Assembly (NCBI GenBank): GCA_043769645.1 | Contig: JAYVJC010000006.1 | Location: 1 to 61,096 of the forward strand | DNA length: 61,096 nt | Direction: 5' to 3' | Source: Candidatus Altimarinota bacterium | GTDB lineage: Bacteria; Patescibacteriota; Gracilibacteria; BD1-5; UBA2023 | Shown here: one piece after another, positions 1 through 61,096 of the stretch | Layout: each line of letters starts with the position of its first letter | Numbering within the stretch: position 1 is the first letter of the stretch | Program-made: the position numbers and the translations under genes | Notes under the pieces: generated by a model | What the model saw: only the letters and a program-made list of their open reading frames with translations | Told to the model about the DNA's origin: nothing | The model's database searches: none

Positions 1-333
1 CTCAAGAAGTAAACTCCCCCCGAGGTATGTATGTACCATCACGAGTGAGATAAGCAAACTCGAAAGTATATGATGATGAATTCTATGTTCCCGTTGGAAG
101 AGGGGATGGAGGATATGTGTTTTCATAGAGAGGAGGTAAGGAAGAAACATTCGAAAAATCTACTACAGATTGATAGAATTAATAAAAAAAGAGAAAAAAC
201 CTTCGAAATGAATACCTTCTTATATTAATTTTAACATATGTATTTTGAAAATGCAAATATGAGCCTTATGATGAATATGTATATTATTTTGGTATTATTC
301 CAACTTGTAGATATACTATGGGTGAGATAGAAT

Positions 334-651
334 ATGAGTTTACTCACTTCATTTGATTCAAATCCTTTTAGAAACAATATGTTCATACTTCCAGTTCTTA
401 CACTTTTTCTCCTCGCTCCTATTTATACTATCAATAAAAAGATTTTTATAGGAGTACTGATACTTGAATGTATACTTTTTTTTGCGGGATATTTCTATAT
501 TACGATGACTTTTGAGAAACTTATGAATAAGACTCTCTACTTTACCGCTCTTGGATGATGAGCCCTTATACTTGCATTTATTGGTTTTTTTGTAGCGCTT
601 TTTTCGAATCAGAAACACCTCTATAATGATAACCCCGAAAATAATGAATAA
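334..651 (+). CDS. small hydrophobic membrane protein (hypothetical)
   Basis: ATG at 334. The standard ORF 334..558 stops at tandem TGA TGA. Reading TGA as Gly extends it in frame to TAA 649..651. Hydrophobic TM-like stretches are present. The stop overlaps the next start (ATGAATAA). Confidence 0.4.
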
Positions 652-1399
652 ATTCGACCAGATTTTCTTTTCCCAGTATGTAGATGAAAGTGATTCGATA
701 GCACGAGTATTTCATCGTCATGTATTTATCGTTTTGGAAGATATTACTCTTTGGACATTTTTTTGACTTTTTATACCAGGGTTTCTCTATTACTACAATG
801 CATTTTCTCTTCAATCGAGTTTGGAATCTTGGCAGGTGAATGTATGTATGATATTGATTTATATAATTCTTATCTATAAGCTCTGTGACTGGTACTATGA
901 CGTATGGATTGCAACGGAACGAACTATGATAGATGTGAGATGGAAATGGTTTACCTCCAATCTTCTTTACATTCCGTACGATAAAATTGAGGGAGTGGAA
1001 GTTCGCACGCGCTCTATATTTCACTCGTTTCTCGGTATTTCAGATGTCATTATCAAGCTTTCGGGAGATGATACTTTTACCCTTACTTCAGCTGCAAAAA
1101 GTAGCGAAATTCTCTCATACATCCAATCTATAGGAAGTAAAAAAAGGAAGTTTTCAGGCAACAATCGTGAACCATTTGATATTCTTGTCGAAACTCTTTC
1201 AGATGTTGTGAAAGGTCAAATGCTAGCCGGTGGGAAAGAGTATATCACAGAAGAGTATATCGAAAAACTTGATTCGACGCTTATTGATGAAGATACCATA
1301 GATCTGAGAAAGCCAGATGAAAAAATCATTATCGAAAACTGGAAGAAGCATCATGAGTATAGTGATGATAGTACAGGTGAAGCCACGGACCATCACTAA
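644..1399 (+). CDS. membrane-flanked bacterial PH-domain (bPH_2/YdbT-like) protein
   Basis: ATG at 644 with one in-frame TGA (764..766) joins to track ORF 821..1399. Two N-terminal hydrophobic helices are followed by ...IPYDKIEGVEVRTRSIFHSFLGISDVIIKLSG..., which resembles the bPH_2/DUF304 fold. Confidence 0.55.
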
Positions 1400-1658
1400 A
1401 AAATACTATTATATAGGCTCTTACCTGGAAGAAACTCACTCTTAAACTTACGTGTCATTTCCCATATAGTAAAATCAGTAGTCGGAAAATGAAAGGAGAA
1501 TATCTATCCATGATTGTATCACCTGCTTCTGAGGAGAGTGTAAGGGTGAAAATGGTAAAAAAAATGACAAAAGTTTTTGTCTTGAGATTTTTCTATTCCT
1601 ACTTGCCTCTCTGAGCTATATCTATAGAATAGAAGTCGCATTCTTTAACCTTTTTCTT

Positions 1659-1976
1659 ATGAAAATAGAAACTATTGTTCATGCCAATGATTTTACTACA
1701 GAACGAGAACTCATCGAAATCGAAGTTAATAAAAATATCTCCGGAAAACTCTCTGCCTATCTCAAAAAATATGATACACCTGATAGTATCATACGAATAG
1801 ATGTAATGGTAACTCGAGATAAAAAAAAGGATGAACGCTCAAAATCAACGGTCTCCGGGAAGGTGAAAATTGTAGCGGATGGGAATAGTTTTCTTAGTGA
1901 GCGAGAGGGATTCGAGAAGCTCGAAGACCTTATCAATCACCTGTTTACCCATATCAAGGAAAAAATGATGAGATAG
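1659..1976 (+). CDS. ribosome-associated inhibitor / hibernation factor (RaiA/HPF family), putative
   Basis: Intact 105-aa ORF ending in TAG. Size and charge pattern (...GKVKIVADGNSFLSEREGFEKLEDLINHLFTHIKEK) resemble short HPF/YfiA proteins. The match is by eye only. Confidence 0.45.
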   Translation: MKIETIVHANDFTTERELIEIEVNKNISGKLSAYLKKYDTPDSIIRIDVMVTRDKKKDERSKSTVSGKVKIVADGNSFLSEREGFEKLEDLINHLFTHIKEKMMR

Positions 1977-2028
1977 TCTGAGAGCATAGCGAGGAGATAC
2001 CATCTACTTACAAATCTGAATATAGCAC

Positions 2029-2931
2029 ATGAAAATAAACCAGTACATTCTCGGGGCTTCGCTGATTTCGCTCGCGGCGATACTCTGGTGACTGGATGGC
2101 ATTGTATTGACCCCGAATCTCTATAATCTCAACCTCAATTTTGTCGTCTTTATGCTCCACTTGATTCCTTTTTTATTGATGAATTTCTTTCTCTTTAGGG
2201 AGTCTTCTCGTCTCAAAAACTTTACGAAAGTAGAGCTCTGGACCCTCATAGGGATTGCCTTTTTCGGGGGAGTTCTTGGGACGCTTTCTATAGTAAAAGC
2301 GGTATTTCTCGTTCACTTTGATGGACTTTCTGTAGTAGCCTTACTTCAAAAACTACAGCCTATCTTTGCTATTATCCTCGCATACTTATTTCTTCACGAA
2401 AAACCGACCAAATACTTTCTTATTTTCGCTCTTGTTGCAATCATAGGAAGCTACTTTCTCATTTTTGGGAATCATCTTCCAAATATACAAAAAAATACCG
2501 ACTATATTTTGGCTATGGGTTTCGCCATTATCGCAGCTTTTTCTTTTGGGGTCACCACGATTTTGGGTAAGTTGGCAGCAAAGACACTTCCATTTCAGAC
2601 GATAACCTATTATCGATTTTGATTCACGGCTTTGCTTATGTTTTTTATAGTTCTCATTACCGGGAATCTCTCGGTTATAGGAGAGGTGACTTCTATGAAT
2701 TGGATGTATTTTTTTATTATTGCCTTCACGACTGGGTCAGGAGCAATATTTCTGTATTACTATGGACTCGTTCGAGTCTCTGCTTTGACCGCGACCCTTT
2801 GTGAACTCTTTTTCCCGCTCAGTACGGTGTTTTTCGATTACTTTATCAATCATAAAGTGCTTTCATGAGTTCAGATCTTCGCCTCGTTCGTCATTGTTGC
2901 TTCTATATTTGCTATTCATATCAAAAAATAA
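2029..2931 (+). CDS. EamA/DMT-family transporter
   Basis: ATG at 2029. In-frame TGA codons at 2089, 2620 and 2866 join track ORFs 2107..2622 and 2632..2868 and extend to TAA 2929..2931. About 10 hydrophobic segments, with two EamA-like halves. Confidence 0.7.
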
Positions 2932-2936
2932 TCTGT

Positions 2937-4124
2937 ATGCTTCCTATTATTCTCGGAATTCTTCTGACACTTTTCGTATTTTCCCTCATTGTTTTCATAC
3001 ATGAACTGGGGCATTTTATGACCGCTCGACTCACCGGTATGAAAGTAGAGGAATTTGGTATGGGGCTTCCACCCCGAGTTCGTACTCTCTTTACTGATAA
3101 GAAGGGGACTGTGTGGACGCTCAATGCCCTTCCTATCTGAGGCTTTGTCCGTATAAAGGGGGAAGATGTTTTTGCTGAATGATGAAAGGATAGTGATTCA
3201 TTTGCTTCGAAACCATGGTGGGCACGCTCTCTGGTACTCCTCGCCGGTGTCACGATGAATTTCCTCCTTGCCTATGTCGTGTTCGTCGGGGTCTTTCTTA
3301 CCGGAGCTACACCTATTGCCCCGAATACCATCATTGATACGAGTGCCCGTTCTTTTTTCCTCCCGAGTTTTGAACAGGCTCTAGCTACTGGTTTTATCAC
3401 TGAGAGCGGAGGACTCGTGATTAGCTCCGTGTCGGGAAGCATTGCAGAAAGGGCTGGAATCGGACAGTATGAAAAGATGAATTCTATCAATAACACTATA
3501 GTTAGTGACTATCCCTCCTTTCGAAAGGAAGTCGCAAAATGAGGGAGTATTGTCTTGAATCTTACGAGTTCTGGAGGAACTGCCCGAGTCGTGATAGTTA
3601 CTCCTGAAAATTGAAAAATAGGCGTATATGTCGGATATGATGGTCTCGAGATTCATAGGGATAGGAAACAATCATTTCCTCTCGGAGAATCTCTCAAAAA
3701 GTGATGACAGGAGTTGGTAGCGATGTGAATTTTTACGTGGGATGCTCTTGCAGACATGGTACGAAAACTTATATTTCCGAAGATTCCTGAGGAACGTAAG
3801 CAAGCGACAGATATGGTTTCCTGACCTATCGGTATCGGGAAAGTATTTGTCAGTGTTATCGAATACAGCGTACCATTTTCTACTGTTCTCGTACTTATAG
3901 CACTCATTTCCTTTAATCTTTGATTTTTCAATCTTCTTCCGATTCCGGCTCTTGATGGAGGGAGATGGTTTACGACCACACTTTCTTCTATAGTAAGCTT
4001 ATTGAGTATCAAGTGACAACTTGCTTGACAAAAGGTGGAAAAATACATCCATGGATTCTGATTCTTATTTCTTCTTGCACTCTCAGTTGTTGTGGCTATG
4101 ATAGATATAGGAAGATTTTTTTAA
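2937..4124 (+). CDS. rseP: RIP metalloprotease RseP (site-2 protease)
   Basis: Carries HELGH (HExxH), LPI-G(TGA)-GFVRIKGE, GPIGIGK and NLLPIPALDGG motifs. All frame-0 codons from 3540 to 4124 were checked: only TGA interruptions occur, and TAA is at 4122. Confidence 0.9.
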
Positions 4125-4282
4125 ATCTCGTAAACTTCGACTAAGGGATACTTGCTGAATTTTTTTGGAGAACAATAAATTATCTTTAGCTATCTCAAGG
4201 GAAGATAAATATGTTGAAGATAGAAATACTGTATATATCTCATTTCTTTCTGTCGAAAATTCACCTATAATTTATTTTATTT

Positions 4283-4486
4283 ATGTACTCTGGCTTCTGA
4301 CTCTTTTTTATCATTTTTTGAATACTCGTGATTTCATTTCCTGATTTGATAGCCTATATGATAGGATATTTTTTCCTCTTCCTTGGAATCAATATCCTTT
4401 TTATGCGAATCATCGCATCAAAAAGTAGTACTGTCTCTTGATGGAAGTTTGGCAATTTTGAGATTGTCCGCCATCGGAATAAATAA
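4283..4486 (+). CDS. small membrane protein (hypothetical)
   Basis: ATG at 4283 with three in-frame TGA codons and TAA at 4484. The N-terminal half is hydrophobic. No homology recognised. Confidence 0.3.
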
Positions 4487-4506
4487 TATCCACCATACTT
4501 CAAAAA

Positions 4507-5376
4507 ATGGGTTTCTCACACTTATTCCTGCTTCTACCTGTCATTTGTATTATTTTTCTTCCTATTATCCTTTGGGGATATGGTTTTTCTATACTCTATA
4601 CGAAAGAGTTTCATAGAACACGGTTTTTCATCGGCCTCCTTACCGGATGATGTATCACTGCAGGTATATCAGTTTCTGGATTTATTATTGATATCTCATG
4701 GTATTTGATATTTCCCGTCTGGTTATTGTTTTTATTGATTTTTTCTTTTCTCATTACCGCGTGTATGAGTTTGATATCGCATAAAAAAGATTTACTCCCT
4801 ACAAAATACCAGTTTCGATATTTCCTTTCTCATTCTGTTTTTTTTGCTCTTTGTATCAGTTTCTTGGCTTTCTTTCCAGAGTGAAATTTTATAAGTTCTC
4901 TCTTCGGGGGATTTTTTGGATATGTGGTAACGGCTACCCTCGAAGAATCCGCGAAACATATCGGGTATATATCAACTGATACTTCCTCATACGAATCAAA
5001 ACGTTGGATGCTCATGATGACATTTTTTATCGTACTCGGATTTGCTTTTATCGAGAATATCATGTATCTTTTCCAGTTTATCGAATCTGAAGATATTGGG
5101 TTATTTCTCCGCTCGTGGATGATGCGCTCACTCTTTTCACTCATCGCTCATGTATTTGTTTCCTTTCTCTTGACGTATGCTTGGTGGAAAGCATTATCGT
5201 ACCCATTTTTTACTTTCTGATACGGAGCTTTCTTTGTAATCGGAAGTATACTAGCGATCGGTTGACATGCACTCTATAATACACTGATCGACTCAGGGAA
5301 TATTTTCGCAATTCTTATATTTGTTAGTGTAGCCCTCTTTGTTACGAGTAGGATGATGTGGAAGGAGGAAAAATAG
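4507..5376 (+). CDS. PrsW-family intramembrane metalloprotease, putative
   Basis: ATG at 4507. TGA codons join to track ORF 4924..5220 and continue to TAG at 5374. Motifs TLEESAKH, GFAFIENIMY and a later GGHALYN resemble the PrsW EExxK / FxxEN / H signature. Multi-pass membrane protein. Confidence 0.65.
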
Positions 5377-5409
5377 TGGATATGAGAAATGATGAAAATG
5401 ATGTGAAAA

Positions 5410-5952
5410 CTAGATATATTCGATAGCTATTTTTCGCTCGTCTCCTTCTCATTTCTCTATTCGAACAATCTTTGTAGGAATATACATATTTTCTAATCGT
5501 TCTGGCCATTCGATGAGGCATATATTAGTAGTATCTTCCCAGATTTCGTCTCCTCATATAAGAGAAAAGGTACTTACGCTTTCGACACGGTAGAGATCGA
5601 AGTGATAGATGGCAGTTGTAGGTTCAAGGTTGCAGGTTCAAAGTTCAAGATTGGAGCCTGGAGGTTGAAGACTTTTACTAGTGACTACATTATTATCAGG
5701 AAGCTGGAATCGTGAGTAGTAGGTATAAGTTGGACTTCGTACGATGAGATTCGGATCAGAGAGATGACGACGTAGGAGGCTTCGAATCAAGCTCGTTTTC
5801 CCAGCGCCCAAATCACCATAAAAAAAAACTCGATCTCCTGGGCAGAGGTTAAGGTGTATTTCATCTAGTTCTTTTTCATTGTAAATACGTATTTGTTCTA
5901 TTTTTTGCATTTCTGAGTTTGATATGGTACACTTATCGTATATATAAATCAT
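5410..5952 (-). CDS. tsaE: tRNA t6A37 biosynthesis ATPase TsaE (YjeE)
   Basis: Contains GDLGAGKTSLIRSLL (P-loop), VRSPTYT, HFDLYRV and LIEWPE motifs. Track ORF 5638..5952 continues through TGA at 5638, 5554 and 5449 to TAG at 5410. Confidence 0.85.
5611..5672. repeat. low-complexity degenerate repeat inserted in frame in tsaE
   Basis: The DNA ggttcaaggttgcaggttcaaagttcaag...ggagcctggaggttgaag encodes ...SLQPPGSNLELGTCNLEPTT... between the SPTYT and HFDLYR motifs. Confidence 0.6.
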
Positions 5953-5956
5953 TATT

Positions 5957-6529
5957 ATGCAATCTCCAGATATACTTTCTCAACCAACAGACACTCCTCC
6001 TAAGCCATCAGTAAGTAACGATTCGCTCATTCAGAAAATAGCCGTGAATAAAAATTCATGGTATATTTCACTCTGACTTCTCGTTTCTGTTGTGACTATA
6101 ACTCTAGGTATGGCTGTTTTTGGATACTTCCAAAAATGAGAAATCGTAAGTCTTACTGATCAGATCCATAATCTTCAGTCCAGTATCGATGAAGCGGCAA
6201 AAAATAAAGATATCCTCATAGCTAAGATACTCGACGAGGGAAATATACGCCCCTCTATTGATCTCAAGAAACAAATAGGAAATTTCAAGACGATTGCTAC
6301 AGATGCTCAAGTTGAGTTTCAAGGATTTAGTATCAGCAATGATCATATCAAGACCACACTTATCGCTACTGCTGATTGACTCTATACTATTGACCCAGTT
6401 CAAACGGTGATCGCTATGATCCGGTCACATAATAAAAATACCCAAGTGCTTTCTCTCCAACCAATCAGAAGTCTCTCTGGTAATCCAAAGAAACGTATGA
6501 CGTCTATAGACCTACTGGTTACAAAATAA
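5957..6529 (+). CDS. single-pass membrane protein, possible pilus assembly component (PilN-like by position only)
   Basis: ATG at 5957 with three in-frame TGA codons and TAA at 6527. One TM helix (ISLGLLVSVVTITLGMAVFGY) is followed by a soluble domain. It sits directly upstream of pilC and the pseudopilins. Confidence 0.45.
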
Positions 6530-6550
6530 TTATCTCCTATACTCTTTCCT

Positions 6551-7150
6551 ATGGCACCTATTTCTACTCTTCCTTCTGTTTATAGTAAAATCTATACTCC
6601 GATCGCTCTTGGGATTACAATCATTTTTTTAGTACTGATCTCACGTTCCGTTTTTGCAGACTATGTTGCCTCTTCGGCCCAAGTAAGTGCTCTCGAGACA
6701 AAGGCAAAAGAAAAAGAAAATGAGCTGAAGATTCTCTCAGATCTGCAGGCACAGTTTTCTGACTCGAAAGTAGAGTCAGCTCTTAAAAAAAAGATTAGTC
6801 GCTATAATAAGACGTTCAACGAAGCTGATATTATGGAGATGATGATGGTAAAACCACCTCAACTCAGAGCAAATACTGATGGAACGTATAACTTGATGGT
6901 GAGTGCATTTGGAGTGGATAAGGGCAAAAAACTTCCCAATGGACTCTCTTTGGCTTCTGTAAATATTTCTCTACAGGCGAGAGATGTCGATACACTGGTT
7001 GACTATATCACCTATCTTACCAATCAGGATTCGGAAACTGCATTTACTATAGATAGCATCACGCTCCCTATCGATACCAACCCTGATGAAACCAAGAGTA
7101 TTGGAGGTATAAATATGAGCCTCTCTCTCGGTATGTACTATTATCAATAG
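6551..7150 (+). CDS. single-pass membrane coiled-coil protein, possible PilO-like (by position only)
   Basis: Intact 199-aa ORF. An N-terminal TM helix is followed by a coiled-coil (SALETKAKEKENELKILSDLQ). Located within the pilus gene cluster. Confidence 0.45.
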   Translation: MAPISTLPSVYSKIYTPIALGITIIFLVLISRSVFADYVASSAQVSALETKAKEKENELKILSDLQAQFSDSKVESALKKKISRYNKTFNEADIMEMMMVKPPQLRANTDGTYNLMVSAFGVDKGKKLPNGLSLASVNISLQARDVDTLVDYITYLTNQDSETAFTIDSITLPIDTNPDETKSIGGINMSLSLGMYYYQ

Positions 7151-7210
7151 TGAGAAGGTACTTGTTAAATGGTATGTGTTAGTATCTTTCTTCACTTGTA
7201 AATCAACTCT

Positions 7211-8287
7211 ATGAATTTCGAAAAATATCTTATTCCATCTGTAAAAATAAAGGATAAAGTCCAGTTTTATGAGAATATTTCCAATCTCCTAGATGGATGA
7301 GTAAGCTTGATCCCTTCGATCCAGTGATACCGAGATCGAGTAGAACATTTGGGTGTCAAAAAAGAACTGGATAATCTTCTCTTTTTTCTCGAAGGAGGAG
7401 ATGCTTTGAGTATAAGTATGAGGAAGATCCCGAATTTTTTTTCTGATTGAGAAATGGCTATCATCGAAAGTGGTGAACAGACGGGAAATATGCAATCATC
7501 CTTTTCTTCCCTCGCTCATGATCTTAGAGATCAGGATGAACTCAGGGGAAAAATCAAGAGTGCGATGACATACCCTTTCATCATATTTCTCTTTTTGATT
7601 ATAGCGATCGCAATCGTGATGATCTATGTCCTTCCACAGATTCGTCAGATTATTGATCAAGCTCAAGGAGATCTTCCTTTTTCTACGAGGTCCCTCATGG
7701 CGGTAAGTGGGTTTATGCAAGAACACTTTCTTTTGATAATCCTTATTCTTCTTGGACTCGGGATGATTATTCGTGGTTATATCAGCACAGAACAGTGAAA
7801 TTACCGGTTTGATTTGTGGAAAATGCGAATTCCAATAATCGGAACTGTATACAGAAACTATCTGGTGGTAAAAGTAATGTCGACTTTCTCGTTGCTTCTT
7901 GGATCTGGGATTACTATTGTGAAAACCCTCAAACTCACATGAGCGAGTACGGATAATGTCGTCGTACAGGAGATTTTTCACAATATAGCGCATGCAGTAA
8001 GTCACTGAAGGAAGCTCGCAGAATCAATGAAGGAAGCTGATCCAGTAGGAAATATATTTACATCCAATATCCTTCAGATGGTCGAAAGTGCAGAAAAAAC
8101 GTCTACTGTCAATTTGGTGGCGAATAAACTTTCTACACAATATCGTCGCGAAGTGGACACCTCATTGGCTATAATGGTCAAATTTATCGAACCGATCGCA
8201 CTTATATTTGCTGCTATATTCGTACTTTGGTTTGCCATAGCGATATTTTCGGCTATTATGCAAGTGGTCTCAACAGCCTGACGCTAG
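7211..8287 (+). CDS. pilC: type IV pilus / type II secretion platform protein (PilC/GspF family)
   Basis: ATG at 7211. TGA codons join the upstream part to track ORFs 7454..7798 and 8027..8281, ending at TAG 8285. It shows the two-repeat GspF architecture (EsGEqtGnm..., ...MVESAEKTS...) and three TM segments. Confidence 0.85.
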
Positions 8288-8425
8288 ATTAACTATGCTG
8301 ATTTACTTCTAGGTCTATTGGATAAAACTATACCTATTATGGTATAAAAGAGAGTTCATATTTTCTCCTTATACGCAAGGATCCACAGTAATCTTATGGT
8401 ATAAAAACTCTTGCACTGCCTCTCC

Positions 8426-8998
8426 ATGTATAAAAATCGAATACACTCATCCTGATTTACGATTGTGGAACTCCTCATTGTTATGTGTATTATAGCGATT
8501 CTCATGTCAGTAGTATTTATCCCATATAATTACTATATGGACAGAGGTCGTGTGGAACAGACCACCAATACCATAGCCCAAAGATGGACTCTCAGTCACA
8601 CTGATGTGAGAAACGGACTTCTCTTTGATATGACGACATGAAAAAATGCAAATGAACTCGTCAGTATATCTTCCGGTGCGACGAAGATAGATTTTTATCT
8701 CCTTTCCGGAACTACTATTCCCTCAAATCTACCCATCACTGTGACGAGCCCTGACATTCGATTTTCAGATAGTGTTTTTTTCCCAAAAAATATCTCCATA
8801 CTTTCTATAACAGGCGTTACTCTTGCCGGAGATGGGAAAAGTATCTGATATTTTCTCCAAGCTCCATATGGAAGTGGAATATTTTTTACCGAAACTACTC
8901 GATCTTCAACTTGAATAATACTTCTCATTGGATATCCTGGAGGAACTACTGCGAACTATCGCGCTCGAGAAATCTACCTTGCACCACAAAATTATTAG
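8426..8998 (+). CDS. prepilin-type N-terminal cleavage/methylation domain protein (pseudopilin 1)
   Basis: Begins MYKNRIHSS-G(TGA 8453)-FTIVELLIVMCIIAILM, a class III signal peptide with Glu at +5. Several in-frame TGA codons; TAG at 8996. Confidence 0.8.
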
Positions 8999-9036
8999 CC
9001 ACCACCCCCCATACGATCGTTCATCACTTTTTTCCT

Positions 9037-9714
9037 TTGAAATACTCACCTTCTACATCCTGATTTACCCTCATCGAGATGATGATAGGTATCCTCATAT
9101 TTAGTATCAGTATGGCCGGTATTTTTGTGCTGATACAGATGGCGATCACCTCGTCAGCACAGGTAAAACAAGAGATTATAGCGGCAAATCTTCTGAGAGA
9201 ACAGGTCGAACTCGTCAAGAATCTTCGAGATACCAATGTTCGTAACTTTCTCCCTTGGGATAGTATATTTCTCGATAAAACGACGACCGATAGATTCAGC
9301 TCATGATACTATATCATCGAAAATGACTTTTCTGCTAATTCTGAAAAAGTGAGTCTTGATTCTACAACGGGATACTTTATCAAATCACCAGTCTCTATGA
9401 GTCGTATTTTTAGTACTGGTATTCCTATCACTTTGAGTGATATATTTGTGGGATCGAGACTCTATGTTGATGATGTTGGTAGGTATAGTCATACCGTCAG
9501 CAGCAGACAGACTCCTTTTGCTTCCTATATCAGAGTGATACCACTAGAAATCCCCACTCTTCCGACTCCTACAACAATCGTAAAACTTGACTCGAGTACT
9601 CTGCCTGCGGTCATTCGACCCCAAGCATATAAGATCGAAGCACGAGTGATCGTATCTTCCCCCACCTATCGAGCGTATGAACTCAATACTATAATAACAG
9701 ATTGGAAAAAGTAA
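9037..9714 (+). CDS. prepilin-type pseudopilin 2
   Basis: Contains ...STS-G(TGA 9061)-FTLIEMMIGILIFSISMAG. It joins track ORFs 9079..9306 and 9349..9714. There is no upstream ATG, so TTG 9037 is only a proposed start. Confidence 0.7.
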
Positions 9715-9751
9715 AATCAATACCTGCCTCTTTTCTCTATAATTTTCCCGC

Positions 9752-10411
9752 ATGTTTCTCCCGAAGTTTCGGCCTACTGCATCCTGATTCACCATTGTCG
9801 AAATGATTCTCGTAACATTGATCTTTTCGATGATGAGCATAGCGGCTATTTCTGTTTATATTCAGACGACTGATATTTCTCATAAGCTTGAGATGACACG
9901 GTTTCTTTCCGAATCAGCTCGAGAAATTACAGAGCGAATCGCGAGTGATGTACGAGAGCGGGGAATAGACCTCACTGCTTTGGTCGATCCTACTTCGACG
10001 CACCCTGGATGGAATACGCATATGTATAGTCAAAGCTGAGGAGAAATCCTTTCGGTAAATGGATCGAGAATCTATATTTTTGGTCAAAAGAACAGTACCT
10101 GAATTGTACCATGTACTGAAGTGAAAAAAAATAACCCAAAAGAGATCTGTGGTATCTACTTAGTAGAATGAAGAAATTATGCTAACGCCCTGAATCTGGC
10201 TGATAGTTTTATTCCTGATGAATCAAAAAAACGTGTCAAGATACGAAATGCTACTTTTTTTGTTTCTGGAAACGATCTTACAGAAAATAAAGTTACTATG
10301 ATCTTTACACTCACCCTTACGAACCAGTCTGGAGTAAAGGGGGAGTACTTGGCGAATTCAGATTTTACCATCCAAACGACGATATCCGAACGCGGATTCC
10401 GTAAGTACTAA
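9752..10411 (+). CDS. prepilin-type pseudopilin 3
   Basis: Begins MFLPKFRPTAS-G(TGA 9785)-FTIVEMILVTLIFSMM. It extends track ORF 9803..10039 through three more TGA codons to TAA at 10409. Confidence 0.8.
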
Positions 10412-10471
10412 AAATGAACTATCGGTATTTTTGATACACTACACTATTTTCAGTCCTCTCTTCTCCATCTT

Positions 10472-11407
10472 ATGAACTCTCGGCTCTACACATCTCATAA
10501 ATGATTTTCTATTCTGATGGCACTGGGAACCACTGGGGTACTCTTAGTAATCGCTGTAGGACTTGCCAATGTCTTTCTCTCAGAAATGCGTATCAATAAA
10601 ATGGTATATGATGGAATTCTAGCCTATTCTACAGCTGAATCCACCTTTGAATATGCGATGCTGAAGGCGAAAAATCATCGAGAAGGATTCCAGGATCAAC
10701 TGACAGCGAGTGATATCGATAGCAATCTCCTTTCGGGAACAACTCCGAGGACCCAGAATGTCAAAATGACCTATGATATGAAGGCTTCTAGTAATAACGC
10801 TTCCTTTACTCTTTCAGGAGGGGAGTATCTCATTCTTCCTTTATTCGTGGGTAACGATAATCTTCTGGTACCTGGATGAACTTCTAAAAGTCCGAATTTC
10901 TCTACGAGAACTGAGGCAATTTCAGAACTCAAGATATCAGGTCTCAATGGGGATACCTCCTGGACTATTCTCGGTATGAGCGGGGGAGTGACGATAGGTA
11001 TATCCGGAACGGGGACGATTGCCTCCAGTCTCGGCACCAAGGGAACGATGAGAAATCGTGGAGTTGACTGTTATGGTATCGTGGGGGGGAATGTGGAAAA
11101 AGTCGACTGCAATGGAACTATTCCTATTCTCGAAGAAAATAATTACTCGTTTGATAAAGAAATGACGGTATCAGATTTTCTTACTTCCTCGAATATGACA
11201 GATCGATATATTTCTATATTCAATAATGTAGATCCTGCCACTTCTACGCCTATTACGCTACAAATTGAAACTACAGGAAAGTTTGCTCTCCCACTCTTCG
11301 AGCTCACGACGACGGGAAGGGTAGGAAAAACTGCTCAATCCCTCGAGTACAGTGAAGATAAAAGTAGGTACTATGATGCTCTTAAGTACGGGCTTTACAA
11401 TGAGTAA
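10472..11407 (+). CDS. PilX-like minor pilin (prepilin-like N-terminus lacking Glu+5)
   Basis: Begins MNSRLYTSHK-G(TGA 10502)-FSILMALGTTGVLLVIAVGL. It joins track ORFs 10517..10879 and 10976..11407. Confidence 0.6.
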
Positions 11408-11425
11408 ATATGTGAATAACTACTC

Positions 11426-12166
11426 CTAGAGTTTCACAGAAATTACCTGATCAATCTTTTCTCAATAAAGGTGTATCTTTTTGTTTGGAAGTAACTCAAA
11501 TGAGGAAATACTACTATCCGTAACAGAAGTTTGGAATTGCAATATACGACTTCCATCATTTGTGAGAAGGTATAGTGTGTATGGATCATTATCTACAAAT
11601 TCATTATGTGAGAGCACATACAGTCATGATTTTCCACTTTTTGTAGCGACCTCACTTATCTCTTCGATAATAGTGCCTGTTATTTTATTTATATATCGAA
11701 AACCTGATGTATATCCATTTTGGATTAAAATACCATACCAGTACGGGGATTTTATGGTGATTTTAGAACATTGTGCCTTCCTATCTGCATAACATGCAGT
11801 CAATCTTAATCGCCTTACTAATATATCGTAAACATCAGAGTATTCTTTAGTGATTTTTTCAATATTCGCGTTAAAATTATCAAAGTTCAGTGTTTTTGCA
11901 TAATCGATAAGCTTTTGCTCTTGTTGATTCGCAGGAGAAGCATTTCGTATATTTTCGAAATCTCACATACTGGAGGGTCATCCATAGTATCCTCCCATAG
12001 AATTCGATTCAGTAAATATTTCTTTCTGTTTATAGGAGATGGATATGTCATTTTTTGTTTGTACTATCTTGAATCCATATCAAAGGTTTTTCTGAAATAT
12101 GATATCTGATGTAGCATTCGCAAAGATCGGTATGAGTAGTATAAACAAGAAGAAGATTTTTTTCAT
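11426..12166 (-). CDS. secreted hypothetical protein
   Basis: ATG at 12166 with a signal-peptide-like start (MKKIFFLFILLIPIFANA). About 7 in-frame TGA codons; TAG at 11426. The length is a multiple of three (741 nt). It is absent from the standard track because of the TGA codons. Confidence 0.5.
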
Positions 12167-12226
12167 AGCAATATTAATTATGATTAAAAGTAAGAATTAT
12201 AATTAAAAATAAACAAATACAAAAAA

Positions 12227-13585
12227 CTAATAATCATCCCCTCCACCCTTATAACTGGGAGATTGTGTCTTCTCGATTTCATAAAATTTCTGATGTTGCT
12301 TTTCGAACTTGAGATCGACTTGCCCCGTCGGACCGTTTCGATTCTTTCGGATAAAGACGCTGGTCATTCCGGGGATTTCTGAGAATTCGTTGTAGTAATC
12401 ATCTCGATAGAGCATCAGGATGATATCCGCATCCTGTTCGATCGATCCTGATTCACGGAGGTCAGACATCATGGGCCGCTTGTCTGGACGAGCTTCGAGT
12501 GCTCGCGAGAGCTGAGAGAGGGCAACGACCGGAACATCGAGTTCACGAGCAAGGGATTTGAGTCCACGGGAAATTTCCGATACTTCCTGGACACGGTTCA
12601 TACTGTTTCCACTCGACATGAGCTGGAGGTAGTCGATCACGATGAGATCGAGTCATGACTCCATCTTGAGACGCCGTGCTTTGCTTTTGAGTTCGAGGAT
12701 ACCTGCCCCAGCAGGGGAGTCATCGATATAGATTTTCGCTTGCGAGAGTTTCTCAAGCGCATCACCCATTCGGGCAAATTCTTCTTCAGAGAGTTTTCCT
12801 TTTTGAAGTTTCCAGCTGTCGACGGCCATGGTAGCCGCAATCATACGATCAGTAAGCTGTTCTTTGGACATTTCGAGGGAGAATATAGCTACATTTTTCC
12901 CTTTTTGACCGACATTTTGTGCGAAGTTCATAGCGATCGCGGTCTTTCCCATACTTGGACGAGCGGCGACGATGATAAGATCTCCTCGCTTGAATCCTCA
13001 GAGCTTCTCATCAAAGCTTACATATCCGCTAGAAACACTATTTTTCTGAGTAAGTGAGGGATCTGCCGCGATAGCTGCAAACTCTTCATATCGAGCGTTC
13101 AATATATCCTTGATTGGAACGAGTTTGTTCTGGATAAAGGTCTGTGTCACTGTAAAAAGAGATTTCTCAGATTTTTCCAGGAGACTCGTCGTTTCAGTCG
13201 CTTCATCGTATCCATAGAGCATGATCTCGTTTCCTGCCTTGATCAGTCTCCTCAATACTGATTTATTTTTGACGATTTGAGCGTATTGGAAGATATTTGC
13301 ACTCGTAAAAACTGAACTCGTGAGATCAGCAAGAAAAATATTCCCCCCGATTCATTCGAGCCGTTTCTTATCATCGAGAGATTCTCGTACCGTGATGAGG
13401 TCAATCGGTCGATTTCGAGTAAAGAGCTCAAGCATCGATTCGTAGACAAACGAGTGGGCGGGATCATAGAAGTCATCAGGAACGAGGAGGTGACTTACCT
13501 GAAATATCCCATCCTTATCGAGAAGGATGGATCCGAGAACTCATCGTTCGGCGTCGGCACTATGAGGGAGAATTTTGAGGTCCAA
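12227..13585 (-). CDS. dnaB: replicative DNA helicase DnaB
   Basis: Contains AARPSMGKT (Walker A), [33 protein letters not shown] and [11 protein letters not shown]. Four in-frame TGA codons join the track fragments. The start is provisional (TTG 13585; a stop lies in frame at 13607..13609). Confidence 0.92.
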
Positions 13586-13764
13586 AGGAAGTGAAAAAAT
13601 TAATAATTAATAATGAAGAATGAATAATAATGAATAGTGAGAAATTTTCATTTTTGAGATCATCTCGATAAAAGCTATCTCAATGATGTCGTTATTGAAG
13701 AGAGTACTCACTTCATGGTATTATAATTCAGAATCTCGGCGGTTTGAAGTACATTAATTCCTGT

Positions 13765-14661
13765 TTACTGATTGAAGTTACTCGCCATTTCCTCTTCCAT
13801 GAGGAGTTTTTGTATGAGTTCTCCGAGTTCAGCATTGTAGGGGGAGAGGTGTTTGAGCTTGATGAGGTCTTCGATTGCCTCCTTTCGCATTCCAAGAGCA
13901 ATTTCTGCCTGTCACTTGATCCAGAGAATATCAGGGTTTTTCGGGAACTGTTTGAGATAGGTTCGAGCGTATTCAAGCGCTTCTTCCTGATGGCTGAGTT
14001 CCCAAGCGAGCCCTGTAATGATAAAGATATGAGCTTCGGAAGGGGTAATTCCGATAATTTTCTTCTCTATCTCGTAGGCAATCTCGTATTTTCCGAGAAT
14101 GATGAGATTGTTTGAGAGTTTGGATAGTACCTCTTCATCTTCTCCATAGTGCTTCGCAAGATCCCGATAGACGATCTCACTTTTCGCATAGTCCCCGTCT
14201 TTTTCATAGAGAGAAGCAAGGAGAATATTGAGTTCTCGATGACGTTTATCTATGGAAAGTCACTCGATAATAAGGGCTCGAGATTCTTGGATTTCATTCC
14301 TCGCGAGTCGAGTACGGATGAGAATGAGAAGTTCTACGAGTTTTTCTTTTTTTTCTGCGGAGAGTCTTGATTTGTCACTCACTCCAGATGGGTCCTCGCT
14401 CTTTTTTATTTCTGATTCCTCTGAGTGGGCTATGTTGTCTTCGGCAGTGACAAAAGGAGAAGTGGTATTTTCCGAGGCAGATTTTTCGAGAATTTGTCGA
14501 TCCTTTTCTTTCTGTTTGAGGCGACGCGGTGTAAATATGCCGATAATACGCCCAATCAAAAGGTAGATATCGTGAATATACGTGCCAGCAAGCGATCAAA
14601 GAAAAGCCATCAAAAATATGGCTTCCACTAAGATATAACGAGTACTAATAAAAATTTCCAT
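13765..14661 (-). CDS. membrane-anchored TPR-repeat protein
   Basis: ATG at 14661 with an N-terminal TM helix, then an acidic linker and TPR-like repeats (...YAKSEIVYRDLAKHYGEDEE..., ...EEALEYARTYLKQFPKNPD...). It joins track ORF 14260..14559 through TGA. TAA at 13765; 897 nt. Confidence 0.65.
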
Positions 14662-14786
14662 AGAGATATTTCTATCATCATAGCGAGAAAGTCTCTATTT
14701 GCAATCTAGAGTTTTTCTTTTTCGATGAAATAGATTTGCTTTTTCGTCCATCTATCATATAATCCTGCCATCATAAATTTCCTACT

Positions 14787-15137
14787 ATGGATGCTACTCT
14801 TATCCAAGCAATTCAGGCTGACGCCATCAAAACTGATGTTCCCCTCATCGAAACGGGTATGGAAGTCGAAGTACATCAGATTATCAAAGACGGTGAAAAA
14901 GAGCGTATACAACTCTTTCGAGGTCTGGTGATCATGACTAAATGAAAGACGGCTCTTGATAAGGTTATGACCGTTCGAGCAACTGTTGATGGCATCGGTA
15001 TCGAGAAAATATTTCCGATTCACTCTCCGTTTATCCAAAAAATCATCGTTCTCAGAAAATTCAAAGTCCGTCGTAAGAAAATCGGATTCATCCGTGAACT
15101 TACGGGAAAGGCAGCTCGACTCAAAGAAATCAAGTAG
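14787..15137 (+). CDS. rplS: 50S ribosomal protein L19
   Basis: Sequence ...VEVHQIIKDGEKERIQLFRGLVIMTK-G(TGA)-KTALDKVMTVRATVDGIGIEKIFPIHSPFIQKIIVLRKFKVRRKK... is a typical L19. TAG at 15135. Confidence 0.9.
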
Positions 15138-15165
15138 TACTAATCAAAGAAATCAAGTAGTACTA
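15120..15165. repeat. 23-bp tandem duplication spanning the rplS stop codon
   Basis: ctcaaagaaatcaagtagtacta (15120..15142) is followed immediately by atcaaagaaatcaagtagtacta (15143..15165). Confidence 0.85.
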
Positions 15166-15192
15166 AAATCCTCCGAAAGGAGGATTTTTTTT
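15165..15192 (+). terminator. rho-independent terminator after rplS
   Basis: aaaatcctcc-gaaa-ggaggatttt hairpin followed by a T-run. Confidence 0.75.
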
Positions 15193-15331
15193 ATTCGGAA
15201 ATTGTAGCTTCAGAATGGAGAACCATACCTTTATGAACTCATAGTTTCTTTCGAAATGACAGATATAGAATTACAGATATACTTACACTAATATTCTCAA
15301 TCATTCGTTTTGGTTTTTCTAATTTACTTCT

Positions 15332-15778
15332 ATGGATATCCTTCCCATGTGTGAACGTTGCGACGCTCTCTGTTGTCGAGCGTATGACATCTACGATAGT
15401 GCCTCTGAAACCTTCGTGAAACGTGCAGGGGTAGCCTGCAGTCATCTTGCCAATAATCGTTGCAGTATCTACCACGATATCCCGGATCACGCTGGGTATC
15501 GAGAGTCTTGTCATCAGTATGATTGTATGGAGTGAGGCCCAAACGTCACGGTCTTTCTACGTCGTATTCCTGACACTATCGATGTATCCGGGATGACAAC
15601 ATCTCTTCTCGAAACGATTCGACTTCGAGTTATGAAGAATCCCGAACTGAGAAGTGAGATTCTCATATATTCGGAAAAACTATTGAAAAAAATCGCAATA
15701 GATAACAGTCTATCTCTTTCAGTCAAGCTCGCCCGGGTACAGATAGAGCGATTTCGTCCTCCTAAAAATCAAAGCTAA
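15332..15778 (+). CDS. YkgJ-family cysteine-cluster protein (CxxCxxCC zinc/iron-chelating domain)
   Basis: Contains CERCDALCC plus further Cys/His. Track ORFs 15332..15535 and 15593..15778 are joined by a TGA at 15533. Confidence 0.6.
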
Positions 15779-17360
15779 ATTCTCTTTTACTCCACTCGAA
15801 GAGTTTCTGTATACGTTCGAATGGATGAAGATGTGGAAGGGGAATACCGAATTTTCGATGCATCTTGAGTTCCAGAGGTTGGATTTTAAAAGGTTTCCCG
15901 CTTTTCTCACATATGATTGCCCAATGTAATATATCATCGGGAATATGGCTTATATCAAAAGGAAGCCTCTCTGCTGGAAGTGTTTTCATTACTCACTCTG
16001 GTTTAAGTTCATAGTCCGACCATTCAAGACCTCGAGCCATGACTTCCTCCTTCGAGAGTGGGAGGATCATCATCGCAAATGATGCATCATAGGGATACCA
16101 GGCATATTTCGCATCAGAGAATTCTCCCCATTCTCCTGACTTCTGCATTTTCCTGATGAGTTTCTTTACACTGGATTCCCACTCTTCCTTCGAGTACTGT
16201 CTGTTGAAAATACAATATGAGAGATGATGCAGGCCAGAACATCAGAAAAGATAGGAACAGTTATGGCAATTGTGACAGTAGAATTGGTAACTCGAGTGAC
16301 TCCAGGAACCCTGAGTCCAGTAGAGATGCGATGAATTCCCACCAACCCCTATACAATCATAAGAAAGAGAAAGGTGCTCTCCGAAGCTCGTAATATCCAT
16401 GGAGTCTTTGACCTCGAAACAGTCATTGATATACCAGCTATCTTCCGAGTCAGCACTATTATACGATGCATGTACATTTTTACTATCATAGCAGTAGTCT
16501 CCTGTTGTATTTGTGGATCATGTGATAATATTTTTCTCGATCCCGTTTTTTTCACGAAGATCATGGAATTTCTTCTCAAATTCTAGTCGAAATGATTCTT
16601 CAGTCTGTATTCTCTTGAGCGTTTTTGTATATTCTTCCTCAGAACAAGGAGTGTTCAGGATGCGATATTGTTCGTTTTTGAGTCCTACACATCCGAGGAG
16701 GTTCTGGCAACCATCACAAGAAAAAGCATACCATGAGTCGCGACACTCCTCAGAGTTGTAAGAGAAATGCAGATTATAACACTTCCAGATATAAGCTGAG
16801 AAACTACAGTTATGAGAAAATCGTGTATAGATACAGTTCATGATAGAGGTATCATGATGAACAAAAAACCCATAGAGACACTTCTCATTCTCATTGCCAT
16901 TCGACGTGAGGTAGCAATCCTTCGAATTCCCATTTCCACTGACGAATTCACTATTTTCGAGTTCTTTATAGGCGTTATCGAGTGTGACATGTGGTACTTT
17001 CCTCATAAACTCCGCACACTGCTCTGAGAAATTTTTACTCCAATCTATTGCTTCAGCATAAGAAAGTCCATCCATCTTATCGCTCCACCAGTCTTGCTGG
17101 TTCCATATGACCGATCGCGAATCTTTCGGAAAGGTACTGATGATATCTTTTCCGGTCAGATCACATATTCTTTTATGAAGGGAGAAATAGTTTCGAAACT
17201 GAGCACGCCTCCTGAGGCGTTCTTGCGGGCAAAGTGTTGGAAAAGGAATCGGAAATTTCTCTCCTCAGATGATCGGAGAAAGTTTATCGAGAAGGGCTAT
17301 TTCCGAGTCTGAAATAGTGAATTCTTTTCATGAGATGCGACAGGTGCGAGTGAAGGGCAT
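15762..17360 (-). CDS. Cys-rich zinc-ribbon repeat protein, paralog D (function unknown)
   Basis: 532 codons, with all in-frame triplets checked (only TGA interruptions). It has an N-terminal module (...FTISDSEIALLDKLSP...PTLCPQERLRRRAQFRN...CDLTGKDIIS), a Cys-rich core, and a C-terminal module (IPDDILHWAIICEKSGKPFKIQPLELKMHRKFGIPLP). Confidence 0.75.
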
Positions 17361-17362
17361 GA

Positions 17363-18964
17363 TTAGTAGTTGATATGCCACTTGAGTCTATCGAGGTACC
17401 TCTGATCGGGATGTCGTCGAGGGATGGGAAGGTGACGTTTACGGTAGAACTCGAGTTCTTGTCTGATAATCTTGAATGGTTTTCCTGAGACTTCACATTC
17501 AATAGCCCAGTTGAAGATATCATCTGGAATTGATTCAATAGAATCTGGTAGTTTACTGGCAGGAATAATCTTCTCTACTTTAGGAAATGGTGCTTCGTAG
17601 TCGGACCAATTAAAGTTTTGTTTTATGGCTTCTTCTTTCTCGAGACGAAAATATTCATTTACTGCTGCTTCCGTATATCCGAGTGGCGAAAGTATCGCAG
17701 GAAAGAATTCACCCCAATCTTCATCATGCATCATCTTCTCGATAATCCGAGGAACCAATACTTCATACTCTTCCTTGGTATATTGCTTGTTGAGGATGCA
17801 GTAAGATTTATCACTCACTCCGACACATCCAAAAATATGCTCTGAGCTCGAACATGAGTAAGCGTAAAAGGAATATCTTGTATTTGGCCAGATATCTACA
17901 GAAAAAGCACATCCAAACATATTGACTCATCCAGTAGAAATCTCATAAGAATAGTCTGTTTGACAGCAACAGTAATCCAAGTCTTGAGCATTGAATGTAT
18001 CTTTCACAAACTGAGCATACTTCACATCTTCCATATCGGAAGTATCACAGACGTAGTAGCAATTTTCCGATCGTTTTGTATAGTCACCAATTACATGTTC
18101 AGTCAAAAGGAGATCAAGATGCTTCTTTGGTGTTTTTATTTTATTTTCATTATATATTTTCTGAAGTTGATTTGTTTCCATTTTTAATATCTGCTCTTTT
18201 TTGAGAGTGTATTCTTCCTTTGAGTACGAAATATTCTCAATGTAATACTTTTTATTTTGTAGATTGGATGATAGTATGCACTCTTCACATCAGATGCACC
18301 TTTCACAATACCACATATTTTGGCAAGCATCAAGGTTTTCAGAGTAAAATGATGCACTACAGTTTGATATATCGATACATTCATAACAAACTGAAGATCA
18401 AGTAGCGAGGATACAGTCAAAACAATCATTGCACTCAATCAATCTTTTTCCGTATGCACAATCACGAGCACTTTGGCAGCTGAAGATGAGATAGCAATTC
18501 TTACACTTATAGATCTGATTTGTGAACTCACAATTTTCTGATGCGGGATCTCTATATAGTGATCGGTGAGGTACATTTTTGAGGAGCTCTTCAAACTGCT
18601 CAAAAAATCCTCTCGTGAAATCAAACTCTCTTCCATAGCTCATCGGATCCCAATTATCGCTCCACCAGTAATCTCCGTTATAGACTGTATATGGTTTATC
18701 TGGTGAATAAATAGAGATGATTTCTTTCCCCGTTGCATCACACTTTCTCTTGTAGAGTTTTCTTTCATTACGGAATGCGAGACGTCTCTGTTGTCGACAG
18801 TCAGGACAGAGAGTTGGGGGAGGGATAAGGTATCTCTTCCCACTAAAAGTTGGAGATACTTTCTCATAGAACTCCATATCCTTATCCGTGATCGGAAAAA
18901 CAGAAGAACACTTCTTACAGATTCTATTTTCTATGAGATGTTCATTCGGTGGTATGGGGTACAA
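17363..18964 (-). CDS. Cys-rich zinc-ribbon repeat protein, paralog C
   Basis: 533 codons. Starts MYPIPPNEHLIENRICKKCSSVFPITDKDMEFYEKVSP...PTLCPDCRQQRRLAFRNERKLYKRKCDATGKEIIS and ends ...IPDDIFNWAIECEVSGKPFKIIRQELEFYRKRHLPIPRRHPDQRY. It joins three track ORFs via TGA. Its TAA lies 2 nt before the paralog D ATG. Confidence 0.8.
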
Positions 18965-19010
18965 GGAAATTAATAATTAAAAATTAATAATGCAGAATAT
19001 ATATAACAAG

Positions 19011-20621
19011 TTAATAATTAATGTAAATTTTTGTCCGTTCTTGGTATCGAATGTCGGGGTGTTTTTTCGGTATTGGAAGATTATGTTTTCTGTAGAAATC
19101 GAGTTCTTGTTTTGTGATCCGAAATGGTTTTCCAGAAACTTCACACTCTATAGCCCAATTCATGATATCATCAGGGATTTGTGAGATATTATCAGGGAGT
19201 TTTGAGCTCGGTATAGTTTTTGAAACCTTCGGAACTGGAGCCTCATAATCTGACCAATTGAATCACTGGCTGAGTGCTTCCTGTTTCGAAAGTGGATACT
19301 GTATCATATTCATCGTCTGATTATATCCAAAGTGACTATATTTTGTAGGAATAAATTCTCCCCATTCTCCTATTTTTTTCATATGAGCAATGATATCTGG
19401 AACCAGAGATTCATATTCTTCTTTCGTATAGTGTTTATTGAGGATGCAGTACTCAGTATTCTTGAGGCCGATACATCAGAAACACTGATGAACATTCCCC
19501 ACACAATAGGCAGAGTAGTAGAGGTGCGATATATTTGCCCAAGAATAGATGGTGAAGTGTACGGAACTACAGGCCTCTCCTACGACGATTGACTCGTATG
19601 AGTGATCGAGTCTATCCCCCCAGAGATCTATATCCATCGCAAGTCGAGTATCCCTGAGGCGAGACGAGTGACGTATGTCTTCACTTTCTTGAATTATGCT
19701 CGAATATGAAATATTTTTTGAATCAAATACTCGTGAGGAGTGATTGGCGTTCTCAGATCCTGTATTTTTTGGAATATATCATCAGTAGTTCGCTTCTCCG
19801 AGAAAGAGTTCGAACTTCTTCTTTTGCTCAGAAAGTGGGAGTATAAGGAATTTTTGGAGTTCACTATGGTATTCGCTTTCAGAGAATCAAACATTGTAGA
19901 TGTGATATTGCTGATTTCTCAAACCGACGCAAACATAACAATCCTTGCATCACTCACAATCATAGAGAAACCTTCCCTCACGACAATCCTTGACGTCGAA
20001 TGAAAAGTGTACACTATAACAGTTTCGAGCATCGAGGAGTTCATAGCTATTTTGACAATCAGAAATACCCAAACAATCTACACAATTCTTCGAGTCCCAC
20101 ATATCGATCGAGTAGCAGCAATCTTCATTATATCAAGCATTGAAACAGAGGTAACAATTTTTTAGATCGCTACAATTATCTGAGTATTCAGAGTTTTCCA
20201 TGCCGAGAGAAATAGACTTTCCAGGCATAGGAACTAACTTTTTGAGTTCTCACCACTGTTCGAAAAATGGTCTCGAAAAATCAAAGTCTCTTCCATACTG
20301 CTTCCCATCCCAGCCATCAGAATACCAGTAGTCACTTTCATAGACCGGACACGGTGCATCCGGAGAAAAGAGGGAAATGATTTCTTGTCATGTCGCATCA
20401 CATTTTCTTTTGTATATATTTCTCTCATTTCTCCATGCGTATCGGCGAGTTTTTCGGCACATCGGACAAAGAGCTGGAAAGGGAAGTTCGAATCTATCTC
20501 ATGCGATCGTTGGGGCGAGACGAATCAAAAAATCCTGATCGATTTTCGTGATATCGAATAAAGAAGAGCAAAGAATACAAGTACGGGTTTCGATGATGCT
20601 TTCGGTTCAGGATAGGGACAT
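19011..20621 (-). CDS. Cys-rich zinc-ribbon repeat protein, paralog B
   Basis: 536 codons, with every in-frame triplet checked (no TAA or TAG; about 16 TGA). It has the same N-terminal, core and C-terminal modules (...WAIECEVSGKPFRITKQELDFYRKHNLPIPKKHPDIRY). It is almost invisible in the standard ORF track. Confidence 0.75.
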
Positions 20622-20710
20622 CGAGATAAAAATATGATTCTATTATGAGAAAATCTGTATCTTTTGCAAGATTGGCTCGTTTTCTTTTATCAGGATGAGA
20701 AACGAGTCGT

Positions 20711-22771
20711 TTATGAAAGCACTTCCCTCAGATAACACTCCTCACAGTAGACTCTCTCTGGTCGTTCGGGTGCATAACTCGTAATCATCATCTTCCCTCT
20801 CGTCCCTGTCCTCGGATTTAGAGCGAATACAAATGATTCCTGGTTCCCCTCTCTTTTAGGAGAGGGGTTAGGGGTGAGGTGATTCTCCTCACAGTTTGGA
20901 CAGTCACAGAGTCTCTCAAAGAGTTTCCTTGGATTCCTCTGCTTCATACGATCCATGTGTCGTATATCAGGATGACGACGAGGAATAGGAAGATGATGTT
21001 TACGATAGAATTCTAACTCCTGCCTGATGATTCGAAATGGCTTTCCTGACACTTCACATTCTATAGCCCAGTTGAGCATATCATCAGGAATAGAATCAAT
21101 AGAATCTGGAAGTTTACTCGCTGGAATAACTTTCTCTACTTGAGGAAATGGTGCTTCATAATCAGACCAATTGAAATATAGCCCTCTTTTGAAAGAGGGG
21201 TGCCCGAAGGGTGGGGATATTTCCTGTTTCTCCAAATCCTCAGTCTTTCCCTTCGTTTCAGACAGCTCCTCTCAAAAAGGAGCCTTTTCAAGTACTTCTT
21301 CTCTCGTCATCGGAAAGTATTCTTGTGCAACCGTCTCATTGTATCCAAAGGGTGACAGAGAAGCGGGAAAGAATTCTCCCCATTCTCCATCTGCCATCAT
21401 CTTCTCTATAATACGAGGAACTAACTCTTCATATTCTTCCTTTGTATACTGTTTGTTCAGGATACAGTAGGATTTCCTATCGATTCCTACACAGAGAAAA
21501 CAGTGAGCCGTATTATCACACTCATTCTGATATATACCATTTTTTACACCCCAACATCGCACTGAGAAGAGAACATTTGAGCTTTCGAGCGCGGTATTGA
21601 TCGACTCATAGATATATCAACTATTGAATCCTACTGCATCACCATCCATCAGTGAAAGACCATTCAGCCCAGCATTACATGCATACTTTGTATTCTCTGC
21701 ATTTTCGAAGACATAGAAGGATGAATGGCAGTTTTTTCCATTCCGGATATAGTCTCCACTACAGTTCTCACTCTGGTGGATTTGCGAAGACCGGTGTATC
21801 CCTTTCTGGAAAAATATTGATACAGACTTATCTCTCTCGCTTTTCGAAGGGAATTTTCTCATAAAATCTTCTATCTTTTTTCTATATTCTTCCTCACTGT
21901 AGGCGGTATTAAAGAAGTGAAATTTCTGATTCCTCAGGTTCTGACAACCGAAACAATTACTACAACCGATACAGTTCCTGAGATAGCTACTATCTCGACA
22001 ATCCTCACAATTCACTGAGAATGAAAGTGCATGACAGTCCATACAATCGAGACAGTCATAGCACTGATGCGAGCGATCACAAAACGAACAATCAACACAA
22101 AAGTCAGCATAGTGAAGCCAATATCCATAGAGACAATCTTCATCGAAGCTACTCTCGAAGAGCATGTAGGTATTCTTATTATCCGTACAAGTCTGAGTAT
22201 ATTCACTATTCTCACTATTTGTATTAAAAAGCGATGGTCTCGGCACGACTTGGAGAAGATCAGAAAATTGTTCAAATGCCGATCGGGAAAAATCAAACTC
22301 TCTTCCATACTTCATAGGATCCCATGCGTCACTCCACCAGTATTCTTGCTCATACACAGTAAAAGGAGAAACAGGGGAATAGACGGAGATAATATCCTTT
22401 CCAGTCGCATCGCACTTTCGTTTGTAGAGTTTTCTTTCATTCCGAAAACTGAGTCTTCTTTGTGCACGACAGTCTGGACAGAGCGTCGGAGGAGGGATGA
22501 GAAAAACTCCCTTTTGAAAGGGAGTACCAGCGATAGCGGGGGAGGGATTTCCTCCTGTTTCTTGTATCTTTATTTTTCATTCAGCAATGAGTGTTTTGGT
22601 AGTTTCTGAAATAGGTAAATCCTCCATCTCCTTCGGGAAGGAGGCTAGTGGAAATACTGGACTTACCTTCTCATAGAACTCCATATCTTTATCCGTGATT
22701 GGAAACTGTACCGAGCACTGTCGACACTTTCGAGATTCTACGAGATGTTCACCGGGAGGGATAGGGTACAT
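20711..22771 (-). CDS. Cys-rich zinc-ribbon repeat protein, paralog A (686 aa, with in-frame palindromic insertions and a longer C-terminus)
   Basis: Joins track ORFs 22577..22771, 21617..22357, 21272..21562 and 20711..21235 through in-frame TGA codons, and the junctions were checked. It matches the family of paralogs B-D, but with about 45-aa and 30-aa insertions and an extra C-terminal Cys module (...CDCPNCEE...VYCEECY). Confidence 0.8.
20846..20867. repeat. GC-rich perfect hairpin (cccctctc-ttttag-gagagggg) inside the paralog A coding sequence
   Basis: An 8-bp inverted repeat lying within the C-terminal segment that only paralog A has. It is translated in frame as ...NPSPKREGN... Confidence 0.8.
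21182..21199. repeat. GC-rich hairpin (ccctctt-ttga-aagaggg) inside the paralog A coding sequence
   Basis: A 7-bp inverted repeat within an insertion of about 30 aa relative to paralog C. It is translated as ...HPSFKRGLY... Confidence 0.8.
22506..22525. repeat. GC-rich hairpin (actccctt-ttga-aagggagt) inside the paralog A coding sequence
   Basis: An 8-bp inverted repeat within an insertion of about 45 aa relative to paralog C. It is translated as ...GTPFQKGVF... Two more small hairpins follow, at about 22541..22556 and 22624..22642. Confidence 0.8.
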
Positions 22772-23089
22772 GGGATTCTGAATTACTATTACTGAATCTA
22801 ATCATACAAAATAAGGATTCTTTTTCAATACTTCTTTAGCATTAATACTCTATAAACTCTTTTTCTTTCATTCCTCATTTTCCTAAATCCATTTTTTCTT
22901 TTGCTTTAGATGAGAATCGACTGAGTTTTTTCGTTCAAAAATCGTATACAAACTCCTCGTGTCAAGCTATTTTTTCTTTTGACTTCGATACAAAAAAGAG
23001 TAAAAACTTCACCTAGATTTCACATAGAAAAGTACAGATTTTACTCTCGAAAATAGAAACGTCAACTGCCCAATATCTACCTATATTTT
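22772..23089. promoter_or_regulatory. AT-rich divergent intergenic region upstream of dnaA; candidate oriC and promoter region
   Basis: 318 bp of AT-rich non-coding DNA between the divergent paralog A and dnaA. The call rests on context only. I could not identify convincing consensus DnaA boxes by eye. Confidence 0.3.
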
Positions 23090-24520
23090 ATGCCAACTGC
23101 GTTCACTTTTTCTCTTCTCGAAGCGAGTATTCGCGAAGTATCTTCGAAGATTCGGAAGCAAGACTTCTTGACTTATTTTAAGAAATTTTCACTCCTCTCA
23201 GTCGATGAGAAATCTATCACTATAGGGGTCGTATCTTCCTTCCATCGAGACAACCTCATTCGTAAATTCTATGACGATATCAAGTCCGCCATTCAGACGG
23301 TCGCTCCATCGATAGAAACTCTTGATTTCATCGTCGATGATAGTATCGATACGCGAGGTGAAGAAGAGGTAATCGATGCCCGACTCCTCCTGAAGGATAC
23401 GATCAAAGAGCAAAAAAAACAACAAATCGAATGAGTCGAAATCGTCGATGGACTCAATAGTCGAGTGATCAATGACCGATATAAACTCGATAACTTCATC
23501 ATCGGACCTTCGACGCAGCTTGCGCATGCGGCCTGTGAAGCAGTAGCGAGAAAACCTGGCTCTTCCTACAATCCCCTCTATATCTATGGAGATGTCGGAC
23601 TCGGGAAGACGCACCTCCTTCAGGGAGTCGGGAATACCATCCGTACGAAGCATAAACATCTCAAAGTTATCTATACCACGGCTGATAGGTTTCTCACGGA
23701 CTACGTCTCGAGTGTCAAAAAACGTTCGGTCGATGCCATGCGAGACCGCTATCGAGGAATCGATGTGCTTATCATCGATGATGTCCAGTTTCTCTCAGGG
23801 AAGAAGCAAACGCAAGAAGAGCTCTACAATATCTTCAATATCCTCTATGAAGCTGGGAAACAAGTCATCCTTTCGGGAGATCGTCCGCCGAAGGAACTCA
23901 GTGAACTCGAACCCCGTTTGCAGAGCCGATTTGAGTGGGGAATCACGGTCGATGTCGGTGCCCCTGACTACGAAACTCGTCTTGCGATCATCCAGGAAAA
24001 AGCTCGAGCTCGAGAGTTTATCCTTCCTCAGGATTCATCTGAGTTTATCGCCGAACATGTCACTGGAAATGTCCGGGAACTCGAAGGGATTCTCAATCAG
24101 GTGATCGCTGAATACGATCTCAAAAATACTCCTCCCACAATAGAAAATGTCGCTATGCGTCTCTCGAAGCTCGCGGTGAAGACGATTACTCGAACCCTCG
24201 CTGATGGTGCGGGTCGAAGTATCCGTATCGGAAACTGTAGTTATGAAGATCTCATCCAGGCCGTTTCGAGTCACTTCGGGATCGAAATCCGTATGCTCCT
24301 CTCGGAAGATCGAAAAAAAGAAAATATGATTCCCCGTCAGGTCGCTATGTACCTCCTCAAAAACCGACTGCACTATACCTACGAACGCATCGGGAATATC
24401 TTCTCAGGTCGCAATCATACGGCCGTCATGTACTCGTGCAAGAAGCTCGAATCCGTGATGAAAAAAGACCAACAAGTAGTGTTCGAAGTAAATGTAATTC
24501 GAGATAGACTAGGAATTTAG
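23090..24520 (+). CDS. dnaA: chromosomal replication initiator protein DnaA
   Basis: Contains NPLYIYGDVGLGKTHLL (Walker A), LIIDDVQFL, a box VII region, and the C-terminal DNA-binding part (...IPRQVAMYLLKNRLHYTYERIGNIFSGRNHTAVMYSCKK...). A single TGA at 23432 joins the two track ORFs. Confidence 0.95.
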
Positions 24521-24571
24521 TTGACAAATTATACTTTATAAGTAAAAAGATTAAGAAATTTTAATCTTTTT

Positions 24572-25108
24572 ATGTGAAAAAATCCTCTTAGACCTGTATC
24601 TTGAGATATAACTTCAGTAGATACTCATTGATTCGATGTATTCACTTGAGTAGAAAAGAGTGAACTCTATACATTCGCACTATCTATAGAATCGAAAATT
24701 GTTCGAGTATCACCTGAACTTTTACGAGATTTAGCTGAGTTTAATCAAAGAAGGTTTTCCCAAAAACATCCTGATAAAAAATTTGTACCAAATCTTTCGT
24801 CCTACAAAAAAGCTCAAAAATACAGCTGAAAAGATAATGAGTATGTGATGGAACTTGATAGAATAAAGTATCTTGCTGAGCTTTGACTTTATTGAGAACC
24901 ATGAGAAGAAATCAAAGATACAGTATTAGTCATTTCAACAAAAAGTAATCGAATTCTCTGAATCTGATACAAAGTACTCAAATGAGGGAAAGAAAGAGTT
25001 CGATGTTTTGTACGGTATTCTACTCTTACTGAGAAAAGACAGAAAGCAGAACTCGTAATTCAAGAGATTTCTCAGAGATTCTGAAATGTTTTTGATTCAA
25101 GAAAATAG
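24572..25108 (+). CDS. hypothetical protein (TGA-dense)
   Basis: ATG at 24572 and TAG at 25106. It has 178 codons, 12 of them TGA, and no TAA or TAG in frame. No homology recognised. Confidence 0.45.
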
Positions 25109-25163
25109 TTTCATTGCATTTTTGACTATTTCTCATACGATATTCTATATAAACCCCTGATAC

Positions 25164-25826
25164 ATGCTTTCTATCGTCTCTACTCCCATCGGGAACCTCG
25201 AAGATATCACCCTAAGGGCACTGAGAATTCTGAAAGAGGCTTACTATATCGCTTGTGAGGATACGCGAGTCACGGGGCAACTGCTTGGATATTATGATAT
25301 ACCGAACAATGGTCGCCTCCTCTCGTTTCATTCACATTCTGGGTTTTCGAAACTCGATAAGATCATAGAGTTACTTAAAGAGGGAAAACATATCGCCCTT
25401 GTTTCGGATGCTGGTACTCCTGGAATTAGTGACCCAGGATTTGTCCTCATCAGGCGTGCTGTAGAAGAGGGGATTACGGTCGTCCCTATTCCAGGCGCTT
25501 CTGCTGTCCTCTGCGCACTCGTTGCGAGTGGGATCGATTGCCATCAGTATCTCTATCTCGGATTCCTTCCCGTGAAGAAGTGACGTCAAACCATGCTCAA
25601 ATCCCTCGTGAACAAAGAGTATACAGTTGTCATCTATGAATCTGTCCATCGTATCGAGAAAACACTAGAAGAACTCGGGCAATACCTCTGAGAAGATCAT
25701 CATATCGTCGTCGGACGTGAGATCACGAAGAAGTTTGAAGAGTTCAAGCGGGGGAGTATTGCAGAAGTGAGAGAATACTATAAATGAGAAGGGAAGGTGA
25801 AGGGGGAATTTGTACTTGTGTTTTAA
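25164..25826 (+). CDS. rsmI: 16S rRNA (cytidine1402-2'-O)-methyltransferase RsmI
   Basis: Contains STPIGNLEDITLRALRIL, CEDTR, SDAGTPGISDPG, PGASA and YESVHRI motifs. TGA codons join track ORF 25164..25583 to the C-terminal part; TAA at 25824. Confidence 0.9.
25797..25826. repeat. direct repeat copy 1 (3' end of rsmI)
   Basis: gtgaagggggaatttgtacttgtgttttaa. It has an imperfect copy at 26453..26482. Confidence 0.75.
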
Positions 25827-25849
25827 AATAAATTGATTATAAGATACAA

Positions 25850-26368
25850 ATGTGATTTTCCCATCAACTACAAAGTCCGGAGGTTCAACTTGCGAGCGCA
25901 GTATCTCTATCATTCACTATTTTTTTAGAAGAAATAGCATCACAGTATCCATATGCAAGAATTCTTGCCTTTAAAAAATGGCACTCCGCTGAATCTCTTG
26001 TGGAAAAATTCAATGATAAAACTAGATTTTTTCGAATTCTTCGATGAGAGAATGGACAAATACTGGCCTATTTTGAATCCAAACAATGCTGAGAAGTTGG
26101 AAAAGAGAATGTGCAAGTCATTCAATGGTTTTTTGTCTGATGAGACGTGAGAAGACAATGAATACTCAGGCAAATATGGGAGCAATTTGTCGAATGGTGC
26201 TCGATTAATGGCTACGAATATATCTGGAGCATGACTACTCTCCAAAATCATATCTCTCAAAATGTACATCGTGCTCTTTTTGGACCCGGTACTTCCCAAT
26301 TAATTCAGTCACCAGATGGTCATTCGTATAGATATGTTTTGGATCTGGAAAACAGAATTGAAAAATAA
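25850..26368 (+). CDS. GNAT-family N-acetyltransferase, putative
   Basis: ATG at 25850 with 6 in-frame TGA codons; TAA at 26366. ...VQVIQWFFVGGDVRRQGILRQIWEQFVEWCSINGYEYIW... resembles GNAT motif A (R/Q-x-x-G-x-G/A). Confidence 0.55.
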
Positions 26369-26452
26369 ATCTTCTAATTATAATCACCTCACCCGAACTA
26401 GAACTCACATTTTTGATAGAATCAGAAGTTATTATTTATCAGAAAGGATATG

Positions 26453-26482
26453 TGAAGGCTGAATTTGTACTGGTGTTTTAGT
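26453..26482. repeat. direct repeat copy 2 (degenerate duplicate of the rsmI 3' end)
   Basis: gtgaaggctgaatttgtactggtgttttag. Upstream codons read ...EVIIYQKGYVKAEFVLVF*, which compares with the rsmI end ...EVREYYKGEGKVKGEFVLVF*. Confidence 0.75.
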
Positions 26483-26518
26483 AGAGAATTTGACTGATGA
26501 GGGAAAGTATGATAGATT

Positions 26519-29320
26519 ATGAATATGTGATTACTTGATCGTATCAGGGAAGGCTTTACTAGAAATTCTCGACTAGATATTCAATATGCTGAAAGTTTAC
26601 GGAAAAGAGCTGATTTATTTGCGATCCCAGATGGTCGTTATCAGGAACTTCTGAACAGATATGAAAAAGGTATCTCTCTGTGAAAAGTACTTCAGGAATG
26701 AGGTTCCCGATATTCTTTCGCATACTGACTTGAGGCCTATATTTTTTATGGGACGAAAAGGTTAGGAACAAAATTTGAAGTACTAACACTAAAACGAGAA
26801 ACTGAGATATCAGAATTTATTCGGTGAATGAGTGAGTTTTGAGAAGATATTCGTATGAGTTTCTGACACTTTATGAAGGATCGGGAGGAAGCTCGGAGAT
26901 TTCAAAGACTCTGTTTTTTATGACATTATTGGCAGACCCAGAAAGGTACACTTTGAAAATCACCATATATCAATGGTAAACTAAAACTGCATGAGCTCCT
27001 GGCTCAGGAACTCGCCTATATGAATTTTGCCTCCTCAAAGCCTAAACTTTGAAGTAAGTTACATATGGAAGAAAGTGATCTTCTGGAGAGGCAAAAGCAA
27101 GTACATATTCAAGGACTCCCGAACTCAGTAGGTCTTCTTTGAATTAAGTTTATACAACCACATGATGGAGTTACCCTCCTTGAAGAGTACTTCGTAGTCA
27201 AGAATCCATCTTTCTCAGAAATACGAGCCCAGGGGGCAAATATGTTAGCAATATGGCCACTCTTTTTTAAGAAACATGCACAACTCTTAAGTTCTGATGA
27301 CCCAATCGTTGATGAATTGAGAAAACTTCTCTGAGAAGCATATTTTTGAGTACTTTTAGACGGAGTGGAAACATCAAAACTAGACTGAATCGTTCACCAA
27401 GTTGAAACTCGGGTAGCTGATATTCAGTGATCAGGTGGATGAAAAACATCAGAATGGCAATCAAAAATTGAACCAGAAAGACCCCTTATCCAATCAGGAA
27501 TTCCGAGTGACTATAGGTTCAAAAAACCGAGTATGAGATCGCCCTTTATTCGATCATTATCGAATTCACGTACCGGTGAAGTGACGGTGAAAAGGGAAGA
27601 TATAGTACAGACGATTCCTCATAAAAAATATACCCTTCTCTGGCTCTATGTACCAGATGAAACAGGATCTAAGGAATGAATTTGGAAAAGTGTCGCCGAT
27701 GCCTCCAGTATTACTATCTTCTGCGTCCCAGGGTTTCGCTATCAGTGCACTTTTTCTCGACCAGAAAATACTGAATACGAATGAATCGAAGCAGGTATTA
27801 TTACTGATTTTTTCTATGAAATAAGAACCAGTGTTCCATCTCAGAAATCGAATAATCCTGCAGGGAACACAAAAATTGAAAGAGATACTTCTGATGATGG
27901 GGGTTCTACTATTCAGATAATAAAAGGTACATCAATATCAGTAAGAGATGTATTTTTAAAACTAGATATCATCCAGAGTATTCATGATGAAGTCACTCAG
28001 GGTAACAGTACGCCATATTATGATGCATGAAAAAATATGTATACTTTGATGATCGCGTATTGAGACGATTATATCTATTTAGAATACAATCTTATAACTC
28101 AAGAAGCTCAAGTACGCTATTGAGATCTTCAGTTTGAAGATGAGAGTACTGTAATTAAGAGCGAAATTGACGCCTATTTTGAGAAAGTAGTACTTCGGGT
28201 AACACAAGAAAAAAATGAAGAAAAAAATCGTAAATTATGAGAATTGGGAAAATATACTACGGGAATTGTATGAGCACTTCGAGAACATACTCCAGTCCTT
28301 CCTTCTTTTCGATACAATGATAAACTATTTACAGGAATCTGGGTGATGATGTGAAAAGGGAATCATCATGTAGAAAAAATGCTCGACTCAATTTCTCAAA
28401 AGGGTTTAGAAATAGTTGCAGAAAGATCATGAGAGTGATGATCAGAACTCAGGATTCAGCTCCGATTTGAAGAGGAAGCCGAGACATTATGAACCATAAC
28501 ATCAACACCCCAAGAACCATACTATGCGATAGCTCTTCAAAAAAGTCATCCACAGGTGCAATTTATCGGATCTATCCTACAGGATATGTATTTTATATTC
28601 GGTTACATATGAGCAAGAGCTGGATGAGTCATAGTCGAAACATGAAGAAAAACATGAAATAAAAGATATATCCTGGATGAAGAATTACCATCCATCTTGG
28701 AGTATTGATTTATTGATCAACAAAGTAGGCCTGATCAATTGGTAAAAACAAAAATCCTCACGTGATATGAATTAGGATTTGTCAGAGATAATATCTATCG
28801 TTGGATTTTGTGAGAGTGAAAATCTAGGATGAAAGATGGTAGTATAGAATGAAAGAAACATCAATATCTTCTCAAAACTGATAATAATATTGAAAGCATT
28901 GTTCTTCTCGACGAGAGGATACAGTATGCCGGATATTGAGAAACTCCTGAGGTTTATGAAAAAATAAGAAGGAATAAAAGACTACAAAAATACTTTATAT
29001 TGAGAATGGTTGCAACTATCATAGGTCGGAGTTTTCGAAATAAGAGCCCATTTCCAGGAAGAATGCAAGCTGAATTCAAAAGTTTCTGGAGTGGAATCGA
29101 CAGAGTGATTCAAGAAAAATTTCTCGCTTGTATGCAAGAATGAGTATGATGATCTGGGGAAGCTCTAGCCTTGAAATGTAGAGATGGAATATCTTTATTT
29201 GAAAAAATGCTGAACTATTTCGAATCACATGATATCGCACTCCTCTACGTAAACCCCGTACTCATAGATGTAGATAGTTTTGTAAAAGAGGCGCAAAAAC
29301 TTGGATATATGAAGGATTAG
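26519..29320 (+). CDS. large hypothetical protein, 933 aa, 41 in-frame TGA codons
   Basis: Every frame-2 codon from the upstream TAG (26513) to TAG 29318 was read. There is no TAA or TAG in frame, there are 41 TGA codons, and the ATG is at 26519. The standard track has no ORF of 60 aa or more between 27465 and 29411. No domain recognised. Confidence 0.7.
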
Positions 29321-29411
29321 AAGTATATATTTTCTTGTGTTTTTAGATTTTTATTTATAATCCATCTATCCGAGCTACAACTCGCGTGTTTATTCTATAG
29401 TCGCAACTATT

Positions 29412-30542
29412 ATGGTTTCCCAGCTCAATGCTCGGCACAAGCCGAAGTATACCCTTTTGACATTTTATAAATTCGTCGATATTCCAGAGTCTGAACTTGA
29501 TAGAGTCGCGCAAGAACACCTGGATTTCACTCGAGATATCGGCCTTCGAGGACGTGTCTATATAGGCACTGAGGGTATCAGCTCCACCGTCACCGGAAAT
29601 GAGTGACAGTGCTGGGCCTATCGGCAGTTTCTTGAAACATCACAGTATTTTCGAGATATCCCCGATATTGATAGTAAGGCCACCTCAGTAGATAATCATG
29701 AGTTTCCTCGGATGAGTGTGAAGATTCGCAATGAAATCGTCACATTTGGGGTAAAAGTCACAGCCGAGCAAGTACAAAAATACAAGAAAGAACTTACACC
29801 AGAGCAATTCAAAGATATCCTCGAATCCGAGAAAAAAGCTGACTATGTGATTCTTGACATGAGAAATGACTATGAGTACCGACTTGGTCACTTTAAGAAC
29901 GCTATCCCCGCAGGAACGGTCAATTTCCGTGAAGTCCCGAATCTCCTCGAGCGGTATCATGAGCTCGCGAAGGGGAAGAAGGTCATCTGGTACTGTACGG
30001 GAGGGATTCGGTGTGAGAAGGCTGCTGTTCTCGCGAACGAGCTCTCGGATACCGAGTTCTACTCGATACAGTGATGAGTGGTCAAGTATGTCAATGAATT
30101 CAATGATGGAAACTGGCTCGGGAATCTCTATACCTTTGATGGTCGCGTCTCAACAGCCGTTGGTGATGCACAAACTCATACGACAATCTGAGAATGCCTC
30201 TATACTGGGGAAAAAACTGATAATTGCGAAAATTGTCGATATGCACCATGCAACGCTCGAATGATCGCAACTCCATCGGCCTATAAGAAGCATATGGGTT
30301 TCTGTTCGGAAGCTTGTTACCAGAGTGCTCGCCAGGATGGACTTGTGAAAGTAGTCCCATGGGATAAGCTCGATTATCTCTCACTTGGTCGTGAAATGCG
30401 AAACTCCCCCTTATTAAATGGAAATGGGGTGATTTTGCACCCAGTAATAGAAAAAATCCAGAAGCATCTCGATTCCAAACTTTCCAAGATCGAATGGAGG
30501 TATAAAATGAGTCAAAAAGAAGAAGAAATAATCGAATGTTAA
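29412..30542 (+). CDS. trhO: rhodanese-domain tRNA uridine(34) hydroxylase TrhO (YceA/UPF0176)
   Basis: Contains ...LTFYKFVDIPE..., GRVYIGTEGISSTV and a rhodanese active-site loop (YCTGGIRCEKA). Three track ORFs (29412.., 29712.., 30261..) are joined by TGA codons, with the frames checked. Confidence 0.85.
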
Positions 30543-30597
30543 AATAAATTGACTAATTATAATTAGTATATATTATATTTCAATTATTATTATTTTT

Positions 30598-31089
30598 ATG
30601 TTTATACTGACGACTTCATGAGTTCTTGATGGAAATATGGACTGACATGCTTGAGTTACTTCCTCAAACGTTATTCGTCCTGTAAAATTAGAAAATTGAG
30701 TAAAAGTTGATACTATTCTATCATCTCTGAGAGGGACTTCTATATCTAATGCAAGAGAAGCAAGGAAATATTTGATCGAACTCTATCCAGAACTTGAAGA
30801 AATACTCTGAGAAAATCTCTGAGAAGATGATCAAGTAAAAGCTGATACAATTATCATGTCTTTTTTTGAAGAGTTTAGTTGAGTAGATTCAGTTCTTACG
30901 AATCAAAAAAATGCGGTCAGGGAAACTATCAAGAATTGGGCCAAAGAGGAATCAGTTAAGCTTTATGAACGAGAATACTGAATTTGAAGCTTTACTGCTT
31001 GAACCTCGCCAATGCAATTAAAGTTTTTATGGATATTCTCAACGAAGTTATATAGTTTATCATGAAATTCTGGAGGGTGGCTTAAATAG
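30598..31089 (+). CDS. hypothetical protein (TGA-dense)
   Basis: ATG at 30598 and TAG at 31087. It has 163 codons, about 11 of them TGA. A strong terminator follows it. Confidence 0.4.
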
Positions 31090-31110
31090 CTATGACTTTA
31101 GTAAATGTTT

Positions 31111-31141
31111 GAACCCCGCCATAACAGCGGGGTTCTTTTTG
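31111..31141 (+). terminator. rho-independent terminator
   Basis: gaaccccgc-cataaca-gcggggttc followed by ttttt. Confidence 0.75.
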
Positions 31142-31183
31142 TGGGAAAGGTAGAGTTTTCTACTTCCTTTTTCGGAAGGGATC

Positions 31184-31390
31184 TTAGTGTCCATTGAACA
31201 ACCAAAGGAGTGGAACGAAAAACAGCTTCCAGAGGAAAAGTCCGACGACTATTGCATCTATCAAAAACCTAGTTCCTAAGGATAGCACAAACCCAAGTAC
31301 TCCCCAAAGAATTGGGGAACCTCCGAGGTAGTTGGAGATCAGGCCAAAAATCAATGCAACTACTGTTGCAAAAATAGTAAATTCCTTCAC
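31184..31390 (-). CDS. small membrane protein (68 aa)
   Basis: Track ORF with a GTG start and TAA stop. Two or three hydrophobic helices. It is preceded by an unusually GC-rich structured leader. Confidence 0.5.
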   Translation of the reverse strand: MKEFTIFATVVALIFGLISNYLGGSPILWGVLGFVLSLGTRFLIDAIVVGLFLWKLFFVPLLWLFNGH

Positions 31391-31505
31391 GGGATACCCC
31401 TTTCCCTGTCCACCTCACCGTGAATGGGAGAATCGTGACCGCAGTGAGCGGGTGGGCGAACGCCCGAATTCCCCAGCCACTTATAAGCTGGACCTATATA
31501 TAATA
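31391..31505 (-). promoter_or_regulatory. GC-rich structured 5' leader (candidate cis-regulatory RNA, unclassified)
   Basis: On the minus strand it has CCAGC-uuauaagug-GCUGG and GGGC-guuc-GCCC hairpins. It also has a long interrupted helix (CCACC..CUCAC / GUGAG..GUGG) and a GGGA...UCCC element next to the GTG start. It stands out against AT-rich flanks. Confidence 0.3.
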
Positions 31506-31567
31506 CTTTATTAACGATTGTATGTCAATATTTTGCAAAAAATATAAATTTATAGTAACATCAAGAT

Positions 31568-32572
31568 ATGTCATTAAAACCTCAAAATGAAATAACAGTG
31601 CAATTCCAAAATATTGCAGCATGACTCAATGACGGTGCTCGATATAGCACTGAATGATCATGGCAGTTTTTCGTATCACAATCACCAGAAGAAATATATG
31701 ATAACTTTCGTACACATATTGATCCAATGATAGATCCAATATTAAAACAGGATTCAGACGTAGTTAGTTTCAGTGAAGTTTTTGGAGTAAGACAAAGAGA
31801 TTACATAAAGGCAAAACTCGAATGACTTGGCTATACCGTATATTTTACCGATGCATTTGAGATGTGGAGTCAGATGGTAGAGGGGGAACATCTTTATAAT
31901 ATGGTCTGAATAAAAGAAGATAAGTTATGAAAACCGGAAGTTACTCATCATGAGTTTAGAAATAAAAGAAAAATTGAAGGGGTAGCATTTGCTATGAATT
32001 ACCTATTCCCCGTTCTTCCGTATACTCCAAGAAATAATAATACCCAGAAAGTATTAGCCCATGTATGAAATAGAGTAAAAGATATTGTGAATTGAGAAAG
32101 AGGTATTCAAGTCAAGACGAGTCCAGAAATTGGAAAAGCAAAAGCTATCTATAATAGACTTGCAAACGGAATACTTGATTGAGCTATAACAGTTTTAGAT
32201 TTTGATTGATTTACCTTTGCAACTGGTCATGTCCATAAGTTTAATTATGAAGTCGTCAGAAAACTAGAAGGCAGTATCTCAGATAAACCATTTATGCTTC
32301 TCTGAGATATGAATGTAGATGAATGAGATATCATAAAAACACATCCTCCATTTGCTACTCCAGACTGGAAAAGTATTCTCGATCCAAAAACACGTACATT
32401 TTGATTTCGTGCTAGGAGATGACTTGGAAATAGAATAGCAACGGAGTTATCGCATTTTCAGCCAGATGTTTTAGTAGCAAAGTGATTTGATGCCCAGCGA
32501 GTAACAACAGTAAGATCTAAAAGTGATCATGATGGAATTGCTGCAACGATGACCTACGATAAAGCAGGATAA
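31568..32572 (+). CDS. endonuclease/exonuclease/phosphatase (EEP) family protein
   Basis: ATG at 31568 with 14 in-frame TGA codons; TAA at 32570. LLGDMNVDE and a C-terminal SKSDHDGIA resemble the EEP catalytic motifs. It is absent from the standard track. Confidence 0.6.
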
Positions 32573-32590
32573 TTTACAGGTTACAATTCA

Positions 32591-33940
32591 CTACCTCTTT
32601 ATCTTTATCCGTACGGTAAATCCACTTTTTTCCCCTGATTCGATCGTACAGCTTCCGTGGTGGAGGCGGGCGATGGTTTCGATGATCGAGAGTCCGATAC
32701 CCATACTTCCGAGGTTTTCTTGCTGATTCCGACCCTTATCGACGCGGTAGAACTTTTCTTTGACGAATGCGATTTCTTCTGCGGGGACTCAGGCTCCATT
32801 GTCCGCGAAGGTAAGGACATAGTGTTCAGTAGAGCGTTCGATGGAGATGCGAAGTTTCGTACCCAGTCATGCGTACTTGATAAAGTTCGAGAAGATATTA
32901 TGCAATATCTGGATAAACATATGCTCATCCATACTCATATTGAAGTGAGGAAGGACTGAACTCACTATAGTCTGATTCGTCTTCAGGAGCTGTGGACTAT
33001 ACTCAGTGATGATATTCTCGATAAGCGGTGGAACGAGGAATCTTTCGACTCGGATATCTTGGAAGGTATTATGAGTGAGCGATTCATATGCCATAATCTG
33101 ACCCGTAATATCTGTGAGTCTCGTGAGTTCTTTTCCGAGGAGGGGAGTGAGTTTTTCATCCATCCGCATCACTCCATCTTCTATCGCTTCGAGATAGCAC
33201 TGGAGGGCGGTGATCGGAGTACGGATTTCGTGAGAGATATCTGAGAGAAAGTTTGAACGAATTTTTTCCTGGATGGCAAGAGTTTTCTGGAGGGAGTTGA
33301 TCGTATCGATAAGCGGAAGGAATTCATCCTTTCGGATATAGCGAGTACTCGAGTATTCCCCCTTTTCGATGATCTTCTCGATGTTTTCTGTGACGAGATC
33401 GATAGGCGTAAATATTCGCCGCATCCAGATGATATAACCCAAGACGATGACGATCAGCCAGGTAATATTGAGAAAGAGGATATTTCGTAAGATATTGATT
33501 ATAAATCTTCATTCGGGACTATCAGATGTTATACTCGTTGGATTTGTGAGAAAGCTGATAAAGTAGGAAGATGGAGACTCTACTTGAGGAAGCCCTACTA
33601 TGCTCGTAGCAGATCCCGTTCCTCACTTCCCGAACGAAGGAGAACCAGTTCCAGCATAGAGATCGGGATTGCGACTGACATTTTCAAGAGCGGTAGAAAT
33701 CGTAGAAAGTTCTCAGATAATATCGGAATATTCTTTTTGTTTATCAGGATCGAGTTTGTCGATGCTGGCAAAGGCCTTGAGTAGAGTAGGATCTGGTGCA
33801 CTTCCACGCTCTATTTCTAGCTCTCTCAGATACACACTAAAACCTCGATCGCTAAAAATACTGAGTCCTCCGATATTTACGGCGATGGTCAGGATGAGGA
33901 GGGTAGTGGTGATGAGAGGAATCTGGTAGACGAGACGCAA
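32591..33940 (-). CDS. sensor histidine kinase (HisKA + HATPase_c), orphan
   Basis: H-box FLSDISHEIRTPITAL, N-box region ...IFSNFIKYA-G(TGA)-LGT..., G-boxes FADNGAGVPAEE and GSMGIGLSII, and two TM segments. It joins track ORFs 33713..33940 and 32867..33442 and the tail. TTG start at 33940. No response regulator lies next to it. Confidence 0.85.
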
Positions 33941-34009
33941 AGGGGAAAAGTAAGGTTATATGCTCATTATAAGAATGACTGGGATTATAAAGAAAAATCC
34001 TAAAAAGAA

Positions 34010-34215
34010 AAGGGGGATTGTGGATTTGCTGGTTAGCTGGTTTGGAGCGAGGCGAGAAGCTGGGAAGCCGGGAAGCCAGTAGGCTGGGAAAAGATGGATA
34101 AGAACTAAAAAATAAAAAATAAAAGATGAAAGTTAAGATGCAGATAAGCTGGAATTCTGGTGAGCTGATTCGGGGTGAAGCTAGGAGGCTGGGAGCCTGA
34201 TTAGTGGGAGATGAA
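34010..34215. repeat. purine-rich degenerate GCTGG(G/A)A-type low-complexity repeats (intergenic)
   Basis: ...gctggttagctggtttggagcgaggcgagaagctgggaagccgggaagccagtaggctggga... and ...gctggaattctggtgagctg...gaggctgggagcctg... It lies between the divergent histidine kinase and gltX. A hairpin (ctcttcgtc...gaacgaagaa) follows near 34273..34301. Confidence 0.55.
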
Positions 34216-34489
34216 AGATAGAGAGAGGAGATAGGGAGATACACTATCACCCCTTATTTATCTCAATAATTGGACTCTTCGTCATTCTGAGGAACGAAGA
34301 ATCCAGATCTTAAAAAGTTAGGTCCTTTTTTCTTCCAGAAATGGGATGGAGAAATTTTCTGAATATGACTAAAATTACTGTAAAAATAAATTCGATAGGG
34401 ATATCGCTCCTACTCGTTTTGCCTTTTTTCATATTTGCTATAGAATATTGACCTCAATATTCATACCTAATACCTAAGCATCCTACTAT

Positions 34490-35968
34490 ATGACTGTTCG
34501 AACTCGCTTTGCTCCATCACCCACATGATATCTTCATATCGGTTGATTGCGTACCGCCCTGTATGCCTATCTCTGGGCAAAACATAACCATGGGAAATAT
34601 ATACTCAGAATTGAGGATACTGATCGTTCTCGCATCATAGAATGAGCCATTGATGTTATTCTTGATACCCATAAAACTGTAGGAATTATACCCGATGAAG
34701 GACCCCATCATGATGGTGGGTTTGGTCCATACATACAGAGTGAACGGACTCATATATATGCTCCAAAACTCCATAAAATGTGCGAGGAGGGAAGTGCTTA
34801 CTATTGTTTTTGTAGTACCGAACGGCTTCAGGCACTTCGAGAAGAGCAAGAAGCACTTAAACTTGCACCAGGATATGATGGACATTGCCGATATATTCCA
34901 CTCGAAGAGGCTCGTGAGCGTATGGCGAAGGGGGAGAGTCATACTATTCGACTTAAAGTTCCAAAGGGTGAAACAATTGTATTCAATGATATCATTCGAT
35001 GACGTATAGAGTTTAGAACTTCTGAGATTGATGACACGGTGCTTCTCAAGTCGGATGGTATATTTCCAACCTACCATGGAGCCGTCGTCATCGATGATGA
35101 TATGATGTGAATTACTCATGTGATGCGAGGAGAAGAATGGATTAGCTCTACCCCAATCCAAATCCTTACCGCACGTGGACTCGGAATTACCTTGCCAGAA
35201 TATGCACACCTTCCCAATATTATGGGATCAGATGGGAAAAAGCTTTCAAAAAGAACGGGTGACACTGCCGTATCAGAATACCTTGCGAAGGGGTATCTCG
35301 TGGAAGCGATCCTCAATTTTATCGCACTTCTCGGCTGGCATCCAAAGCGCGATCAGGAAATCATGACTCTCAGTCAGATGACAGAACTTTTCCAAATACA
35401 AGATATCCACAAGTCTGGAGCTCTCCTCGATACCGTGAAGTTCGACTGGATGAATGGTGAGTATATCAAGAAATATTCTCCCGAAGAACTCCATATCCGA
35501 CTCTCAGAATACTTGAAAACCTATGATGAAAATTTTTATAATATGGTTTATTCGAAAGCGGATTTTCTCTTCAATACTCGAGTCATTGGCGAGCTTCAGT
35601 CTCGCATGAAGCGATTTGATGAGTTTTCTTCGCTCACGACCTTTATCTATGATGATCCGAAAGATGCCACCTCACTCCTCATCAATCCGAAGATGAAGAT
35701 CGAAACTCTCGATGATGCTCGTATTTCGCTTGAGTTTATCCTCGAAATCCTTCGAGAAAAGGTAGATTTCTCGAGTCAAGATGCTATCAAAAATACGATT
35801 CTCGAATGGATAGCACTCGGTGGGAAAAAGAATGGACAGATTCTCTGGCCGGCGAGAGTTGCACTTTCTGGGGAGGAGTTTTCTCCTGGAGTATTTGAGC
35901 TCGCCTTTATCCTCGGGAAAGAGAAAACTCTTGAGAGAATCGAAAAGCAACTTTCCCGTATCCGCTAA
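34490..35968 (+). CDS. gltX: glutamate--tRNA ligase
   Basis: Contains RFAPSPT-G(TGA 34526)-YLHIG-G(TGA 34544)-LRTALY (HIGH motif) and KLSKR (KMSKS). It joins the upstream part with track ORFs 34778.. and 35120..35968. Confidence 0.95.
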
Positions 35969-36041
35969 AACTTCCAAATATTTGCAAAATAAAAAAATAT
36001 ATGTTATCCTACAAAGGTAACATATTTTTTATTCTCCTTAT

Positions 36042-37019
36042 ATGAAAAAGATACAAATATCATTCTTGATTCTCGGAATGCTTCTCTCATCGATTTCTAT
36101 CGGATTTGCTGATTCGGTGAGTTCGACTCCATCTCCAGTTCAAAATCCCTTTGCCTGTATCATGACCAAGTGGATTATCGACTTCCATGGGATGATGCCA
36201 CTCGATCTCCTCCAGTCATTTATGAAGGATGCCAACCTTGCCTGTTCTACGAACGGATATGGTAGTACTCTCAATCGGTATCCAGGTTGTGATACTGATG
36301 ATATAGTCCTCGATAATGGTCAGGTGTGGGCCGCTTGTAATGTCGGAGCACCGGTAGCGTATAGTGGAACAGTCATCAGTGGAGTAAATGTACCACTCGC
36401 GACTACCGATCAAATCGGACGATACTTCCAATGGTGAGAGATGTATGGTTGGGATAGTGAAGGAACGAGTTCTGGAGACAATATCGCTTATCCTTTAAAT
36501 CTAAAGCTTCCTTCCCAAGATGGATTCTACTCCAGTGTTAGTGATAATAAAATAGGGGGGATAGATCGATGGGGAATTACCGGCTCTCTCCAGGGCCCAT
36601 GCGAAGTTGGATATCATGTACCAACTGCAAAAGATTGGCAGGATACCCTCATCTATGCGGACACAATGTATATGGATATTCCGTCAGTTCTTCGACTTCC
36701 CTTAAGCGGGATTCGTCTCGATACTCTGAGATTCTACTCGAGCAACTGAACATATTGGTCATCATCTATTCTCGGAGAAACTGAGCTGCAATCTGGAAAT
36801 GCCCTCGCTCTAAGCATTACTCCAGTTGAGTTCACTGGAATGGGCAAGGATAATGCACTTCCGATTCGGTGTATAAAAGACAGTAGTGAGACCTACAACA
36901 GTGCACCAGTGCAATCGTGATCTCTCACTGCGTCATCTTCTCTTATAGCACCTCCAGCCCTCATCGACACAGGGAGTTCAGATGAAGATATTATCAGTAG
37001 TCTCCTCGGAGGGCTTTAG
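36042..37019 (+). CDS. secreted FISUMP-like domain protein (Fibrobacter succinogenes major paralogous domain), putative
   Basis: Signal peptide MKKIQISFLILGMLLSSISIGFA. Contains ...QVWAACNVGA..., GRYFQW-G(TGA), GPCEVGYHVPTAKDWQDT, RLPLSGIR and TYWSSS. Three pieces are joined by TGA; TAG at 37017. Confidence 0.6.
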
Positions 37020-37037
37020 AACAAAGTCTGTAAACAA

Positions 37038-37066
37038 AATATCCTCAACCATCGAGGATATTTTTA
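37038..37066 (+). terminator. rho-independent terminator
   Basis: aatatcctc-aaccatc-gaggatatt followed by a T-run. Confidence 0.7.
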
Positions 37067-37166
37067 ATAAATAGAACCATATTTTCTTTGTAATTTCTAG
37101 CATTTTCGTATAATATAGCTTACTACAGAAGTAAAAACGAAGACGAGTACATTCTAATTTTAGATT

Positions 37167-37544
37167 ATGCAATATATTTTCCTCAAAAACATCGTCGAAA
37201 GCACCGCAGAAACCTTTCTCTGCCAGGCTTGCCATCAGCACATTACCCTAGAATCAATACAAGTACTCCATATAAATAGTAACGGTATTGGTATGGTCGT
37301 AGAGTGTCCTCATTGTCATTCGCGTTCAGAACTGCGTGCCGAGATTCATGCGATGGCACAAGAAATGTTAAAGACCGAAGATGGAAGAATTTTTTTTAAC
37401 GAAATGATCCAAAAAAATGGGAGCCTCACTGGAGAAAAAGGGGTGAACTCTTTCGAGAATCAGAATACAATCAAAGAATCAGACATTAAACGGGCCGAGG
37501 AGGAAATATCTGGGGCGACTACCATAGAAGATCTTTTAAAATAA
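37167..37544 (+). CDS. hypothetical zinc-ribbon protein
   Basis: Intact 125-aa ORF with CQACHQH...CPHCHS (two CxxC pairs). Confidence 0.5.
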   Translation: MQYIFLKNIVESTAETFLCQACHQHITLESIQVLHINSNGIGMVVECPHCHSRSELRAEIHAMAQEMLKTEDGRIFFNEMIQKNGSLTGEKGVNSFENQNTIKESDIKRAEEEISGATTIEDLLK

Positions 37545-37548
37545 TCCT

Positions 37549-37971
37549 ATGTTTGGACGAGTTATCGGATTCTTCATCCTTTTTATAACTTTGTATACTC
37601 TCTCAGTATTTATCGTTCCTGAAAAAATAGATCGTTATGGAAATACAGAACTCAATACTTGGATTCGGAGTATCAAAAACTCGGCTGATTCGATCTCCGC
37701 TGAGAATCCAAAAACACTAGCAGAAACCCTTAAAAACTCTATAGTTACTCTGAGCTCTACGGCTTCGGGAATTATAGCGAGTGGTGCTTCACTCGTAGAT
37801 GAAAGTAAAAAAACGTACGATATTACGAAGGAGGTCGTAGATACAAAGATTGAGCAAATAAATTCGACAACAGAATCCGTAAAAAAAGCCTATGAAGCTT
37901 TTGATGAGGCAAAGAAAAATATAGAAAGATTGACTACTTTTTCTGGAATGACGAGTTCATGAAATCGATAA
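37549..37971 (+). CDS. membrane-anchored hypothetical protein
   Basis: Track ORF 37549..37962 extended through a TGA to TAA 37969. It has an N-terminal TM helix and lies 4 nt after the previous gene. Confidence 0.5.
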
Positions 37972-38058
37972 TTGATACGCCCTATCAGTTTATTTAACTG
38001 AACTCAGACTTGATTTCAGCCTTTTTTTTGTTATGCTCTCGATCTTTATTCCCGTTTT

Positions 38059-39105
38059 ATGAGTTTTACGACGCGACGCGCTCGAGTGACGACGTCATCA
38101 ACATCAAAAAAGATATCCTCCTTCCGATCTGTATTTCTTTCTTTGCTCATCGTTTCTCTTGGCTCCCTCATTTTTGGATATTTTTGGATAGCCTCCGTGG
38201 GATCGACTTTGATTGAAGTCGGAAGATATAATATAGGGAAATGAGAGACCCTCTCCACACTCGACGATATCCTCCATATTCCTATTTCTCATGGTAGATA
38301 TAAAGTCTGGCTTCGTTATTTTTCTTTGAATCGTCAACTTGAGGTGGGTACGTATACCGTTACTTCTTCAGTTACTCTCGACACATTTATTCGAGAAACA
38401 CTCGATGCCCCAGCGCATACCGACCTTACTATTACGGTCTTACCAGGATGGAATATCTACGATATGGATACATACTTTCAGGAAAAAAAGGTACTTCCAA
38501 TTGGGGTATTTATGGAAACAACCATCGCAGATTTTCCCATTCTCCAAAAAAAATACCCTTTCTTAGTATGAGTATCAAGTCTCGAGGGATTTCTTATTCC
38601 GGATACCTATCGAGTAAGAAAAGATGCAACGGCTCGTGAGATTATCGAAGTCATGCTCCATGAATTTGAAAAAAAGATAGCACCTGAATATCTCAAAATG
38701 GATTCAAAAAAAGCGTATGAAACACTCACTCTCGCTTCGATTGTAGAACGTGAAGAGCGTAATACCTCTGAACAACCTATCGTCGCAGGGATTCTCTCGA
38801 AGCGGTTTATTGAGTGAATGCCAATAGGAGCGGATGCGACAGTTTGTTATGGATATGCGAAAACACAGTCACAGTGTACACCGAGTTTCATAGCCTCTGT
38901 GATATACGATCCGAATCCTTACAACACTCGTTCGACACGAGGCCTTCCTCCCACACCGATATCGAGTATCAAGGTGGAAACCTGGAATCACACCCTGCAT
39001 TCAGAGACTTCTCCATATTATTATTACCTCCATGATAGTGATTGAGTGATTCACTATGGGAAGACACTCGAGGAACATAGTGCCAACAAGAAGAAATATT
39101 TATAA
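38059..39105 (+). CDS. mltG: endolytic murein transglycosylase MltG (YceG-like)
   Basis: N-terminal TM helix, then LEGFLIPDTYRV, ASIVEREE and YNTRSTRGLPPTPISS motifs. Four track fragments in one frame are joined by TGA; TAA at 39103. Confidence 0.85.
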
Positions 39106-39260
39106 TAGTGTTCTCGAAAAAAGTGTGAGTAAGATATAGAGTAGACCTATTTTTTGGATATTTTCAAGAGAAAAAAATGTACTATTTTGCCCTTTTGTAT
39201 ATAGTTTTTGTCTTACTATAGCCTGAAATTATCGCTTAAAATAAACTTATTTTCCGAACT

Positions 39261-40427
39261 ATGCCTCCACCACAGATCAATGATATCCTCAATAATGTCG
39301 TCGTTCTCAATAATGAAACGATAGAATCATTTTTGAAAGAGGTCAGAAAACTCTTCATATCGCTCAAGAAATCGAAAGATATCGATAATCTCAAGGTTCT
39401 TCGAAATCGTCTCGAAATTCTCCTGAAATCTTGACAAAAGCGTCTTTCTCGAAAAGAAAAGAAGGAATTTAAGCGGATTTCGGACCTTATGGAAGAAATG
39501 GACGAGGTGATCCATACGATTGAAGAAGAAAACAAAGCAGTTATTGAACCGACTGATATCTTGAAACAATTTCGAAAAAAATACTCCTCTATCATGGAGC
39601 TTCCAGCATGAAAAAGGAAGACCCATGTGCTCGTTGCTATGAAAAAAGACAATATTGCCTACGAAGAAGAGATGCTTCTCCTCCAGATGGAACTTTCGAA
39701 GCTGCAGAAGTATATACAAGAGAGTGGAAGGAAGGTTCTTATTATCTTTGAGGGGCGGGATGCAGCAGGGAAGGGGGGAAATATTAAAAGATTTATGGAA
39801 TCGCTCAACCCACGATATGCGAAGGTCGTGGCACTCCAGAAGCCTACTGATATCGAACAGGGGCAGTGGTACTTTCAGCGATATATCAAGAATCTACCTA
39901 ACGCCTGAGAAATTGTTTTTTTCGATCGAAGTTGGTACAATCGAGCCGGAGTCGAACCAGTTATGGGTTTCGTCAATAAGACGAATTATGAAACCTTTCT
40001 CGAAGATGTTCCGACGCTTGAAAAGATGATTGTACATTCGTGAGTCAAAATTATCAAGTTTTATTTCTCTGTCTCGAAAGATGAACAGGCCAAGCGATTC
40101 CAAGAACGACGGACGAATCCTCTGAAACAATTCAAGCTTTCTCCTATTGATCAATTCTCTCAACAACTTTGGGATAAGTACTCAGTAGCTGAACTTGCGA
40201 ACTTTACCCATACTCACTCGACGCATGCGCCTTGGATTATCGTCAATAGTGACGATAAGGAAGCATCCCGTATCAATGCGATCAAGTACCTTCTTTCACA
40301 GTTTAACTATCCAGGAAAACTCAAAAGTGGAGCGCTCAAAGTGGATAGGAATATTATCGAGTCAGCGAAAGATCGTATAAAAATACTTGAAAAAGAAGTA
40401 GATAAAAAGATTAGGCTCTTTGATTAG
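39261..40427 (+). CDS. ppk2: polyphosphate kinase 2 (PPK2) with N-terminal coiled-coil extension
   Basis: Contains [13 protein letters not shown] (P-loop), LPNA-G(TGA)[16 protein letters not shown], and lid/C-terminal motifs. The frame stays open (two TGA) back to ATG 39261, which adds about 120 aa of charged helical sequence. The true start could instead be internal (GTG 39627). Confidence 0.8.
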
Positions 40428-40494
40428 TTGAAGAAATAGATACTTACTGATTTCTTACCTATTCGAGTGATAGTAAGGATATTCACTTTTTCAT

Positions 40495-41946
40495 ATGATC
40501 GAATCTTTCAACACCTTCCTCGTTCCTTTAGAAAAGCTCCTCATAAAGTATATTCCTCAGATCAGAATACTTCTTCTCAGTCTTAGTATCTTTGTACTCC
40601 CGCTGATATTTATTCCCTCCTTTCAGAAAGATACTGGAGGACAAGCAATGAATATTCTCTGGTTTATCCTGTTCCTGCCTATTTTCGCGCGAGTTATCGG
40701 TCTTTCTTTCGCGATGACTCTCTTGCCCCTTCGGAAGGAGCTCGGTATCCTTATGGGTGTACTTGCCTGGGTCCATAGTACTGCCTATATAGTCGAGTAT
40801 CCTACGTGGATTCTGGATCCTCTTTTTTGGTGGAGTAAAGGAAATATTACTTACTTCACTGTCGGAGTTATCGCGCTCCTTCTTACGACACCGCTCCTTC
40901 TTACGTCGAATGAATGGGCGATACGAAAGCTCGGGAAACGGTGGAAGTTACTTCATCGATTGGTTTATGCTATTGCCATTTTTACGGTCGCTCATGTCGT
41001 GCTGATTACTTGGGTCAATCAGGGAATGGTTGATTATACCTATCCAGCCATTCTTGTTATATATTTCTTCGGTAAAATACTGGAGTGGCGATGATTTTCT
41101 TTTGTGAAGAAAAAACTCTATCCGAAGTGACAAAAGTTTCGATGTATTCCTTGCGGTTTTATTTACGATCCTGCGCTCTGAGATATCGATGGTGGAATTC
41201 CAGCGTGAACCGAGTTTAACGATATTCCCGAGAATTGGCGCTGTCCTCAGTGTGGAGTGACAAAAGCCGACTTTGTACTATACGAGGAGGGGGAAGATAT
41301 CCAAACTATTAGGGCAACAATTATAGAAACTACGATGCTGAATCCTACGACGCTCGAGCTTATCGTCGAAACTGAAAAAAGCCTCCAGAGTCTTCCAGGC
41401 CAGTTTATGCTTTTTCTCTTCAATGATGCGGACGGCGATTTTACGAGATCCTACTCGATTGTCACAACCAATGGCAAACGATTTACCTTTACCATCAAGC
41501 TTTCAGATCTCGGGCGATGAGCGAAAGTTCTGAGAAGCCTCAAGAAGGGAAATACGATTGATGTTATAGGTATATTTGGAAACTTTACCCTCAAGATGAC
41601 AAAAGAGAGAAAAATATTTATCGCAACGGGTACTGGTCTCGCGCCTATCTACCATATGATACAAGCTACTGAAGGAACCGAGAATAGTCTCTACTTCAGT
41701 GTATCGACGAAAGATGAGCTTTTCTATAGAGAAAGACTTGAAGCGATACCTCACTTGGATCTCAATATTCATGTTACGAAAGAAGACGTAGATGGTTGTA
41801 AATCGGGAAGGGTCGATACAAACCTTATCGAGGCGGCCCCAGATACGGAGTGGTACCTCTGTGGAAATCCACGTATGGTGACCGAAACGCGTGAAAAACT
41901 TCAGAAAAGAGGATTTACGAAGGTGTATAGTGAAGAGTTTAATTAA
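40495..41946 (+). CDS. fusion protein: ferric-reductase-like heme TM domain + rubredoxin + FNR-like FAD/NAD(P)-binding domain
   Basis: The frame was checked codon by codon across 41092..41257. It has a TM domain with conserved His pairs and a rubredoxin (FRCIPCGFIYDPAL-G(TGA)-DIDGGIPA-G(TGA)-TEFNDIPENWRCPQCG). These are followed by RSYS (FAD), GTGLAP (NAD) and YLCGNP motifs. Confidence 0.8.
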
Positions 41947-42112
41947 GCAATTAATATAGTTCAAACCATCATATTTCTAGAATAGAGTTTTCAAGACTAT
42001 GAATGTGAGTGAATATTTCGATTGAAATGCTTTAACCCATAGTGGTTCGGCTCATACGGGACATCACTTATTACTCCGTTTACAGCAGATGGACTCGCAG
42101 GATGTTAATCTG

Positions 42113-42139
42113 AATCCTCCATGAAAGTGGGGGATTTTT
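42113..42139 (+). terminator. rho-independent terminator-like hairpin
   Basis: aatcctcc-atgaaagt-gggggatt followed by ttt. It is similar in sequence to the hairpins at 15165 and 48294. Confidence 0.5.
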
Positions 42140-42230
42140 GAAAATTTACTTGTTATACCTAGAATAATTAGCTTTACATATTTAAATATTAAGTATAATA
42201 AAGTTATAACTATCTCTTTAACTTTGTTTT

Positions 42231-42665
42231 ATGAATCAGTGAACATACCTCTTTACATGATTAACAATTGCAATTGGCAAAAGAGGTTATTTTTCAGAAC
42301 CTATAGATAAGCTCCACATGGAAGAATACGCTCTTGCTCCAAAATCTGTAGAGAGAGTAGTCCATTGAGTCCCGAGACTTGTAGCATATAGATTACGCTC
42401 TATCACGCGAAGAGATGGAAATCATGTATTCTCATCTACGCTCGATCCTTGAAACCGAGAATTGGTTTGGATGCCAGACTTTGAAATTCTCCTTGCGGAT
42501 ATGGTAAGATGAACAAATGATGCACCTCTTCTTGATGGTGCGTCAAGTTCTGACGCTCTAAATCAAGTATATGATGTTTGGAGGCGACGGATTGCTCATA
42601 CTTTAGATCGAAGCATATCTACACATTTACAGAATTGAAAATCAGAAGTTTTAATTCGAATATAG
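42231..42665 (+). CDS. hypothetical protein
   Basis: ATG at 42231 and TAG at 42663. It has 144 codons including 6 TGA. No homology recognised. Confidence 0.4.
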
Positions 42666-42668
42666 TAT

Positions 42669-44108
42669 CTATATCCTCGAACTTAAGATAATACTTTTCC
42701 CCGCTACATATCCACTTGCCCAGCATATCTGAAGTGAGAATCAACCGGTATACCCATCCACATTGAGCACCTCTCCTGCAAAGTAGAGGTTCTTGCGGAG
42801 TTTAGATTCCATCGTTTCAGGATCGATCTCATCGGTATTGACTCCTCAGGCGGTGACGAACTCATCTCCAGGACGACGTTCGAGAAGAGTAATAGGGATT
42901 CATTCTCCGAGGAGTTTCGAGAGCTTTTCACGATCCAGACGTGAAATGGAAGCCGCGAAAGTATCCTCGATATGAGTAAAATATTCTCGTATGAATCCTT
43001 CTGCGAACCTTCGCGGAAGCTTCTCGGAGAGTATACTCACGATGAACTTCTTCGGATGAAGTTGAAATTGCTCCTTGAAAAATATTTCCCAATCAAACAA
43101 ACGCATTGATGTAAGAGGGGAGAAGTGTACGATTCTTGAGGCAGTACCCCCCTGTATCCCCCCTTCAAATGAGGGTATAGAACCAATCTTTTCAAAGGCT
43201 AAATGCGATGAGAGCATAAAGGCCAGGGGACCTGAAATCCCAAAGTGAGTGAGGAGTATGGGTCAAGTGAGTTCGATCTTTTTCTCATTCTCCGAAGGAG
43301 AATCTGATCCAGAGAGATCCTCGCTTCGCAAGGGTGATAATCGAAAAGAAATCCGTGCATCTTCAAAAGCGAGGCCTGAAAGGGCGTGAAGCCAGTGTTC
43401 CTTCGTGAGAAAGCTCGAAAGCGAGGGTCAGAGCTTCGTCACGGTATGCCCAAGCGCACGAGCAAAGGCATATCCATCCCCACTCGAACCCGTATGGCTA
43501 TAGGCATTTCCACCCGTCGTAATGACAAGGACATCTGCTTCATAGGATCACTTTTGAGTCATGATGTGATATTTTTCTGTTCAGGTTTGACCTCTTCAAT
43601 AAGTCGAAGTAGAGACTGAAATATCTGGCTGATTCATTCATTCTTGATCCAACAATGATAGCTCAATAACTCACTCCCCATAATGAAGGGCGATCTTCTC
43701 GCGATTATTTGCAAATATATCTTCGAATACCCCGACGACATCTCTGCCATCATCAGAAACGGGGAAAACCCGCATATCTTCTTGGCACTTGAGTGGTACT
43801 CCATGAGATTCGAACCATTCATAGCATTTCTTCGGGGAAAATTTTCCAAGTGCATACTTGATGAAGGTACTCCCACGAGTATATTTCGATAGGAGTATTT
43901 TTTTGTCAGTGATTCCGGTCGTCACATTACACCGACCTCCACCAGAAATAATCACCTTTTTTCCAGGGGAAGTATTTTTCTCGAAGAGATCGATATGGAT
44001 TGGGGTTTTGGAATTCTGGAGTAACGGGGAATTGGATATTTCCTCGAGAATCGTAGCTGTGACCATAAGTCCTGCAGCTCCAGCTCCGATGATGGCAATA
44101 CGTGTCAT
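42669..44108 (-). CDS. HI0933/BaiN-like NAD(P)/FAD-dependent oxidoreductase
   Basis: Contains [11 protein letters not shown] (dinucleotide fold), [44 protein letters not shown], and [18 protein letters not shown]...[19 protein letters not shown]. Track ORFs 43671..44108 and 42900..43217 are joined by multiple TGA codons; TAG at 42669. Confidence 0.85.
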
Positions 44109-44241
44109 AGCAAGATACTAACAAAATTTTGATAAATACAAACTAATATTGAAACATTATCTTCAATAGTATATATACATTCTCTTGAAGATAGTCTGAG
44201 AAGTTATAAAATGTCGAGGTTTTATTTCCTATCTTTTTCTT

Positions 44242-45336
44242 ATGAAGTATTTTCTCCTTGCCTTATCAATAGTATTGTTTTTTACGAGTACTGAGGCGAG
44301 TGCCGAGACCTCAGTTGGTAATAATGCCTCTACATATCCCAATACCAGTATGAATTACGGGGAAGCTCAGAAGATGGAAATGCAAAATAAATCGACCGCT
44401 ATGCGTATCGCGAAGTACACCGAACTCAAAACAAAAGGAGTTGATGTTTCTGTACTAACACCAGATACTCTCGATGCGTCGAAGACGGATGAGGGAAAAT
44501 TCTGGGATGCCATGAGGATTATCGAAAAAAACCGTGATTCTCTCTCCCGTGCCGAGTATGTGAAGAATCTTACTCAAAAATGAGTTGATACTTCCACTCT
44601 ATCTCCGGATCTCCTCGATGCCTTTAAGACTGATAGCACAGCCTTCTGGAATGCGATGAAAAGTATCCAACAAGCCGGTGAAATAAAATCACGAAAAGAG
44701 TATCTTGCTAAAATCGCAGGACAAGGAGCTGATATTTCCGGATTTACTGATGCTATTATAGCTGATGGAACCGCCTTTTGGGATCTTGCGAAGAAGGTAC
44801 AATCTGTCCCACCTACAAAATCTATAGACCGACCATACCCGATGGCGAAGTCAGACTCAGGGACTTTAGCGACTGAACTTGCCTATATGAAGAAAATGGT
44901 GGAGGAAATGAAGGCAAAGGGAATAGATACTTCTAGATTCACCGATGAAGTCATGGCGAATAAAGAAGCCTTTACCAAGCTTGTCAGATCTCTGCAATGA
45001 ACGGAATCGACAAAGATGCCACCGAAAAAAGAACCTCCTCAGACGCTCCCTCCTGTTAAAGACACAACTACTCCTATCAAAGAAACAAATGGATCACTTT
45101 CTGAAAAAACCCGCTCCCTCTTCCAGGCTCGCCTGGATAAGATTCCTGAGGAGATGAAAATCAGTGTATTGACTCGACTTGAGTCAGTCATCATGAAACA
45201 GATCGATCTCGCGACGTCAAAGTCGAATACCAAGCTCGTCACGAAGCTTCAAGAAATGCTTCAGATAGTGCAAGATAAACGGGATGATACCCTACTCGAT
45301 GATTCGATGATGATTCCTAACTCCATGATGAACTAG
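44242..45336 (+). CDS. secreted repeat protein (hypothetical)
   Basis: Signal peptide, then four degenerate repeats of about 30 aa (G[VAI]D[VTI]S...D....FW[DN]AM). Three track ORFs in one frame are joined by TGA. Confidence 0.6.
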
Positions 45337-45450
45337 ACCATTTTATCAAAAAAATCCCCCAGAAAATGGGGTATTTTTTATTTCTTCTTTTTTGTCACCA
45401 TTTTTTCTTACAATCGTCTCTAGTTACAAGAACGTTCTCCAATACTATAT

Positions 45451-45813
45451 ATGCTCAGTCTCTCATTACAAAAGGTTCGATCCTGAGACCTTTCAGCCTT
45501 CGGAGAATTGTACGATGCCTCATACGAAAAAATATATAGATTTATCTACCATCGGACCCTGGATACTTTTTTTACCGAAGATGTGATTTGGGATGTGTAT
45601 ATAAAGGCGATAGAAAATATCGCTTCATTTAACAGAAAAACTGAAGCTGAGTTTTTCGCTTGGATGTATCGTATTGCCTATACGACTCTTATCGACGCTC
45701 TTCGGAGATCGAAGGAGGAGGTCACCATCGAGGATATGGAACTAGAACCAGGTTTTACTCTCGGCTATGTCCATCTGACTCGGCCTACTCGAGAAGGGAA
45801 GTATGATGAGTAA
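45451..45813 (+). CDS. ECF-type sigma-70 family protein, region 2 only (apparently truncated)
   Basis: ...ELYDASYEKIYRFIYHRTLDTFFTEDVIWDVYIKAIENIASFNRKTEAEFFAWMYRIAYTTLIDALRR resembles sigma-70 region 2. I found no region 4 in any downstream frame. ATG at 45451; one TGA. Confidence 0.5.
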
Positions 45814-46013
45814 TTTGTGCCAGCGTATCTGTTTTCCATCCCGGATACTCCCAAACATATCTGAAATCCTACCAAAATAACCATCCTAATGACTCAGGAA
45901 TTTCTCCCGAACGATTGACTCTCTACTCAATCGACTGAGCCATCTCTTCCTCAGTAGTTTTTTCTTATCTTGTCCTCTACACTTAGGAAACCATATTCTT
46001 TTACTGCAGAGGA

Positions 46014-47219
46014 TTATCCCACTTCAAATAAAACTCCGAGTTCTTGCTTCGTATTCGACTTGAGGATTCCCTGTGAGATGACTCATTCTCCGAATCTGCT
46101 CTTGAGCTTCACGAGTACATCAGAAACCCGCGTATTCTTTATATGTATAGTATCAGCGATATCAAATACTGATAATTGCTTCGGTGTAAATGAAGCCAAC
46201 TCAGAGAAGGTGACTCAGGTGGTTCTATAGGTAACTCACTTCGAGTATAGTGAATGGAATATCCCTTTGAGTACGTCAATCATCCGAGACCGATCGACAT
46301 GGACTTCTCCCATATCCACTGCTCTATTTGCATAGGTAAATTCCTTCGTCCTCAGAAGTACTCCTATCACTCGTGCTCACTGTCGTTCAGCGAGCATCGT
46401 CTCGTAGGCACGCTCGAAATTCATGAGGATTTGTCCCCAGAGAAAACGAGCATCGTCTGATATCATATGATTGAATGACCTCGTACATGCAATACTCTTT
46501 CTTTTCTTACTCGTGTCATGAGGCACCCAAGAGTCGACTCCGTGGAGTTCCAACCAGAGGTTGCTCCCATTCCTTCCGAGGATCTTACTGACATCCATCC
46601 CCTCCATCGAGTAGAAGTCATATACTGTCTTGATACTCACTCAGAGTCTCGCACTATTTCTGCGGGCGATATAGGGGATTTCTGTGACTGGAAGGGTCCG
46701 AAAGAGGTCTTCTATATCCGGTGTGTGGAAATCCACATAGGATCAGAAGGGTTTATTGAGATCTCCGAACATCTTCGCTCGGAGTCGAGTATTCGATATA
46801 CCTATTGATACGGGAATCCCGATATCGTGGTAGATTTCTTCCTTTAGCGACTCGGCGAAGTTATCATACCTTCCGGGAATATGGGTGAGTTCTACAAAGA
46901 GCTCATCGATCGAAAACACTTCTATATTGCCAAGTTTATCCGTGAGATATTTCATCAGTCTTTCAGAGACTTGTCGATACCAGGCATGGTCGGGGAGTCT
47001 CACAATGAGTTTTTTTCAGAGCATTCTTCGAGCTTCCCAGAGGGGAGTACCGACCCGGATTCCGAGCTTCTTGCACTCATAGCTCGCGGCGATAACGATT
47101 TGATCTCCTACCGCTACAAATTTCCCCTTGAGAGATGGATCTCTCAGGACTTCACACGACGCATAAAAACTATTGCAATCGATATGTGCATATATATGCC
47201 TTGAGGTATGAAAAATCAT
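46014..47219 (-). CDS. dinB: Y-family DNA polymerase (DinB/UmuC-like)
   Basis: Starts HIDCNSFYASCEVLRDPSLKGKFVAV, then ...SIDELFVEL... and ...VSIGISNTRLRAKM... Track ORFs 47016.., 46743.. and 46377.. are joined by TGA and continue to TAA 46014 (1206 nt). The ATG lies 2 nt after the lexA stop. Confidence 0.85.
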
Positions 47220-47221
47220 AG

Positions 47222-47803
47222 TTAACGATACTTACGCACAGAACCTGAGACAACTCAGAGGATTTCACACGGTCAATCAACTATTATTGGTGGATATTTT
47301 GGATTGGCAGGTATGAGTTTCAGTATATCTCCCTTTTTCTCGAAATATTTGAGTGTGACCTTACCATCGAGGGAGGCGATGACGATATCACCGTTGTTTG
47401 GATGGCGAGATCGATCGAGGATGACGATATCTCCCTCATGTATTCCCGCATCTTCCATGCTATCTCCCTTCACCTTCACGAAATAGGTACTGGCTGGATG
47501 TTCGATAAGATACTTCTCGAGGTCCATCTGAGTCGTCGGTTGTGTCTCGGGGGTAAAGGGCAGTCCTGCCCGTACTGACTCAAAGAGAGGATATCCTATC
47601 AGTAAATTCGAAGGTATATAGCTCTTATCTACCATTTCAAGCATACCATTTTCTAGGAGCTTCTGAAAGAATCTCCGTACTCAGGCAGCGTTCGCATACC
47701 TGAGAAGCTTACCCATCTGATCGAAGGATTGATACACTCATCCAGTACGAAAAAAATCACGAAGCGTATCGAGTTTTTTTGTGTAGTTTACATCTGGTCG
47801 CAT
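47222..47803 (-). CDS. lexA: LexA repressor (wHTH + S24 peptidase)
   Basis: Contains VRAG-LPF (Ala-Gly cleavage site), KGDSM (Ser nucleophile) and a downstream Lys in ...GKVTLKYF... The N-terminal wHTH-like region is reached through two TGA codons. 582 nt. Confidence 0.85.
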
Positions 47804-47829
47804 AGTTTGTATATATTTATATACAAACT
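47804..47829. promoter_or_regulatory. perfect 12-2-12 palindrome abutting the lexA start codon (candidate LexA operator)
   Basis: AGTTTGTATATA-TT-TATATACAAACT lies immediately 5' of the lexA ATG on the coding strand. Confidence 0.5.
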
Positions 47830-47833
47830 ATAT

Positions 47834-48019
47834 CTATATTGTGGTGAAAGTAAAGAAAATCGACTGAGAATTTTTGGTCGCTGACTCCTCTCCGTACATC
47901 GTGATATCTCCGGAATCTTCACCGAGAATATTTGACTTCGGACAGAGATCCATATAATTAGAGGCATGAAACCAGAAACTACTCTCATCCAAAAGCAAGA
48001 TGCGGGACTCCTTGCTCAT
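47834..48019 (-). CDS. small hypothetical protein upstream of lexA
   Basis: ATG at 48019 and TAG at 47834; 61 aa (MSKESRILLLDESSFWFHASNYMDL...). It is co-directional with lexA. It competes with a plus-strand reading frame that starts at the same CATG. Confidence 0.3.
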   Translation of the reverse strand: MSKESRILLLDESSFWFHASNYMDLCPKSNILGEDSGDITMYGEESATKNSQSIFFTFTTI

Positions 48020-48046
48020 GGCGTCGCCCCGTATGCACGCGTATAG

Positions 48047-48295
48047 CAAAACGCCCAGGATGGTGTCGCTAATATCCTTGGATTCAAGTCTTCAGGGAAT
48101 TTCGCAGCTACCGTAACTGGTGTCGGACTTGTCTCTCTCGCGGTTGCCGGAATTCTTGCTCCTCTACTCGCAGTTCCCCTGATGGGTGCGGCTACAGCAG
48201 TCACTACAGCAGGAATCGGATGACTGATAGAAAATGATATAACTAAACGTATTGCCAAATCTGACGAACCGAGAATCCGAACGTACAAAGTCTAA
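48047..48295 (+). other. Gly/Ala-rich transmembrane-like reading frame without a usable start codon (gene remnant, frameshifted gene or unusual start)
   Basis: Frame 2 reads ...NILGFKSSGNFAATVTGVGLVSLAVAGILAPLLAVPLMGAATAVTTAGIG-G(TGA)-LIENDITKRIAK...YKV* and ends 1 nt before a plus-oriented terminator. The only in-frame ATG is at 48182, and a TAG at 48044 closes the frame upstream. Confidence 0.25.
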
Positions 48296-48319
48296 TCCTC
48301 CTCGATGGGGGATTTTTTT
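48294..48319 (+). terminator. rho-independent terminator
   Basis: aatcctcc-tcgat-gggggatt followed by tttttt. Confidence 0.65.
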
Positions 48320-48722
48320 GGAGTAGGAATATTTTGAAAAAAATCGACTATGTTATGAATAGGGTGAAAATGAAAGAAACTATTTGAGTTTTTTGAGCCC
48401 TCGAAATGACTTTATAAGAAAAGTATCAGAAAATTATCGAACTCATCAAAGACCTTTACTGTGAGCCTACACTATGGGGGATGATGAAATAAGAGGTGTA
48501 CTATTACTTAGTACAATTATCAAACTCAAAATTGACGATGAAAAAAGGCTCTACATAAAGCAAAAAGAGCCCTTTCAGGCTCTCTCAGAGTGTATTTTTA
48601 CTTATGGCAGTACCGCAAGGATGCCTATCGGACTATTTTAATGAGATTTATTGAGACAATTAAGGGAGTAGATATGAAGGAAATAGAGAAACTACATTCT
48701 CTTTGTAAAAAGAAAATGTAAC

Positions 48723-48881
48723 CTATGCTACTATCTTGATAAAAAAATAATTTCTTGGTAATGATTTTTTTAGTCTTGCCCTAGTAGTAGGATCAGTCTC
48801 AGTTTTGAGAAGTTCTATCTTTTTCTTATAGTCTATTTCCGAGACTATGATGTTGTCTATGAGTTGATCGCGTTCTGTCAT
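48723..48881 (-). CDS. small phage hypothetical protein (52 aa)
   Basis: Its ATG overlaps the amidase stop (TAATG). It is the last gene of the lysis cassette. Confidence 0.3.
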   Translation of the reverse strand: MTERDQLIDNIIVSEIDYKKKIELLKTETDPTTRARLKKSLPRNYFFIKIVA

Positions 48882-49429
48882 TATTGTGCTTTAGGAGTAA
48901 GTTTTGATTGATAGTCATGCCAGCTTGTATATCCTTTTTCCCAGAAAGATTTTGCTATGTCTACTTTCCGAGTTTTACTCACACCATCCCATAACTGTTT
49001 TTTTTGGCTTCCTTGCCACGTGAGATCCGCGTGACGAAGTACGTTCTCCTTTGGAATGTTGAACACGGCCATCAGGTGTTCTATGAGTCTTTTGACCTCG
49101 AACCGTTGAGCATCCGTGAAGTCAGGTCAAATAGTCTCTATTCAGAGTGAGTGAAAGTTGAGTCCAGTGATACTTCACCAGTTACTCTGTCCAGCGTGCC
49201 AGCATACCATTTTTGGATCTGCGAGCTTGTATGAGGATCCATCACCGTCTACTATGAAGTGACACGATACTTCACTGGTCTTTGTGAGTCCGAGAAGGGT
49301 CTTGAGGTTCCCTCCGAGTGTACCTTGTACCGTCCCGGTATGGTGAACAATGATATAGTCGCATGTATTCTCTATTCACTTTGTGAAGTTCTTTTGCTGT
49401 GCGGATAAGTCTTGTTTGAATGGATACAT
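48881..49429 (-). CDS. N-acetylmuramoyl-L-alanine amidase (Amidase_2/PGRP-type endolysin)
   Basis: Contains DYIIVHHTG, CHFIVDGDG, CWHAGQSNW-G(TGA) and NFHSL-G(TGA)-IE. It joins track ORF 48881..49072 to upstream codons through 4 TGA. 549 nt. Confidence 0.8.
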
Positions 49430-49430
49430 A

Positions 49431-49631
49431 TTATGGGTAGTTATGTTCGTTGGCTTTTACGAGATCGAGCTCTTTGCGGATATCATGAATCTCGAAGAGG
49501 AGTCCATCGAGGATACATTTCATCGCTTTACGTTCTGTATCAGATACGACTTGAGAAGCCATAAAGACTTTATCGTATCGATGTTGGAAATGGAGGAGAT
49601 CAGCTTCGAGGAGTGATTTTCGGAGTAACAT
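49431..49631 (-). CDS. phage hypothetical protein (66 aa)
   Basis: Intact track ORF, packed between neighbouring genes. Confidence 0.45.
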   Translation of the reverse strand: MLLRKSLLEADLLHFQHRYDKVFMASQVVSDTERKAMKCILDGLLFEIHDIRKELDLVKANEHNYP

Positions 49632-49635
49632 AGGA

Positions 49636-49818
49636 TTATCTTAGGAAGTTATACCCGGCGAATACTTGGCCTGGTTCGAGTTGCCGGGCCTCGTCATCGT
49701 CTACATGTTTCCGCTCTGCCCTTTCGAGTACTTGCGTTGCCCGTTCCTCTGTCTGAGCCTTGAGAAAGCTCGCGACGTGTTTCGGGATTGTTCAATCTTC
49801 GTATTCGAGTGTTTCCAT
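49636..49818 (-). CDS. phage hypothetical protein (60 aa)
   Basis: ATG at 49818, one TGA, TAA at 49636; 183 nt. Confidence 0.4.
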
Positions 49819-49822
49819 AGGT

Positions 49823-50206
49823 TTAATGGTAATTGAAGTAATCTTTTCCACCGATCCGAACTGCGTAGTAGAATATGAGAGCTAGGAGGGTGTATTTTAT
49901 TACCGATATCCCTACCGCATTTTCTATATCTTCGATTATCCTTTTGAAGAACCCCATATCGCATTCTTTCCGTCTCGCCTCGTCACCGCCCTGCCAGTAG
50001 GTAAAATCGTGAATATTACAGTCCGCTTGCCAGAATACGAGTCTTAGGCGCTTGAGGCTTTGCAATATGATCCACCGTATGAGCCTGTTCTTTACTTGAG
50101 TTCCAGTACCACCGCACCCATTACATACCCCATTGACTCTGAGAAATTCCCACTCCCATTTCGTGAGGCTTTTATAGTCTCGAGATTTGAAGTCCTGAAG
50201 TGTCAT
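49823..50206 (-). CDS. phage protein with prokaryotic phospholipase A2-like motif, putative
   Basis: Intact 127-aa ORF. NGCGGTG is followed by CNIHDFTYWQGGD...CDMGFFKRI, which resembles the C-x-x-HD-F-x-Y active site of bacterial and viral PLA2 domains. Confidence 0.4.
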   Translation of the reverse strand: MTLQDFKSRDYKSLTKWEWEFLRVNGVCNGCGGTGTQVKNRLIRWIILQSLKRLRLVFWQADCNIHDFTYWQGGDEARRKECDMGFFKRIIEDIENAVGISVIKYTLLALIFYYAVRIGGKDYFNYH

Positions 50207-50520
50207 TATTTAGTAATACGTGTAAGGATTTCCTCGAGTTGCTTTGATTGATTCTCGAGCTTTTTAGAGTGTCATTCGTGCCAATTATTCGAGGTTTGGA
50301 TCTGAGTGATAAAGGTATCTGATATCTTCTTGAGTTCTTCTCGAAAGAATTGATTTTGTTCAAAGGAAATTGTTTTGAAGTTCGTAAGTACCTCTTCGAA
50401 TTTCAGAGCCATATAAGGGATGCCTTTGAACATAAACCCAAAGAACGTTCCTACAAATAAGAGTCCTATTATTCAGTTCTGTGAGAGTAGTTGAGATGCG
50501 ATATGGTCTATTGATTCCAT
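50206..50520 (-). CDS. holin-like single-TM phage protein
   Basis: ATG at 50520 with two TGA codons. TM helix IIGLLFVGTFFGFMFKGI followed by a charged coiled tail. Its stop overlaps the next ATG (TAATG). Confidence 0.4.
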
Positions 50521-50548
50521 TATTGATTAAGTGGTTAGTTATAAGTAT

Positions 50549-51349
50549 TTATAAAAAAGACAAAAAAGAAGTATTAGCAGATGATGCTGTCGATGAAACC
50601 ATAGTAAATGTACCAGAAGAAGTAAAAGTATGTATAGTCTGTCATCAACTTGAGGTTATGGTTCCTCAAGTTGAAGTAGGAGACACTCCATCACTTCAAT
50701 TAGTAGCGTAAGAAATAATAACTATTCCTGATCATCCTGTTCCTCCAGTTCAAGCATTAGCACCTCACCCTCATCATCCAAGTCAATTTGTACCATTTCC
50801 TGCGGTTCAAAAGTTTGCAGCTCATGTACCTCAACCTCAAGTTCCTCAAGCCCCTCCTCCACCGTTTCCTCACCCTCACCCTCATCCTCAATAAGTCACC
50901 GCACTTCCACTAATAGAGTAACTTATCCCATTTCCTCAAGCACTTCATACGTTAGTTCCAGGTGTCGAAGACGCTGATCACGCACCTCATCATCCTGCTC
51001 CACTTCACGAACCTGTATTTCAGTTCGCTCCAGCGTTTCATTGTCCTCCAGTTCATGAAGCTCCTGTGGAAACACTTCACCATCCTCATCCTCATCCAGA
51101 TCATCCAGTTTGAGCGGAAAAAGCTGAATCAGAACCTCACCTTCATCACCCTATTGCGGTAAGTGAAGAGAATACAGAGTTAGTCCCACTTACGTGTGGT
51201 ATTCCTCAAGTTCCCACGGTTATAGAGTAGGATTGTGGAGTTACTGTAATTGAAGCTGAGTATAAAACTCCTCATGCTCCACCTCATCCAGGAGCTGAAT
51301 CCCCTCCTCATCCTCATCCCGCGACTACCAATGCTTTTACTGTTGCCAT
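50549..51349 (-). CDS. glycine-rich phage protein (tail-fibre-associated glycine-rich domain type), 266 aa with 40 TGA codons
   Basis: All 267 in-frame triplets were checked: no TAA or TAG before 50549, and 40 TGA codons. Starts MATVKALVVAGGGGGGDSAPGGGGAGGVLY, continues ...ITVTPQSYSITVGTGG..., and ends ...GTGGSGIVIISY... No minus-strand ORF is reported here by the standard track. Confidence 0.75.
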
Positions 51350-51350
51350 A

Positions 51351-51869
51351 TTATATATTTTGTCAAATAATATATCCTTGATAGATTCAGGCAGAAGTAC
51401 AAATAAAGCCAAAAGTATCTATTTTACTAGCTGTTGTGGTAAGAGTTGGCACAGTACCTCACACCCACTTAATAGTATTAAACCAGGTTACTGTTCGACT
51501 TCCAGTAGCATCTTGTATAAGGTCTATTACTATCTTGTCTCAAGGTAATATATTGTTTAATGCCAGAATTCTATTCCCCCCAAGAGTTACTCGATGGTAG
51601 TCTCATACATTCTTGTCAAACGTTATAGTTGCCCCGTCAGTATCTGTTACTATAGCACCCTTGATACTCGCAATTATTGGAGTAGTAAGTGTTTTATTCG
51701 TTAGAGTTACTGCTCACGTAGTAGTTACATAAATAGTATCAAAAACCCCTTTGAAGAGGTTATATATTCCTTGCCACGTCGTACTTCCAGCAACTCCACC
51801 TTGAGAAGCTGGAACTACGTCAGTTAATGCAGGAGTTGTGATGGTTGGTAGATTTGGAATTGTTGGCAT
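51351..51869 (-). CDS. phage fibre/receptor-binding-like structural protein (hypothetical)
   Basis: ATG at 51869 with 6 TGA codons; TAA at 51351, frame checked. Thr/Gly-rich beta-type sequence. It lies 1 nt upstream of the glycine-rich gene. Confidence 0.55.
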
Positions 51870-51874
51870 CTTTC

Positions 51875-52285
51875 TTAGAGGTTATCAGATACAGTCAAAG
51901 TGATCGTGACATTTCCTGTGGTATATGCAGTGATTTTAAACCCGATCCACCTGAGAATTGTCTGACGAGTATTGATCATATATTGCTTTGTTCCATCACT
52001 CGCACCAGAGTATACAAGACCTGTAGTTCCATTGAGAGTCGTGTTTGAATCTAGATCGATGATCTGCACAGGTGCATACTGATTTGTAGCAGATGATGCT
52101 ATAGTAAAGTCTGGCTTTGTTTCCTGAACTGATCCTAGAACCTGGACGGTAAGATTAGCAGAACCTGCTGCAGTTATTGCAAAGACTCCATTGATATAAT
52201 CTTGAAGTTGTATTGTTTTTCCACCAATGAGACCGAGTGTAGAAGCTGTCGAGAATGCGGTTGTTTGTACTTGTTTGACGGACAT
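51875..52285 (-). CDS. phage structural hypothetical protein (136 aa)
   Basis: Intact track ORF with a beta-rich Thr/Ser/Gly composition, downstream of the capsid gene. Confidence 0.5.
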   Translation of the reverse strand: MSVKQVQTTAFSTASTLGLIGGKTIQLQDYINGVFAITAAGSANLTVQVLGSVQETKPDFTIASSATNQYAPVQIIDLDSNTTLNGTTGLVYSGASDGTKQYMINTRQTILRWIGFKITAYTTGNVTITLTVSDNL

Positions 52286-52347
52286 ATGTGTATTTGTTAG
52301 AAAATTATTTCCTTCCTCCCCTCTCGAAAGAGGAGATAGGAAACAAC

Positions 52348-52758
52348 TTATATTGCGTTAGCAGTAGAGTTGGTATCAAACTGGATGAACTTACACGTCA
52401 CAGTCGCTACACCCGCACCTGTACAGGCACCAACAGTAGAAGATATGGAGATAAATTTTGTTCCAGCAGGGACAGTGACTTTTGAGCCTTTTACTGTAGC
52501 AGTCCTGAGATCTACTACAGCATTTGCACCGAGTCCAGATATGACAGTCGAGTAGAAGATCACACCATCTGCCTTGAGCTGAAGGTTTGTTCCTGTAGCA
52601 AGACCTGTGGCATCTGTACGGACAACGACCTCATCAAGGAGGAGACCGTTACCGATACACTGGATGATGTTGGTATCAGAAGTCAGGATGGCAGATGATG
52701 TAACATCTTTCTGCACCTGGAATGTACCGAATCCAGTTGAATTTGGAATTGTAGCCAT
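52348..52758 (-). CDS. phage structural hypothetical protein (136 aa)
   Basis: Intact track ORF. It is followed by the hairpin cctct-cgaa-agagg (52320..52333) in the 62-nt gap. Confidence 0.5.
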   Translation of the reverse strand: MATIPNSTGFGTFQVQKDVTSSAILTSDTNIIQCIGNGLLLDEVVVRTDATGLATGTNLQLKADGVIFYSTVISGLGANAVVDLRTATVKGSKVTVPAGTKFISISSTVGACTGAGVATVTCKFIQFDTNSTANAI

Positions 52759-52777
52759 GGGATTGAAAGATTAGAGA

Positions 52778-53785
52778 TTAAACACCTGTACCGTTTGAGA
52801 ACTTGACCCAACGACCTGATACAACAGCCATGATGATAGATGCGTGAGCACCGAATCTCCAGTTTTCTGTTGAAAAGTCTTCACCGTTATTTCCTTCGGT
52901 AGGAGTCTTGAGATATGGAGCCTCAGCAACACCAAATTGAAGTTGAGAGTTTGCGCTTGAAGCGATTCCCCAATATTTTGCCTTGGTAGTATCTGGAGCA
53001 CCAGTTGCAGTAGTAGCGACGAGAGGAAGAATGACGTGAGTCATACCGCCCTTATAGACGTTGTAGGCACCAGCATTTTGAGATGTTGGATTTGCAGTAG
53101 AGTTGAGAAGCTCTTGAACCTGATTGATCGTGTTGCGGTCATCAGTTGTCCAGATAATATCAAACTTCATAGTGAGCTTGAGACCGATATTGTTATAGGT
53201 CTGCTCAACTGCAACCTTTTGAGCTGCTTCGAGTGCACCCTTAGAGAAGAGTGGATTTGAAGGGATGATGTTTGAGTAAGTCGTAGACGAACCAGTGAGG
53301 GCGTGAGACGTAGAAGCGAGAGCGACGTTGTCACCAGTCGTGATATCGACGAGCTTTCCTTCTTGGGTTGTATAAGAAGTAGAGTATGCGAAACCAAAGC
53401 GGTGAGAGAGGTCGAGCTCCATACGAGCTGTACACACTTGAGAGAGATCAGTGAGTTTCTGAACGACATCAGCGTTTTTGTTGAACTTTCGTTCCTCAAC
53501 GGTGATGGCGATTTCGAGACCGATACGGTAGATAGACGCTGCCTTTTCAAGACCGTATTGAACGACTGATTGAGCAGTATTATCACCTTCATCCTTGATA
53601 CGAGCATAGATGTCGCGATCAGGAAGTTCGGCAAAGATTCGACTTTGTCCTGTTCCGAGTGGAACTGGAACGTTTTTCACGAGACCTGATTTCATGAAGT
53701 TTTGATCCACGGTGTCAGGTCATGCGACGAATACGCGATTGACCACATCAGTGAGTTGTGGCATCGTAATGGTAGAGAGTTGCAT
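52778..53785 (-). CDS. major capsid protein, putative
   Basis: 335 aa. Track ORF 52778..53710 is extended through one TGA to ATG 53785. The call rests on its size and its position after the scaffold-like and small head genes and before the fibre genes. I did not verify the fold. Confidence 0.6.
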
Positions 53786-53811
53786 ATGTATTTGTATTTA
53801 TAGAATTAAAA

Positions 53812-54309
53812 TTATGCTGTGACAATGTTCGGCATCGCAAATGTACCAATTCCACGAGTCGTAGAGATGAATCCACCATTCGGAGAGATGATAAATTGGT
53901 TACCATTCGTTGCGACTGCGACACCTGTAGCTGATGCAAGCGCACACGTGCGTCCTTGCTGTGCAGCTGAGTGTGTACCAGAACCAACGGTGAAGTAACA
54001 GCGAGATACACCTGGAGTTTTTGGCACCCAAACTGATTTCATTTTTCCAGCTGTTGCATAGTCTGCATCAGTAGAAGCGATTGGTTCAGCGAGAATACCT
54101 GCAAAGTTTTGACCGTTTGCAAAGGTCGTAGTTGCTGCAGTGACATACCCTGTTGGGTTTGAAGCGGTTACTTCAGTCATTACTGCAGAACCATCAGCGA
54201 TAACAACAGAGGCTTTCATAGGCATTTGCTTGAGAAGCCATTCTCCCTCCATAGGGTAGAAGTTTTGCGTTTTGTTCGCTCGGTTGAGAGGAGTGATTAC
54301 GGTAGGCAT
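53812..54309 (-). CDS. phage head-associated hypothetical protein (possible decoration protein)
   Basis: Intact 165-aa ORF immediately upstream of the capsid gene. Confidence 0.4.
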   Translation of the reverse strand: MPTVITPLNRANKTQNFYPMEGEWLLKQMPMKASVVIADGSAVMTEVTASNPTGYVTAATTTFANGQNFAGILAEPIASTDADYATAGKMKSVWVPKTPGVSRCYFTVGSGTHSAAQQGRTCALASATGVAVATNGNQFIISPNGGFISTTRGIGTFAMPNIVTA

Positions 54310-54339
54310 ATTTGTATATGTATAAAGAAATAATTGGGA

Positions 54340-54726
54340 CTATTCACCAAGGACTCTGCGGAAATCAGAGAGACGAACACGAGAAGCTTTTATCTCAGCA
54401 GGCTCATCACCTGTCATGCCAAATGCGGTTGCATACGCATCCATTTCTTTGTTCTTTATGGATTGAGCCAGCTTTCGGCTGATCATGTCCATGCGGAAGA
54501 ATTCTACATCGTGAGACTCGCATATAGATATGAGGTCTTGGACGATATGGAACTCGATGAGATCTGAGTACGCAGAAGGATCGAGAGACTCTTCTGTTTG
54601 GTTGTATGAGAGGTTTTTATCTGTGAAGATTGCTTCTGTACCGTCTTCGAATGAGACGAGAGAGCTTGGTATTTTTTGACCATCCAGAGGAGTGATCGTT
54701 TTTATTTGTTTGTCTCCGATGAACAT
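54340..54726 (-). CDS. phage hypothetical protein (128 aa)
   Basis: Intact track ORF ending in TAG. Confidence 0.45.
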   Translation of the reverse strand: MFIGDKQIKTITPLDGQKIPSSLVSFEDGTEAIFTDKNLSYNQTEESLDPSAYSDLIEFHIVQDLISICESHDVEFFRMDMISRKLAQSIKNKEMDAYATAFGMTGDEPAEIKASRVRLSDFRRVLGE

Positions 54727-54737
54727 AGGGTGATTGA

Positions 54738-55271
54738 TTAGTTGATATAAAGTTCAGGAACCTCGAACTCTCCGTGAGGAGTATTTTTGAACGTCCAGAA
54801 TTTGTGATTCTTCATGATCTTTTCCACTCCCTTATTGTTAAATGTGAGTGTGTCCATTCGGACATCGTTGATCTCGTGAAGCTCAAACCCTTCTGACCAT
54901 TCAAGAAGTTGCGTATAGAGGTCGTAGTCGACTTTCTCAGTTTCTCAGTCACTGAATGTGAGGAGGACTTCGTGCAGGTTGATATACTTATTCGTGACAT
55001 TATTTTTGACAGTCTGCATTGCGACAGTTTCCACTTTCACAATAGGTTTTCCGTTGTAGATTTTGTAGCGAAACGACCAGAGTGGTCATGCGTATTTCTC
55101 CTTGCTTTTTGTATTGGTATTGATGGTTCCGTTTTCCTTGAGTTCTTGATTCTCTTTTTCGAGTTTTGCAAGTCTTTCAAGGATTTGTGCTTGGAAGTCG
55201 TCTTTTTTAGGGACTCCAGGCGTATTTTCCTGACTATTTGTTTGTGTAGTTGTTGGGTTTTGCTTAGCCAT
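54738..55271 (-). CDS. phage hypothetical protein (177 aa)
   Basis: Track ORF 55086..55271 continues through TGA at 55086 and 54945 to TAA 54738, checked codon by codon. The N-terminal part is a coiled-coil. Confidence 0.5.
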
Positions 55272-55279
55272 ATATGATA

Positions 55280-55999
55280 TTATTTCTTAGAATATAAATG
55301 TCAGAGTCAGAGAGATTCAGCGAGTTCTTTCCCGCTATTTTTATCGTCTGGCGCTGGCTGTGAACTTCATCGACCGAGAGAAGCTGTTGATCCGAACATT
55401 GCAATGTTGAGATCGGCTTTTCCTGATACGATTTGTTCTTTCTGAGCGTAGAGAGTTGCCATTTCTGCAAATTCACGAGCTTCAATTGGAGCAAGGTCAC
55501 GTCATTCTGTGAGTTTCTTATACAGTCACTCGGCAGTTGTTCTCACTTCACCTGTGAGGTGAGTAAAAAACTCTGAAGCTTCTTTGTGAACACCTTCGTT
55601 GGCGAGCTCTCTTTTCAGTCGTTCTGCGAACTTCTTATATTGAGTCTCTTCGTCGAGAGGGTTCTCGTCCTTCTTGGAAGCTGGAGCAAGTTTGATTTGA
55701 TCGAGCGCTTTTTCGAGCGTGAGATTCCATCATTTCTTTGCTACATCTTTTGCGAGATCTGGGTCTTTTTCGCTTAGCTCTAAGAGATAAGCATTATCCT
55801 GTGAGACTTTTTCGACAGCGACATCAAGTGCCTTGTCATATCGAGCCTTGTAGGCGATAGCTTCTTGAGTACTTCCAGCATATTGTTGCTTGAGGCGCTC
55901 ATGGGCTGCGGCTAAGTCATCGTTTTTTTGAGACTGCGATCAGTCTTGAGGGTTGTCCGCGTTCGGAGCCTCCTTTTTTTCCTCTTGGTTGTCCAACAT
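55280..55999 (-). CDS. scaffolding-like phage protein (239 aa, helical and charged)
   Basis: ATG at 55999 with 7 TGA codons; TAA at 55280; 720 nt. The sequence is highly charged with predicted helices, and it lies between the portal and capsid genes. Confidence 0.5.
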
Positions 56000-56102
56000 A
56001 GGGGCAAGGGGTTAGTATGTAATAAGCTGTCCCATTTGGGAGGTAGCTATAAGTGAAGCGTACTTCGTGTCTTCTTACATCAAGAAAAAAAACTATTTTT
56101 CC

Positions 56103-56399
56103 TTATTTTTTGTGGTTTTTCTCCAACTCTTCGTACTTCTTGACCTGCTCTTCCATATCAGAGAGCTCATTTGCAAAGCCTTCTATTGCATTGATGAGCC
56201 AATAGGCTGGAGTTTCATTTCATTGGAAATTTCATGATCCGAGTTGTGCTCGGACTCCATCGATTTTGATTTGAAAGTACTTTTTGAGGATGTCTTTTCC
56301 CTTGATAAGAAACTCGGCTTCATCTTTGCTGATCGTGTGATCCTTTTCGATCTTGAGAGTTTTGAAGGCATCAGCGGAGAGAATATAGAATTGAGACAT
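56103..56399 (-). CDS. phage hypothetical protein (98 aa)
   Basis: ATG at 56399 with two TGA codons; TAA at 56103. It starts 3 nt after the portal stop. Confidence 0.45.
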
Positions 56400-56402
56400 A
56401 GA

Positions 56403-58358
56403 TTATTGGGTTACAGAAGTAGTATTGGTCGGAGCTTGTTCTTGTTGTGTCGGTACTCATTGCGCTGGTGGTTGTGGTGCTTGTGTAGGGGCTCATCCAG
56501 CTGGTGGCATTCCTGACATTCCACCACCCTGATCCTCACCACCCATTGCTTGAGCTTGGATATCAGCGATGAGTTGTTGTTTTGCTTGGTTCACTTCCTC
56601 TGGATCATCTCATGATGTTTGAGTATCGATGTCGAATAGTCTTGCGAGTTCTTTGATCGTTGACTTCTCTGGGATGATAGAGTCGAGATTTGGGATACTT
56701 GCATACGCATTCCCCACGGTGACGAGACGAGTGAAGAAGTCGAGCTTCTGTTCTTTCTCCACTTCATTGATCGTTGGAGCATTGAGGTTCGTAAAAATAT
56801 TCATACAGATCTTTCCACGGATGAAATCTGGCTTCACTTCGAGAAGTCCTGACTTTGGAGATTTGCTGAACTTTCCTTTCACATATTTCTCTCACTTCAG
56901 AGGAATGGTTGGATATGTCGGAGCAATATCTTCTTTCGGTTTGTTGTCGTTATCCACTTCGATGAGTTCTCGAACGAGCTTGATAGGAAAGAAGAGTTGG
57001 AGATTGTCCTTGTGGAGATTTCCCAGTCGGACGAATGCAGAGTCTCTATTGGTGAGAACTACATTCACACGTTGGAGAGAGCTTTCCTTCTGTACTGCGG
57101 TTTGATATGCAGTCTGTTGAGGATTCCCCATGATATTTCGGATGTCGATACCTGTATAGATAGCAATATCCGTGAAGATCGACTCCATGTAGTTGAAGAT
57201 GGCTTGATTCGGAGGATTTCCAGAGAGTTGGTTGAAATTCCCATTTCCTAGATTTCCCTTGAACTTGAGCATCTGGTTTCCATAGGCGAATTGGTTTCCA
57301 TCGAACTCAAGGTTTCCACCGATTGCAATGACCTGATTATTGCTTCGCTTGATAGCATCCATGAGCATCTCGCGAAGGTTGTTGAGGTCGCTCTTGAATG
57401 TCATAAGGATCTCACAGAGTCCTCGTCCATAGACAGAGAATGGATTCTTTGAGTATTGACGGATAACGAATGGGAGAGACTTCGAAGCATTGAGGATTGG
57501 ATGTTCTCGGATAATGACAGCATCATTTGCCACCTCGGCATACATATCTGCCTGACAGTCCCAGTAGTGAGTGATTTTCACATACTTTCCGCTCGATTCT
57601 CCTCGTTCTTCCTTGGTGACGAACTGGCGAGTATCTGCGTTGTAGATGTAACTTCCAACGATAGCGTCGGTGTTCTTGTAGACTTTGTTGAACTTGTAGT
57701 TTCGGAACTCTTCTTCTGGGATGTATTCGATAAAAACACAATCCACAGCATCCTCGATACTCTTGGCTTTATCATCGACGAAGAAGTTTCTGATATCCAC
57801 ATTCTCGAGGAGAATACGATTGGTGTTCTGCATCTTGCGAGTGAATGTGACATCTCCATTCTCGGAGATGGTTGGCTCATTGATGACGCGATATTTCATC
57901 TCGAATCCTGTATAGAGAACAGAAGTTCCGAAAATAGCGGTCACATATTCATTCTCGAGGACTGCGGAGTCTCGATTGTTCGTAGACCAGTCATAGTCCC
58001 ACACCTTTTCGAATGCTTCGGCTTGCTTTGAATAGTTCGAGTTTTCTTCCTCTATTTTGAATTGTGTCTTGCGCTTCACTGCCTCAGCAACGAAGAGCTC
58101 GACGATTGCCATCTCGAGAGGAACTTGAGAGCGTGATCGTCCATCCTCGTATGGAACATATATTGCGTCCCACATTTTTTGGTAGAGATCCCAGTACTTA
58201 TCGACTGCGGTTCGTTTGGCACGCATTGTCGTGAGTCGTCGTCCAATATGTCCCACGAGTTTCGATTCTCGATCATCATTTTGATGAGGATCTGTGATGA
58301 ATGGTTCGAGAACATCGAGCGTATTCTTTTTTGTATCTATAGTGATTTGTCCGTCCAT
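56403..58358 (-). CDS. portal protein, putative (651 aa)
   Basis: Track ORF 56892..58358 ends at a TGA and continues in frame through ORF 56610..56882 to TAA 56403 (1956 nt). The call rests on its size and its position directly after the large terminase. The C-terminal tail is Gln/Pro/Gly-rich. Confidence 0.65.
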
Positions 58359-58370
58359 ATTTGTATAGGG

Positions 58371-59972
58371 TTAAATATATTTGTATTCCATCTCTCAAGT
58401 GAGAGGGTTGGCTATCTGAACCTTGGTCTTTTCTTTCTCCTTCGGAACTCACCATTTTGCGAGGTAGTTCACGAGGTATTCGAATGCGGTTCGTCCGTGG
58501 GAGAATTGGTCGTGTTCGACTCTCGGATTGTCCTTTGTGATGAATTTGTCACCCATCTGGATTCCTTCGAGCTTCGAGTTCATAAGACAGTTGACGAGAT
58601 CGATAGTCTTTTCATTAAATCGACACCTGTAGAGATTTGCTTTTGTAGTTCGTATCTGTTCTTGCTTATCGAGGGTGATATCCGTGTTGAGGAATATCTT
58701 GTTGTCCTGGTAGTACTCGAAGATGGTTTTGTCAGCTCTCTCTGATGGTTTCGAGTGAGTGTCGTATGGATCTGCGATGTACTGGTGCGGTTTCTTGTAG
58801 CGAAGGTATCTCATATAGAACTCCAGTACTGCTCACTCCATAGGATTCTTGGGTTGTTTTCCGAGGAATGCAGCACACTCTTCTGGGATGATGGGGATTT
58901 CGATATAGTCGATGAAGTTCCAGTAGTGTCCTTGTACCTGCATCACGATGATGGCGTTTGGATCGACTCAAACGTGTGAGTTGTCTATTCCGATATAGAG
59001 AGGAAGACTCTCATCATATTCGAATACTTCGATCTTCCCTGTGATCTCTGGGTAGACTCGTCACTCGACCGAGGCGTTGTAGTCGATATCCAGTTCTTGT
59101 GCGATTTTCTGTGGTGGATCTTTCTTCTTCTGCGCTTCATACCATTCCTGTGTATAAAAAGGATGTTCTGACCAGTGGATTCGATGCCATCGGAATATCC
59201 CTTTCTCTGCCTTTGTCTTCATAAGGTAATATTCATTCCCCATCCCTGCTGGGGTAGAGTTGAATATTCGGCACGGTGTCGCACGAGAACAGGCAGTGTT
59301 CACGCTCGAAGCATTCGCCATACTTGCCATCTCATCAAGAAATATTGCATTATATGTTCCTCATCGTCCTGCATTCGGATTTGCTGATTCCCCTTGTATA
59401 GATCATGAACCATCTCATCTGGAGATATTCATACTCTTGTTGAACTCTGTTCCTGTATTCTTGTTGAATCATTTTGGAAGGAGCCACGGAGGAAGATTGC
59501 GCATCATGAATCGGAGCTTCTCGAAGTGTGATCGCATATCTCCAGCCTTGTCTACGTCAGACTCTTTCTGAGAGAGTGTGAGATACTTGTGATTGTGAAA
59601 GAGGTATCCATAAAGAAATACACCAAGTATGAGCCATGTGAGACCCATTTGACGTGATTTTTCGATGAATACATCGGTCGGGATAGGAACACCTTCTTCA
59701 TTGAATCGTGAAGTGATTGGAAGTGCTCCTGTTTGAATTGCATCCCAAAGATCAACAATAAATCCCCTTTGAAAATCAAAGAGAATGAAAGGAACTTCGT
59801 TCGGATATTCTGAACCATAAAAACCACCGTTTCGATCGGTGAAAAGAAAGTAATCAAAGAAAAATGTGATATCTCGTCGACACTGCTCGTAAACATAAGC
59901 GCGAAAGGTGGAATCTTTGCACTTATCCAGGAGTTTTGCTCTCGCTTCTATGTTCTGTCGATACGTTTGCAT
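58371..59972 (-). CDS. terminase large subunit
   Basis: 533 aa with 9 in-frame TGA codons joining track ORFs 59469.., 59061.. and 58449.., with all junctions translated. Contains ...GESANPNAGR-G(TGA)-GTYNAIFLDEMA... (ATPase Walker-B-like) and a C-terminal nuclease-like half. Confidence 0.8.
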
Positions 59973-60020
59973 AGTTTTATGCTATTTCATATCTTCTTAC
60001 ATCAAGTTTTTGGACTTATT

Positions 60021-60064
60021 TAGAACTTTTCTTGGATAAAAATAGAACTTTTCTTGGATAAAAT
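60021..60064. repeat. 22-bp tandem direct repeat x2
   Basis: tagaacttttcttggataaaaa / tagaacttttcttggataaaat. Confidence 0.85.
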
Positions 60065-60152
60065 GAGAATATTTGGGAAAGTTCGTGTATGTGACGTGTA
60101 GGTATACCAATTTCTATATAAATGTATCCCAATAGGATATATACACGAACTG

Positions 60153-60184
60153 GTGAGAATTAAGTGAGAATTAAGTGAGAATAG
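60153..60184. repeat. 11-bp tandem repeat x3 (gtgagaattaa)
   Basis: gtgagaattaa gtgagaattaa gtgagaatag. It is flanked by copies of the 10-mer ATACACGAAC at 60141..60150 and 60218..60227, plus an inverted copy at 60081..60090. Confidence 0.85.
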
Positions 60185-60359
60185 TTCGCGTGCCTTCTGG
60201 TTATATCAATATGGCACATACACGAACTCGATGTTTATAAATGTTGAGAGAAAGTTTATCAACTATTTATAAACTTTTTATTTGGCTTTGTAATACCGAG
60301 AGTTAAAGGAAATTAAAAAAAGTCTTGACTTGCTCTTGTTGTAAGAAGACAACAATTAT

Positions 60360-60487
60360 AGTAGAAAGTACATCCGCCAGTTGTGGCTTCTTCTCTTTGC
60401 TTGGTGATACTTATAGAGAGAAGGTCACAACATAAAGGCAGAGTATAAATCCCCCCTAAGTATCACTCCGCAAGGATAGGGGGGATT
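60360..60487 (+). ncRNA. candidate small phage transcript (promoter-like element to strong terminator)
   Basis: TTGACT (60325) and TTGTTGTAAGAAGA (60336..60349) with TATAGT (60356) lie upstream. There is no ORF, and it ends in a perfect 10-bp hairpin. Purely structural inference. Confidence 0.25.
60449..60487 (+). terminator. strong hairpin / terminator
   Basis: atccccccta-agtatcactccgcaagga-taggggggat followed by ttt. Confidence 0.6.
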
Positions 60488-60868
60488 TTATAATTCGAAC
60501 TCTCACGAGATATGCTATAAGGACTGCACGATCTGACTTATAGAACAACATCTAGCCACCGAATACAAATAATGCTAGCCCCCACCTGCCGACCGCTCCT
60601 CCTGAAAAGGAATGTAAAGTCAACTCTCAACCGCCACCAACTTTATTAAGATTGGGAAGGAGTCGTATAAATTACGAAATGGTACTAGTAACAAACAAAT
60701 AGTTTGCGAAGAAAGCTATCGAGCATATCTCTGGAGGGGATGATAGGGGAGGTGTATCTAGACATCCCCCGGCTCGGTTAGCCTCCTTTCTTAGGAATAT
60801 ATTTATAACCGAAATAAGATGAAAATTATATCACAACGATATGTAAAAACTTAAATTCTTCTAAAGCT

Positions 60869-61093
60869 ATGAAAAAACCAAAGAAAATCTTTATGATAAA
60901 TCGTGATCGAGCGTTAGAAATAATGTGGTATATGGATGCTTTATATGATGAATATAAGAAATTGAGCTATGAAATGTTAAGTGATAAAGTATCATATGCA
61001 GAATGGCAGATCACAAATATGTACTTTCTAGCAGGATATAGAGCTAATAAAGTAATTGAAAAACTCAAAGAAAGTAAAAATACTCTATTTTAA
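60869..61093 (+). CDS. phage hypothetical protein (74 aa)
   Basis: Intact track ORF on the opposite strand to the structural module, after about 0.9 kb of non-coding DNA. Confidence 0.45.
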   Translation: MKKPKKIFMINRDRALEIMWYMDALYDEYKKLSYEMLSDKVSYAEWQITNMYFLAGYRANKVIEKLKESKNTLF

Positions 61094-61096
61094 AAA

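Follow-up and report, generated by a model that had tools for sequence, protein, structure and literature searches.

The contig analyzed here very probably (at roughly 97%) belongs to a bacterium of the Gracilibacteria lineage (CPR/Patescibacteria) that uses NCBI translation table 25, in which UGA specifies glycine and only UAA and UAG terminate translation. Throughout, "the window" refers to the whole 61,096-nt stretch of DNA, in which we observed no difference from table 25. The Gracilibacteria and Absconditabacteria have been known to read UGA as glycine since 2013, with proteomic confirmation in 2014, and the table itself (the Candidate Division SR1/Absconditabacteria, Gracilibacteria code) reportedly goes back to Campbell et al. 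2013, Rinke et al. 2013, and Hanke et al. 2014. The TGA-glycine code is already established biology, and the value of finding it in this contig is practical, for annotation.

TGA is a sense codon in the window

Read with the standard code (table 11), the window contains 4 stop-to-stop open reading frames (ORFs) of at least 300 aa, versus 41 when TGA is treated as sense; freeing TAA or TAG as a control yields only 6 and 5, respectively. The share of the window covered by ORFs of at least 100 aa, counted without overlap, behaves in the same manner, rising from 44% when TGA terminates translation to 86% when it is read as sense, versus 55 to 56% when TAG or TAA is freed. The longer ORFs and higher coverage obtained by calling genes anew under other codes are, as such, specific to freed TGA and greatly exceed what chance would give.

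A length-based greedy caller, run with TGA as sense, produced several shadow ORFs (e.g., on the strand opposite DnaB) and was replaced by an iterated codon-usage caller, which supplied the ORF set used here (although note that where the real pilin gene lies, at 9037-9714, this caller still preferred a weak shadow ORF at 8995-9543 on the minus strand). Across the whole contig (1..61096), the set comprises 71 ORFs and 18,937 codons, 328 of which are in-frame TGAs, and 49 of the 55 larger ORFs have at least one. All 71 ORFs terminate in TAA (49) or TAG (22), and these ends fall near the C-termini of homologues, indicating that UAA and UAG are kept as stops. Approximately 22 Pfam families are matched at full length across in-frame TGAs, with no internal TAA or TAG. 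Together with the ORF counts, these matches bear out the contention of an earlier note on this DNA that genes read with the standard code are cut by TGA only. That note had also placed TGA in particular peptide contexts at ten coordinates (3138, 8453, 9061, 9785, 10502, 12653 [minus strand], 34526, 34544, 41179, and 41206), all of which we recovered, along with the peptide that it reported from PPK2. In this window, TGA is a sense codon, and UAA and UAG are the sole terminators.

Were TGA instead a true stop, the broken genes would have to be pseudogenes, products of sequencing or assembly error, or places where readthrough or selenocysteine insertion occasionally occurs, and under table 11 the genes do appear fragmented, like those of a decaying genome. 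But the interruptions are invariably in frame and invariably TGA, the ORFs are not restored by freeing either of the other stops, and neither selenocysteine nor programmed readthrough comes close to explaining as many as 328 sites, with 49 of the 55 larger ORFs affected. Selenocysteine is further opposed by the single cysteine found opposite TGA among 952 orthologous codon pairs, assembly error by an independent assembly that is 100% identical across 11.4 kb, and a stop function in general by the conservation of TGA sites, or their exchange with GGN, over 43 related loci. A true stop is, on this evidence, exceedingly improbable. Judged from the sequence, UGA may on rare occasions be misread, or may see dual use as a stop.

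Comparative evidence for glycine at TGA

Orthologous codon pairs between window TGAs and the 43 related loci (n = 952) are dominated by GGN (433) and TGA (296), with tryptophan and arginine found four times each and cysteine once. The partner profile of TGA in these loci is that of GGA, GGT, GGG, and GGC; glycine is encoded by 66% of the partners that are not identical to the window codon, and TGG is absent from the main partners of TGA in both directions. In the closest relative (L004) alone, TGA is paired with TGA 28 times, exchanged with GGN 27 times, and aligned to other codons 6 times, with no instance of TGG. Overall, about three-quarters of TGAs pair with glycine or TGA in close relatives, and about one-quarter face non-glycine residues, as GGN codons do.

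Protein families and solved structures were consistent with this pattern. Scoring Pfam families with glycine versus tryptophan at TGA gave higher values for glycine in 16 of the 17 families that could still be scored with tryptophan, for a total gain of about 103 bits; in an eighteenth family, Gly_rich_2, the match was lost with tryptophan. In alignments to distant homologues with solved structures (PDB), glycine occupies 18 of 39 TGA columns (46%) and tryptophan none, the glycine columns including motifs of RseP, GltX, rubredoxin, PPK2, DnaB, and HI0933. Alignment to family models and a tally of residues at TGA columns therefore favor glycine over tryptophan. The earlier note had TGA falling on invariant glycines, which holds for conserved motifs; the remaining TGAs occupy variable columns, as is the case for ordinary GGN codons. 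These comparisons show UGA to be an ordinary glycine codon, exchangeable with GGN over evolutionary time and contributing about 25% of the glycine codons in the window.

UGA encodes tryptophan under table 4, the code of Mycoplasma, Spiroplasma, and several insect endosymbionts. This code resembles that of the window in that UGA is sense, and it gives an identical ORF structure, such that ORF boundaries cannot discriminate it from table 25; moreover, a public protein collection contains tryptophan versions of proteins from this window and lacks the glycine versions. It differs in that the TGAs of the window swap with GGN and align to glycine rather than to TGG or tryptophan (4 of 952 pairs, versus 433 for GGN). 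The absence of tryptophan from all 39 structural columns, the loss of Pfam score in 16 of 17 families, the disappearance of Gly_rich_2, and the normal tRNA-Trp(CCA) of relatives all stand against it as well. The comparative data already refute the tryptophan reading, to which we assign a negligible chance, in agreement with the earlier note, which had ruled out a Mycoplasma-type code.

Conserved glycines in individual genes

Glycine-encoding TGAs are seen most readily in genes with well-characterized motifs. On the plus strand, the RseP/M50 site-2 protease (2856..4124) contains 13 TGAs, including that at 3138 (LPI-TGA-GFVRIKGE); its Peptidase_M50 score is 143 bits with X at TGA, 147.7 with glycine, and 130.5 with tryptophan, and alignment to PDB 9j82 places glycine in 5 of the 13 TGA columns, three conserved motifs included. 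GltX (34478..35968, plus strand) has five TGAs, two of which, at 34526 and 34544, lie within PSPT-TGA-YLHIG-TGA-LRTALY. Glycine is found at three of these five columns in PDB 4gri and at four in 1j09, and the tRNA-synt_1c score is 311.6 bits with glycine versus 295.0 with tryptophan. Further along the same strand, MltG/YceG (37972..39105), which also has in-frame TGAs, scores 175.1 bits with glycine and 167.2 with tryptophan against Pfam YceG; PPK2 (39240..40427; Pfam PPK2) has four TGAs, with glycine at both of the columns that align to PDB 5llb; and a ferric-reductase/rubredoxin/FNR fusion (40477..41946; Pfam Rubredoxin) carries TGAs at 41179 and 41206 in the GD and PGT motifs of its rubredoxin domain, where both columns are glycine in PDB 9zdo and 1s24.

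Genes on the minus strand behave similarly. DnaB helicase (12227..13606; Pfam DnaB_C, 344 bits) contains four TGAs, and of the two columns aligned to PDB 2vye, that of the TGA at 12653-12655 is glycine and the other is serine. An HI0933-like flavoprotein (42669..44117) has 10 TGAs and scores 211.9 bits with glycine versus 199.8 with tryptophan in Pfam; compared with PDB 2i0z, two conserved TGA columns are glycine, and the others are variable. Pfam matches also identify a Y-family polymerase (IMS) and an S24 LexA/UmuD-like peptidase (46014..47827, minus strand), with seven and four TGAs, respectively. Two additional genes are encoded on the plus strand, DnaA (23057..24520; Pfam Bac_DnaA), with a single TGA, and an RsmI-type methyltransferase (25059..25826; Pfam TP_methylase), with four. 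As an aside, the dnaA gene adjoins a switch in gene strand and the minimum of the cumulative GC skew in the composition profile.

Pilin-like genes and their candidate cleavage-site glycines

A PilC/T2SSF platform protein (7202..8287, plus strand; Pfam T2SSF) contains seven TGAs, and three of six aligned TGA columns are glycine in PDB 3jc8. In four candidate pilin genes on the same strand, the earlier note had assigned TGA to the -1 glycine of the prepilin cleavage site. TGA is indeed present at all four positions, and the expected pattern (a short leader ending in Gly(-1), then F-[TS]-[LI]-[IV]-E, then a hydrophobic helix) is found in three of the four candidates. In the first (8426..8998), the TGA at 8453 precedes FTIVELL, and the Pfam N_methyl (PF07963) score is 27.0 bits with glycine and 14.2 with tryptophan; in the second (9037..9714, with a TTG start at 9037), the TGA at 9061 precedes FTLIEMM, with scores of 33.6 and 23.9 bits. 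Both glycine scores exceed the cut-off of 21.2 bits, and glycine at TGA restores the N_methyl motif across the cleavage site. In the third gene (9752..10411), the TGA at 9785 occupies the -1 position before FTIVEMI, and its score with glycine (20.5 bits, versus 7.9 with tryptophan) is just below the cut-off. In the putative fourth pilin-like protein (10472..11407), the TGA at 10502 (HK-TGA-FSILMAL) is followed by a sequence lacking the glutamate at position 5, and N_methyl gives no match with either glycine or tryptophan.

Lineage and comparison with other codes

Among GTDB species genomes, those with the nearest relatives of GltX bear the name Candidatus Gracilibacteria (best identity, 91%, to JAYUDN010000042.1), and they display the same TGA-sense signal as the window, which is missing from control loci of Kerfeldbacteria and Kiritimatiellae. 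The placement of the contig among CPR bacteria of the Gracilibacteria/Absconditabacteria type, as proposed in the earlier note, is thereby upheld, the nearest genomes being Gracilibacteria MAGs. The G+C content of the window organism is moderately low at 40%, yet on the high side of the range reported for the table 25 clade (0.21 to 0.53; PMC8629427). In another bacterium, of the BD1-5 group, proteomics assigned UGA-specific peptides to glycine in 97 cases, to tryptophan in 3, and to a stop in none (PMC4032931).

Some members of this broader clade, which likewise read UGA as glycine, are predicted to have gone further, with reassignment of CGA and CGG to tryptophan in Absconditabacteria and some Gracilibacteria, CGG being the codon predicted for some of the latter (Shulgina and Eddy 2021; PMC8629427). 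The window differs from these in that CGA and CGG are both common (243 and 76 occurrences) and act as arginine codons, with arginine encoded by 57% (CGA) and 70% (CGG) of the differing partner codons. When the window is compared with the related loci, TGA is the sole codon whose main partner indicates a non-standard meaning; the other codons that were flagged (ATG, TGG, and GAT) owe this to absent or marginal synonymous partners. Code changes in the window beyond table 25 are accordingly very improbable, and the codon comparisons argue that no codon besides TGA is reassigned.

Decoding machinery

The window itself encodes no tRNA or other noncoding RNA detectable by ARAGORN and Rfam and no release-factor gene, and among 45 related loci ARAGORN recovered only tRNA-Trp(CCA) and tRNA-Leu(UAA), with no tRNA(UCA). 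What is known of the lineage suggests that UGA would be read by a dedicated tRNA-Gly(UCA) bearing glycine identity elements in its acceptor stem, and that release factor 2 (prfB) would be missing, leaving no competitor for UGA. Published genomes of BD1-5 lack prfB and retain prfA (PMC6851277), and tRNA-Gly(UCA) is expected in recoded members of the clade, with RF2 present instead in non-recoded members (PMC8629427).

A candidate for such a tRNA occurs on recoded metagenome contigs, where a conserved 76-nt tRNA (GCGGGGGTAACATAA..CTAAGGCTTCAACCCTTGG..CCGCT) combines a UCA anticodon with G1-C72, C2-G71, G3-C70, and U73, although the anticodon and the glycine acceptor elements were set by the search pattern and do not constitute independent findings. 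This tRNA often adjoins tRNA-Gly(GCC), and on some contigs its neighboring genes are 65 to 80% identical to named Gracilibacteria loci; the family is seen on metagenome contigs and is not tied to the genome of the window.

Phage-derived genes

A phage-derived block on the minus strand (48881..59981), recognized by Pfam and PHROGs, encodes an amidase, tail fibers, structural ORFs, a portal protein (four TGAs), and a large terminase (nine TGAs). This block needs TGA as sense too, and it shares the code, as is reported for prophages of Gracilibacteria (PMC10746230). Within it, a glycine-rich fiber-like protein (50549..51418, minus strand; Pfam Gly_rich_2) contains 40 TGAs and 52 GGN codons among its 289 codons, the two alternating in G-x-G runs; its Gly_rich_2 score rises from 31.1 bits with X at TGA to 51.4 with glycine and goes unreported with tryptophan (E > 1e-5). 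We saw no integrase and no convincing att-type direct repeats flanking the block. A search for assembled contigs extending the window returned only short Logan contigs, one of which corresponds to 48601-60050 and is the independent, 100%-identical assembly of 11.4 kb mentioned above. Sequencing runs SRR22198277, SRR22198278, and SRR23617290 contain the organism.

Uneven usage of TGA

TGA is not used evenly among genes. Variable, A+T-rich cassette genes are interspersed between conserved genes (24.5 to 25.1, 25.8 to 29.3, and 30.5 to 32.6 kb), and the TGA share of glycine codons is 43 to 92% in the cassettes and a phage fiber gene versus 4 to 30% in core genes, a contrast that is confounded because orthologue coverage is limited to about 10 kb around GltX. 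We set this core-versus-accessory contrast aside and relied on the correlation with GC3 alone: UGA is the most A+T-rich of the glycine codons, and its share climbs in A+T-rich genes. That the uneven usage is biologically meaningful, as opposed to simple A+T drift, seems unlikely; if it were, TGA-rich genes could mark a mobile pool confined to hosts that use code 25 (a "genetic firewall") or, alternatively, could be genes in which the availability of tRNA-Gly(UCA) modulates translation. Neither the TGA-rich ORFs of the cassettes nor one Cys-rich paralogue nor the ORF at 11426-12196 had a match in NCBIfam.

Consequences for annotation

Gene calls made with table 11 shatter the 49 TGA-containing members of the 55 larger genes. 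The warning in the earlier note that such annotation would be badly wrong is borne out by the Logan contig identical to 48601-60050, whose genes were predicted with TGA terminating translation and are fragmented. Calls made with table 4 set gene boundaries correctly but put tryptophan on functionally critical glycines, including those in the motifs of RseP and GltX, in GD and PGT of rubredoxin, and at position -1 of the prepilins. The error is passed on to homology searches, predicted structures, and family models that rest on fragmented or tryptophan-translated sequences, and such sequences are already in circulation: in a public collection of 15 billion protein sequences, the EamA and GltX proteins of this contig are stored with tryptophan, not glycine, at TGA.

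Evidence for UGA as a sense codon

The window (61,096 bp; G+C content, 40.4%) is a whole contig, since an exact-sequence look-up located its proteins on a public contig of 61,096 bp. All 10 coordinates cited in an earlier note are TGA codons in the peptide contexts claimed there: RseP (3138), GltX (34526 and 34544), DnaB (12653, minus strand), the rubredoxin domain (41179 and 41206), and four pilin-like N termini (8453, 9061, 9785, and 10502); the PPK2 peptide context was likewise found.

UGA is a sense codon in the window, and UAA and UAG terminate. Read with table 11 (TGA as stop), the window holds 4 stop-to-stop ORFs of ≥300 aa, and non-overlapping ORFs of ≥100 aa cover 44% of it (median, 132 aa), whereas TGA as sense gives 41 such ORFs and 86% coverage (median, 268 aa); as controls, TAA as sense gives 6 ORFs and 55%, and TAG as sense gives 5 and 56%. 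A codon-usage gene caller treating TGA as sense places 71 ORFs over 93% of the window, terminated by TAA (49) or TAG (22), with 328 in-frame TGAs among 18,937 codons and at least one TGA in 49 of the 55 ORFs of ≥120 aa. With TGA coded as X, full-length Pfam matches run across TGA for Peptidase_M50, EamA, PrsW, T2SSF, DnaB, L19, DnaA, TP_methylase, GNAT, rhodanese, HisKA/HATPase, tRNA-synt_1c, YceG, PPK2, rubredoxin/FNR, HI0933, sigma-70 r2, IMS, S24, Amidase_2, Gly_rich_2, and phage portal, and none of these matches is interrupted by TAA or TAG.

Amino acid identity at TGA

Three independent lines (profile scores, solved-structure homologues, and codon exchange) agree in pointing to glycine as the amino acid at TGA. 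The alternative, a Mycoplasma-type reading as Trp (table 4), is contradicted by each. When twelve concatenated proteins containing 108 TGAs were scored against Pfam with G or W at TGA, G outscored W in 16 of the 17 families that still score with W (total gain, ~103 bits), including tRNA-synt_1c (311.6 versus 295.0 bits), Peptidase_M50 (147.7 versus 130.5), HI0933_like (211.9 versus 199.8), and PPK2 (294.8 versus 285.4); the sole family without a gain, Anticodon_2, contains no TGA. Gly_rich_2 goes from 31.1 bits with X to 51.4 with G, and the match is lost with W.

In the best solved-structure matches of RseP, GltX, HI0933, PilC, rubredoxin, DnaB, and PPK2, all standard-code proteins, Gly stands at 18 of 39 TGA columns and Trp at none. 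The Gly columns include LPL-G-GYV, G-G-P, and L-G-xFNLLP in RseP; PSPT-G and HIG-G in GltX; G-D and P-G-T in rubredoxin; G-EIVxFDRSWY in PPK2; ES-G-L in DnaB; and FVT-G-G and TG-G-F in HI0933. Not every TGA falls on an invariant glycine: the columns other than these 18 are variable positions.

A type IV pilus module (window 7202 to 11407) comprises PilC and, after it, four pilin-like genes, of which three are confirmed and one is doubtful. In all cases, the −1 Gly ahead of the FT[IL][IV]E motif is a TGA codon. The N termini of the three confirmed genes score 27.0, 33.6, and 20.5 bits against N_methyl with G versus 14.2, 23.9, and 7.9 with W, and the match spans the cleavage site with G only.

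Codon exchange is free of any translation assumption. A single GltX scan of GTDB species genomes returned 45 loci (43 related and two outgroup). The nearest carry the name Candidatus Gracilibacteria (best, JAYUDN010000042.1; 91% GltX identity), and the related loci show the same TGA-sense ORF signal, bearing out the placement of the contig in a Gracilibacteria-type lineage; the signal is absent from the two outgroup loci (Kerfeldbacteria and Kiritimatiellae). Across the 43 related loci, window TGA forms 952 aligned pairs, among them 433 with GGN glycine codons, 296 with TGA, 4 with TGG (Trp), 4 with Arg, and 1 with Cys. Window GGA, GGT, GGG, and GGC (296 to 2,183 pairs each) pair with Gly in 59 to 67% and with TGA in 10 to 16% of cases, and window TGG (908 pairs) pairs with Trp 718 times (79%), TGA being absent among its listed partners. 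Against the closest relative alone, the counts are 28 TGA-TGA, 27 TGA-GGN, 6 other codons, and 0 TGG. Two related Gracilibacteria loci (L014, 19005 to 19079; L025, 17388 to 17462) encode a normal tRNA-Trp(CCA), in keeping with a non-Trp reading of UGA.

Four GTDB loci labeled “uncultured Candidatus Peribacteria” (L012, L013, L017, and L018) have GltX proteins 66 to 67% identical to that of the window and a strong TGA-sense ORF signal. Because Peribacteria proper are described as standard-code users, the label looks like a taxonomy-mapping artifact.

Other codons and the known code

CGA/CGG-to-Trp reassignment has been predicted for Absconditabacteria and some Gracilibacteria (Shulgina and Eddy, PMC8629427), and all 62 codons were therefore screened, leaving out partner codons identical to the window codon. 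TGA is the sole codon whose main partner has a nonstandard meaning (66% Gly among differing partners), and the code of the window is therefore plain table 25. Arg accounts for 57% of differing partners of CGA (243 codons) and 70% of those of CGG (76 codons), so both act as arginine codons here. ATG and TGG were flagged for want of synonymous codons and GAT only marginally (E, 26%, versus D, 24%); none represents a reassignment. The reading of UGA as glycine is correct yet already known: the organism belongs to the clade for which table 25 was defined.

Proposed mechanism

UGA is synonymous with GGN; in the larger ORFs, it accounts for 312 of 1,243 glycine codons (~25%). By lineage, UGA would be decoded by a tRNA-Gly(UCA), and RF2 would be missing. 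All BD1-5 genomes then available lack prfB and have prfA (Sieber et al., PMC6851277); tRNA-Gly(UCA) is expected in recoded members, with RF2 instead in nonrecoded ones (Shulgina and Eddy, PMC8629427); and peptides specific to UGA translation numbered 97 for Gly, 3 for Trp, and 0 for stop (Hanke et al., PMC4032931).

The 61,096-bp window contains no tRNA genes or Rfam matches. One scan of public metagenome contigs, with a pattern imposing a UCA anticodon, a glycine-type acceptor stem, and U73, matched at least 120 loci. Of 120 matches listed, 87 form one conserved 76-nt family (anticodon arm, CTAAGG-CTTCAAC-CCTTGG), with the CCA end encoded in both examples extracted (L054 and L132). ARAGORN confirmed a tRNA with anticodon tca in 12 of 12 loci checked, and among the matches listed, 41 of 47 loci of ≥5 kb have ≥2.5-fold-higher long-ORF coverage with TGA as sense. 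In 6 of the 12 checked loci, all recoded metagenome contigs, tRNA(UCA) lies 7 to 60 nt from a tRNA-Gly(GCC) (L054, 624 to 796; L114, 3980 to 4151; L128, 9309 to 9505; L132, 8159 to 8320; L140, 10034 to 10203; L155, 10898 to 11059), a closeness that suggests joint expression; both tRNAs have a GCT-CCA end (U73). Flanking ORFs at some loci are 65 to 80% identical to ORFs of loci named Gracilibacteria (L005 and L016) or labeled Patescibacteria group bacterium (L034). The identity elements of the family were set by the pattern; the family supports the mechanism at the level of the lineage rather than for the window genome.

Consequences for annotation

That table 11 annotation would be badly wrong is borne out by a Logan contig that matches window 48601 to 60050 with 100% identity and whose table 11 calls cut the portal to 488 aa and leave the terminase in pieces; the gene calls on other Logan contigs from this organism treat TGA as sense, so that codes differ between contigs. 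In a 15-billion-sequence public protein collection, the window EamA and GltX appear with W at every TGA, in the style of code 4 (P0001 and P0005), and G versions are absent. Calling with table 4 therefore gives correct ORF boundaries yet mistranslates ~1.7% of residues, including many conserved glycines.

Cassettes, phage-derived genes, and other features

TGA makes up a smaller share of glycine codons in ORFs of higher GC3 (Spearman rho, −0.41; P = 0.0017) and attains a share of 43 to 92% in A+T-rich cassette ORFs and a glycine-rich fiber. The A+T-rich ORFs (24542 to 25108, 25832 to 29320, 30532 to 31089, and 31559 to 32572; GC3, 0.18 to 0.28; 49 to 92% of Gly as TGA) have no family matches and sit between the conserved genes for DnaA, RsmI, rhodanese, and HisK. 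The ORFs resemble variable cassettes: in the closest relative (L004), they are either different or missing, and the intervals separating conserved genes are unlike in length and content.

An 11-kb phage-derived block (48881 to 59981, minus strand) encodes an Amidase_2 lysin, the glycine-rich fiber, a tail-fiber-like protein, a portal, and a large terminase, along with several structural ORFs that lack annotation; neither an integrase nor att repeats turned up. The block is also assembled as a separate, 100% identical contig of 11,450 bp in run SRR22198278 (Logan contig L001, equal to window 48601 to 60050). Most genes of the block contain in-frame TGA, and it shares the code, as do Gracilibacteria prophages, in which in-frame TGA is dense (PMC10746230).

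Four tandem paralogues of 537 to 712 aa, rich in Cys motifs (15762 to 22849, minus strand), have a common C terminus, NWSDYEAP...IPDD..NWAIECEVSGKPF.I..QEL.FYRK..LPIP..HPD; Pfam gave one weak zf_Tbcl match only, and NCBIfam gave none for the one paralogue searched (19011 to 20639). The replication origin likely lies at ~22850 to 23060, upstream of dnaA, since genes there switch from the minus to the plus strand and cumulative GC skew reaches its minimum at ~23 to 25 kb.

Follow-up and report, generated by a model that had tools for sequence, protein, structure and literature searches.

In the window, i.e. the whole stretch of 61,096 nucleotides that was analysed, translation with code 25, in which UGA encodes glycine, reveals four intact paralogs (A, B, C and D; 532, 533, 536 and 686 amino acids), all in the same orientation on the minus strand at positions 15762-22771. 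The proteins have a pseudo-symmetric layout, in which a treble clef with a ribbon is followed by two solenoids and then by a degenerate treble clef, with or without a further CxxC-x17-CxxC ribbon. The initial annotation could not name the family, and the searches agree with this; there was no match at E ≤ 1 for any of the four proteins in NCBIfam, no model in Pfam or NCBIfam covered the family core, and no characterised enzyme family was matched. A literature search found no paper on the family. It is tentatively proposed that these proteins act inside the cell as binding adaptors, stabilised by zinc, with a solenoid surface particular to each paralog and with common docking ends, and that they form an operon repertoire.

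Genetic code and integrity of the array

Open reading frames of at least 100 amino acids give 34 kaa with table 25 vs 9 kaa with table 11, and the in-frame TGA codons (3-11 per gene; 5, 3, 11 and 3 in A, B, C and D) lie at conserved Gly columns, e.g. CDATxQEIIS vs CDATGKEIIS and FxC vs FGC. Both the non-standard code and the presence of four full-length paralogs, as had been claimed, were thus confirmed; the proteins align end to end with 34-54% identity and 100+ invariant columns. Since dN/dS between paralogs is uninformative at this level of identity, region-wise identity among orthologs and paralogs was used instead. D is the first gene of the array, the order in the window being D-C-B-A (subgroups a-e-a-g), and the intergenic gaps are 89 nt (D-C), 46 nt (C-B) and 2 nt (B-A), with A starting 2 nt past the stop of B (Table 1). 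B starts with TTG, and its N-terminal LYPIPPNEHL can be aligned with MYPIPPGEHL in D. Three in-frame palindromic inserts, flagged as hairpins, account for the additional length of D, and insert hot spots are found at the same loop positions in homologs.

The idea that the genes are artefacts or decaying pseudogenes, appearing as reading frames only through permissive translation, was considered and is refuted, its probability being negligible. The standard code does break each gene with 3-11 TGA codons, but these codons occupy conserved Gly columns, the reading frames are complete and have thousands of homologs at E < 1e-140, and the family is also intact in relatives that use code 11. An annotation made with the standard code hides such families completely, as this four-gene array shows.

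Table 1. Positions of the paralogs, their modules and the neighbouring dnaA region in the window
Feature	Position	Strand	Description
Paralog A	15762-17360	-	532 aa; divergent subgroup g; without C2; HMM 483 bits
Paralog B	17363-18964	-	533 aa; TTG start; canonical subgroup a; without C2 ribbon; HMM 787 bits
Paralog C	19011-20621	-	536 aa; subgroup e; without C2 ribbon; 11 UGA (Gly); HMM 668 bits
Paralog D	20711-22771	-	686 aa; canonical subgroup a; full N-M1-M2-C1-C2; 3 UGA (Gly); HMM 878 bits, profile positions 3-566
N end module of D	22277-22726	-	hmmalign coordinates
N end module equivalents	C 20265-20579, B 18605-18919, A 17028-17342	-	hmmalign
M1 solenoid half of D	21938-22216	-	hmmalign; equivalents C 19923-20201, B 18263-18541, A 16683-16961
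M2 solenoid half of D	21482-21772	-	hmmalign; equivalents C 19464-19757, B 17816-18103, A 16230-16517
C end module of D (C1+C2)	20720-21175	-	alignment, hhalign, hmmalign
C1 only in other copies	A 15810-16028, B 17378-17614, C 19026-19262	-	hmmalign
Insert 1 of D	22508-22651	-	aa ~41-88; palindrome CCCTTTCAAAAGGG; alignment gaps
Insert 2 of D	~21173-21289	-	GC-rich core common to insert 1
Insert 3 of D	~20786-20902	-	GC-rich core common to insert 1
D-dnaA intergenic region	22772-23089	.	318 nt, divergent
dnaA	23090-24520	+	Pfam Bac_DnaA E 5.9e-64, Bac_DnaA_C E 3e-22; not a family member

Zinc-finger end modules

The shared architecture described in the initial annotation, with its N-terminal motif string, central Cys spacing and C-terminal motif, was found in full. 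In D, the N module starts with a treble-clef finger (CxxC...CxxC), continues with a ribbon, RNER-KLY-KRKCD-TGK-IIS, that has kept one of its four Cys, and ends in WWSD-WD; its column entropy is low. The module had been described as a zinc ribbon, and the Cys4 zinc finger is indeed present, but it is a zf_Tbcl-like treble clef followed by a degenerate ribbon rather than a single simple ribbon. B, C and D carry two CxxC knuckles (C-x2-C ... C-P-x-C) with four putative Zn ligands, whereas the finger of A is degenerate (TCRISG...LCPQER), having lost two of the four Cys so that only C7 and C44 are left. Since A has lost Zn ligands and yet has conserved orthologs, Zn binding at the N end is arguably not universally required.

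The likeness to zf_Tbcl lies in the signature CxxC-F-x-[IF]-T-x-x-[DE]-x-x-FY...P-x-x-C-P-x-C-R. Pfam searches gave a weak match of PF13451 to residues 14-61 of B (E 5.5e-4; 20.3 bits, the gathering score being 24 bits) and none to A, C or D, while 39 of 82 homologs matched at E ≤ 0.01 (best 1.2e-4); the module is called zf_Tbcl-like because the score is below threshold in the window proteins.

The C-terminal motif reads NWSDYE...IPDDI..NWAIECEVSGKPF..EL.FYRK..LPIP..HP. The suspicion that the C module is a degenerate repeat of the N module proved correct, as the two are homologous by profile-profile comparison with hhalign (probability 98.9%, E 1.1e-17), and C1 of D (NWAIECEVSGKPF..ELEFYRK..LPIPRRHPD.R) repeats the N treble clef in degenerate form. 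The additional CxxC part that had been noted in the long copy (then labelled paralog A, here the 686-aa D) is present as CDCPNC...VYCEECY; this is C2, a CxxC...CxxC ribbon split by an insert of ~36 aa. Split in this way, the CDCPNC...YCEECY motif of D has no Pfam match, but in homologs C2 corresponds to zf_Tbcl_2 (PF23477, TIGR04272), with 62 of 82 matching at E ≤ 0.01 and scores above the gathering score of 27 bits in P0002 (28.2), P0013 (31.8) and P0041 (27.8). [quoted passage not shown]

The zf_Tbcl and zf_Tbcl_2 families are short stand-alone or tandem fingers; in contrast, the fingers described here cap a double solenoid of 250-300 aa within a protein of ~530-690 aa, the Cys of C1 are lost in most family members and C2 is absent from A, B and C. 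The paired finger modules also show a weak resemblance to LIM in sequence and to Stc1 (2LUY) in fold, though without significance (E 0.04-1.3) and with a different ligand spacing and context. Modules of the LIM/Stc1 type mediate protein-protein contacts.

Central solenoid

Each central half is composed of triplets of the [C/S]-x-[N/D] type, four per 12-residue coil, in ~8 coils, and eight stacked 12-mers were recognised in all four paralogs. Repeat autocorrelation gave a period of 3 and a super-period of 12, with peaks at 12 and 24 and none at lag 5, 10 or 20. The centre had been described as full of regularly spaced Cys pairs; the Cys periodicity holds, the pairs being part of a strict triplet/12-residue solenoid repeat. 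M1 of D ends in CIGCSNCFGC..NLRNQKF.F.N..YSEEEY and M2 in CFLCVGI..KSYCILNKQYTKEEYE, and the two halves are homologous (hhalign probability 99.9%, E 5.6e-35). The centre is acidic and variable. Conservation across the whole family is seen in the mildly basic end modules and in the stretch that follows M2 (CILNKQYTKEEYE...GEWGEFFP..SPFGYNET). An invariant Asp is present at equivalent positions of both halves (D182 and D327 in the homolog P0001). As a point against the adaptor proposal, this Asp pair and the SPFGYNET loop, which is very conserved, might belong to a catalytic or metal site.

In M1, Cys occurs at every third residue and makes up 12-14% of residues in B, C and D, and 8% in A. Co-occurrence of Cys is highest for residues that lie 12 apart and thus in neighbouring coils, and the best-conserved Cys are those of the CxxCxxC(xxC) caps, with frequencies of 0.7-0.9. 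Stacked, inward-facing Cys and CxxCxxCxxC caps would suit a protein that coordinates Zn, Fe-S or thiophilic metals, for storage, for buffering or as an electron or metal "wire", and a SufC-like ATPase is a neighbour in eight loci. However, across the family these positions are also occupied by Ser (22%) and by Leu/Val/Ile (20%) and thus behave like small core residues, and subfamily b has Ser and Ile in place of most solenoid Cys, so that its solenoids are nearly Cys-free. Paralog-specific surfaces that are conserved among orthologs (see below) would also be unexpected for bulk storage, and the adjacency of SufC may be mere conserved synteny; a metal-binding function is therefore considered distinctly unlikely.

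AlphaFold models were confident (pTM 0.83 and 0.89) and had no match in the PDB or BFVD. The top of the Foldseek PDB list for both models is formed by LpxD, LpxA, GlmU and gamma-carbonic anhydrase, which raises the question of whether the proteins are left-handed beta-helix enzymes, like the hexapeptide-repeat acyltransferases or gamma-carbonic anhydrases. These are the best, though non-significant, structural neighbours, and they share a coiled solenoid with small inward residues. However, every match has E ≥ 0.13, probability ≤ 0.05 and TM ≤ 0.16; these proteins form 18-residue coils of hexapeptides (6/18), whereas the coil of the present family has 12 residues and consists of triplets (3/12). 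The Pfam search gave no Hexapep or other sequence-profile match, and no conserved catalytic His was identified. Such an enzyme is thus very improbable, and this explanation is already close to refuted.

The antifreeze protein of Tenebrio molitor (TmAFP) is similar in its 12-residue coil, its very high Cys content and its rungs rich in Asn, Asp, Ser and Thr. TmAFP is secreted, pairs the Cys of two positions in each coil as intra-coil disulfides (i/i+6), and presents a TxT ice-binding face. In contrast, the present family has up to four inward positions per coil with Cys, Ser or aliphatic residues and shows no i/i+6 signal among the top 40 Cys-covarying pairs; it has no fold match in the PDB, no signal peptide, and zinc fingers attached. 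To our knowledge, a Cys-rich coil of 12 residues is otherwise known only from secreted antifreeze proteins. The pentapeptide-repeat proteins Qnr and MfpA are likewise cytoplasmic, acidic, four-sided solenoids of short repeats, and by analogy the solenoid surface here may be usable for binding or mimicry. Their period is 5/20 rather than 3/12, there is no sequence, fold or Pfam match, and they are without zinc-finger ends and comparable multi-copy arrays.

Distribution and orthologs

The family search returned more than 6000 matches, forming 5600 clusters at 50% identity. At least 561 matches were genomic and, among the matches listed, all came from Gracilibacteria, Peribacteria or Peregrinibacteria; as found here, the family occurs only in Gracilibacteria/Peribacteria-type Patescibacteria MAGs, and it was not found in IMG/VR viral contigs. 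Both Gracilibacteria and Peribacteria live at the expense of other cells, with genomes of ~1-1.4 Mb. The survey of copy number and synteny that had been suggested covered 57 code-25 sequences (56 loci and the window) and 22 code-11 loci. It revealed tandem same-strand arrays of up to 10 members, several sampled genomes having multiple arrays. One complete genome of 1.36 Mb contains at least 21 copies of the ~1.7-kb gene, i.e. ~37 kb or 2.7% of the genome, and comparable arrays occur in other sampled genomes, with copy numbers of 20 or more. The family proteins are soluble, having neither a signal peptide nor a TM segment.

Orthologs were identified for D (P0075, 84% identity over aligned columns, and a 683-aa gene of locus L001), for C (P0158, 72%, and one gene of locus L005, 70%) and for A (in locus L004, 66-67%), and other genomes also contain subgroups e, g and j. 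D and P0075 share 93% identity in M1 and 77% in M2, whereas paralogs share 24-38% there. As the solenoid is divergent between paralogs yet conserved between orthologs, the array is an old repertoire and not the product of recent duplication. The family is diverse, with ancient subgroups, each under purifying selection.

Genomic neighbourhood and possible function

It had been stated that the array ends at a divergent dnaA promoter/origin region. The divergent dnaA gene and a cumulative GC-skew minimum at ~22-26 kb, covering the D-dnaA intergenic region, support this, but DnaA boxes are not enriched and no consensus box was found between 22772 and 23089. Sigma-70-like hexamers face D at 22828-22801, promoter-like matches being no commoner than in shuffled sequence. 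Adjacency to dnaA is not conserved in relatives and is therefore without functional meaning; the position is incidental.

Two other neighbours recur. A soluble VirD4/TrwB/HerA-like ATPase (PF02534, E 5e-12) is encoded co-directionally inside arrays in about a quarter of the loci (21 of 78), directly 3' of the D orthologs in L001 and L005, and a divergent HTH regulator of the TrmB family in about a third (24 of 78). Neither is present in the 61-kb window and, with most sampled loci also lacking them, the link may be loose.

One explanation is that the proteins might be substrates or effectors of a type IV-like export through this ATPase as coupling protein. These episymbionts would deliver them to their host bacterium or display them toward it. 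Recognition would rest on the conserved end modules, as in XVIPCD effectors of the Xanthomonas T4SS, and once exported, the Cys-rich solenoid would be locked by disulfides, as in the 12-residue beta-helix of beetle antifreeze proteins. XVIPCD-type substrates likewise occur as paralogous sets with a conserved terminal region, a variable body and an adjacent VirD4-type ATPase, and the conserved termini and antifreeze-like coil fit this picture. However, what is seen here is gene adjacency to a VirD4-like ATPase, the recognition role of the end modules being putative. The ATPase lacks TM helices, unlike canonical T4CPs, and is mostly unlinked to virB4; neither toxin domains nor immunity genes accompany the family. 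The missing signal peptide, Zn(Cys)4 fingers typical of cytoplasmic proteins, the Ser/Ile-rich solenoids of subfamily b, in which disulfides are evidently not required, and the absence of the ATPase from the window array also argue against export. Patescibacteria commonly have orphan VirD4 homologs, which were left unexplained, while VirB6 homologues were undetected in Gracilibacteria, possibly owing to extreme sequence divergence, as the authors of that survey suggest (PMC12102498). On balance, export is unlikely.

A role in conflict, defence or counter-defence, with diversified solenoid sensors and a HerA/FtsK-type ATPase under an HTH regulator, was also weighed. The paralog arrays, the TrmB regulator beside them and a prophage elsewhere in the window are compatible with it, and the P-loop ATPase weakly matches the mad8 and HerA models of PADLOC. 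However, a PADLOC-DB 2.0 search with B and the homologs P0001 and P0119 gave no match, and neither a nuclease nor a protease nor any other effector domain was detected. The conserved ortholog solenoids give no sign of rapid arms-race turnover, and the multiple arrays and high copy numbers differ from patchy defence islands; with the family also absent from viral contigs, such a role is improbable.

The favoured proposal thus remains that of zinc-stabilised intracellular binding or adaptor proteins. The conserved, LIM-like, Arg/Lys-rich end modules would provide common docking, either to nucleic acid or to a partner that all of them share, e.g. the ATPase, and the solenoid surface of each paralog may have its own target specificity, in which case the array would be expressed as an operon and supply a repertoire of specificities. 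The array in the window would be a reduced form that has neither the ATPase nor TrmB. A wider proposal, possible but doubtful, is that a new architecture, a 12-residue C-x-N Cys-ladder solenoid with homologous zinc-finger caps, provides through its paralog repertoires the specificity subunits or cargo for the orphan, soluble VirD4/HerA-like ATPases of Patescibacteria in a new nucleic-acid-handling or host-interaction system.

If borne out by an experimental structure, the triplet/12-residue coil with up to four Cys would be a new type of solenoid. The link to orphan VirD4-like ATPases gives a concrete handle on a component unexplained in the Patescibacteria T4SS survey and, if the wider proposal is true, a new system of Patescibacteria would occupy roughly 3% of their reduced genomes. 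A family retained at such a cost, 2.7% in the 1.36-Mb genome, probably has a central place in the biology of its lineage.

Gene array, genetic code and inserts

The initial annotation had described four same-architecture paralogs on the minus strand beside dnaA, and both points were borne out. When read with translation table 25, the four genes (A to D, D being nearest to dnaA) are intact and the proteins can be aligned from end to end, over 100 columns being invariant; dnaA (Pfam Bac_DnaA, E 6e-64) lies on the opposite strand, with its start 318 nt upstream of D. The amino-acid identity among the paralogs is 35-54%, a level at which synonymous sites are saturated, and neighbouring genes are separated by spacers of 2, 46 and 89 nt. 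In the window, which has a G+C content of 40%, ORFs of at least 100 aa amount to 34,058 aa under table 25 vs 9,388 aa under table 11. There are 5, 3, 11 and 3 in-frame TGA codons in A, B, C and D, respectively, at positions occupied by glycine in other paralogs (e.g. CDATxQEIIS vs CDATGKEIIS; LFxCSGL/CFxCIGL vs IFGCVGV); hence, UGA as glycine is the correct reading. That the array is an artefact is barely conceivable.

D is composed of 686 rather than about 535-570 amino acids because it carries three in-frame inserts with a common GC-rich core, at the end of which lies a palindrome (CCCTYTTTCAAAAGRGGG); the peptides encoded are ..NPSP..PFQKG, ..SPP..PSFKRG and ..NPSPKREG. Similar peptides (PLIKGD, SPQPSPEREGG, NPPSLDKLGIPP) are found in homologs elsewhere at four recurrent loop positions. 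By analogy, the inserts look like a small palindromic repeat element inserting in frame, as Rickettsia palindromic elements do. Candidate terminators within D were rejected, as they are the palindromic inserts themselves. Convergent with A, and overlapping its 3' end by 17 nt, is a Cys-rich ORF (MCERCDALCCRAYD...) that gave no match in a Pfam search.

Features of the window with their coordinates
Feature	Position	Strand	Remarks
Four consecutive ORFs	8426-11407	plus	about 190-310 aa
dnaB	12227-13435	minus	DnaB_C, E 1e-103; 10 kb from dnaA
Cys-rich ORF	15332-15778	plus	148 aa; putative gene
A	15762-17360	minus	532 aa
B	17363-18964	minus	533 aa; TTG start; first residues align with MYPIPPGEHL of D
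C	19011-20621	minus	536 aa
D	20711-22771	minus	686 aa
In-frame insert of D	22508-22651
In-frame insert of D	about 21173-21289
In-frame insert of D	about 20786-20902
ORF downstream of dnaA cluster	26519-29320	plus	933 aa
UmuC/DinB-type Y-family polymerase	46014-47803	minus	IMS, E 3e-37
Prophage-like block	48881-59972	minus	read in code 25 too
N-acetylmuramoyl-L-alanine amidase	48881-49429	minus	prophage-like block
Gly-rich fibre-like protein	50549-51349	minus	prophage-like block
SU10-type portal	56403-58358	minus	prophage-like block
Large terminase	58371-59972	minus	prophage-like block

End modules and search for known relatives

The C-terminal module had been proposed to be a degenerate copy of the N-terminal one, and profile-profile alignment established the homology of the two (hhalign probability 98.9%, E 1.1e-17). 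In the N module, a CxxC...CxxC treble clef precedes RNER-KLY-KRKCD-TGK-IIS. The C module reads NWAIECEVSGKPF..ELEFYRK..LPIPRRHPD.R, to which D and the majority of homologs add RNPRKLFERKCDKC...VYCEECY. [quoted passage not shown] The end fingers are members of known, poorly understood zinc-finger families. Zinc binding in vitro was reported for the CxxC-x17-CxxC domain type in small proteins of Methanosarcina (PMC12704099). The two solenoid halves between the ends, M1 and M2, are also homologous to each other (hhalign probability 99.9%, E 5.6e-35), so that the order N-M1-M2-C gives a pseudo-symmetric molecule. Each half is acidic (about -5) and the ends are mildly basic; the family proteins are soluble.

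Structure models were made for two database homologs of the window proteins, namely P0001 (569 aa, 56% identity to B and D; pLDDT 82.5, pTM 0.83) and the C ortholog P0119 (from a 150-sequence alignment; pLDDT 87.2, pTM 0.89). Foldseek searches with both against PDB and BFVD returned nothing with E < 0.1. The weak best matches were left-handed beta-helix acyltransferases and the Stc1 tandem zinc finger, and it is highly improbable that the proteins are enzymes of the LbH type. Only sub-threshold or terminal zinc-finger matches were obtained from Pfam for the four proteins and 82 homologs, and NCBIfam gave no match for the four. Two queries, the entire family and its conserved C-terminal 150 aa, were used in sequence-profile searches of PDB; these gave LIM, RPN6 and similar proteins, all non-significant, the LIM-like matches falling on the CxxC...CxxC ribbon C2. 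PADLOC contained no match for the family, and its membership of a conflict system is regarded as quite improbable.

The central repeat

The statistics of the repeat were obtained from 531 family sequences. In M1 and M2, cysteine has a non-zero frequency almost only at every third position: phase 0 of M1 is C (40%), S (22%) or L/V/I (20%), phase 1 is of mixed composition and phase 2 is rich in N (25%) and D (17%). The profile autocorrelation is positive at all multiples of 3 and negative otherwise, with maxima at 12 and 24, a triplet/12 pattern that was not seen in control regions. The co-occurrence of cysteines between columns also peaks at a spacing of 12. When M1 is written in rows of 12, eight rungs are found in all four window paralogs, with the pattern x-[ND]-[CS] / aromatic-x-[CS] / x-x-[C or aliphatic] / x-x-[CS]. 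Each half closes with a CxxCxxC(xxC) run of higher conservation, after which come NLxNKxYxIxNxxYSKEEY and a helix.

In a divergent subfamily, most of the solenoid Cys positions are occupied by Ser or Ile, indicating that most of these cysteines are core residues and not obligatory metal ligands. It is accordingly improbable that the proteins, Cys-rich as their solenoids are, serve as metal or Fe-S binding proteins.

Distribution and age of the paralogs

The sequence search gave more than 6000 significant matches, the best 120 of which had E < 1e-147 and names such as 'hypothetical protein', 'CxxC-x17-CxxC domain-containing protein' and 'Zn ribbon nucleic-acid-binding protein'. A library of 50%-identity representatives yielded 5600 matches at E <= 1e-3 and 2352 at E <= 1e-30, and at least 561 stretches of GTDB species genomes encode relatives. 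All 80 stretches among the matches listed belong to Gracilibacteria, Peribacteria, Peregrinibacteria or unclassified Patescibacteria MAGs; no relatives were found in the IMG/VR viral contigs scanned. According to ORF statistics, code 25 is used in 57 sequences (56 fetched loci and the window) and code 11 in 22 loci; hence, the family predates the recoding or is independent of it. HMM searches of six-frame translations detected 308 copies in 78 fetched loci, arranged in arrays of tandem copies on one strand, with at most 10 per 20 kb, and at least 21 copies were counted in three sampled regions of the complete 1.355-Mb genome CP060226.1. Lineage-specific multi-copy families are a known phenomenon.

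Low column entropy was found in the N module and over the final ~150 residues, and high entropy over residues 130-370. The window paralogs are 41-75% identical to one another in N, 51-85% in C1 and only 24-38% in M1 and M2. On comparing D with its ortholog P0075, identities of 93% (M1) and 77% (M2) were found, and C and its ortholog P0158 share 78% and 58%, respectively. Judged from sequence, the two ends are conserved and each paralog has its own type of solenoid, which is kept between orthologs; by the same measure, the window paralogs are evidently old and not recent duplicates. The clustering assigned both D and B to the main subgroup, a, with C falling in subgroup e and A in g; members of e, g and j are also present in arrays from other genomes (loci L002 and L005). 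At loci L014, L030, L026 and L032 (e.g. JAGXIW010000003.1 60507-70130), canonical copies (800-900 bits) and divergent copies (220-350 bits) strictly alternate with gaps of 4-15 nt, which suggests two-gene cassettes or heterodimers. The divergent alternating subfamily is Cys-poor and is without the N-terminal finger.

Genomic neighbourhood

The window and 77 related loci have no flanking synteny in common, dnaA included, and the position of the array next to dnaA therefore looks incidental. Cumulative GC skew (with its minimum at the array/dnaA position) and AT skew each change direction at about 22-26 kb, consistent with a putative replication origin there. No part of the window is enriched in consensus DnaA boxes, and the D-dnaA spacer contains none; promoter and terminator scans performed no better than shuffled sequence. 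The 933-aa ORF had no Pfam match at E <= 0.001. In their translations, at least three of the four consecutive ORFs have prepilin-like N-termini (e.g. ...GFTIVELLIVMCIIAIL), suggesting a candidate type IV pilin or pseudopilin cluster. A gene for an S24 peptidase (LexA/UmuD-like) directly precedes the Y-family polymerase.

Clustering of non-family ORFs from all loci revealed two recurrent partners. A TrmB-family HTH protein of ~255 aa (PF01978, E 2e-10) is encoded divergently and directly upstream of the arrays in 24 loci. A P-loop ATPase of ~746 aa, matching T4SS-DNA_transf/TrwB/HerA (PF02534, E 5e-12) and having no TM segments, is located within arrays and co-directionally in 21 loci; in L001 and L005, its gene directly follows the D ortholog. 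A SufC-like ATPase is a recurrent neighbour in 8 loci. None of these partners is present in the window. Operon-like in arrangement, the arrays frequently come with a dedicated regulator and a soluble FtsK/HerA/VirD4-class ATPase. In a survey of Patescibacteria, only 148 of 5,713 VirD4 homologs were near virB4, and their role was left open (PMC12102498). It is unlikely that the family proteins serve as substrates for export by a VirD4-dependent route.

Proposed function

A full-text literature search found no description of the family. As far as the searches show, neither the 12-residue triplet solenoid nor the pseudo-symmetric architecture has been described, and the same holds for the association with orphan VirD4-like ATPases. 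We tentatively infer a role as adaptors, which we consider quite possible: the end modules would form a common docking platform, the solenoids would provide differing recognition surfaces, and each array would constitute a repertoire of adaptors.

What the first reader, a model, noticed from the sequence alone, without database searches (positions are those of the whole stretch)
26519..29320. Hidden 933-aa gene with 41 in-frame TGA codons and no recognisable domain
I read every frame-2 codon from 26513 to 29320 and found one uninterrupted reading frame: ATG at 26519, TAG at 29318, 41 TGA codons, and no TAA or TAG. The standard six-frame track shows no ORF of 60 aa or more for almost 2 kb of this stretch (27465..29411), so it would look like non-coding DNA. 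I cannot assign any family or motif to the protein. It sits right after a small insertion scar at the rsmI 3' end, in an origin-proximal accessory pocket along with other TGA-dense orphan genes (24572..25108, 25850..26368). A large lineage-specific protein that ordinary pipelines cannot see is the best candidate in the chromosomal part for something undescribed.
Basis: seen in the sequence. Interest (0 to 1): 0.75.

Follow-up and report, generated by a model that had tools for sequence, protein, structure and literature searches.

The report
Fast-evolving orphan gene in recoded bacterium
The 2.8-kb stretch is a real gene from a Gracilibacteria-type bacterium that reads TGA as glycine; it encodes a large, rapidly evolving protein with no known relatives that in related genomes nearly always sits beside tRNA-modification genes, and its function is unknown.

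Summary
Window 26519-29320 (+) is one 933-codon frame with ATG, 41 TGA, no TAA/TAG and a final TAG. It is a real code-25 gene (TGA = Gly). Twelve homologues from other TGA-recoded genomes keep the full frame with 24-46 TGAs each. In conserved glycine columns TGA and GGN interchange (49 vs 67). The two invariant Trp columns are always TGG.

The protein ("BIG") belongs to a rare family: 25 clusters at 50% identity among 1.84 billion representatives. It has no Pfam, NCBIfam, PHROG, PADLOC or PDB match. AlphaFold models are fairly confident (pLDDT 74-77). Foldseek finds only a generic FnIII-like β-sandwich.

BIG is not in an accessory pocket. It holds a conserved slot, rsmI-BIG-trhO. In other clades it lies next to trhO in a different order, or next to a TrmR-like methyltransferase. 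It is the fastest-evolving syntenic gene: 22-27% identity against 68-88% for its housekeeping neighbours. The TGA richness belongs to a low-GC3 codon class.

Function is unknown. My best guess is a cytoplasmic nucleic-acid-binding factor linked to modification of the translation apparatus. Public databases already hold the protein, unnamed and mostly mistranslated with Trp for Gly.

The parts
26519..29320 (+). BIG coding sequence: 933 codons plus TAG, with 41 TGA read as Gly (code 25)
26499..26503 (+). possible Shine-Dalgarno GAGGG, 15 nt before the ATG; an in-frame TAG at 26513 fixes the N-terminus
   Evidence: sequence reading only
26576..27433 (+). N-terminal all-helical domain (aa 20-305), holding the conserved motifs RFQRLCFL.HYW and LLEEYF...FFKKH
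   Evidence: AF2 (same layout in P0012); alignment
27434..27529 (+). disordered linker 1 (aa 306-337); Lys/Arg/Pro-rich in most family members
27530..27814 (+). FnIII/Ig-like β-sandwich (aa 338-432) with invariant P337 and W389
   Evidence: AF2; Foldseek (best E 0.028, prob 0.99, 2ha1)
27830..27943 (+). disordered linker 2 (aa 438-475)
27944..28282 (+). helix + 4-strand sheet module 1 (aa 476-540), followed by a ~48-residue single helix (aa 541-588)
   Evidence: equivalent elements
28298..28753 (+). helix + 4-strand sheet module 2 (aa 594-675) and helices (aa 680-745); invariant G606, near-invariant G698
28754..29317 (+). C-terminal α/β domain (aa 746-933). It is the most conserved part (mean pairwise identity 31%). 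Invariant: R761, I776, D798, Y813, T833, W857, F868, Y910. Near-invariant: V795, E799, R821, K824, Y825, R829, P913.
28946..29023 (+). helix-turn-helix-like core motif PEVYEKIRRNKRLQKYFILRMVATII (aa 810-835)
   Evidence: AF2 helices 810-818 and 820-835; sub-threshold Pfam HTH_46 hit on the same motif in P0008
25164..25826 (+). rsmI (16S rRNA C1402 2'-O-methyltransferase), the conserved upstream neighbour
   Evidence: TIGR00096, 236.8 bits against a cutoff of 167.9
25850..26368 (+). GNAT acetyltransferase cassette inserted between rsmI and BIG; a homologue lies on the other side of BIG in L006
26416..26481 (+). decayed duplicate of the rsmI 3' end (..EFVLVF*); this is the insertion scar
29412..30542 (+). 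trhO (oxygen-dependent tRNA uridine(34) hydroxylase), the conserved downstream neighbour, 91 nt after BIG
   Evidence: NF001133, 202 bits against a cutoff of 170
23090..24520 (+). dnaA, marking the origin-proximal position of the block
   Evidence: my reading of the translation; 75% identical to a gene of L004 that carries Bac_DnaA domains

Best explanation
Shown: window 26519-29320 is a functional, vertically inherited, single-copy gene of a Gracilibacteria (Ca. Altimarinota)-type bacterium that reads TGA as glycine.

Shown: it encodes a 933-aa soluble protein with no signal peptide or membrane helix. The predicted layout is an N-terminal helical domain, a disordered (often basic) linker, an FnIII-like β-sandwich, two helix-plus-sheet modules separated by long helices, and a conserved C-terminal α/β domain built around a helix-turn-helix-like motif (Y..I..N.RLQKYLILRMvATI).

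Shown: the family has no detectable relative in any characterised family or solved structure. It evolves much faster than its neighbours but remains under purifying selection. Its 41 TGAs reflect a low-GC3, weakly codon-selected gene class, not a special signal.

Inferred: the gene lies close behind rsmI (37-90 nt) and close to trhO (56-175 nt) on the same strand. In another clade it lies 36-37 nt upstream of a TrmR-like O-methyltransferase. TrhO makes ho5U34 and TrmR makes mo5U34. I therefore think it most likely acts as a nucleic-acid (RNA/tRNA or rRNA)-binding accessory or scaffold factor that is co-expressed with enzymes modifying the translation apparatus. I do not think it is an enzyme of a known class.
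For: Reading frame and genetic code:
- The frame is intact and far beyond chance.
- 12 homologues each carry 24-46 TGA and no TAA/TAG.
- TGA and GGN interchange in 12 conserved Gly columns (49 vs 67). In the four conserved Trp columns TGA occurs once among 47 residues, and the two invariant ones are all TGG. The pairwise result agrees.

Family:
- 25 representatives at E<=1e-3, aligned over the full length. One copy per locus.

Selection and rate:
- L001/L002 dN/dS is 0.39 for BIG, 0.14 for trhO and 0.16 for the 339-aa gene.
- Window vs L004 identities: RsmI 88%, DnaB 80%, TrhO 76%, DnaA 75%, GluRS 68%, YceG 52%, HisK 50%, BIG 22-27%.

Codon class:
- TGA share of Gly codons is 0.47 in BIG and 0.24 in neighbours, in the same direction in 11 of 12 loci.
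- GC3 is 0.277 in BIG against 0.39-0.50 in five housekeeping genes. Spearman rho between GC3 and TGA share is -0.49.

Structure and localisation:
- AF2 pLDDT is 76.9 (P0012) and 74.1 (window protein), with the same domain order.
- The maximum Kyte-Doolittle 19-residue mean is 1.1, and there are no internal repeats.

Neighbourhoods:
- rsmI-BIG-trhO in the window, L002, L004, L006 and L011.
- trhO-BIG-rpoBC in L005 and L007.
- BIG followed by Methyltransf_3 in L003, L008, L009 and L010.
- The window trhO passes the NCBIfam equivalog cutoff.
- The methyltransferase's best PDB matches are TrmR 8k1f (3.6e-16) and YrrM 5zw3.

HTH hint:
- AF2 helices 810-818 and 820-835 carry the conserved Y813, R821, K824, Y825, R829 and T833.
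- HTH_46 scores 23.4 bits on this motif in P0008.
Against: - There is no expression or proteome evidence.
- The function rests on gene order alone. Groups A and B are fairly closely related genomes (RsmI ~90%, TrhO ~75% identical), so part of the trhO adjacency may be inherited rather than selected.
- The methyltransferase matches other family-3 O-methyltransferases almost as well as it matches TrmR.
- L012 has an unrelated gene downstream.
- The HTH_46 hit is below Pfam's cutoff, occurs in one member only, and is absent from the correctly translated sequences.
- Foldseek found no nucleic-acid-binding fold.
- Very fast sequence evolution is unusual for a core translation factor.
- FnIII-like domains are more typical of extracellular proteins.
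- The window model was built on the Trp-for-Gly mistranslation and on a 25-sequence alignment in which most rows carry the same mistranslation.
Confidence: 0.55

Rival explanations
1. Arms-race protein. BIG would be a host-interaction, surface or anti-phage factor whose rapid divergence is driven by diversifying selection. Its position next to rsmI and trhO would then be only inherited gene order.
For: - BIG is the most divergent syntenic gene, and its dN/dS is higher than its neighbours'.
- It has an FnIII/Ig-like β-sandwich with weak resemblance to phage minor-tail and PKD domains.
- Gracilibacteria are thought to be episymbionts that carry many large interaction proteins (PMC6851277).
Against: - No signal peptide or membrane helix was seen (hydropathy of the window protein; my reading of the N-termini).
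- There is no PADLOC or PHROG match, and no NTPase, nuclease or toxin motif.
- It is single-copy in a fixed housekeeping slot, with short same-strand gaps to rsmI, trhO and trmR.
- It was not found on viral contigs.
- dN/dS is still below 1.
Confidence: 0.2
2. Chromosome-associated DNA-binding protein. BIG would be a replication, segregation or nucleoid factor, encoded near oriC and acting through the C-terminal helix-turn-helix.
For: - It lies two to four genes downstream of dnaA in the window, L002, L004 and L011.
- It has an HTH-like conserved motif with basic residues and basic disordered linkers.
- In group C it lies near recG, an HrpA-like helicase, lexA and recA.
Against: - In groups B and C the gene is not next to dnaA.
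- The recurrent immediate neighbours are RNA-modification genes, not replication genes.
- No structural match to any DNA-binding protein was found.
Confidence: 0.12
3. Not a gene: either a chance open frame or a decaying pseudogene. Alternatively, TGA here means Trp (code 4) or stop with read-through.
For: - With only two stop codons, this genome has many long spurious ORFs, for example a 464-aa frame antisense to dnaA.
- The database copies of the protein were translated with TGA = Trp.
Against: - Chance probability is ~3e-5 for the window.
- The full-length frame is conserved in 12 loci at 17-41% identity.
- Purifying selection is detectable.
- AF2 confidence is 74-77.
- TGA aligns with GGN or TGA, and with TGG in only 17 of 3672 pairings. 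TGA occurs once in the four conserved Trp columns.
Confidence: 0.01

Closest known systems
Unnamed 'hypothetical protein' family of Ca. Altimarinota/Gracilibacteria, e.g. GAB0174164.1 (HHAS10_00430) = P0012
   Same: Homologous over the full length, with the same predicted domain order, the same conserved C-terminal motifs and the same TGA-rich coding.
   Different: Only about 17-18% identical to the window protein. The gene neighbourhood differs: a TrmR-like methyltransferase lies downstream instead of trhO. No member has been studied or named.
tRNA U34 oxy-modification pathway: TrhO (ho5U synthase) and TrmR/YrrM (ho5U to mo5U methyltransferase)
   Same: BIG is adjacent to trhO in 7 loci, immediately upstream of a TrmR-like gene in 3 loci, and two small ORFs away from one in a fourth. 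All are on the same strand with short gaps.
   Different: BIG has no sequence or structural similarity to TrhO, TrhP, CmoA/B/M or TrmR. The known pathway, as I recall it, needs no protein of this kind. The link is guilt by association only.
FnIII / Ig-like β-sandwich modules (fibronectin type III; PKD and minor-tail-protein domains of phages)
   Same: Residues ~338-432 are predicted as a 7-strand sandwich. They give the only Foldseek hits (E 0.028, prob 0.99 to 2ha1; TM normalised to target 0.28-0.52).
   Different: E-values are not significant. The module covers 10% of the protein. The protein lacks a signal peptide, unlike most bacterial FnIII proteins.
Winged helix-turn-helix DNA-binding domains (Pfam HTH_46, PF15977)
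   Same: Two consecutive conserved helices with basic residues. One family member scores 23.4 bits over this motif.
   Different: The score is below the 29.3-bit gathering cutoff. Eleven of the twelve correctly translated sequences show no hit. There is no Foldseek support.

Membership tests
Genetic code 25 (UGA = Gly; Gracilibacteria / Absconditabacteria) | In-frame TGA aligns with Gly in homologues | tested here: met
   12 conserved Gly columns hold 49 TGA and 67 GGN; window TGA pairs with TGA (19) or GGN (6); the GNAT and rhodanese Gly motifs are also encoded by TGA.
Genetic code 25 (UGA = Gly; Gracilibacteria / Absconditabacteria) | TGA is not used at conserved Trp positions (this excludes code 4) | tested here: met
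   in the four conserved Trp columns TGG fills 44 of 47 residues and TGA one; the two invariant columns are all TGG. TGA pairs with TGG in only 17 of 3672 pairings.
Genetic code 25 (UGA = Gly; Gracilibacteria / Absconditabacteria) | tRNA-Gly(UCA) present and release factor 2 absent in the genome | not testable with these tools
   There is no tRNA gene in the 61-kb window, and the rest of the genome is not available.
Any curated protein family (Pfam-A, NCBIfam, PHROGs, PADLOC) | Score at or above the curated or significance threshold | tested here: not met
   no family hit for the window protein or for the 12 correctly translated members. The best PHROG E-value was 0.023, to a family of unknown function.
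Any solved structure (PDB), or any predicted viral protein structure (BFVD) | Significant sequence-profile or fold match | tested here: not met
   profile E >= 0.35; no Foldseek hit with E <= 0.001. AlphaFold DB was not available.
FnIII/Ig-like β-sandwich domain | 7-strand sandwich superposable on FnIII | tested here: inconclusive
   best E 0.028, prob 0.99; TM normalised to target is 0.28-0.52 among the top hits, with rmsd 4.5-15 A.
Winged HTH (Pfam HTH_46) | Pfam gathering score 29.3 bits | tested here: not met
   23.4 bits in P0008 only; no hit in the other members.
tRNA (m)o5U34 modification system (TrhO/TrhP, TrmR, CmoA/B/M) | Homology to a known pathway enzyme | tested here: not met
   no match to rhodanese, peptidase U32 or methyltransferase models.
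tRNA (m)o5U34 modification system (TrhO/TrhP, TrmR, CmoA/B/M) | Conserved operon-like linkage with pathway genes | tested here: met
   Eleven of 12 loci lie next to or near trhO or a TrmR-like gene, in three different arrangements. The TrmR identity is tentative.
tRNA (m)o5U34 modification system (TrhO/TrhP, TrmR, CmoA/B/M) | Requirement for, or effect on, ho5U/mo5U formation | not testable with these tools
   This needs tRNA mass spectrometry or genetics.

The most novel reading that the evidence does not exclude
BIG is a previously unrecognised, lineage-specific component of the decoding machinery of UGA = Gly bacteria. It would be a tRNA- or ribosome-binding factor that works with TrhO, TrmR and RsmI. 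It could, for example, direct or restrict wobble-U34 modification so that the UCA-anticodon tRNA-Gly reads UGA without misreading UGG. It would be built from folds with no solved relative.
Probability: 0.1. Interest if true: 0.8.

Novelty: categorically new. Interest (0 to 1): 0.45.

Why it matters
Recoding of TGA to glycine is well known, and so is the way it hides genes from standard-code ORF finders. That part of the finding is ordinary.

What remains is a large protein family confined, as far as can be detected, to TGA-recoded Gracilibacteria-type genomes. Its predicted architecture is fairly confident, yet it matches no characterised family or solved structure.

Three further properties make it more than a routine orphan:
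- It holds a fixed housekeeping position.
- It evolves faster than every syntenic neighbour.
- It keeps being found next to genes of one tRNA wobble-modification pathway (trhO, trmR-like) and a decoding-centre rRNA methyltransferase (rsmI).

If the association is functional, it would give a concrete candidate for the unknown factors that let these bacteria decode UGA as a sense codon. If it is not, the gene is one more of the many uncharacterised orphans of Candidate Phyla Radiation (CPR) bacteria.

There is also a practical lesson. Most database copies carry Trp at every TGA-encoded glycine. That corrupts 4-5% of residues, which is likely to hamper homology searches and structure prediction.

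Tried and rejected
- Family libraries on the correctly translated protein and family gave nothing: Pfam, NCBIfam, PHROGs and PADLOC.
- Profile searches against PDB sequences gave only noise, E >= 0.35.
- Foldseek of two AF2 models against PDB and one against BFVD gave only sub-significant β-sandwich hits.
The Trp-mistranslated database versions had to be used instead.
- The genome-collection scan found one locus, of the same species as L001.
- Two metagenome scans and one viral scan found no further members.
- PD-(D/E)xK nuclease idea, from the conserved D798-E799-(K/R): rejected. The third residue varies (K/R/I), the acidic pair sits in a hairpin, and no nuclease fold was found.
- TBP-like idea, from the duplicated helix + 4-strand modules: rejected for lack of any Foldseek hit.
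- STAND/defence idea: rejected, with no NTPase motif seen and no PADLOC hit.
- Link to the hypervariable PTD-repeat gene of the published Gracilibacterium genome: rejected, because BIG has no repeats.
- No TrmR-like gene is present in the window.
- No Rfam family or tRNA overlaps the region.
- The promoter and terminator scans were no better than shuffled sequence.
Full report
**1. Observation**

Window 26519-29320 (+) is 2802 nt. It starts with ATG and ends with TAG. It contains 41 in-frame TGA and no TAA or TAG, and an in-frame TAG at 26513 bounds the N-terminus.

TAA+TAG triplets make up 2.3% of the window. A 933-codon open frame therefore has a probability of ~2.7e-10 per start, or ~3e-5 for the whole window. 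The five other frames of the stretch hold 21-40 TAA/TAG each.

Under the standard bacterial code no ORF of 60 aa or more exists between 27465 and 29411.

**2. Genetic code**

In neighbouring genes, TGA falls at textbook glycine positions. Examples are the GNAT Q/RxxGxG motif and the rhodanese "GG" motif. A Gly_rich_2-domain protein has 40 TGAs among 92 glycines.

Against the nearest orthologue, window TGAs pair with TGA (19) or GGN (6). Window TGG pairs with TGG in 7 of 8 cases and never with TGA.

In a 12-sequence family alignment, 12 conserved Gly columns hold 49 TGA and 67 GGN codons. In the four conserved Trp columns TGA occurs once among 47 residues, and the two invariant columns are TGG throughout. 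TGA is therefore glycine (table 25), not Trp and not stop.

The taxonomic labels on two relatives are "Candidatus Gracilibacteria bacterium" and "Candidatus Altimarinota bacterium". The latter is a phylum within the Patescibacteria group. From my own knowledge, it is the current name for Gracilibacteria.

**3. It is a real, conserved gene**

An exhaustive profile search of 1.84 billion representative proteins returned 25 proteins at E<=1e-3. Of these, 14 were at E<=1e-10. Most are 940-1080 aa long, and they align over the whole length.

I retrieved DNA for twelve loci. All twelve genes have 24-46 in-frame TGA and no internal TAA/TAG. Each locus has a single copy.

Two near-identical strains (L001 and L002, 97.5% nucleotide identity) give dN/dS of about 0.39 for this gene. 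The values are 0.14 for trhO and 0.16 for the intervening 339-aa gene. Selection is purifying but comparatively weak.

The codon-usage score per codon is 0.164, at the low end of the range of the window's other genes.

**4. What the protein looks like**

I call the protein BIG. In the window protein no 19-residue segment exceeds a mean hydropathy of 1.1 and there are no internal repeats, and I saw no signal peptide at the N-termini of the members I read. It is probably cytoplasmic.

I made two AlphaFold2 predictions with the 25-sequence family alignment. P0012 gave pLDDT 76.9. The window protein, in its database form with Trp at the TGA positions, gave pLDDT 74.1. Both show the same layout:

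| Residues (window) | Element |
|---|---|
| 20-305 | helical domain |
| 306-337 | disordered linker, K/R/P-rich in most members |
| 338-432 | β-sandwich |
| 438-475 | second disordered linker |
| 476-540 | helix + 4-strand module |
| 541-588 | ~48-residue helix |
| 594-675 | second helix + 4-strand module |
| 680-745 | helices |
| 746-933 | C-terminal α/β domain |

The C-terminal domain is the best-conserved part, with 31% mean pairwise identity against 14-24% elsewhere. It holds most of the invariant residues: R761, I776, D798, Y813, T833, W857, F868 and Y910.

Its core motif, PEVYEKIRRNKRLQKYFILRMVATII, is predicted as two consecutive helices. The same motif in one family member gives a sub-threshold Pfam HTH_46 hit, at 23.4 bits against a 29.3-bit cutoff. 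This is only a hint of a helix-turn-helix.

**5. Comparison with what is known**

- Pfam, NCBIfam, PHROGs and PADLOC gave nothing. This holds for the window protein and for all twelve correctly translated members.
- Family profiles against all PDB sequences gave a best E of 0.35.
- Foldseek of both models against PDB, and of one against BFVD, gave no hit with E<=0.001. The only recurrent matches are FnIII-like β-sandwiches for residues ~338-432, with best E 0.028.
- AlphaFold DB was not available.

So about nine tenths of a fairly confidently modelled protein has no detectable relative. The only public name for a member is "hypothetical protein". I found no paper that deals with it.

**6. Genomic context**

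The window reads: dnaB(-), TPR(-), L19, four Cys-rich paralogues(-), dnaA, a 178-aa orphan, rsmI, GNAT, BIG, trhO, a 163-aa orphan, a 334-aa EEP-like ORF, histidine kinase(-), gltX..., yceG, ppk2.

The backbone dnaB-TPR-L19-dnaA-rsmI-BIG-trhO-HisK-gltX-yceG-ppk2 recurs in full in L004, and in part in L002, L006 and L011. BIG is therefore part of the conserved backbone.

The variable items are the Cys-rich paralogues, the GNAT cassette and the small orphans. The GNAT insertion is marked by a decayed duplicate of the rsmI C-terminus at 26416-26481.

There are two other arrangements:
- trhO-BIG-rpoB-rpoC in L005 and L007. Here trhO is upstream of BIG, not downstream. A simple inversion cannot produce that change.
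- recG ... HrpA-like helicase(-) | BIG - Methyltransf_3 - trx - dnaJ in L003, L008, L009 and L010. The methyltransferase starts 36-37 nt after BIG in three of these four loci.

The window trhO passes the NCBIfam equivalog cutoff for oxygen-dependent tRNA uridine(34) hydroxylase, at 202 bits against 170. The methyltransferase's best solved relatives are tRNA 5-hydroxyuridine methyltransferase TrmR (8k1f, 3.6e-16) and B. subtilis YrrM (5zw3). Other family-3 O-methyltransferases score nearly as well.

From the established pathway, cited from my own knowledge, TrhO makes ho5U34 and TrmR methylates it to mo5U34. So 11 of 12 loci place BIG beside or near one of two consecutive enzymes of the same tRNA wobble-modification pathway, in three arrangements. 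L012 has an unrelated downstream gene, and its upstream side is cut off.

**7. Rate and codon usage**

Between the window and L004, protein identities are as follows:

| Protein | Identity |
|---|---|
| RsmI | 88% |
| DnaB | 80% |
| TrhO | 76% |
| DnaA | 75% |
| L19 | 69% |
| GluRS | 68% |
| YceG | 52% |
| HisK | 50% |
| BIG | 22-27% |

BIG is the fastest-evolving syntenic gene. The detectable family may therefore cover only a narrow clade, with more distant homologues beyond the reach of sequence search.

TGA supplies 47% of BIG's glycine codons, pooled over 12 loci, against 24% in neighbouring genes. The direction is the same in 11 of 12 loci.

Within the window, TGA share falls as GC3 rises (rho -0.49, p 8e-4). 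BIG's GC3 is 0.277, against 0.39-0.50 for dnaA, dnaB, rsmI, trhO and gltX.

I infer that the 41 TGAs reflect AT-biased drift in a weakly codon-selected, fast-evolving gene. They are not a regulatory device.

**8. Interpretation**

Shown:
- It is a real code-25 gene.
- It belongs to a conserved but fast-evolving family.
- It holds a fixed position.
- It has no known relatives.

Inferred, at roughly one chance in three: BIG is a cytoplasmic nucleic-acid-binding accessory or scaffold protein, co-expressed with rRNA- and tRNA-modification enzymes. The basis is:
- the short same-strand gaps to rsmI, trhO and trmR;
- the repeated association across rearrangements;
- the basic linkers;
- the conserved basic helix-turn-helix-like motif.

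Rivals:
- An arms-race or host-interaction protein. This is supported by the rate of evolution and the Ig-like domain. It is weakened by the absence of a signal peptide, the housekeeping slot and the lack of any defence signature.
- An origin-proximal DNA-binding factor. This is weakened because dnaA adjacency is lost in two of the three arrangements.
- A chance ORF or a code-4 reading. Both are excluded.

**9. Verdict**

- The gene is hidden only from standard-code pipelines. It is already present, unnamed and mostly mistranslated, in public protein collections.
- It is not accessory.
- Its TGA density is explained.

The family itself lies outside every characterised kind I could test, so I rate it categorically new as a protein family. 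I score interest as moderate, for three reasons:
- Uncharacterised orphans are common in Candidate Phyla Radiation bacteria.
- The functional link is inferred from gene order alone.
- The structural comparison lacked AlphaFold DB.

Noticed in passing
window 24572-25108 (+): A 178-aa orphan between dnaA and rsmI uses TGA for 12 of its 13 glycines and has GC3 of 0.19. It has a 50%-identical orthologue at the same position in L002 (8661-9203), but no Pfam or NCBIfam match.
   Followed up: partly
window 25850-26481 (+): A GNAT acetyltransferase cassette is inserted into the rsmI-BIG junction. It is followed by a decayed duplicate of the rsmI C-terminus (..EFVLVF*, 26416-26481). A 35%-identical GNAT lies on the other side of BIG in L006 (4420-4947), so this small gene moves around BIG.
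   Followed up: partly
window 15762-22828 (-): Four tandem paralogues of 533-705 aa, rich in Cys motifs, share N- and C-terminal blocks. One gives a weak treble-clef zinc-finger hit. They sit between L19 and dnaA, where L004 has nothing.
   Followed up: no
window ~48880-59972 (-): A prophage-like block contains an Amidase_2 gene, a Gly_rich_2-domain protein, a weak terminase large-subunit match, and ORFs I read as capsid-like and portal-like (not confirmed). It also uses TGA as Gly. The glycine-rich protein (50549-51412) has 40 TGA among 92 Gly codons, so the phage is adapted to code 25.
   Followed up: partly
window 23081-24475 (-), 12263-13603 (+) and others: With only TAA and TAG as stops, long antisense ORFs of 446-464 aa appear opposite dnaA and dnaB. 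They even give 'homologues' in related loci (42-51% identity), simply because the sense gene is conserved. This is a trap for gene calling under code 25.
   Followed up: partly
whole window: The share of glycine codons that are TGA ranges from 0 to 0.92 between genes and anticorrelates with GC3 (rho -0.49). Conserved housekeeping genes largely avoid TGA (dnaA 1 of 26). Orphans and fast-evolving genes are rich in it.
   Followed up: yes
window 30598-31089 and 31568-32572 (+): Two TGA-dense ORFs lie between trhO and the histidine kinase: a 163-aa ORF with no match, and a 334-aa ORF with a weak Exo_endo_phos resemblance. Both are absent from the same interval in L004 and L006. The 334-aa ORF has a 28%-identical partial match in L011.
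   Followed up: partly
window 46014-47803 (-): A umuD-like (Peptidase_S24) and umuC-like (IMS/IMS_C) translesion polymerase pair lies just upstream of the prophage-like block.
   Followed up: no
window 1-61096: There is no tRNA gene and no Rfam family at gathering threshold anywhere in the 61 kb.
   Followed up: yes

What the first reader, a model, noticed from the sequence alone, without database searches (positions are those of the whole stretch)
48723..61096. Phage/prophage module that itself depends on the TGA=Gly code
A compact block of minus-strand genes encodes a large terminase (9 TGA), portal (4 TGA), scaffold-like protein (7 TGA) and capsid (1 TGA). It also encodes fibre-like proteins, a holin-like protein, a PLA2-like protein and an amidase endolysin (4 TGA). 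Several TGA codons sit in conserved positions, for example terminase ...NAGR-TGA-GTYNAIFLDE and amidase ...WHAGQSNW-TGA. The portal only reaches full length (651 aa) by reading through the TGA at 56892. The element therefore cannot be expressed in a standard-code host and must have co-evolved with a code-25 bacterium. No tape-measure, tail-tube or integrase gene is visible within about 12 kb. It could be a small podovirus-like phage, a satellite/GTA-like element, or a prophage whose remaining modules lie beyond the window. Several of its genes (portal, capsid, decoration-like, the 136-aa gene) have TACAAAT or ACAAATA directly in front of the ATG instead of a Shine-Dalgarno sequence.
Basis: partly seen in the sequence, partly recalled or inferred. 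Interest (0 to 1): 0.7.

Follow-up and report, generated by a model that had tools for sequence, protein, structure and literature searches.

The report
Late-gene block of a TGA=glycine phage
The block is a real set of phage genes for DNA packaging, head, fibre and cell lysis that only makes sense if TGA is read as glycine, next to the chromosome of a bacterium using the same code; such phages are already known, and it is not settled that this one is truly integrated.

Summary
Window 48,723-59,972 (minus strand) is one leftward operon of 17-18 genes. It encodes a large terminase, an SU10-type portal, a scaffold-like protein, an HK97-fold capsid protein, fibre-like proteins, a glycine-rich protein (40 TGA) and a lysis cassette ending in an Amidase_2 endolysin. 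It holds 77 in-frame TGA codons.

TGA means glycine, not tryptophan or stop. In six relatives, window TGA codons align with GGN 44 times, TGA 32 times and Trp 0 times. Pfam hits weaken or vanish when TGA is read as Trp.

The block belongs to a large, metagenome-only phage family with genomes of about 40-47 kb, all using sense TGA at GC contents of 25-51%. In several relatives, four or five large tail or ejection genes sit directly upstream of the terminase gene. These, and any replication or integration genes, are absent here, so 12 kb is not a whole phage.

A 17-nt promoter-like motif ties the last 1 kb of the contig to the phage, so the element runs off the contig end.

Integration is plausible but unproven. 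There is no integrase or att site. No other family member lies on a contig longer than 48 kb, and independent assemblies break at the junction.

Code-25 phages and prophages are already published (Borges 2021, Liu 2023), so this is a new member of a known kind.

The parts
58371..59972 (-). Large terminase subunit (TerL), 533 aa, 9 in-frame TGA. The first TGA is at codon 168, before the Walker B ...AIFLDE motif.
   Evidence: phrog_2 at 9.7e-21 and phrog_5989 at 6.5e-17. Pfam Terminase_6N scores 21.4 bits, cut-off 22. It is 81% identical to the L003 orthologue and 44-55% to five others. Codon 204 is TGA in all seven.
56403..58358 (-). Portal protein, 651 aa, 4 TGA (codons 489, 583, 622, 634).
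   Evidence: PF23899 SU10_portal at 33.2 bits, above the cut-off of 30. phrog_1216. 166 homologues were found, of about 640 aa among the 120 listed, many on 40-47 kb contigs.
56103..56399 (-). Conserved 98-aa protein between the portal and scaffold genes (2 TGA). Function unknown.
   Evidence: Orthologues sit in the same position in L003, L005, L006 and L007.
55280..55999 (-). Scaffold-like protein, 239 aa, 7 TGA. The assignment rests on position and on its charged, helical composition.
   Evidence: No profile hit. Conserved in five relatives at 27-68% identity. Preceded by the promoter-like motif at 56068-56084.
53812..55271 (-). Three conserved small head or neck genes: p177 (54738-55271), p128 (54340-54726) and p165 (53812-54309). 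Functions unknown.
   Evidence: No Pfam or PHROG hits. Orthologues occur in the same order in L003, L005, L006, L007 and L008.
52778..53785 (-). Major capsid protein with the HK97 fold, 335 aa, 1 TGA (codon 22).
   Evidence: AlphaFold2 model with pLDDT 83.4 and pTM 0.80. Foldseek gave 355 PDB hits at E<=1e-3, all capsids or encapsulins. The best viral match has TM 0.80. 461 homologues were found.
51875..52758 (-). Two 136-aa conserved virion-module proteins: p136a (52348-52758) and p136b (51875-52285). Functions unknown.
   Evidence: Orthologues lie downstream of the capsid gene in L003, L005, L006, L007 and L008.
51351..51869 (-). Fibre-like protein p172 (6 TGA).
   Evidence: Its C-terminal 80-90 aa match tail-fibre and tail-assembly PHROGs: phrog_5596 at 1e-10, phrog_19976 at 6e-8 and phrog_9017 at 1.5e-6. 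Its N-terminus matches the L003 333-aa fibre.
50549..51349 (-). Glycine-rich domain protein, 266 aa. Of its 92 Gly codons, 40 are TGA.
   Evidence: PF21722 Gly_rich_2 at 4.5e-12. phrog_2295 at 1e-44. The hit disappears if TGA is read as Trp. Homologous Gly-rich genes carry 49-80 TGA in L007 and L006.
49431..50520 (-). Lysis-cassette small genes. They are a one-helix holin-like protein (50206-50520, 2 TGA), a PLA2-like protein (49823-50206), a 60-aa ORF (49636-49818, 1 TGA) and p66 (49431-49631).
   Evidence: The assignment rests on their position between the fibre genes and the endolysin. PLA2-like: PF08398 at only 13.3 bits, cut-off 23.9, plus phrog_6098 at 2.4e-5. The L003 gene at this position carries PF05105 Phage_holin_4_1.
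48881..49429 (-). N-acetylmuramoyl-L-alanine amidase endolysin, 182 aa, 4 TGA.
   Evidence: PF01510 at 1.5e-20. 15 lysis PHROGs. 63% identical to the L003 amidase.
48723..48881 (-). Last small ORF of the operon (52 aa). No homologue in the relatives.
   Evidence: ORF listing. Called as a gene on Logan contig L002.
48563..48586 (-). Intrinsic terminator ending the leftward late operon. It lies in the 37-nt gap between the two independent Logan contigs.
   Evidence: 10-bp stem followed by a T run, the best terminator found in the region. The Logan host contig ends at 48563 and the module contig starts at 48601.
59990..60006 (-). Promoter-like 17-mer CTTGATGTAAGAAGATA upstream of terL. A second copy lies at 56068-56084 (-), upstream of the scaffold gene.
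   Evidence: The motif occurs exactly three times in 61 kb, against 0.04 expected. The terL copy is conserved in L003.
60335..60351 (+). Third copy of the same 17-mer, pointing rightward. It links the contig's last 1 kb to the phage.
60021..60228 (.). Repeat-rich non-coding region upstream of terL. It holds a 22-mer x2 (60021-60063), an 11-mer x2.7 (60153-60182), and ATACACGAACT x3 (60080-, 60141+, 60218+). It could be an operator, pac or origin region.
   Evidence: Homology to L003 stops at 60058, inside the 22-mer repeat.
60363..60495 (+). Strongly structured 133-nt stretch just after the rightward promoter-like motif. It folds into two hairpins, the second with a U tail. It could be a small RNA or a leader/attenuator.
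   Evidence: MFE -50.4 kcal/mol, z = -5.5, and 0 of 200 shuffles fold as well. No Rfam family reaches its threshold.
60870..61094 (+). 74-aa ORF at the contig end, transcribed away from the late operon.
   Evidence: Its single homologue (64% identical, in L010, also with in-frame TGA) is followed by an HTH_3 Cro/CI-type regulator gene.

Best explanation
Window 48.6-61.1 kb is the late-gene part of a tailed phage (Caudoviricetes) that uses TGA as a glycine codon, like the bacterium whose chromosome fills the first 48.6 kb of the contig.

Shown:
- One leftward operon runs from a promoter-like motif upstream of terL to an intrinsic terminator at 48,563-48,586.
- It encodes the packaging ATPase-nuclease, an SU10-type portal, a scaffold-like protein, an HK97-fold capsid protein, small conserved head or neck proteins, receptor-binding fibre and Gly-rich proteins, and a lysis cassette ending in an amidase.
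- Its 77 sense TGA codons sit at Gly positions.
- No tRNA gene lies in the window.

Inferred:
- Translation depends on the host's tRNA-Gly(UCA) and on UGA not being read as a stop.
- The element is part of a roughly 40-kb phage. Its tail or ejection, replication and regulatory genes lie beyond the contig end at 61,096.
- It is joined to the chromosome as a prophage, with the lysis end next to the attachment junction near 48.6 kb. The prophage is present in only part of the host population.
For: Phage identity and code:
- Hallmark genes are confirmed.
- The host uses code 25. GltX reads PSPT-TGA-YLHIG-TGA, and prepilins use TGA for the Gly just before the FTIVE/FSIL motif, which I take from my own knowledge to be the conserved prepilin cleavage-site glycine. 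DnaA, DnaB, GltX and PPK2 show that this part is chromosome.
- Window TGA codons align with GGN 44 times, TGA 32 times and Trp 0 times. Over all columns containing a TGA, the other sequences have Gly 291 times and Trp 3 times.
- The Trp control loses the Gly_rich_2 and Terminase_6N hits and lowers Amidase_2 and GltX scores.

Family:
- It is a 40-47 kb phage family.
- Relatives L003-L008 and a 45.5-kb IMG/VR genome all use sense TGA.

Extension beyond the block:
- The 17-nt promoter-like motif occurs only at 56068(-), 59990(-) and 60335(+).
- The homologue of the right-flank ORF is next to a Cro/CI-type HTH gene.

Host match and linkage:
- Codon usage of the module correlates with the host part (r = 0.75) far better than with distant relatives (0.06-0.14). 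TGA makes up 16-24% of Gly codons in the module and 23% in the host.
- The layout, with the lysis module and a terminator at the junction facing a host-side terminator, is typical of prophage ends.
- The closest relative, L003, has oppositely oriented DnaD- and DnaC-like genes.
- Code-25 prophages are documented in these phyla (PMC10746230).
- The same host strain (100% identical) occurs in three sequencing runs. Exact module proteins are on record in only one of them. This fits a polymorphic insertion.
Against: - No integrase, att repeat or tRNA target was found in the window.
- Among the 120 best portal and 120 best capsid homologues, no contig exceeds 47.8 kb except this one. So no other member is seen embedded in host DNA.
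- The one 45.5-kb relative read almost end to end is transcribed in one direction, and no integrase-sized or integrase-like ORF was apparent on reading its 43.9 kb of ORF translations by eye. Its early genes were not run against any profile library.
- The only hit in species-representative genomes is on a phage-sized contig.
- In L003, L005 and L007 the tail or ejection genes abut terL. Here homology stops 86 nt upstream of terL.
- In an independent assembly of SRR22198278 the host contig ends at 48,563 and the module contig begins at 48,601. The junction is therefore a branch or gap there.
- A 13.5-kb contig of the same strain from SRR23617290 should reach 50,323 if collinear. Yet it carries none of three module proteins on record.
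Confidence: 0.55

Rival explanations
1. Assembly join, not integration. The block belongs to a free, probably virulent, code-25 phage of about 42 kb that co-occurs with the bacterium. It was linked to the host contig through a short shared sequence or a graph ambiguity near the terminator hairpin at 48.56-48.60 kb.
For: - No family member other than this contig lies on a contig longer than 48 kb.
- In the near-complete relative no integrase was apparent on reading its ORFs by eye (not profile-searched), and it is transcribed in one direction.
- Logan contigs of the same run break at 48,563/48,601 and at 60,034-60,050.
- The same host strain in SRR23617290 and SRR22198277 shows no exact module proteins on record.
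- No att site or integrase was found.
Against: - A join needs a shared k-mer between host and phage. That is itself what an attP/attB core would give.
- The contig crosses both break points without ambiguity (window sequence).
- Module codon usage and TGA usage match this host.
- The phage part stops after 12.5 kb instead of running through a whole genome.
- Prophages are common in these phyla (PMC10746230).
Confidence: 0.22
2. Truncated or domesticated element. Only the packaging, head, fibre and lysis cassette (about 11.5 kb plus a regulatory region) was retained in the chromosome, without tail or ejection and replication genes. It would be either a decaying prophage remnant or a co-opted capsid and lysis cassette, in the manner of a GTA or a capsid-forming satellite.
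For: - Homology to complete relatives is confined to 48,884-59,981.
- The four or five large genes that precede terL in L003, L005 and L007 are missing, and homology ends 86 nt upstream of terL.
- No replication or integration genes are in the window.
- All retained genes are full length relative to L003: 533, 651, 98, 239, 177, 335 and 136 aa.
Against: - Intact ORFs are equally expected for a live phage.
- The phage-type promoter motif and structured region continue to the contig end, so the element is not bounded at 60,058.
- There is no conservation in related genomes, as a domesticated element would show. The p165 cluster at 90% identity has one member.
- L008 and L009 show that some family members also lack large genes directly upstream of terL. 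That arrangement alone therefore does not prove truncation.
Confidence: 0.18
3. The code is TGA=Trp (code 4), or the TGA codons are real stops in a pseudogenised standard-code prophage.
For: Public gene callers translated these contigs with code 4, giving W at TGA in P0001 and P0121.
Against: - Trp aligns 0 of 96 times with window TGA codons, against Gly 44 times.
- The Gly-rich protein has 40 TGA codons, and its Pfam hit exists only with Gly.
- Invariant glycines of GltX are TGA, as are the glycines before the prepilin FTIVE/FSIL motif.
- Reading frames continue and stay conserved past every TGA.
Confidence: 0.01

Closest known systems
Code-25 phages and prophages of Absconditabacteria (SR1) and Gracilibacteria (Borges et al. 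2021 preprint, 10.1101/2021.08.26.457843; Liu et al. 2023, PMC10746230)
   Same: It has phage hallmark genes with dense in-frame TGA that only give full-length proteins under TGA=Gly. The host uses the same code. No suppressor tRNA is needed from the phage. Prophage regions have been reported next to code-25 chromosomes.
   Different: Only 10 of 17 genes here carry TGA, against about 90% of genes reported for code-25 phages. No integrase or tail gene is visible. Whether this family is among the published sets was not tested. The host phylum was not determined.
Escherichia phage SU10 (Kuravirus), source of the portal family PF23899
   Same: The portal matches the SU10_portal profile above its curated cut-off. 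The SU10 capsid is among the HK97-fold structural matches (7z46, rank 30). No tube or tape-measure genes are present, which fits a short tail.
   Different: There is no detectable sequence match to any GenBank phage by tblastn with the portal, nor to any PDB chain by sequence. Family genomes are about 40-47 kb. Gene order and tail genes are unrelated by profile search. The genetic code differs.
Stop-codon-recoded gut phages (Lak, crAss-like; codes 4 and 15)
   Same: A stop codon is used as a sense codon in structural and lysis genes.
   Different: By the published account, those phages infect standard-code hosts. They often carry suppressor tRNAs and are thought to use recoding to time late genes. 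Here phage and host share the code, TGA means Gly, and the five tRNAs of relative L003 include none that reads UGA.
Gene transfer agents (RcGTA type) and capsid-forming phage-inducible chromosomal islands
   Same: It is a chromosomal cluster with terminase, portal and capsid genes but no replication genes in view.
   Different: It is not conserved in related genomes. It carries its own fibre and lysis genes. Close relatives are complete 40-47 kb phage genomes. No integrase or primase-replicase of the island type was found.

Membership tests
Tailed dsDNA phage (Caudoviricetes) morphogenesis module | Large terminase with ATPase and nuclease domains | tested here: met
   phrog_2 at 9.7e-21. Pfam Terminase_6N is borderline at 21.4 against 22 bits.
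Tailed dsDNA phage (Caudoviricetes) morphogenesis module | Portal protein | tested here: met
   PF23899 at 33.2 bits, above the cut-off of 30.
Tailed dsDNA phage (Caudoviricetes) morphogenesis module | HK97-fold major capsid protein | tested here: met
   Model with pLDDT 83. 355 PDB and 257 BFVD matches at E<=1e-3, all capsid-type.
Tailed dsDNA phage (Caudoviricetes) morphogenesis module | Tail genes (adaptor, nozzle or tube, ejection proteins) | tested here: not met
   None were recognised in the window. The large genes that precede terL in L003, L005 and L007 have no counterpart in the window.
Code-25 (TGA=Gly) phage | Genes are full length only if TGA is sense | tested here: met
   77 TGA codons in 17 genes. 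The longest TGA-free stretch of each protein (segments between TGA codons) sums to 2198 of 3567 residues. The portal is cut at 488 aa by a standard-code caller.
Code-25 (TGA=Gly) phage | TGA corresponds to Gly, not Trp | tested here: met
   44 GGN, 32 TGA and 0 Trp at window TGA columns. Trp control.
Code-25 (TGA=Gly) phage | Host uses code 25 (Gracilibacteria or Absconditabacteria) | tested here: inconclusive
   The adjacent chromosome uses TGA at the GltX glycines PSPT-G-YLHIG-G and at the glycine before the prepilin FTIVE/FSIL motif. The phylum was not determined, because no taxonomy was returned.
Integrated prophage | Phage DNA contiguous with host chromosome | tested here: inconclusive
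   It is contiguous in the 61-kb contig. But an independent assembly breaks at 48,563/48,601, and another run's contig of the same strain lacks module proteins on record.
Integrated prophage | Integrase and flanking att direct repeats | tested here: not met
   No recombinase hit. No flanking direct repeat. The other end of the element is outside the contig.
Gene transfer agent | Cluster conserved in synteny across related host genomes | tested here: not met
   One hit among 185,579 species-representative genomes, on a 43.7-kb contig.
Kuravirus / SU10-like phages | Sequence relatedness of core genes to SU10-group genomes | tested here: not met
   Only a portal profile match. tblastn of the portal against 50,697 GenBank phage records found nothing.

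The most novel reading that the evidence does not exclude
The block is not part of a complete phage. It would be a self-contained packaging, head, fibre and lysis cassette kept by a code-25 candidate-phyla-radiation bacterium after loss of tail, ejection and replication genes. That would make it a domesticated particle-forming or lysis element (GTA-like or satellite-like), the first of its kind in this group.
Probability: 0.08. Interest if true: 0.7.

Novelty: new member of a known kind. Interest (0 to 1): 0.35.

Why it matters
It is a clean, internally controlled example of phage and host sharing the TGA=Gly code. One gene spends 40 TGA codons on a glycine-rich domain. One terminase TGA is conserved across a family that spans 25-51% GC, so the whole lineage has evolved inside code-25 hosts.

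It also flags a large phage family of 40-47 kb genomes. The family is absent from GenBank phage records and is mistranslated (TGA as Trp or stop) by public gene callers.

If the junction is real, it gives an integration site and a host assignment for that family. If it is not, it is a caution about calling prophages at contig ends.

Tried and rejected
- Extending the contig failed. The window is the whole 61,096-bp contig, and a Logan contig ends one base past the same point.
- Fetching the tail of the SRR23617290 contig, or the host-side junction contig, failed. Host genes near the junction all contain TGA, and only table-11 products may be looked up. Look-ups of p55, p66 and the PLA2-like protein returned only the SRR22198278 module contig.
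- An exact-pattern scan of JGI metagenomes for the host side of the junction found nothing.
- UmuC relatives lie on contigs too short to show an empty site.
- No att repeats were found between the flanks. The one 15-nt inverted match (48589/61072) does not extend (and inspection).
- No Rfam family and no tRNA were found in the window.
- Sequence searches of PDB with the capsid protein and the portal profile found nothing.
- The idea that ACAAAT is a conserved translation or promoter signal was dropped because relatives lack it.
- The idea that the LexA-like operator palindrome (47802-47831) shares a half-site with phage gene starts was not pursued. TATACAAA is enriched window-wide, largely through paralogous host genes.
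- Taxonomy of the host could not be obtained.

Full report
**What is there**

Reading TAA and TAG as the only stops, window 48,723-59,972 is a tight minus-strand array of 17-18 genes. In order they are:
- TerL (58371-59972, 533 aa, 9 TGA)
- portal (56403-58358, 651 aa, 4 TGA)
- a 98-aa protein
- a scaffold-like protein (55280-55999, 7 TGA)
- three small proteins: p177, p128 and p165
- the capsid protein (52778-53785, 1 TGA)
- two 136-aa proteins
- a fibre-like protein (51351-51869, 6 TGA)
- a glycine-rich protein (50549-51349, 40 TGA)
- a one-helix holin-like protein
- a PLA2-like protein
- two small ORFs
- an amidase (48881-49429, 4 TGA)
- a 52-aa ORF

The portal's first TGA is at 56892-56894, and a standard-code gene call ends there at 488 aa.

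**Are the assignments right?**

- Terminase: phrog_2 at 9.7e-21. Pfam Terminase_6N is one bit under its cut-off.
- Portal: PF23899 SU10_portal is above its cut-off.
- Amidase: PF01510 at 1.5e-20.
- Gly-rich protein: PF21722 at 4.5e-12 and phrog_2295 at 1e-44.
- Fibre-like p172: it shares its C-terminal domain with tail-fibre PHROGs.
- Capsid protein: it had only a marginal profile hit. I therefore built an alignment of 42 homologues and predicted its structure (pLDDT 83). The model matches 355 solved capsid or encapsulin chains and 257 predicted viral capsids, so it has the HK97 fold.
- 'PLA2-like' is only a sub-threshold hit (13.3 bits).
- 'Holin' and 'scaffold' are inferred from position.
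- No tail-tube, tape-measure or integrase hit exists. The window has no tRNA and no Rfam match.

**The code**

The first 48.6 kb is cellular chromosome, with DnaA, DnaB, GltX and PPK2. It uses TGA at the GltX glycines PSPT-G-YLHIG-G and at the glycine that precedes the FTIVE/FSIL motif of three prepilins, which I take from my own knowledge to be the invariant cleavage-site glycine.

For the phage block I aligned ten genes with orthologues from six relatives. Window TGA codons face GGN 44 times, TGA 32 times and Trp never. Over all columns that contain a TGA, the non-TGA residues are Gly 291 times and Trp 3 times. TerL codon 204, in ...AGR-G-GTYNAIFLDE, is TGA in all seven genomes.

As a control I translated TGA as Trp. 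The Gly_rich_2 and Terminase_6N hits vanish, Amidase_2 drops from 74 to 67 bits, and GltX drops from 317 to 300 bits.

Under the standard code TerL would end at residue 167, before its Walker B motif. Only 2198 of 3567 residues would lie in the longest TGA-free stretch of each protein.

Stops are TAA (15) and TAG (2). TGA supplies 16-24% of Gly codons in the block and 23% in the host genes.

**The family**

The portal has 166 homologues, those listed being about 640 aa, and the capsid protein has 461. Among the listed ones, about a quarter sit on contigs of 40-47.8 kb and none on a longer contig, apart from this 61-kb one.

The fetched relatives all carry dense sense TGA:
- L003: Logan contig of 41.8 kb, with 81-90% protein identity and 75% nucleotide identity over 8.3 kb
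- L004
- L005, L011, L013 and L014: together one IMG/VR genome of 45.5 kb
- L006
- L007
- L008

Their GC content ranges from 25% to 51%. Their Gly-rich genes have up to 80 TGA codons. Public callers translated them with code 4, giving W at TGA.

The family has no tblastn match in 50,697 GenBank phage records. It has one match in 185,579 species-representative genomes, on a 43.7-kb contig binned as Dependentiae.

Gene order from terL through the portal, 98-aa protein, scaffold, three small genes and capsid to the 136-aa gene(s) is conserved.

In L003, L005 and L007, four or five large genes (up to 1691 aa) lie directly upstream of terL. One has a lytic-transglycosylase-like or CHAP-like region. 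L003 has a five-tRNA cluster (none reading UGA) and DnaD- and DnaC-like genes after its lysis genes.

The 45.5-kb IMG/VR genome, read for 43.9 kb, is transcribed in one direction. No integrase-like ORF was apparent on reading its ORF translations by eye; its early genes were not profile-searched.

**What the window lacks, and its edges**

Protein homology to relatives is confined to 48,884-59,981. Nucleotide homology to L003 ends at 60,058, which is 86 nt upstream of terL and inside a tandem 22-mer. So 12 kb is not a complete phage.

The right flank nevertheless belongs to the element. A 17-nt motif, CTTGWTGTAAGAAGAYA, has a TTGATG box, a 15-nt spacer and a TAnnnT box. It occurs three times in 61 kb against 0.04 expected. 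The copies are upstream of terL, upstream of the scaffold gene, and on the plus strand at 60,335.

The third copy is followed by a very stable two-hairpin, U-tailed structure (z = -5.5). Then comes a 74-aa ORF whose only homologue sits next to a Cro/CI-type HTH gene. Three ATACACGAACT sites and an 11-mer repeat lie between them.

On the left, the operon ends at a good terminator (48,563-48,586). This faces a plus-strand terminator at 48,294-48,314.

**Integrated or not?**

In favour:
- The contig is continuous.
- The end-of-prophage layout is typical.
- Codon usage is host-like: r = 0.75 with the host, against 0.06-0.14 with distant relatives.
- Code-25 prophages have been published.

Against:
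- There is no integrase or att site.
- No other family member is seen in host context.
- In the Logan assembly of SRR22198278 the host contig stops at 48,563 and the module contig (48,601-60,050) is separate.
- The same strain (100% identical) is present in SRR22198277 and SRR23617290. Yet p165, the PLA2-like protein, p66 and p55 are on record only in SRR22198278.
- A 13.5-kb SRR23617290 contig would reach 50,323 if collinear, but does not carry those proteins on record.

This pattern fits a prophage present in only part of the population. It also fits a graph join through a short shared sequence. I could not retrieve the sequences that would decide between these.

I put about 0.55 on a genuine, polymorphic prophage that continues beyond the contig. 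I put about 0.2 each on an assembly join and on a truncated remnant.

**Upstream motifs**

ACAAAT lies immediately before the ATG of the portal, p165, capsid and p136b genes. That is 4 of 17 phage genes against 0 of 37 host genes. TACAAAT occurs 21 times against 11.4 expected window-wide. The motif is absent from the orthologous positions in relatives.

Neither host nor phage genes have Shine-Dalgarno sequences. Both show G-poor leaders with T at position -1.

**Comparison with what is known**

[quoted passage not shown]. Code-25 prophages in Gracilibacteria and Absconditabacteria were described by Liu et al.. This finding is therefore a new member of a known kind.

Three things are added here:
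- codon-level proof of TGA=Gly in this block;
- placement of the block in a large 40-47 kb family with an SU10-type portal that is absent from reference phage collections;
- the caveat that its prophage status rests on a single contig junction.

Noticed in passing
window 60363-60495 (+): A 133-nt stretch just after a promoter-like motif folds into two hairpins, the second with a U tail (-50.4 kcal/mol, z = -5.5). It could be a small RNA or a leader/attenuator. The only Rfam hit is Phe_leader at E = 0.74, far below threshold.
   Followed up: partly
window 60021-60228: Dense repeats lie upstream of terL: a 22-mer x2, an 11-mer x2.7, and ATACACGAACT x3 (one inverted). They could be operator, pac or origin sites. 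One copy of the 22-mer element is conserved upstream of terL in L003.
   Followed up: partly
window 59973-60006 (-) and L003 8340-8398: In both genomes the TTGAT(G/A) box, 15-nt spacer and TAnnnT box end 6 nt before the terL ATG. This would give a leaderless or near-leaderless terL mRNA.
   Followed up: no
window 47802-47831: A perfect 14+14-nt palindrome (ATAGTTTGTATATA tt TATATACAAACTAT) overlaps the start of a LexA-like gene (wHTH + S24 peptidase, 47222-47803). That gene is followed by a UmuC-like Y-family polymerase gene (46014-47219). The palindrome is probably the gene's own operator. Whether this pair is host or mobile-element cargo is unknown.
   Followed up: no
window 47966-48295 (+): A plus-strand reading frame with a membrane-like C-terminal half is interrupted by an in-frame TAG at 48044-48046. 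It is a possible pseudogene between the LexA-like gene and the phage block.
   Followed up: no
window 15762-22771 (-): Four tandem paralogous genes (504-686 aa, 34-49% identical, Cys-rich CxxC repeats). The 686-aa member tested (20711-22771) has no Pfam match at E<=1e-4.
   Followed up: partly
window 26519-29320 (+): A 933-aa ORF with 41 in-frame TGA codons and no Pfam match. It is the most TGA-rich host gene.
   Followed up: no
window 8426-11407 (+): In a run of pilin-like genes, three of the four (starts 8426, 9752, 10472; not 9079) encode the glycine just before the N-terminal FTIVE/FSIL motif (taken to be the prepilin cleavage site) with TGA.
   Followed up: partly
L003 19593-20082: The closest relative carries five tRNA genes (Tyr, Pro, Gln, Leu-UAG, Leu-CAA) right after its amidase gene. 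None reads UGA, so this relative too must rely on the host for TGA=Gly.
   Followed up: yes
L007 8856-9739; L008 3120-3644: Reverse-strand ORFs are inserted between terL and the portal gene in two relatives. They look like homing-endonuclease-type insertions and are absent from the window.
   Followed up: no
window 45347-45361 and 48306-48320: A perfect 15-nt inverted repeat (CAAAAAAATCCCCCA / TGGGGGATTTTTTTG) brackets the 2.9-kb segment holding the sigma-70-like, UmuC-like and LexA-like genes. It may simply be two similar terminators.
   Followed up: no
L034 and L036 (Ga0194052_1000006, 187,938 bp): A distant UmuC homologue (36% identical) occurs near both ends of one 188-kb metagenome contig, in opposite orientation. 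This suggests a long inverted terminal duplication or an assembly artefact.
   Followed up: no

What the first reader, a model, noticed from the sequence alone, without database searches (positions are those of the whole stretch)
50549..51349. Glycine-rich phage protein in which 40 of 266 codons are TGA; the opposite strand mimics Pro/His-rich ORFs
On the minus strand this stretch reads as one open frame (all triplets checked). It runs MATVKALVVAGGGGGGDSAPGGGGAGGVLY...GGGRGGS...GGSGGGGGWG...GGGGGGGNGGGGAGGTGGGG...GGTGGSGIVIISY... This pattern is typical of the glycine-rich domain proteins found next to phage fibre genes. About 15 percent of the codons are TGA, so under the standard code the gene does not exist. 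The plus strand then yields misleading ORFs (50481..50711, 50962..51162) and a Pro/His-rich frame (PHPHHP...PFPHPHPHPQ). It is an extreme case of a recoded stop codon being the preferred codon for the dominant amino acid of a protein.
Basis: seen in the sequence. Interest (0 to 1): 0.65.

Follow-up and report, generated by a model that had tools for sequence, protein, structure and literature searches.

The report
TGA-rich glycine-rich phage tail gene
This is a real gene of a phage-like element in a Gracilibacteria genome, where TGA means glycine; it encodes a member of a known glycine-rich domain family that probably sits at a tail-fibre tip. It is a vivid but ordinary example of the already described genetic code 25.

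Summary
On the minus strand, 50549..51349 is one frame of 266 sense codons ending in TAA. It has 40 in-frame TGAs and no internal TAA or TAG.

TGA means glycine here (genetic code 25).
- With TGA=Gly the product matches Pfam PF21722 (Gly_rich_2) at 46.9 bits. With TGA masked it still passes the cutoff (27.8 bits). With TGA=Trp the match is lost.
- 22 of the 40 TGAs sit at columns that are at least 90% Gly in 110 standard-code homologues.
- In host housekeeping genes, TGA aligns with conserved Gly motifs.
- The host is a Candidatus Gracilibacteria genome (GltX 91% identical to a MAG).

The gene lies in an 11.4-kb phage-like late operon. It directly follows a tail-fibre-like gene and precedes the lysis genes. 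That fibre/Gly-rich gene pair recurs in two other code-25 phage contigs. I infer a fibre-tip adhesin; this is not demonstrated.

The "extreme case" claim is overstated. TGA supplies 43% of Gly codons here, against about 17% elsewhere in the window. A relative has 45 TGAs in 261 codons, and the enrichment is not a family trait.

Code-25 prophages dense in TGA are already published. One practical point: public catalogues hold relatives mistranslated with Trp, and several have lost their Pfam annotation.

The parts
50549..51349 (-). Glycine-rich domain protein gene (266 aa, 34.6% Gly; 40 TGA=Gly codons; stop TAA). It has the PF21722 domain at residues 3-214, a C-terminal beta module (GSGIVIISY...TIHTFTSSGTFT) and a short hydrophobic tail (..NTSFLSFL).
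51351..51869 (-). Tail-fibre-like protein (172 aa). It is the upstream partner; its stop lies 1 nt before the Gly-rich gene's ATG. Its conserved C-terminal domain reads ..DATGSRTVTWF..W.GG..PTL..D.FGF..IGQN.
   Evidence: PHROG tail-fibre families 9017, 22179, 7760 and 19976. 47% identity (E=4e-33) and 39% identity (E=3e-17) to the genes directly upstream of the Gly-rich genes in L001 and L003.
50206..50520 (-). Small protein (104 aa) with one hydrophobic segment (IIGLLFVGTFFGFMF). Putative holin.
   Evidence: Position and sequence only; no family hit. Inference.
49823..50206 (-). 127-aa protein of unknown function, phrog_6098.
   Evidence: E=2.4e-5.
48881..49429 (-). N-acetylmuramoyl-L-alanine amidase (endolysin).
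   Evidence: PF01510 at E=1.5e-20; PHROG amidase and endolysin families.
52778..53785 (-). Probable major capsid protein (335 aa).
   Evidence: Weak phrog_1650 hit (E=0.0027) and position. Tentative.
56403..58358 (-). Portal protein (651 aa).
   Evidence: PF23899 SU10_portal, 33.2 bits against a cutoff of 30.
58371..59972 (-). Large terminase subunit (533 aa).
   Evidence: phrog_2 at E=1e-20; PF03237 at E=2e-4.
48534..48630 (.). Left junction of the phage-like element. The assembly graph branches here, and depth drops from 24.3 (host flank) to 16.7 (element).
50481..50711 (+). Spurious table-11 ORF, antisense to the Gly-rich gene.
   Evidence: no Pfam match.
50962..51162 (+). Spurious table-11 ORF, antisense to the Gly-rich gene.
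   Evidence: only a sub-threshold DUF2784 hit at E=0.024.

Best explanation
SHOWN. The window is a Candidatus Gracilibacteria genome segment that uses genetic code 25 (TGA=Gly; TAA and TAG are the only stops). It carries an integrated phage-like element from about 48.6 kb to beyond the window end. The element's late operon on the minus strand runs TerL, portal, capsid genes, a tail-fibre-like gene, this gene, a holin-like gene and an amidase. The gene at 50549..51349 is real and encodes a 266-aa member of Pfam PF21722 (Gly_rich_2) / phrog_2295. Its 40 TGA codons are ordinary glycine codons, many at structurally invariant Gly positions.

INFERRED. The protein folds into a compact, ordered domain with little alpha or beta structure, built from about ten glycine-rich motifs (GGGGxGG type). 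These probably pack as polyglycine-II/PPII helices, as in the distal domains of phage S16 gp38, cyanophage Pam3 gp24 and Bxb1 tail-tip proteins. It has no N-terminal anchor domain. It most likely attaches through its conserved C-terminal beta module and hydrophobic tail to the fibre protein encoded just upstream, and acts as the distal adhesin (receptor-binding tip) of the virion.

The high TGA density is mainly arithmetic: the protein is 35% Gly in a genome where TGA is a normal Gly codon. A locally raised TGA share (43% against about 17%) adds to this. That rise is best explained by short GGATGA hexamer repeats and/or mosaic origin of the fibre module, not by a conserved selective rule.
For: Code.
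- Long-ORF coverage rises from 29% to 88% when TGA is read through.
- X-masked GltX, a flavoprotein and Pol IV place TGA at conserved Gly motifs (PSPTG, HIGG, FVTGGGV, GYTGG, NKPxG) and never at Trp.
- GltX is 91% identical to a Gracilibacteria MAG.
- UGA to Gly in this clade was shown by proteomics (Hanke 2014, cited in PMC11452946).

Gene and family.
- PF21722 scores 46.9 bits with TGA=Gly, 27.8 bits with TGA=X (cutoff 24.3), and gives no hit with TGA=Trp.
- phrog_2295 scores 154.5 bits (Gly) against 65.4 (X) and 68.8 (Trp).
- There are 1187 homologues.
- TGA columns are Gly in 72-79% of standard-code homologue cells, the same as GGN columns. 22 of 40 TGAs are at columns that are at least 90% Gly, and 4 of the 9 invariant Gly columns are TGA-encoded.

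Phage context.
- TerL, portal and amidase are identified.
- The module is an 11,450-bp unitig at a different depth from the host flank.

Tail role.
- The upstream gene hits tail-fibre PHROGs.
- The fibre/Gly-rich gene pair is conserved in L001 (after tape measure and baseplate genes) and in L003 (before a holin-like gene).
- An AF2 model of the standard-code homologue P0065 has pLDDT 92.5 and is mostly non-helix, non-strand.
- The best PDB fold hits are phage tail parts: Bxb1 tail tip 9D93 (E=3e-3), Pam3 fibre 7YFW and the CBA120 tailspike N-terminus. 9D93 and 7YFW are described as PPII-bundle domains like S16 gp38 (PMC13243192). The Pam3 Gly-rich domain is assigned to receptor recognition (PMC9608196).
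- BFVD holds 99 viral hits, often fused to collagen, ConA-lectin, FN3 or PA14 modules.
Against: - No experimental function exists for PF21722. phrog_2295 is annotated 'unknown function'.
- PDB fold matches are weak (TM 0.25-0.33, E of 3e-3 or worse).
- A sequence profile finds no solved structure.
- PPII geometry could not be measured, because model coordinates are not exposed.
- The model is of a homologue (56% identity in the alignment), not of the target itself.
- The module lacks recognisable tail tube, adaptor or baseplate genes in the window, so the virion architecture is unclear.
- No integrase or att repeat was found in the window.
- No RNA or peptide data exist for this locus.
- No GenBank phage relative was found by tblastn.
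Confidence: 0.8

Rival explanations
1. TGA encodes tryptophan (table 4), and the product is a Trp/Gly-rich protein, as public catalogues translate its relatives.
For: Closest database relatives are stored with 12-18% Trp. The Trp version still scores 68.8 bits on phrog_2295.
Against: The Trp version loses the Pfam hit entirely, and on phrog_2295 it scores no better than the X-masked version. The W positions of relatives are TGA codons that align with Gly in standard-code homologues (2138 Gly cells). TGG is used separately for Trp (129 codons in host genes). TGA aligns with invariant Gly in GltX, the flavoprotein and Pol IV. The host is Gracilibacteria.
Confidence: 0.01
2. Standard code applies. 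The minus-strand frame is not a gene, and the plus-strand ORFs or the Pro/His-rich frame are the real products.
For: Two plus-strand ORFs of 66-76 aa exist under table 11.
Against: They have no significant family match and start with GTG. The Pro/His frame has 5 stops. Under table 11 only 29% of the window is covered by long ORFs. The TGA-masked minus-strand product passes the Pfam curated cutoff. All surrounding genes of the operon are on the minus strand.
Confidence: 0.01
3. The Gly-rich protein is real but is not the receptor-binding tip. It could be a tail-fibre assembly chaperone or another non-virion accessory encoded downstream of the fibre gene, or a structural decoration with no receptor role.
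For: Genes directly downstream of fibre genes are often assembly chaperones (for example Pam3 gp25; PMC9608196). PF21722 function is untested, and the PHROG is 'unknown function'.
Against: Known fibre chaperones are helical or beta-sandwich proteins, not Gly-rich lattices. Homologues carry the domain fused within long fibre-like proteins with collagen, lectin, FN3 and PA14 modules, tailspike N-terminal anchors or pilin N-termini. In those the domain is part of the exposed fibre itself.
Confidence: 0.13
4. The raised TGA share (43% against about 17%) and the TGA/GGN alternation in Gly runs are selected. Possible reasons are spreading decoding over two tRNA-Gly pools, avoiding G-runs and repeat instability, or locking the gene to code-25 hosts.
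For: Enrichment against host genes (p=3e-8) and against other phage genes (p=1e-9). Alternation in adjacent Gly pairs is 35 against 11, permutation p=1e-4. The longest G run is only 4.
Against: It is not reproduced in relatives. L001 has 35% against 36% in its neighbours. L003 has 30% against 62% in its neighbours. There is no alternation in L001-L003 (p 0.58-0.81). There is no general Gly-adjacency effect in this genome (20% against 17%, p=0.46). The alternation coincides with short hexamer tandem repeats, which suggests slippage history.
Confidence: 0.1

Closest known systems
Pfam PF21722 (Gly_rich_2) / UniProt 'Glycine-rich domain-containing protein' of tailed phages, giant algal viruses and bacteria; phrog_2295
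   Same: Near full-length match to the domain profile (positions 16-225 of 226) above the curated cutoff. It has the same conserved Gly columns and the same GSGIVII and TIHTFTSSGT motifs. Fold-level matches to 99 viral proteins.
   Different: It is a minimal stand-alone version with no N-terminal anchor or shaft. It has a short C-terminal hydrophobic tail shared only with other code-25 relatives. 43% of its Gly residues are encoded by TGA.
Code-25 prophages and phages of Gracilibacteria and Absconditabacteria (Liu et al. 2023, mBio, PMC10746230)
   Same: A phage-like region with terminase, portal and tail genes in a Gracilibacteria genome. Its ORFs carry dense in-frame TGA and are unreadable under table 11.
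   Different: That paper does not single out the Gly-rich fibre-associated gene. Here one gene reaches 15 TGAs per 100 codons, against about 1.2 elsewhere.
Polyglycine-II / PPII-bundle receptor-binding domains: phage S16 gp38 (6F45), cyanophage Pam3 gp24 (7YFW), Bxb1 tail-tip gp33/gp29 (9D93)
   Same: Repeated GGGGxGG-type motifs. A location next to, or at the end of, a tail fibre. An ordered predicted fold that is neither helix nor strand. Weak Foldseek hits to 9D93 and 7YFW.
   Different: No detectable sequence homology. TM-scores are only 0.15-0.33. The PGII geometry and the receptor role are not verified for PF21722.

Membership tests
Pfam PF21722 Gly_rich_2 | Whole-protein score at or above the curated gathering cutoff (24.3 bits), covering most of the profile | tested here: met
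   46.9 bits, E=4.5e-12, profile positions 16-225 of 226 with TGA=Gly. 27.8 bits even with all TGA masked as X.
Pfam PF21722 Gly_rich_2 | Conserved glycine columns shared with family members | tested here: met
   9 invariant and about 45 nearly invariant Gly columns across 110 homologues are all Gly in the target. 22 of 40 TGA codons fall at columns that are at least 90% Gly.
Genetic code 25 (Gracilibacteria/Absconditabacteria) | In-frame TGA in conserved genes aligns with Gly, not Trp or stop | tested here: met
   GltX, flavoprotein and Pol IV alignments. Family alignment statistics. Pfam scores for Gly, X and Trp versions.
Genetic code 25 (Gracilibacteria/Absconditabacteria) | Organism belongs to the clade known to use the code | tested here: met
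   GltX is 91% identical to a Candidatus Gracilibacteria MAG and 65-75% identical to many others.
Genetic code 25 (Gracilibacteria/Absconditabacteria) | tRNA-Gly with anticodon UCA present; release factor 2 absent | not testable with these tools
   There is no tRNA gene in the 61-kb window. The rest of the genome is not available.
Polyglycine-II (PGII/PPII bundle) phage adhesin domains (S16 gp38 type) | Multiple glycine-rich motifs of GGGGxGG type | tested here: met
   About ten motifs in the table-25 translation.
Polyglycine-II (PGII/PPII bundle) phage adhesin domains (S16 gp38 type) | Motifs form a stacked lattice of PGII helices in 3D | tested here: inconclusive
   The homologue model is confident (pLDDT 92.5) and largely non-helix, non-strand by DSSP. 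Foldseek hits to 9D93 and 7YFW are weak, and torsion angles could not be read.
Polyglycine-II (PGII/PPII bundle) phage adhesin domains (S16 gp38 type) | Sequence homology to gp38 or gp24 | tested here: not met
   The family profile finds no solved structure at E of 1 or below, other than spurious linkers.
Polyglycine-II (PGII/PPII bundle) phage adhesin domains (S16 gp38 type) | Located at the distal fibre tip and binds the host receptor | not testable with these tools
   Only gene order supports it.
Integrated prophage | Phage hallmark genes (terminase, portal, capsid, lysis) in one block flanked by host genes | tested here: met
   Host S24 peptidase and Pol IV genes lie to the left. The unitig has a different depth from the host flank.
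Integrated prophage | Integrase and att direct repeats at both ends | tested here: inconclusive
   None was found in the window. The right end lies beyond the window.

The most novel reading that the evidence does not exclude
The stand-alone Gly-rich protein and its conserved upstream fibre partner may form a two-component receptor-binding cassette specific to phages of code-25 CPR bacteria. In that cassette the unusually high and locally alternating TGA use would be selected. Possible reasons are to balance two tRNA-Gly pools during a burst of late translation, or to keep the adhesin untranslatable outside code-25 hosts.
Probability: 0.1. Interest if true: 0.55.

Novelty: new member of a known kind. 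Interest (0 to 1): 0.3.

Why it matters
The finding is a clean, checkable illustration of code 25 in a phage late gene. It shows that the TGA-decoding tRNA-Gly must be efficient enough to read 40 sites in one 266-codon message.

It also exposes a practical annotation problem. Gene callers that choose only between tables 11 and 4 store such proteins with 12-18% Trp in place of Gly. For this family that is enough to erase the Pfam assignment in 5 of 9 relatives seen here.

Finally, it nominates a candidate receptor-binding cassette (fibre plus Gly-rich tip) for phages of uncultivated Gracilibacteria. That could guide host-range or RBP-based cell-labelling work. None of this changes current understanding of the code or of phage fibres.

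Tried and rejected
- Structure prediction of the target itself: the tool refuses table-25 translations, so a standard-code homologue was modelled instead.
- tRNA and Rfam scans of the window: nothing found.
- IMG/VR search with TerL: no relative.
- tblastn of the whole protein and of its C-terminal module against GenBank phages: no match, partly because of low-complexity masking.
- NCBIfam: no model hit.
- PDB by sequence profile: only spurious Gly-linker hits.
- RNA-seq evidence: only one DNA run holds the locus.
- Idea that TGA/GGN alternation is a family rule: rejected, because it is absent in three relatives.
- Idea that Gly-rich genes are generally TGA-enriched over their neighbours: rejected.
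- Idea that TGA is favoured next to other Gly codons genome-wide: rejected (p=0.46).
- Idea that the ORF-poor GC-rich patch at 47.9-48.3 kb is a structured RNA integration target: no Rfam hit and fold z=0.17.
- Defence-system search of the TGA-rich island: no hit.
- The Bxb1 structure paper could not be read.

Full report
**1. Observation**

The minus strand of 50549..51349 reads as a single frame of 266 sense codons followed by TAA. It contains 40 TGA codons and no internal TAA or TAG. Gly codon counts are TGA 40, GGA 34, GGT 10, GGG 8 and GGC 0. TGG occurs once.

The plus-strand table-11 ORFs 50481..50711 and 50962..51162 exist. One plus-strand frame is Pro/His-rich, with 52 P and 28 H, and includes PFPHPHPHPQ. 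That frame is the mechanical consequence of reading (GGA TGA)n on the other strand. None of the plus-strand products has a significant Pfam match.

**2. The genetic code**

Treating TGA as sense raises coverage of the window by ORFs of at least 150 aa from 29% to 88%. Releasing TAA or TAG instead gives only 41-48%.

I masked TGA as X in three housekeeping proteins and aligned them to solved structures. In GltX the masked positions fall on PSPT-G, HIG-G and LM-G. In a HI0933-like flavoprotein they fall on FVT-G-GGV and GYTG-G. In Pol IV they fall on NKPx-G. None falls on a Trp.

TGG is used independently for Trp, with 129 codons in host genes. GltX is 91% identical to a Candidatus Gracilibacteria MAG and 65-75% identical to many others. 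Gracilibacteria are the clade in which UGA to Gly (code 25) was established, including by proteomics (Hanke et al. 2014, cited in PMC11452946). No tRNA gene lies in the window, so the decoding tRNA could not be seen.

**3. The gene is real and belongs to a known family**

| Reading of TGA | Pfam PF21722 (cutoff 24.3 bits) | phrog_2295 |
|---|---|---|
| Gly | 46.9 bits, E=4.5e-12, profile 16-225 of 226 | 154.5 bits |
| X (masked) | 27.8 bits | 65.4 bits |
| Trp | no hit | 68.8 bits |

The family assignment therefore does not depend on assuming the code, and the code assignment is independently favoured by the family.

A search of 5.8 billion proteins returned 1187 homologues, almost all annotated PF21722. 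In an alignment with 110 standard-code homologues, TGA columns are on average 79% Gly and GGN columns 80% Gly. 22 of the 40 TGAs lie at columns that are at least 90% Gly. 4 of the 9 invariant Gly columns are TGA-encoded.

**4. Relatives and a database artefact**

The nearest full-length relatives (P0001-5, P0008, P0010, P0013, P0044) are stored with 8-18% Trp. I fetched the DNA of three of them. It shows that these Trp residues are TGA codons.

| Locus | TGA | TGG | GGN | Gene length |
|---|---|---|---|---|
| L001 | 33 | 0 | 61 | 285 codons |
| L002 | 45 | 2 | 38 | 261 codons |
| L003 | 29 | 6 | 69 | 442 codons |

The proteins were translated with table 4 instead of table 25. Five of the nine carry no Pfam annotation in the database. 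This mirrors my control, in which the Trp version loses the hit. The window's gene is thus one member of a recurrent TGA-rich subfamily, and it is not the most extreme.

**5. Context**

The gene lies in a minus-strand late operon:
- TerL, 58371..59972.
- Portal, 56403..58358 (SU10-type).
- Scaffold- or capsid-like genes, including a probable major capsid protein at 52778..53785.
- Two small genes.
- A 172-aa tail-fibre-like gene, 51351..51869.
- The Gly-rich gene.
- A holin-like gene.
- A phrog_6098 gene.
- An amidase endolysin, 48881..49429.

To the left are host genes for an S24 peptidase and Pol IV.

Logan contigs of the only public run that holds the locus (a sediment metagenome) reproduce the sequence exactly. 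They resolve the module as an 11,450-bp unitig (48601..60050) at depth 16.7, against 24.3 for the host flank. The two are joined through branching unitigs at 48534-48630. This fits an integrated element carried by roughly two-thirds of the population. No integrase or att repeat is visible in the window, and the right end lies beyond it.

**6. Function**

The upstream gene matches several tail-fibre PHROGs. Its C-terminal domain is conserved in the genes directly upstream of the Gly-rich genes in L001 (47% identity, E=4e-33) and L003 (39% identity, E=3e-17). In L001 the pair closes a tape-measure, baseplate and fibre series. In L003 it precedes a holin-like gene. Fibre followed by Gly-rich protein is therefore a conserved cassette.

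The target itself could not be submitted for modelling. An AlphaFold2 model of the standard-code homologue P0065 is confident (pLDDT 92.5, pTM 0.86). It is mostly neither helix nor strand.

Foldseek against BFVD gives 99 viral hits at E of 1e-3 or below, named 'Glycine-rich domain-containing protein'. They come from uncultured Caudovirales, pelagiphage HTVC025P, cyanophages and prasinoviruses. Many are fused to collagen repeats, ConA-like lectin, FN3 or PA14 modules.

Against the PDB the best hits are weak but all are phage tail parts:
- Bxb1 tail tip 9D93 (E=3e-3).
- Pam3 fibre 7YFW (E=0.19).
- The CBA120 tailspike N-terminal anchor. This matches P0065's extra N-terminus only.

9D93 and 7YFW are described as PPII-helical bundles resembling S16 gp38 (PMC13243192). 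The Pam3 Gly-rich domain, with GGGGxGG motifs and variable distal loops, is assigned to receptor recognition (PMC9608196). Some cellular homologues carry prepilin N-termini, which is again a filament-tip setting.

I therefore infer a distal adhesin that caps the upstream fibre. This is inference. The family has no tested function, and a sequence profile finds no solved structure.

**7. Codon usage**

| Gene set | TGA share of Gly codons |
|---|---|
| Host genes | 18.2% |
| Other genes of the phage module | 16.4% |
| Target gene | 43.5% |

The target differs from the host genes at p=3e-8 and from the other module genes at p=1e-9 (binomial tests). Within Gly runs, TGA and GGN alternate: 35 mixed pairs against 11 same-type pairs, permutation p=1e-4.

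Neither feature generalises.
- L001's Gly-rich gene equals its neighbours (35% against 36%).
- L003's is far below its neighbours (30% against 62%).
- No relative shows alternation (p 0.58-0.81).
- There is no Gly-adjacency effect in the rest of this genome (p=0.46).

The alternation coincides with short GGATGA hexamer repeats. The 15% TGA density is thus mostly a 35%-Gly protein in a code-25 genome, plus a local history effect.

**8. Comparison with what is known, and verdict**

Code 25 is established. Code-25 Gracilibacteria and Absconditabacteria prophages with dense in-frame TGA are published (PMC10746230). PF21722 is a curated family.

This is a new member of known kinds. The exception is the claim of extremeness.

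The residual value is threefold: a teaching-grade example, a concrete warning about mis-translation in catalogues, and a candidate receptor-binding cassette for phages of uncultivated Gracilibacteria.

Noticed in passing
window 24572..32572 (+): ORFs 24572..25108, 25850..26368, 26519..29320, 30598..31089, 31568..32572: This block of hypothetical genes uses TGA for 56% of Gly codons, against 18% in the other host genes (Fisher p=6e-20). The 933-aa ORF alone has 41 TGAs. GC is lower (0.37-0.38). There are no Pfam or PADLOC hits. It may be a foreign island from a TGA-richer code-25 donor.
   Followed up: partly
window 48534..48630 and 48601..60050: In Logan contigs of the source run, the phage-like module is a separate 11,450-bp unitig at depth 16.7, against 24.3 for the host flank. 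There is a small bubble at the junction. The element appears polymorphic, present in about two-thirds of the population.
   Followed up: partly
window 60021..60063 and 60080..60228: A tandem 21-nt direct repeat (AGAACTTTTCTTGGATAAAA x2) with very high k-mer depth (103.8), followed by 27-28-nt inverted repeats. Both lie in about 0.9 kb of non-coding DNA just upstream of TerL. This may be a regulatory or packaging region.
   Followed up: no
window 47900..48325: An ORF-poor, GC-rich patch (up to 0.555 GC) ending in a terminator-like hairpin (48293..48319), next to the element junction. There is no Rfam match (best E=0.29) and no excess folding energy (z=0.17). Its nature is unresolved.
   Followed up: yes
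proteins P0001-P0005, P0008, P0010, P0013, P0044; loci L001 6023-6880, L002 72-857, L003 938-2266: Public protein catalogues hold relatives translated with table 4 (Trp for Gly, 8-18% Trp). Five of the nine have no Pfam annotation as a result.
   Followed up: yes
window 15762..22771 (-): Four tandem paralogous Cys- and Trp-rich ORFs (532, 504, 536 and 686 aa) with similar N-termini (CxxC ... F.I...D..F..K(L/V)SP). Function not examined.
   Followed up: no
window 7211..11407 (+): A cluster of pseudopilin-like genes with GFT(I/L)VE-type N-termini (8426..8998, 9752..10411, 10472..11407) after a multi-pass membrane protein. It is a likely type IV pilus operon. Some PF21722 homologues elsewhere carry the same prepilin N-terminus.
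   Followed up: no
window 50549..50740; C-termini of P0001-P0013, P0044: Code-25 relatives share a C-terminal extension (..TFTMVASS..(T)AN..F(L/M).F) that is absent from standard-code homologues. It may be a docking peptide for the fibre partner.
   Followed up: no
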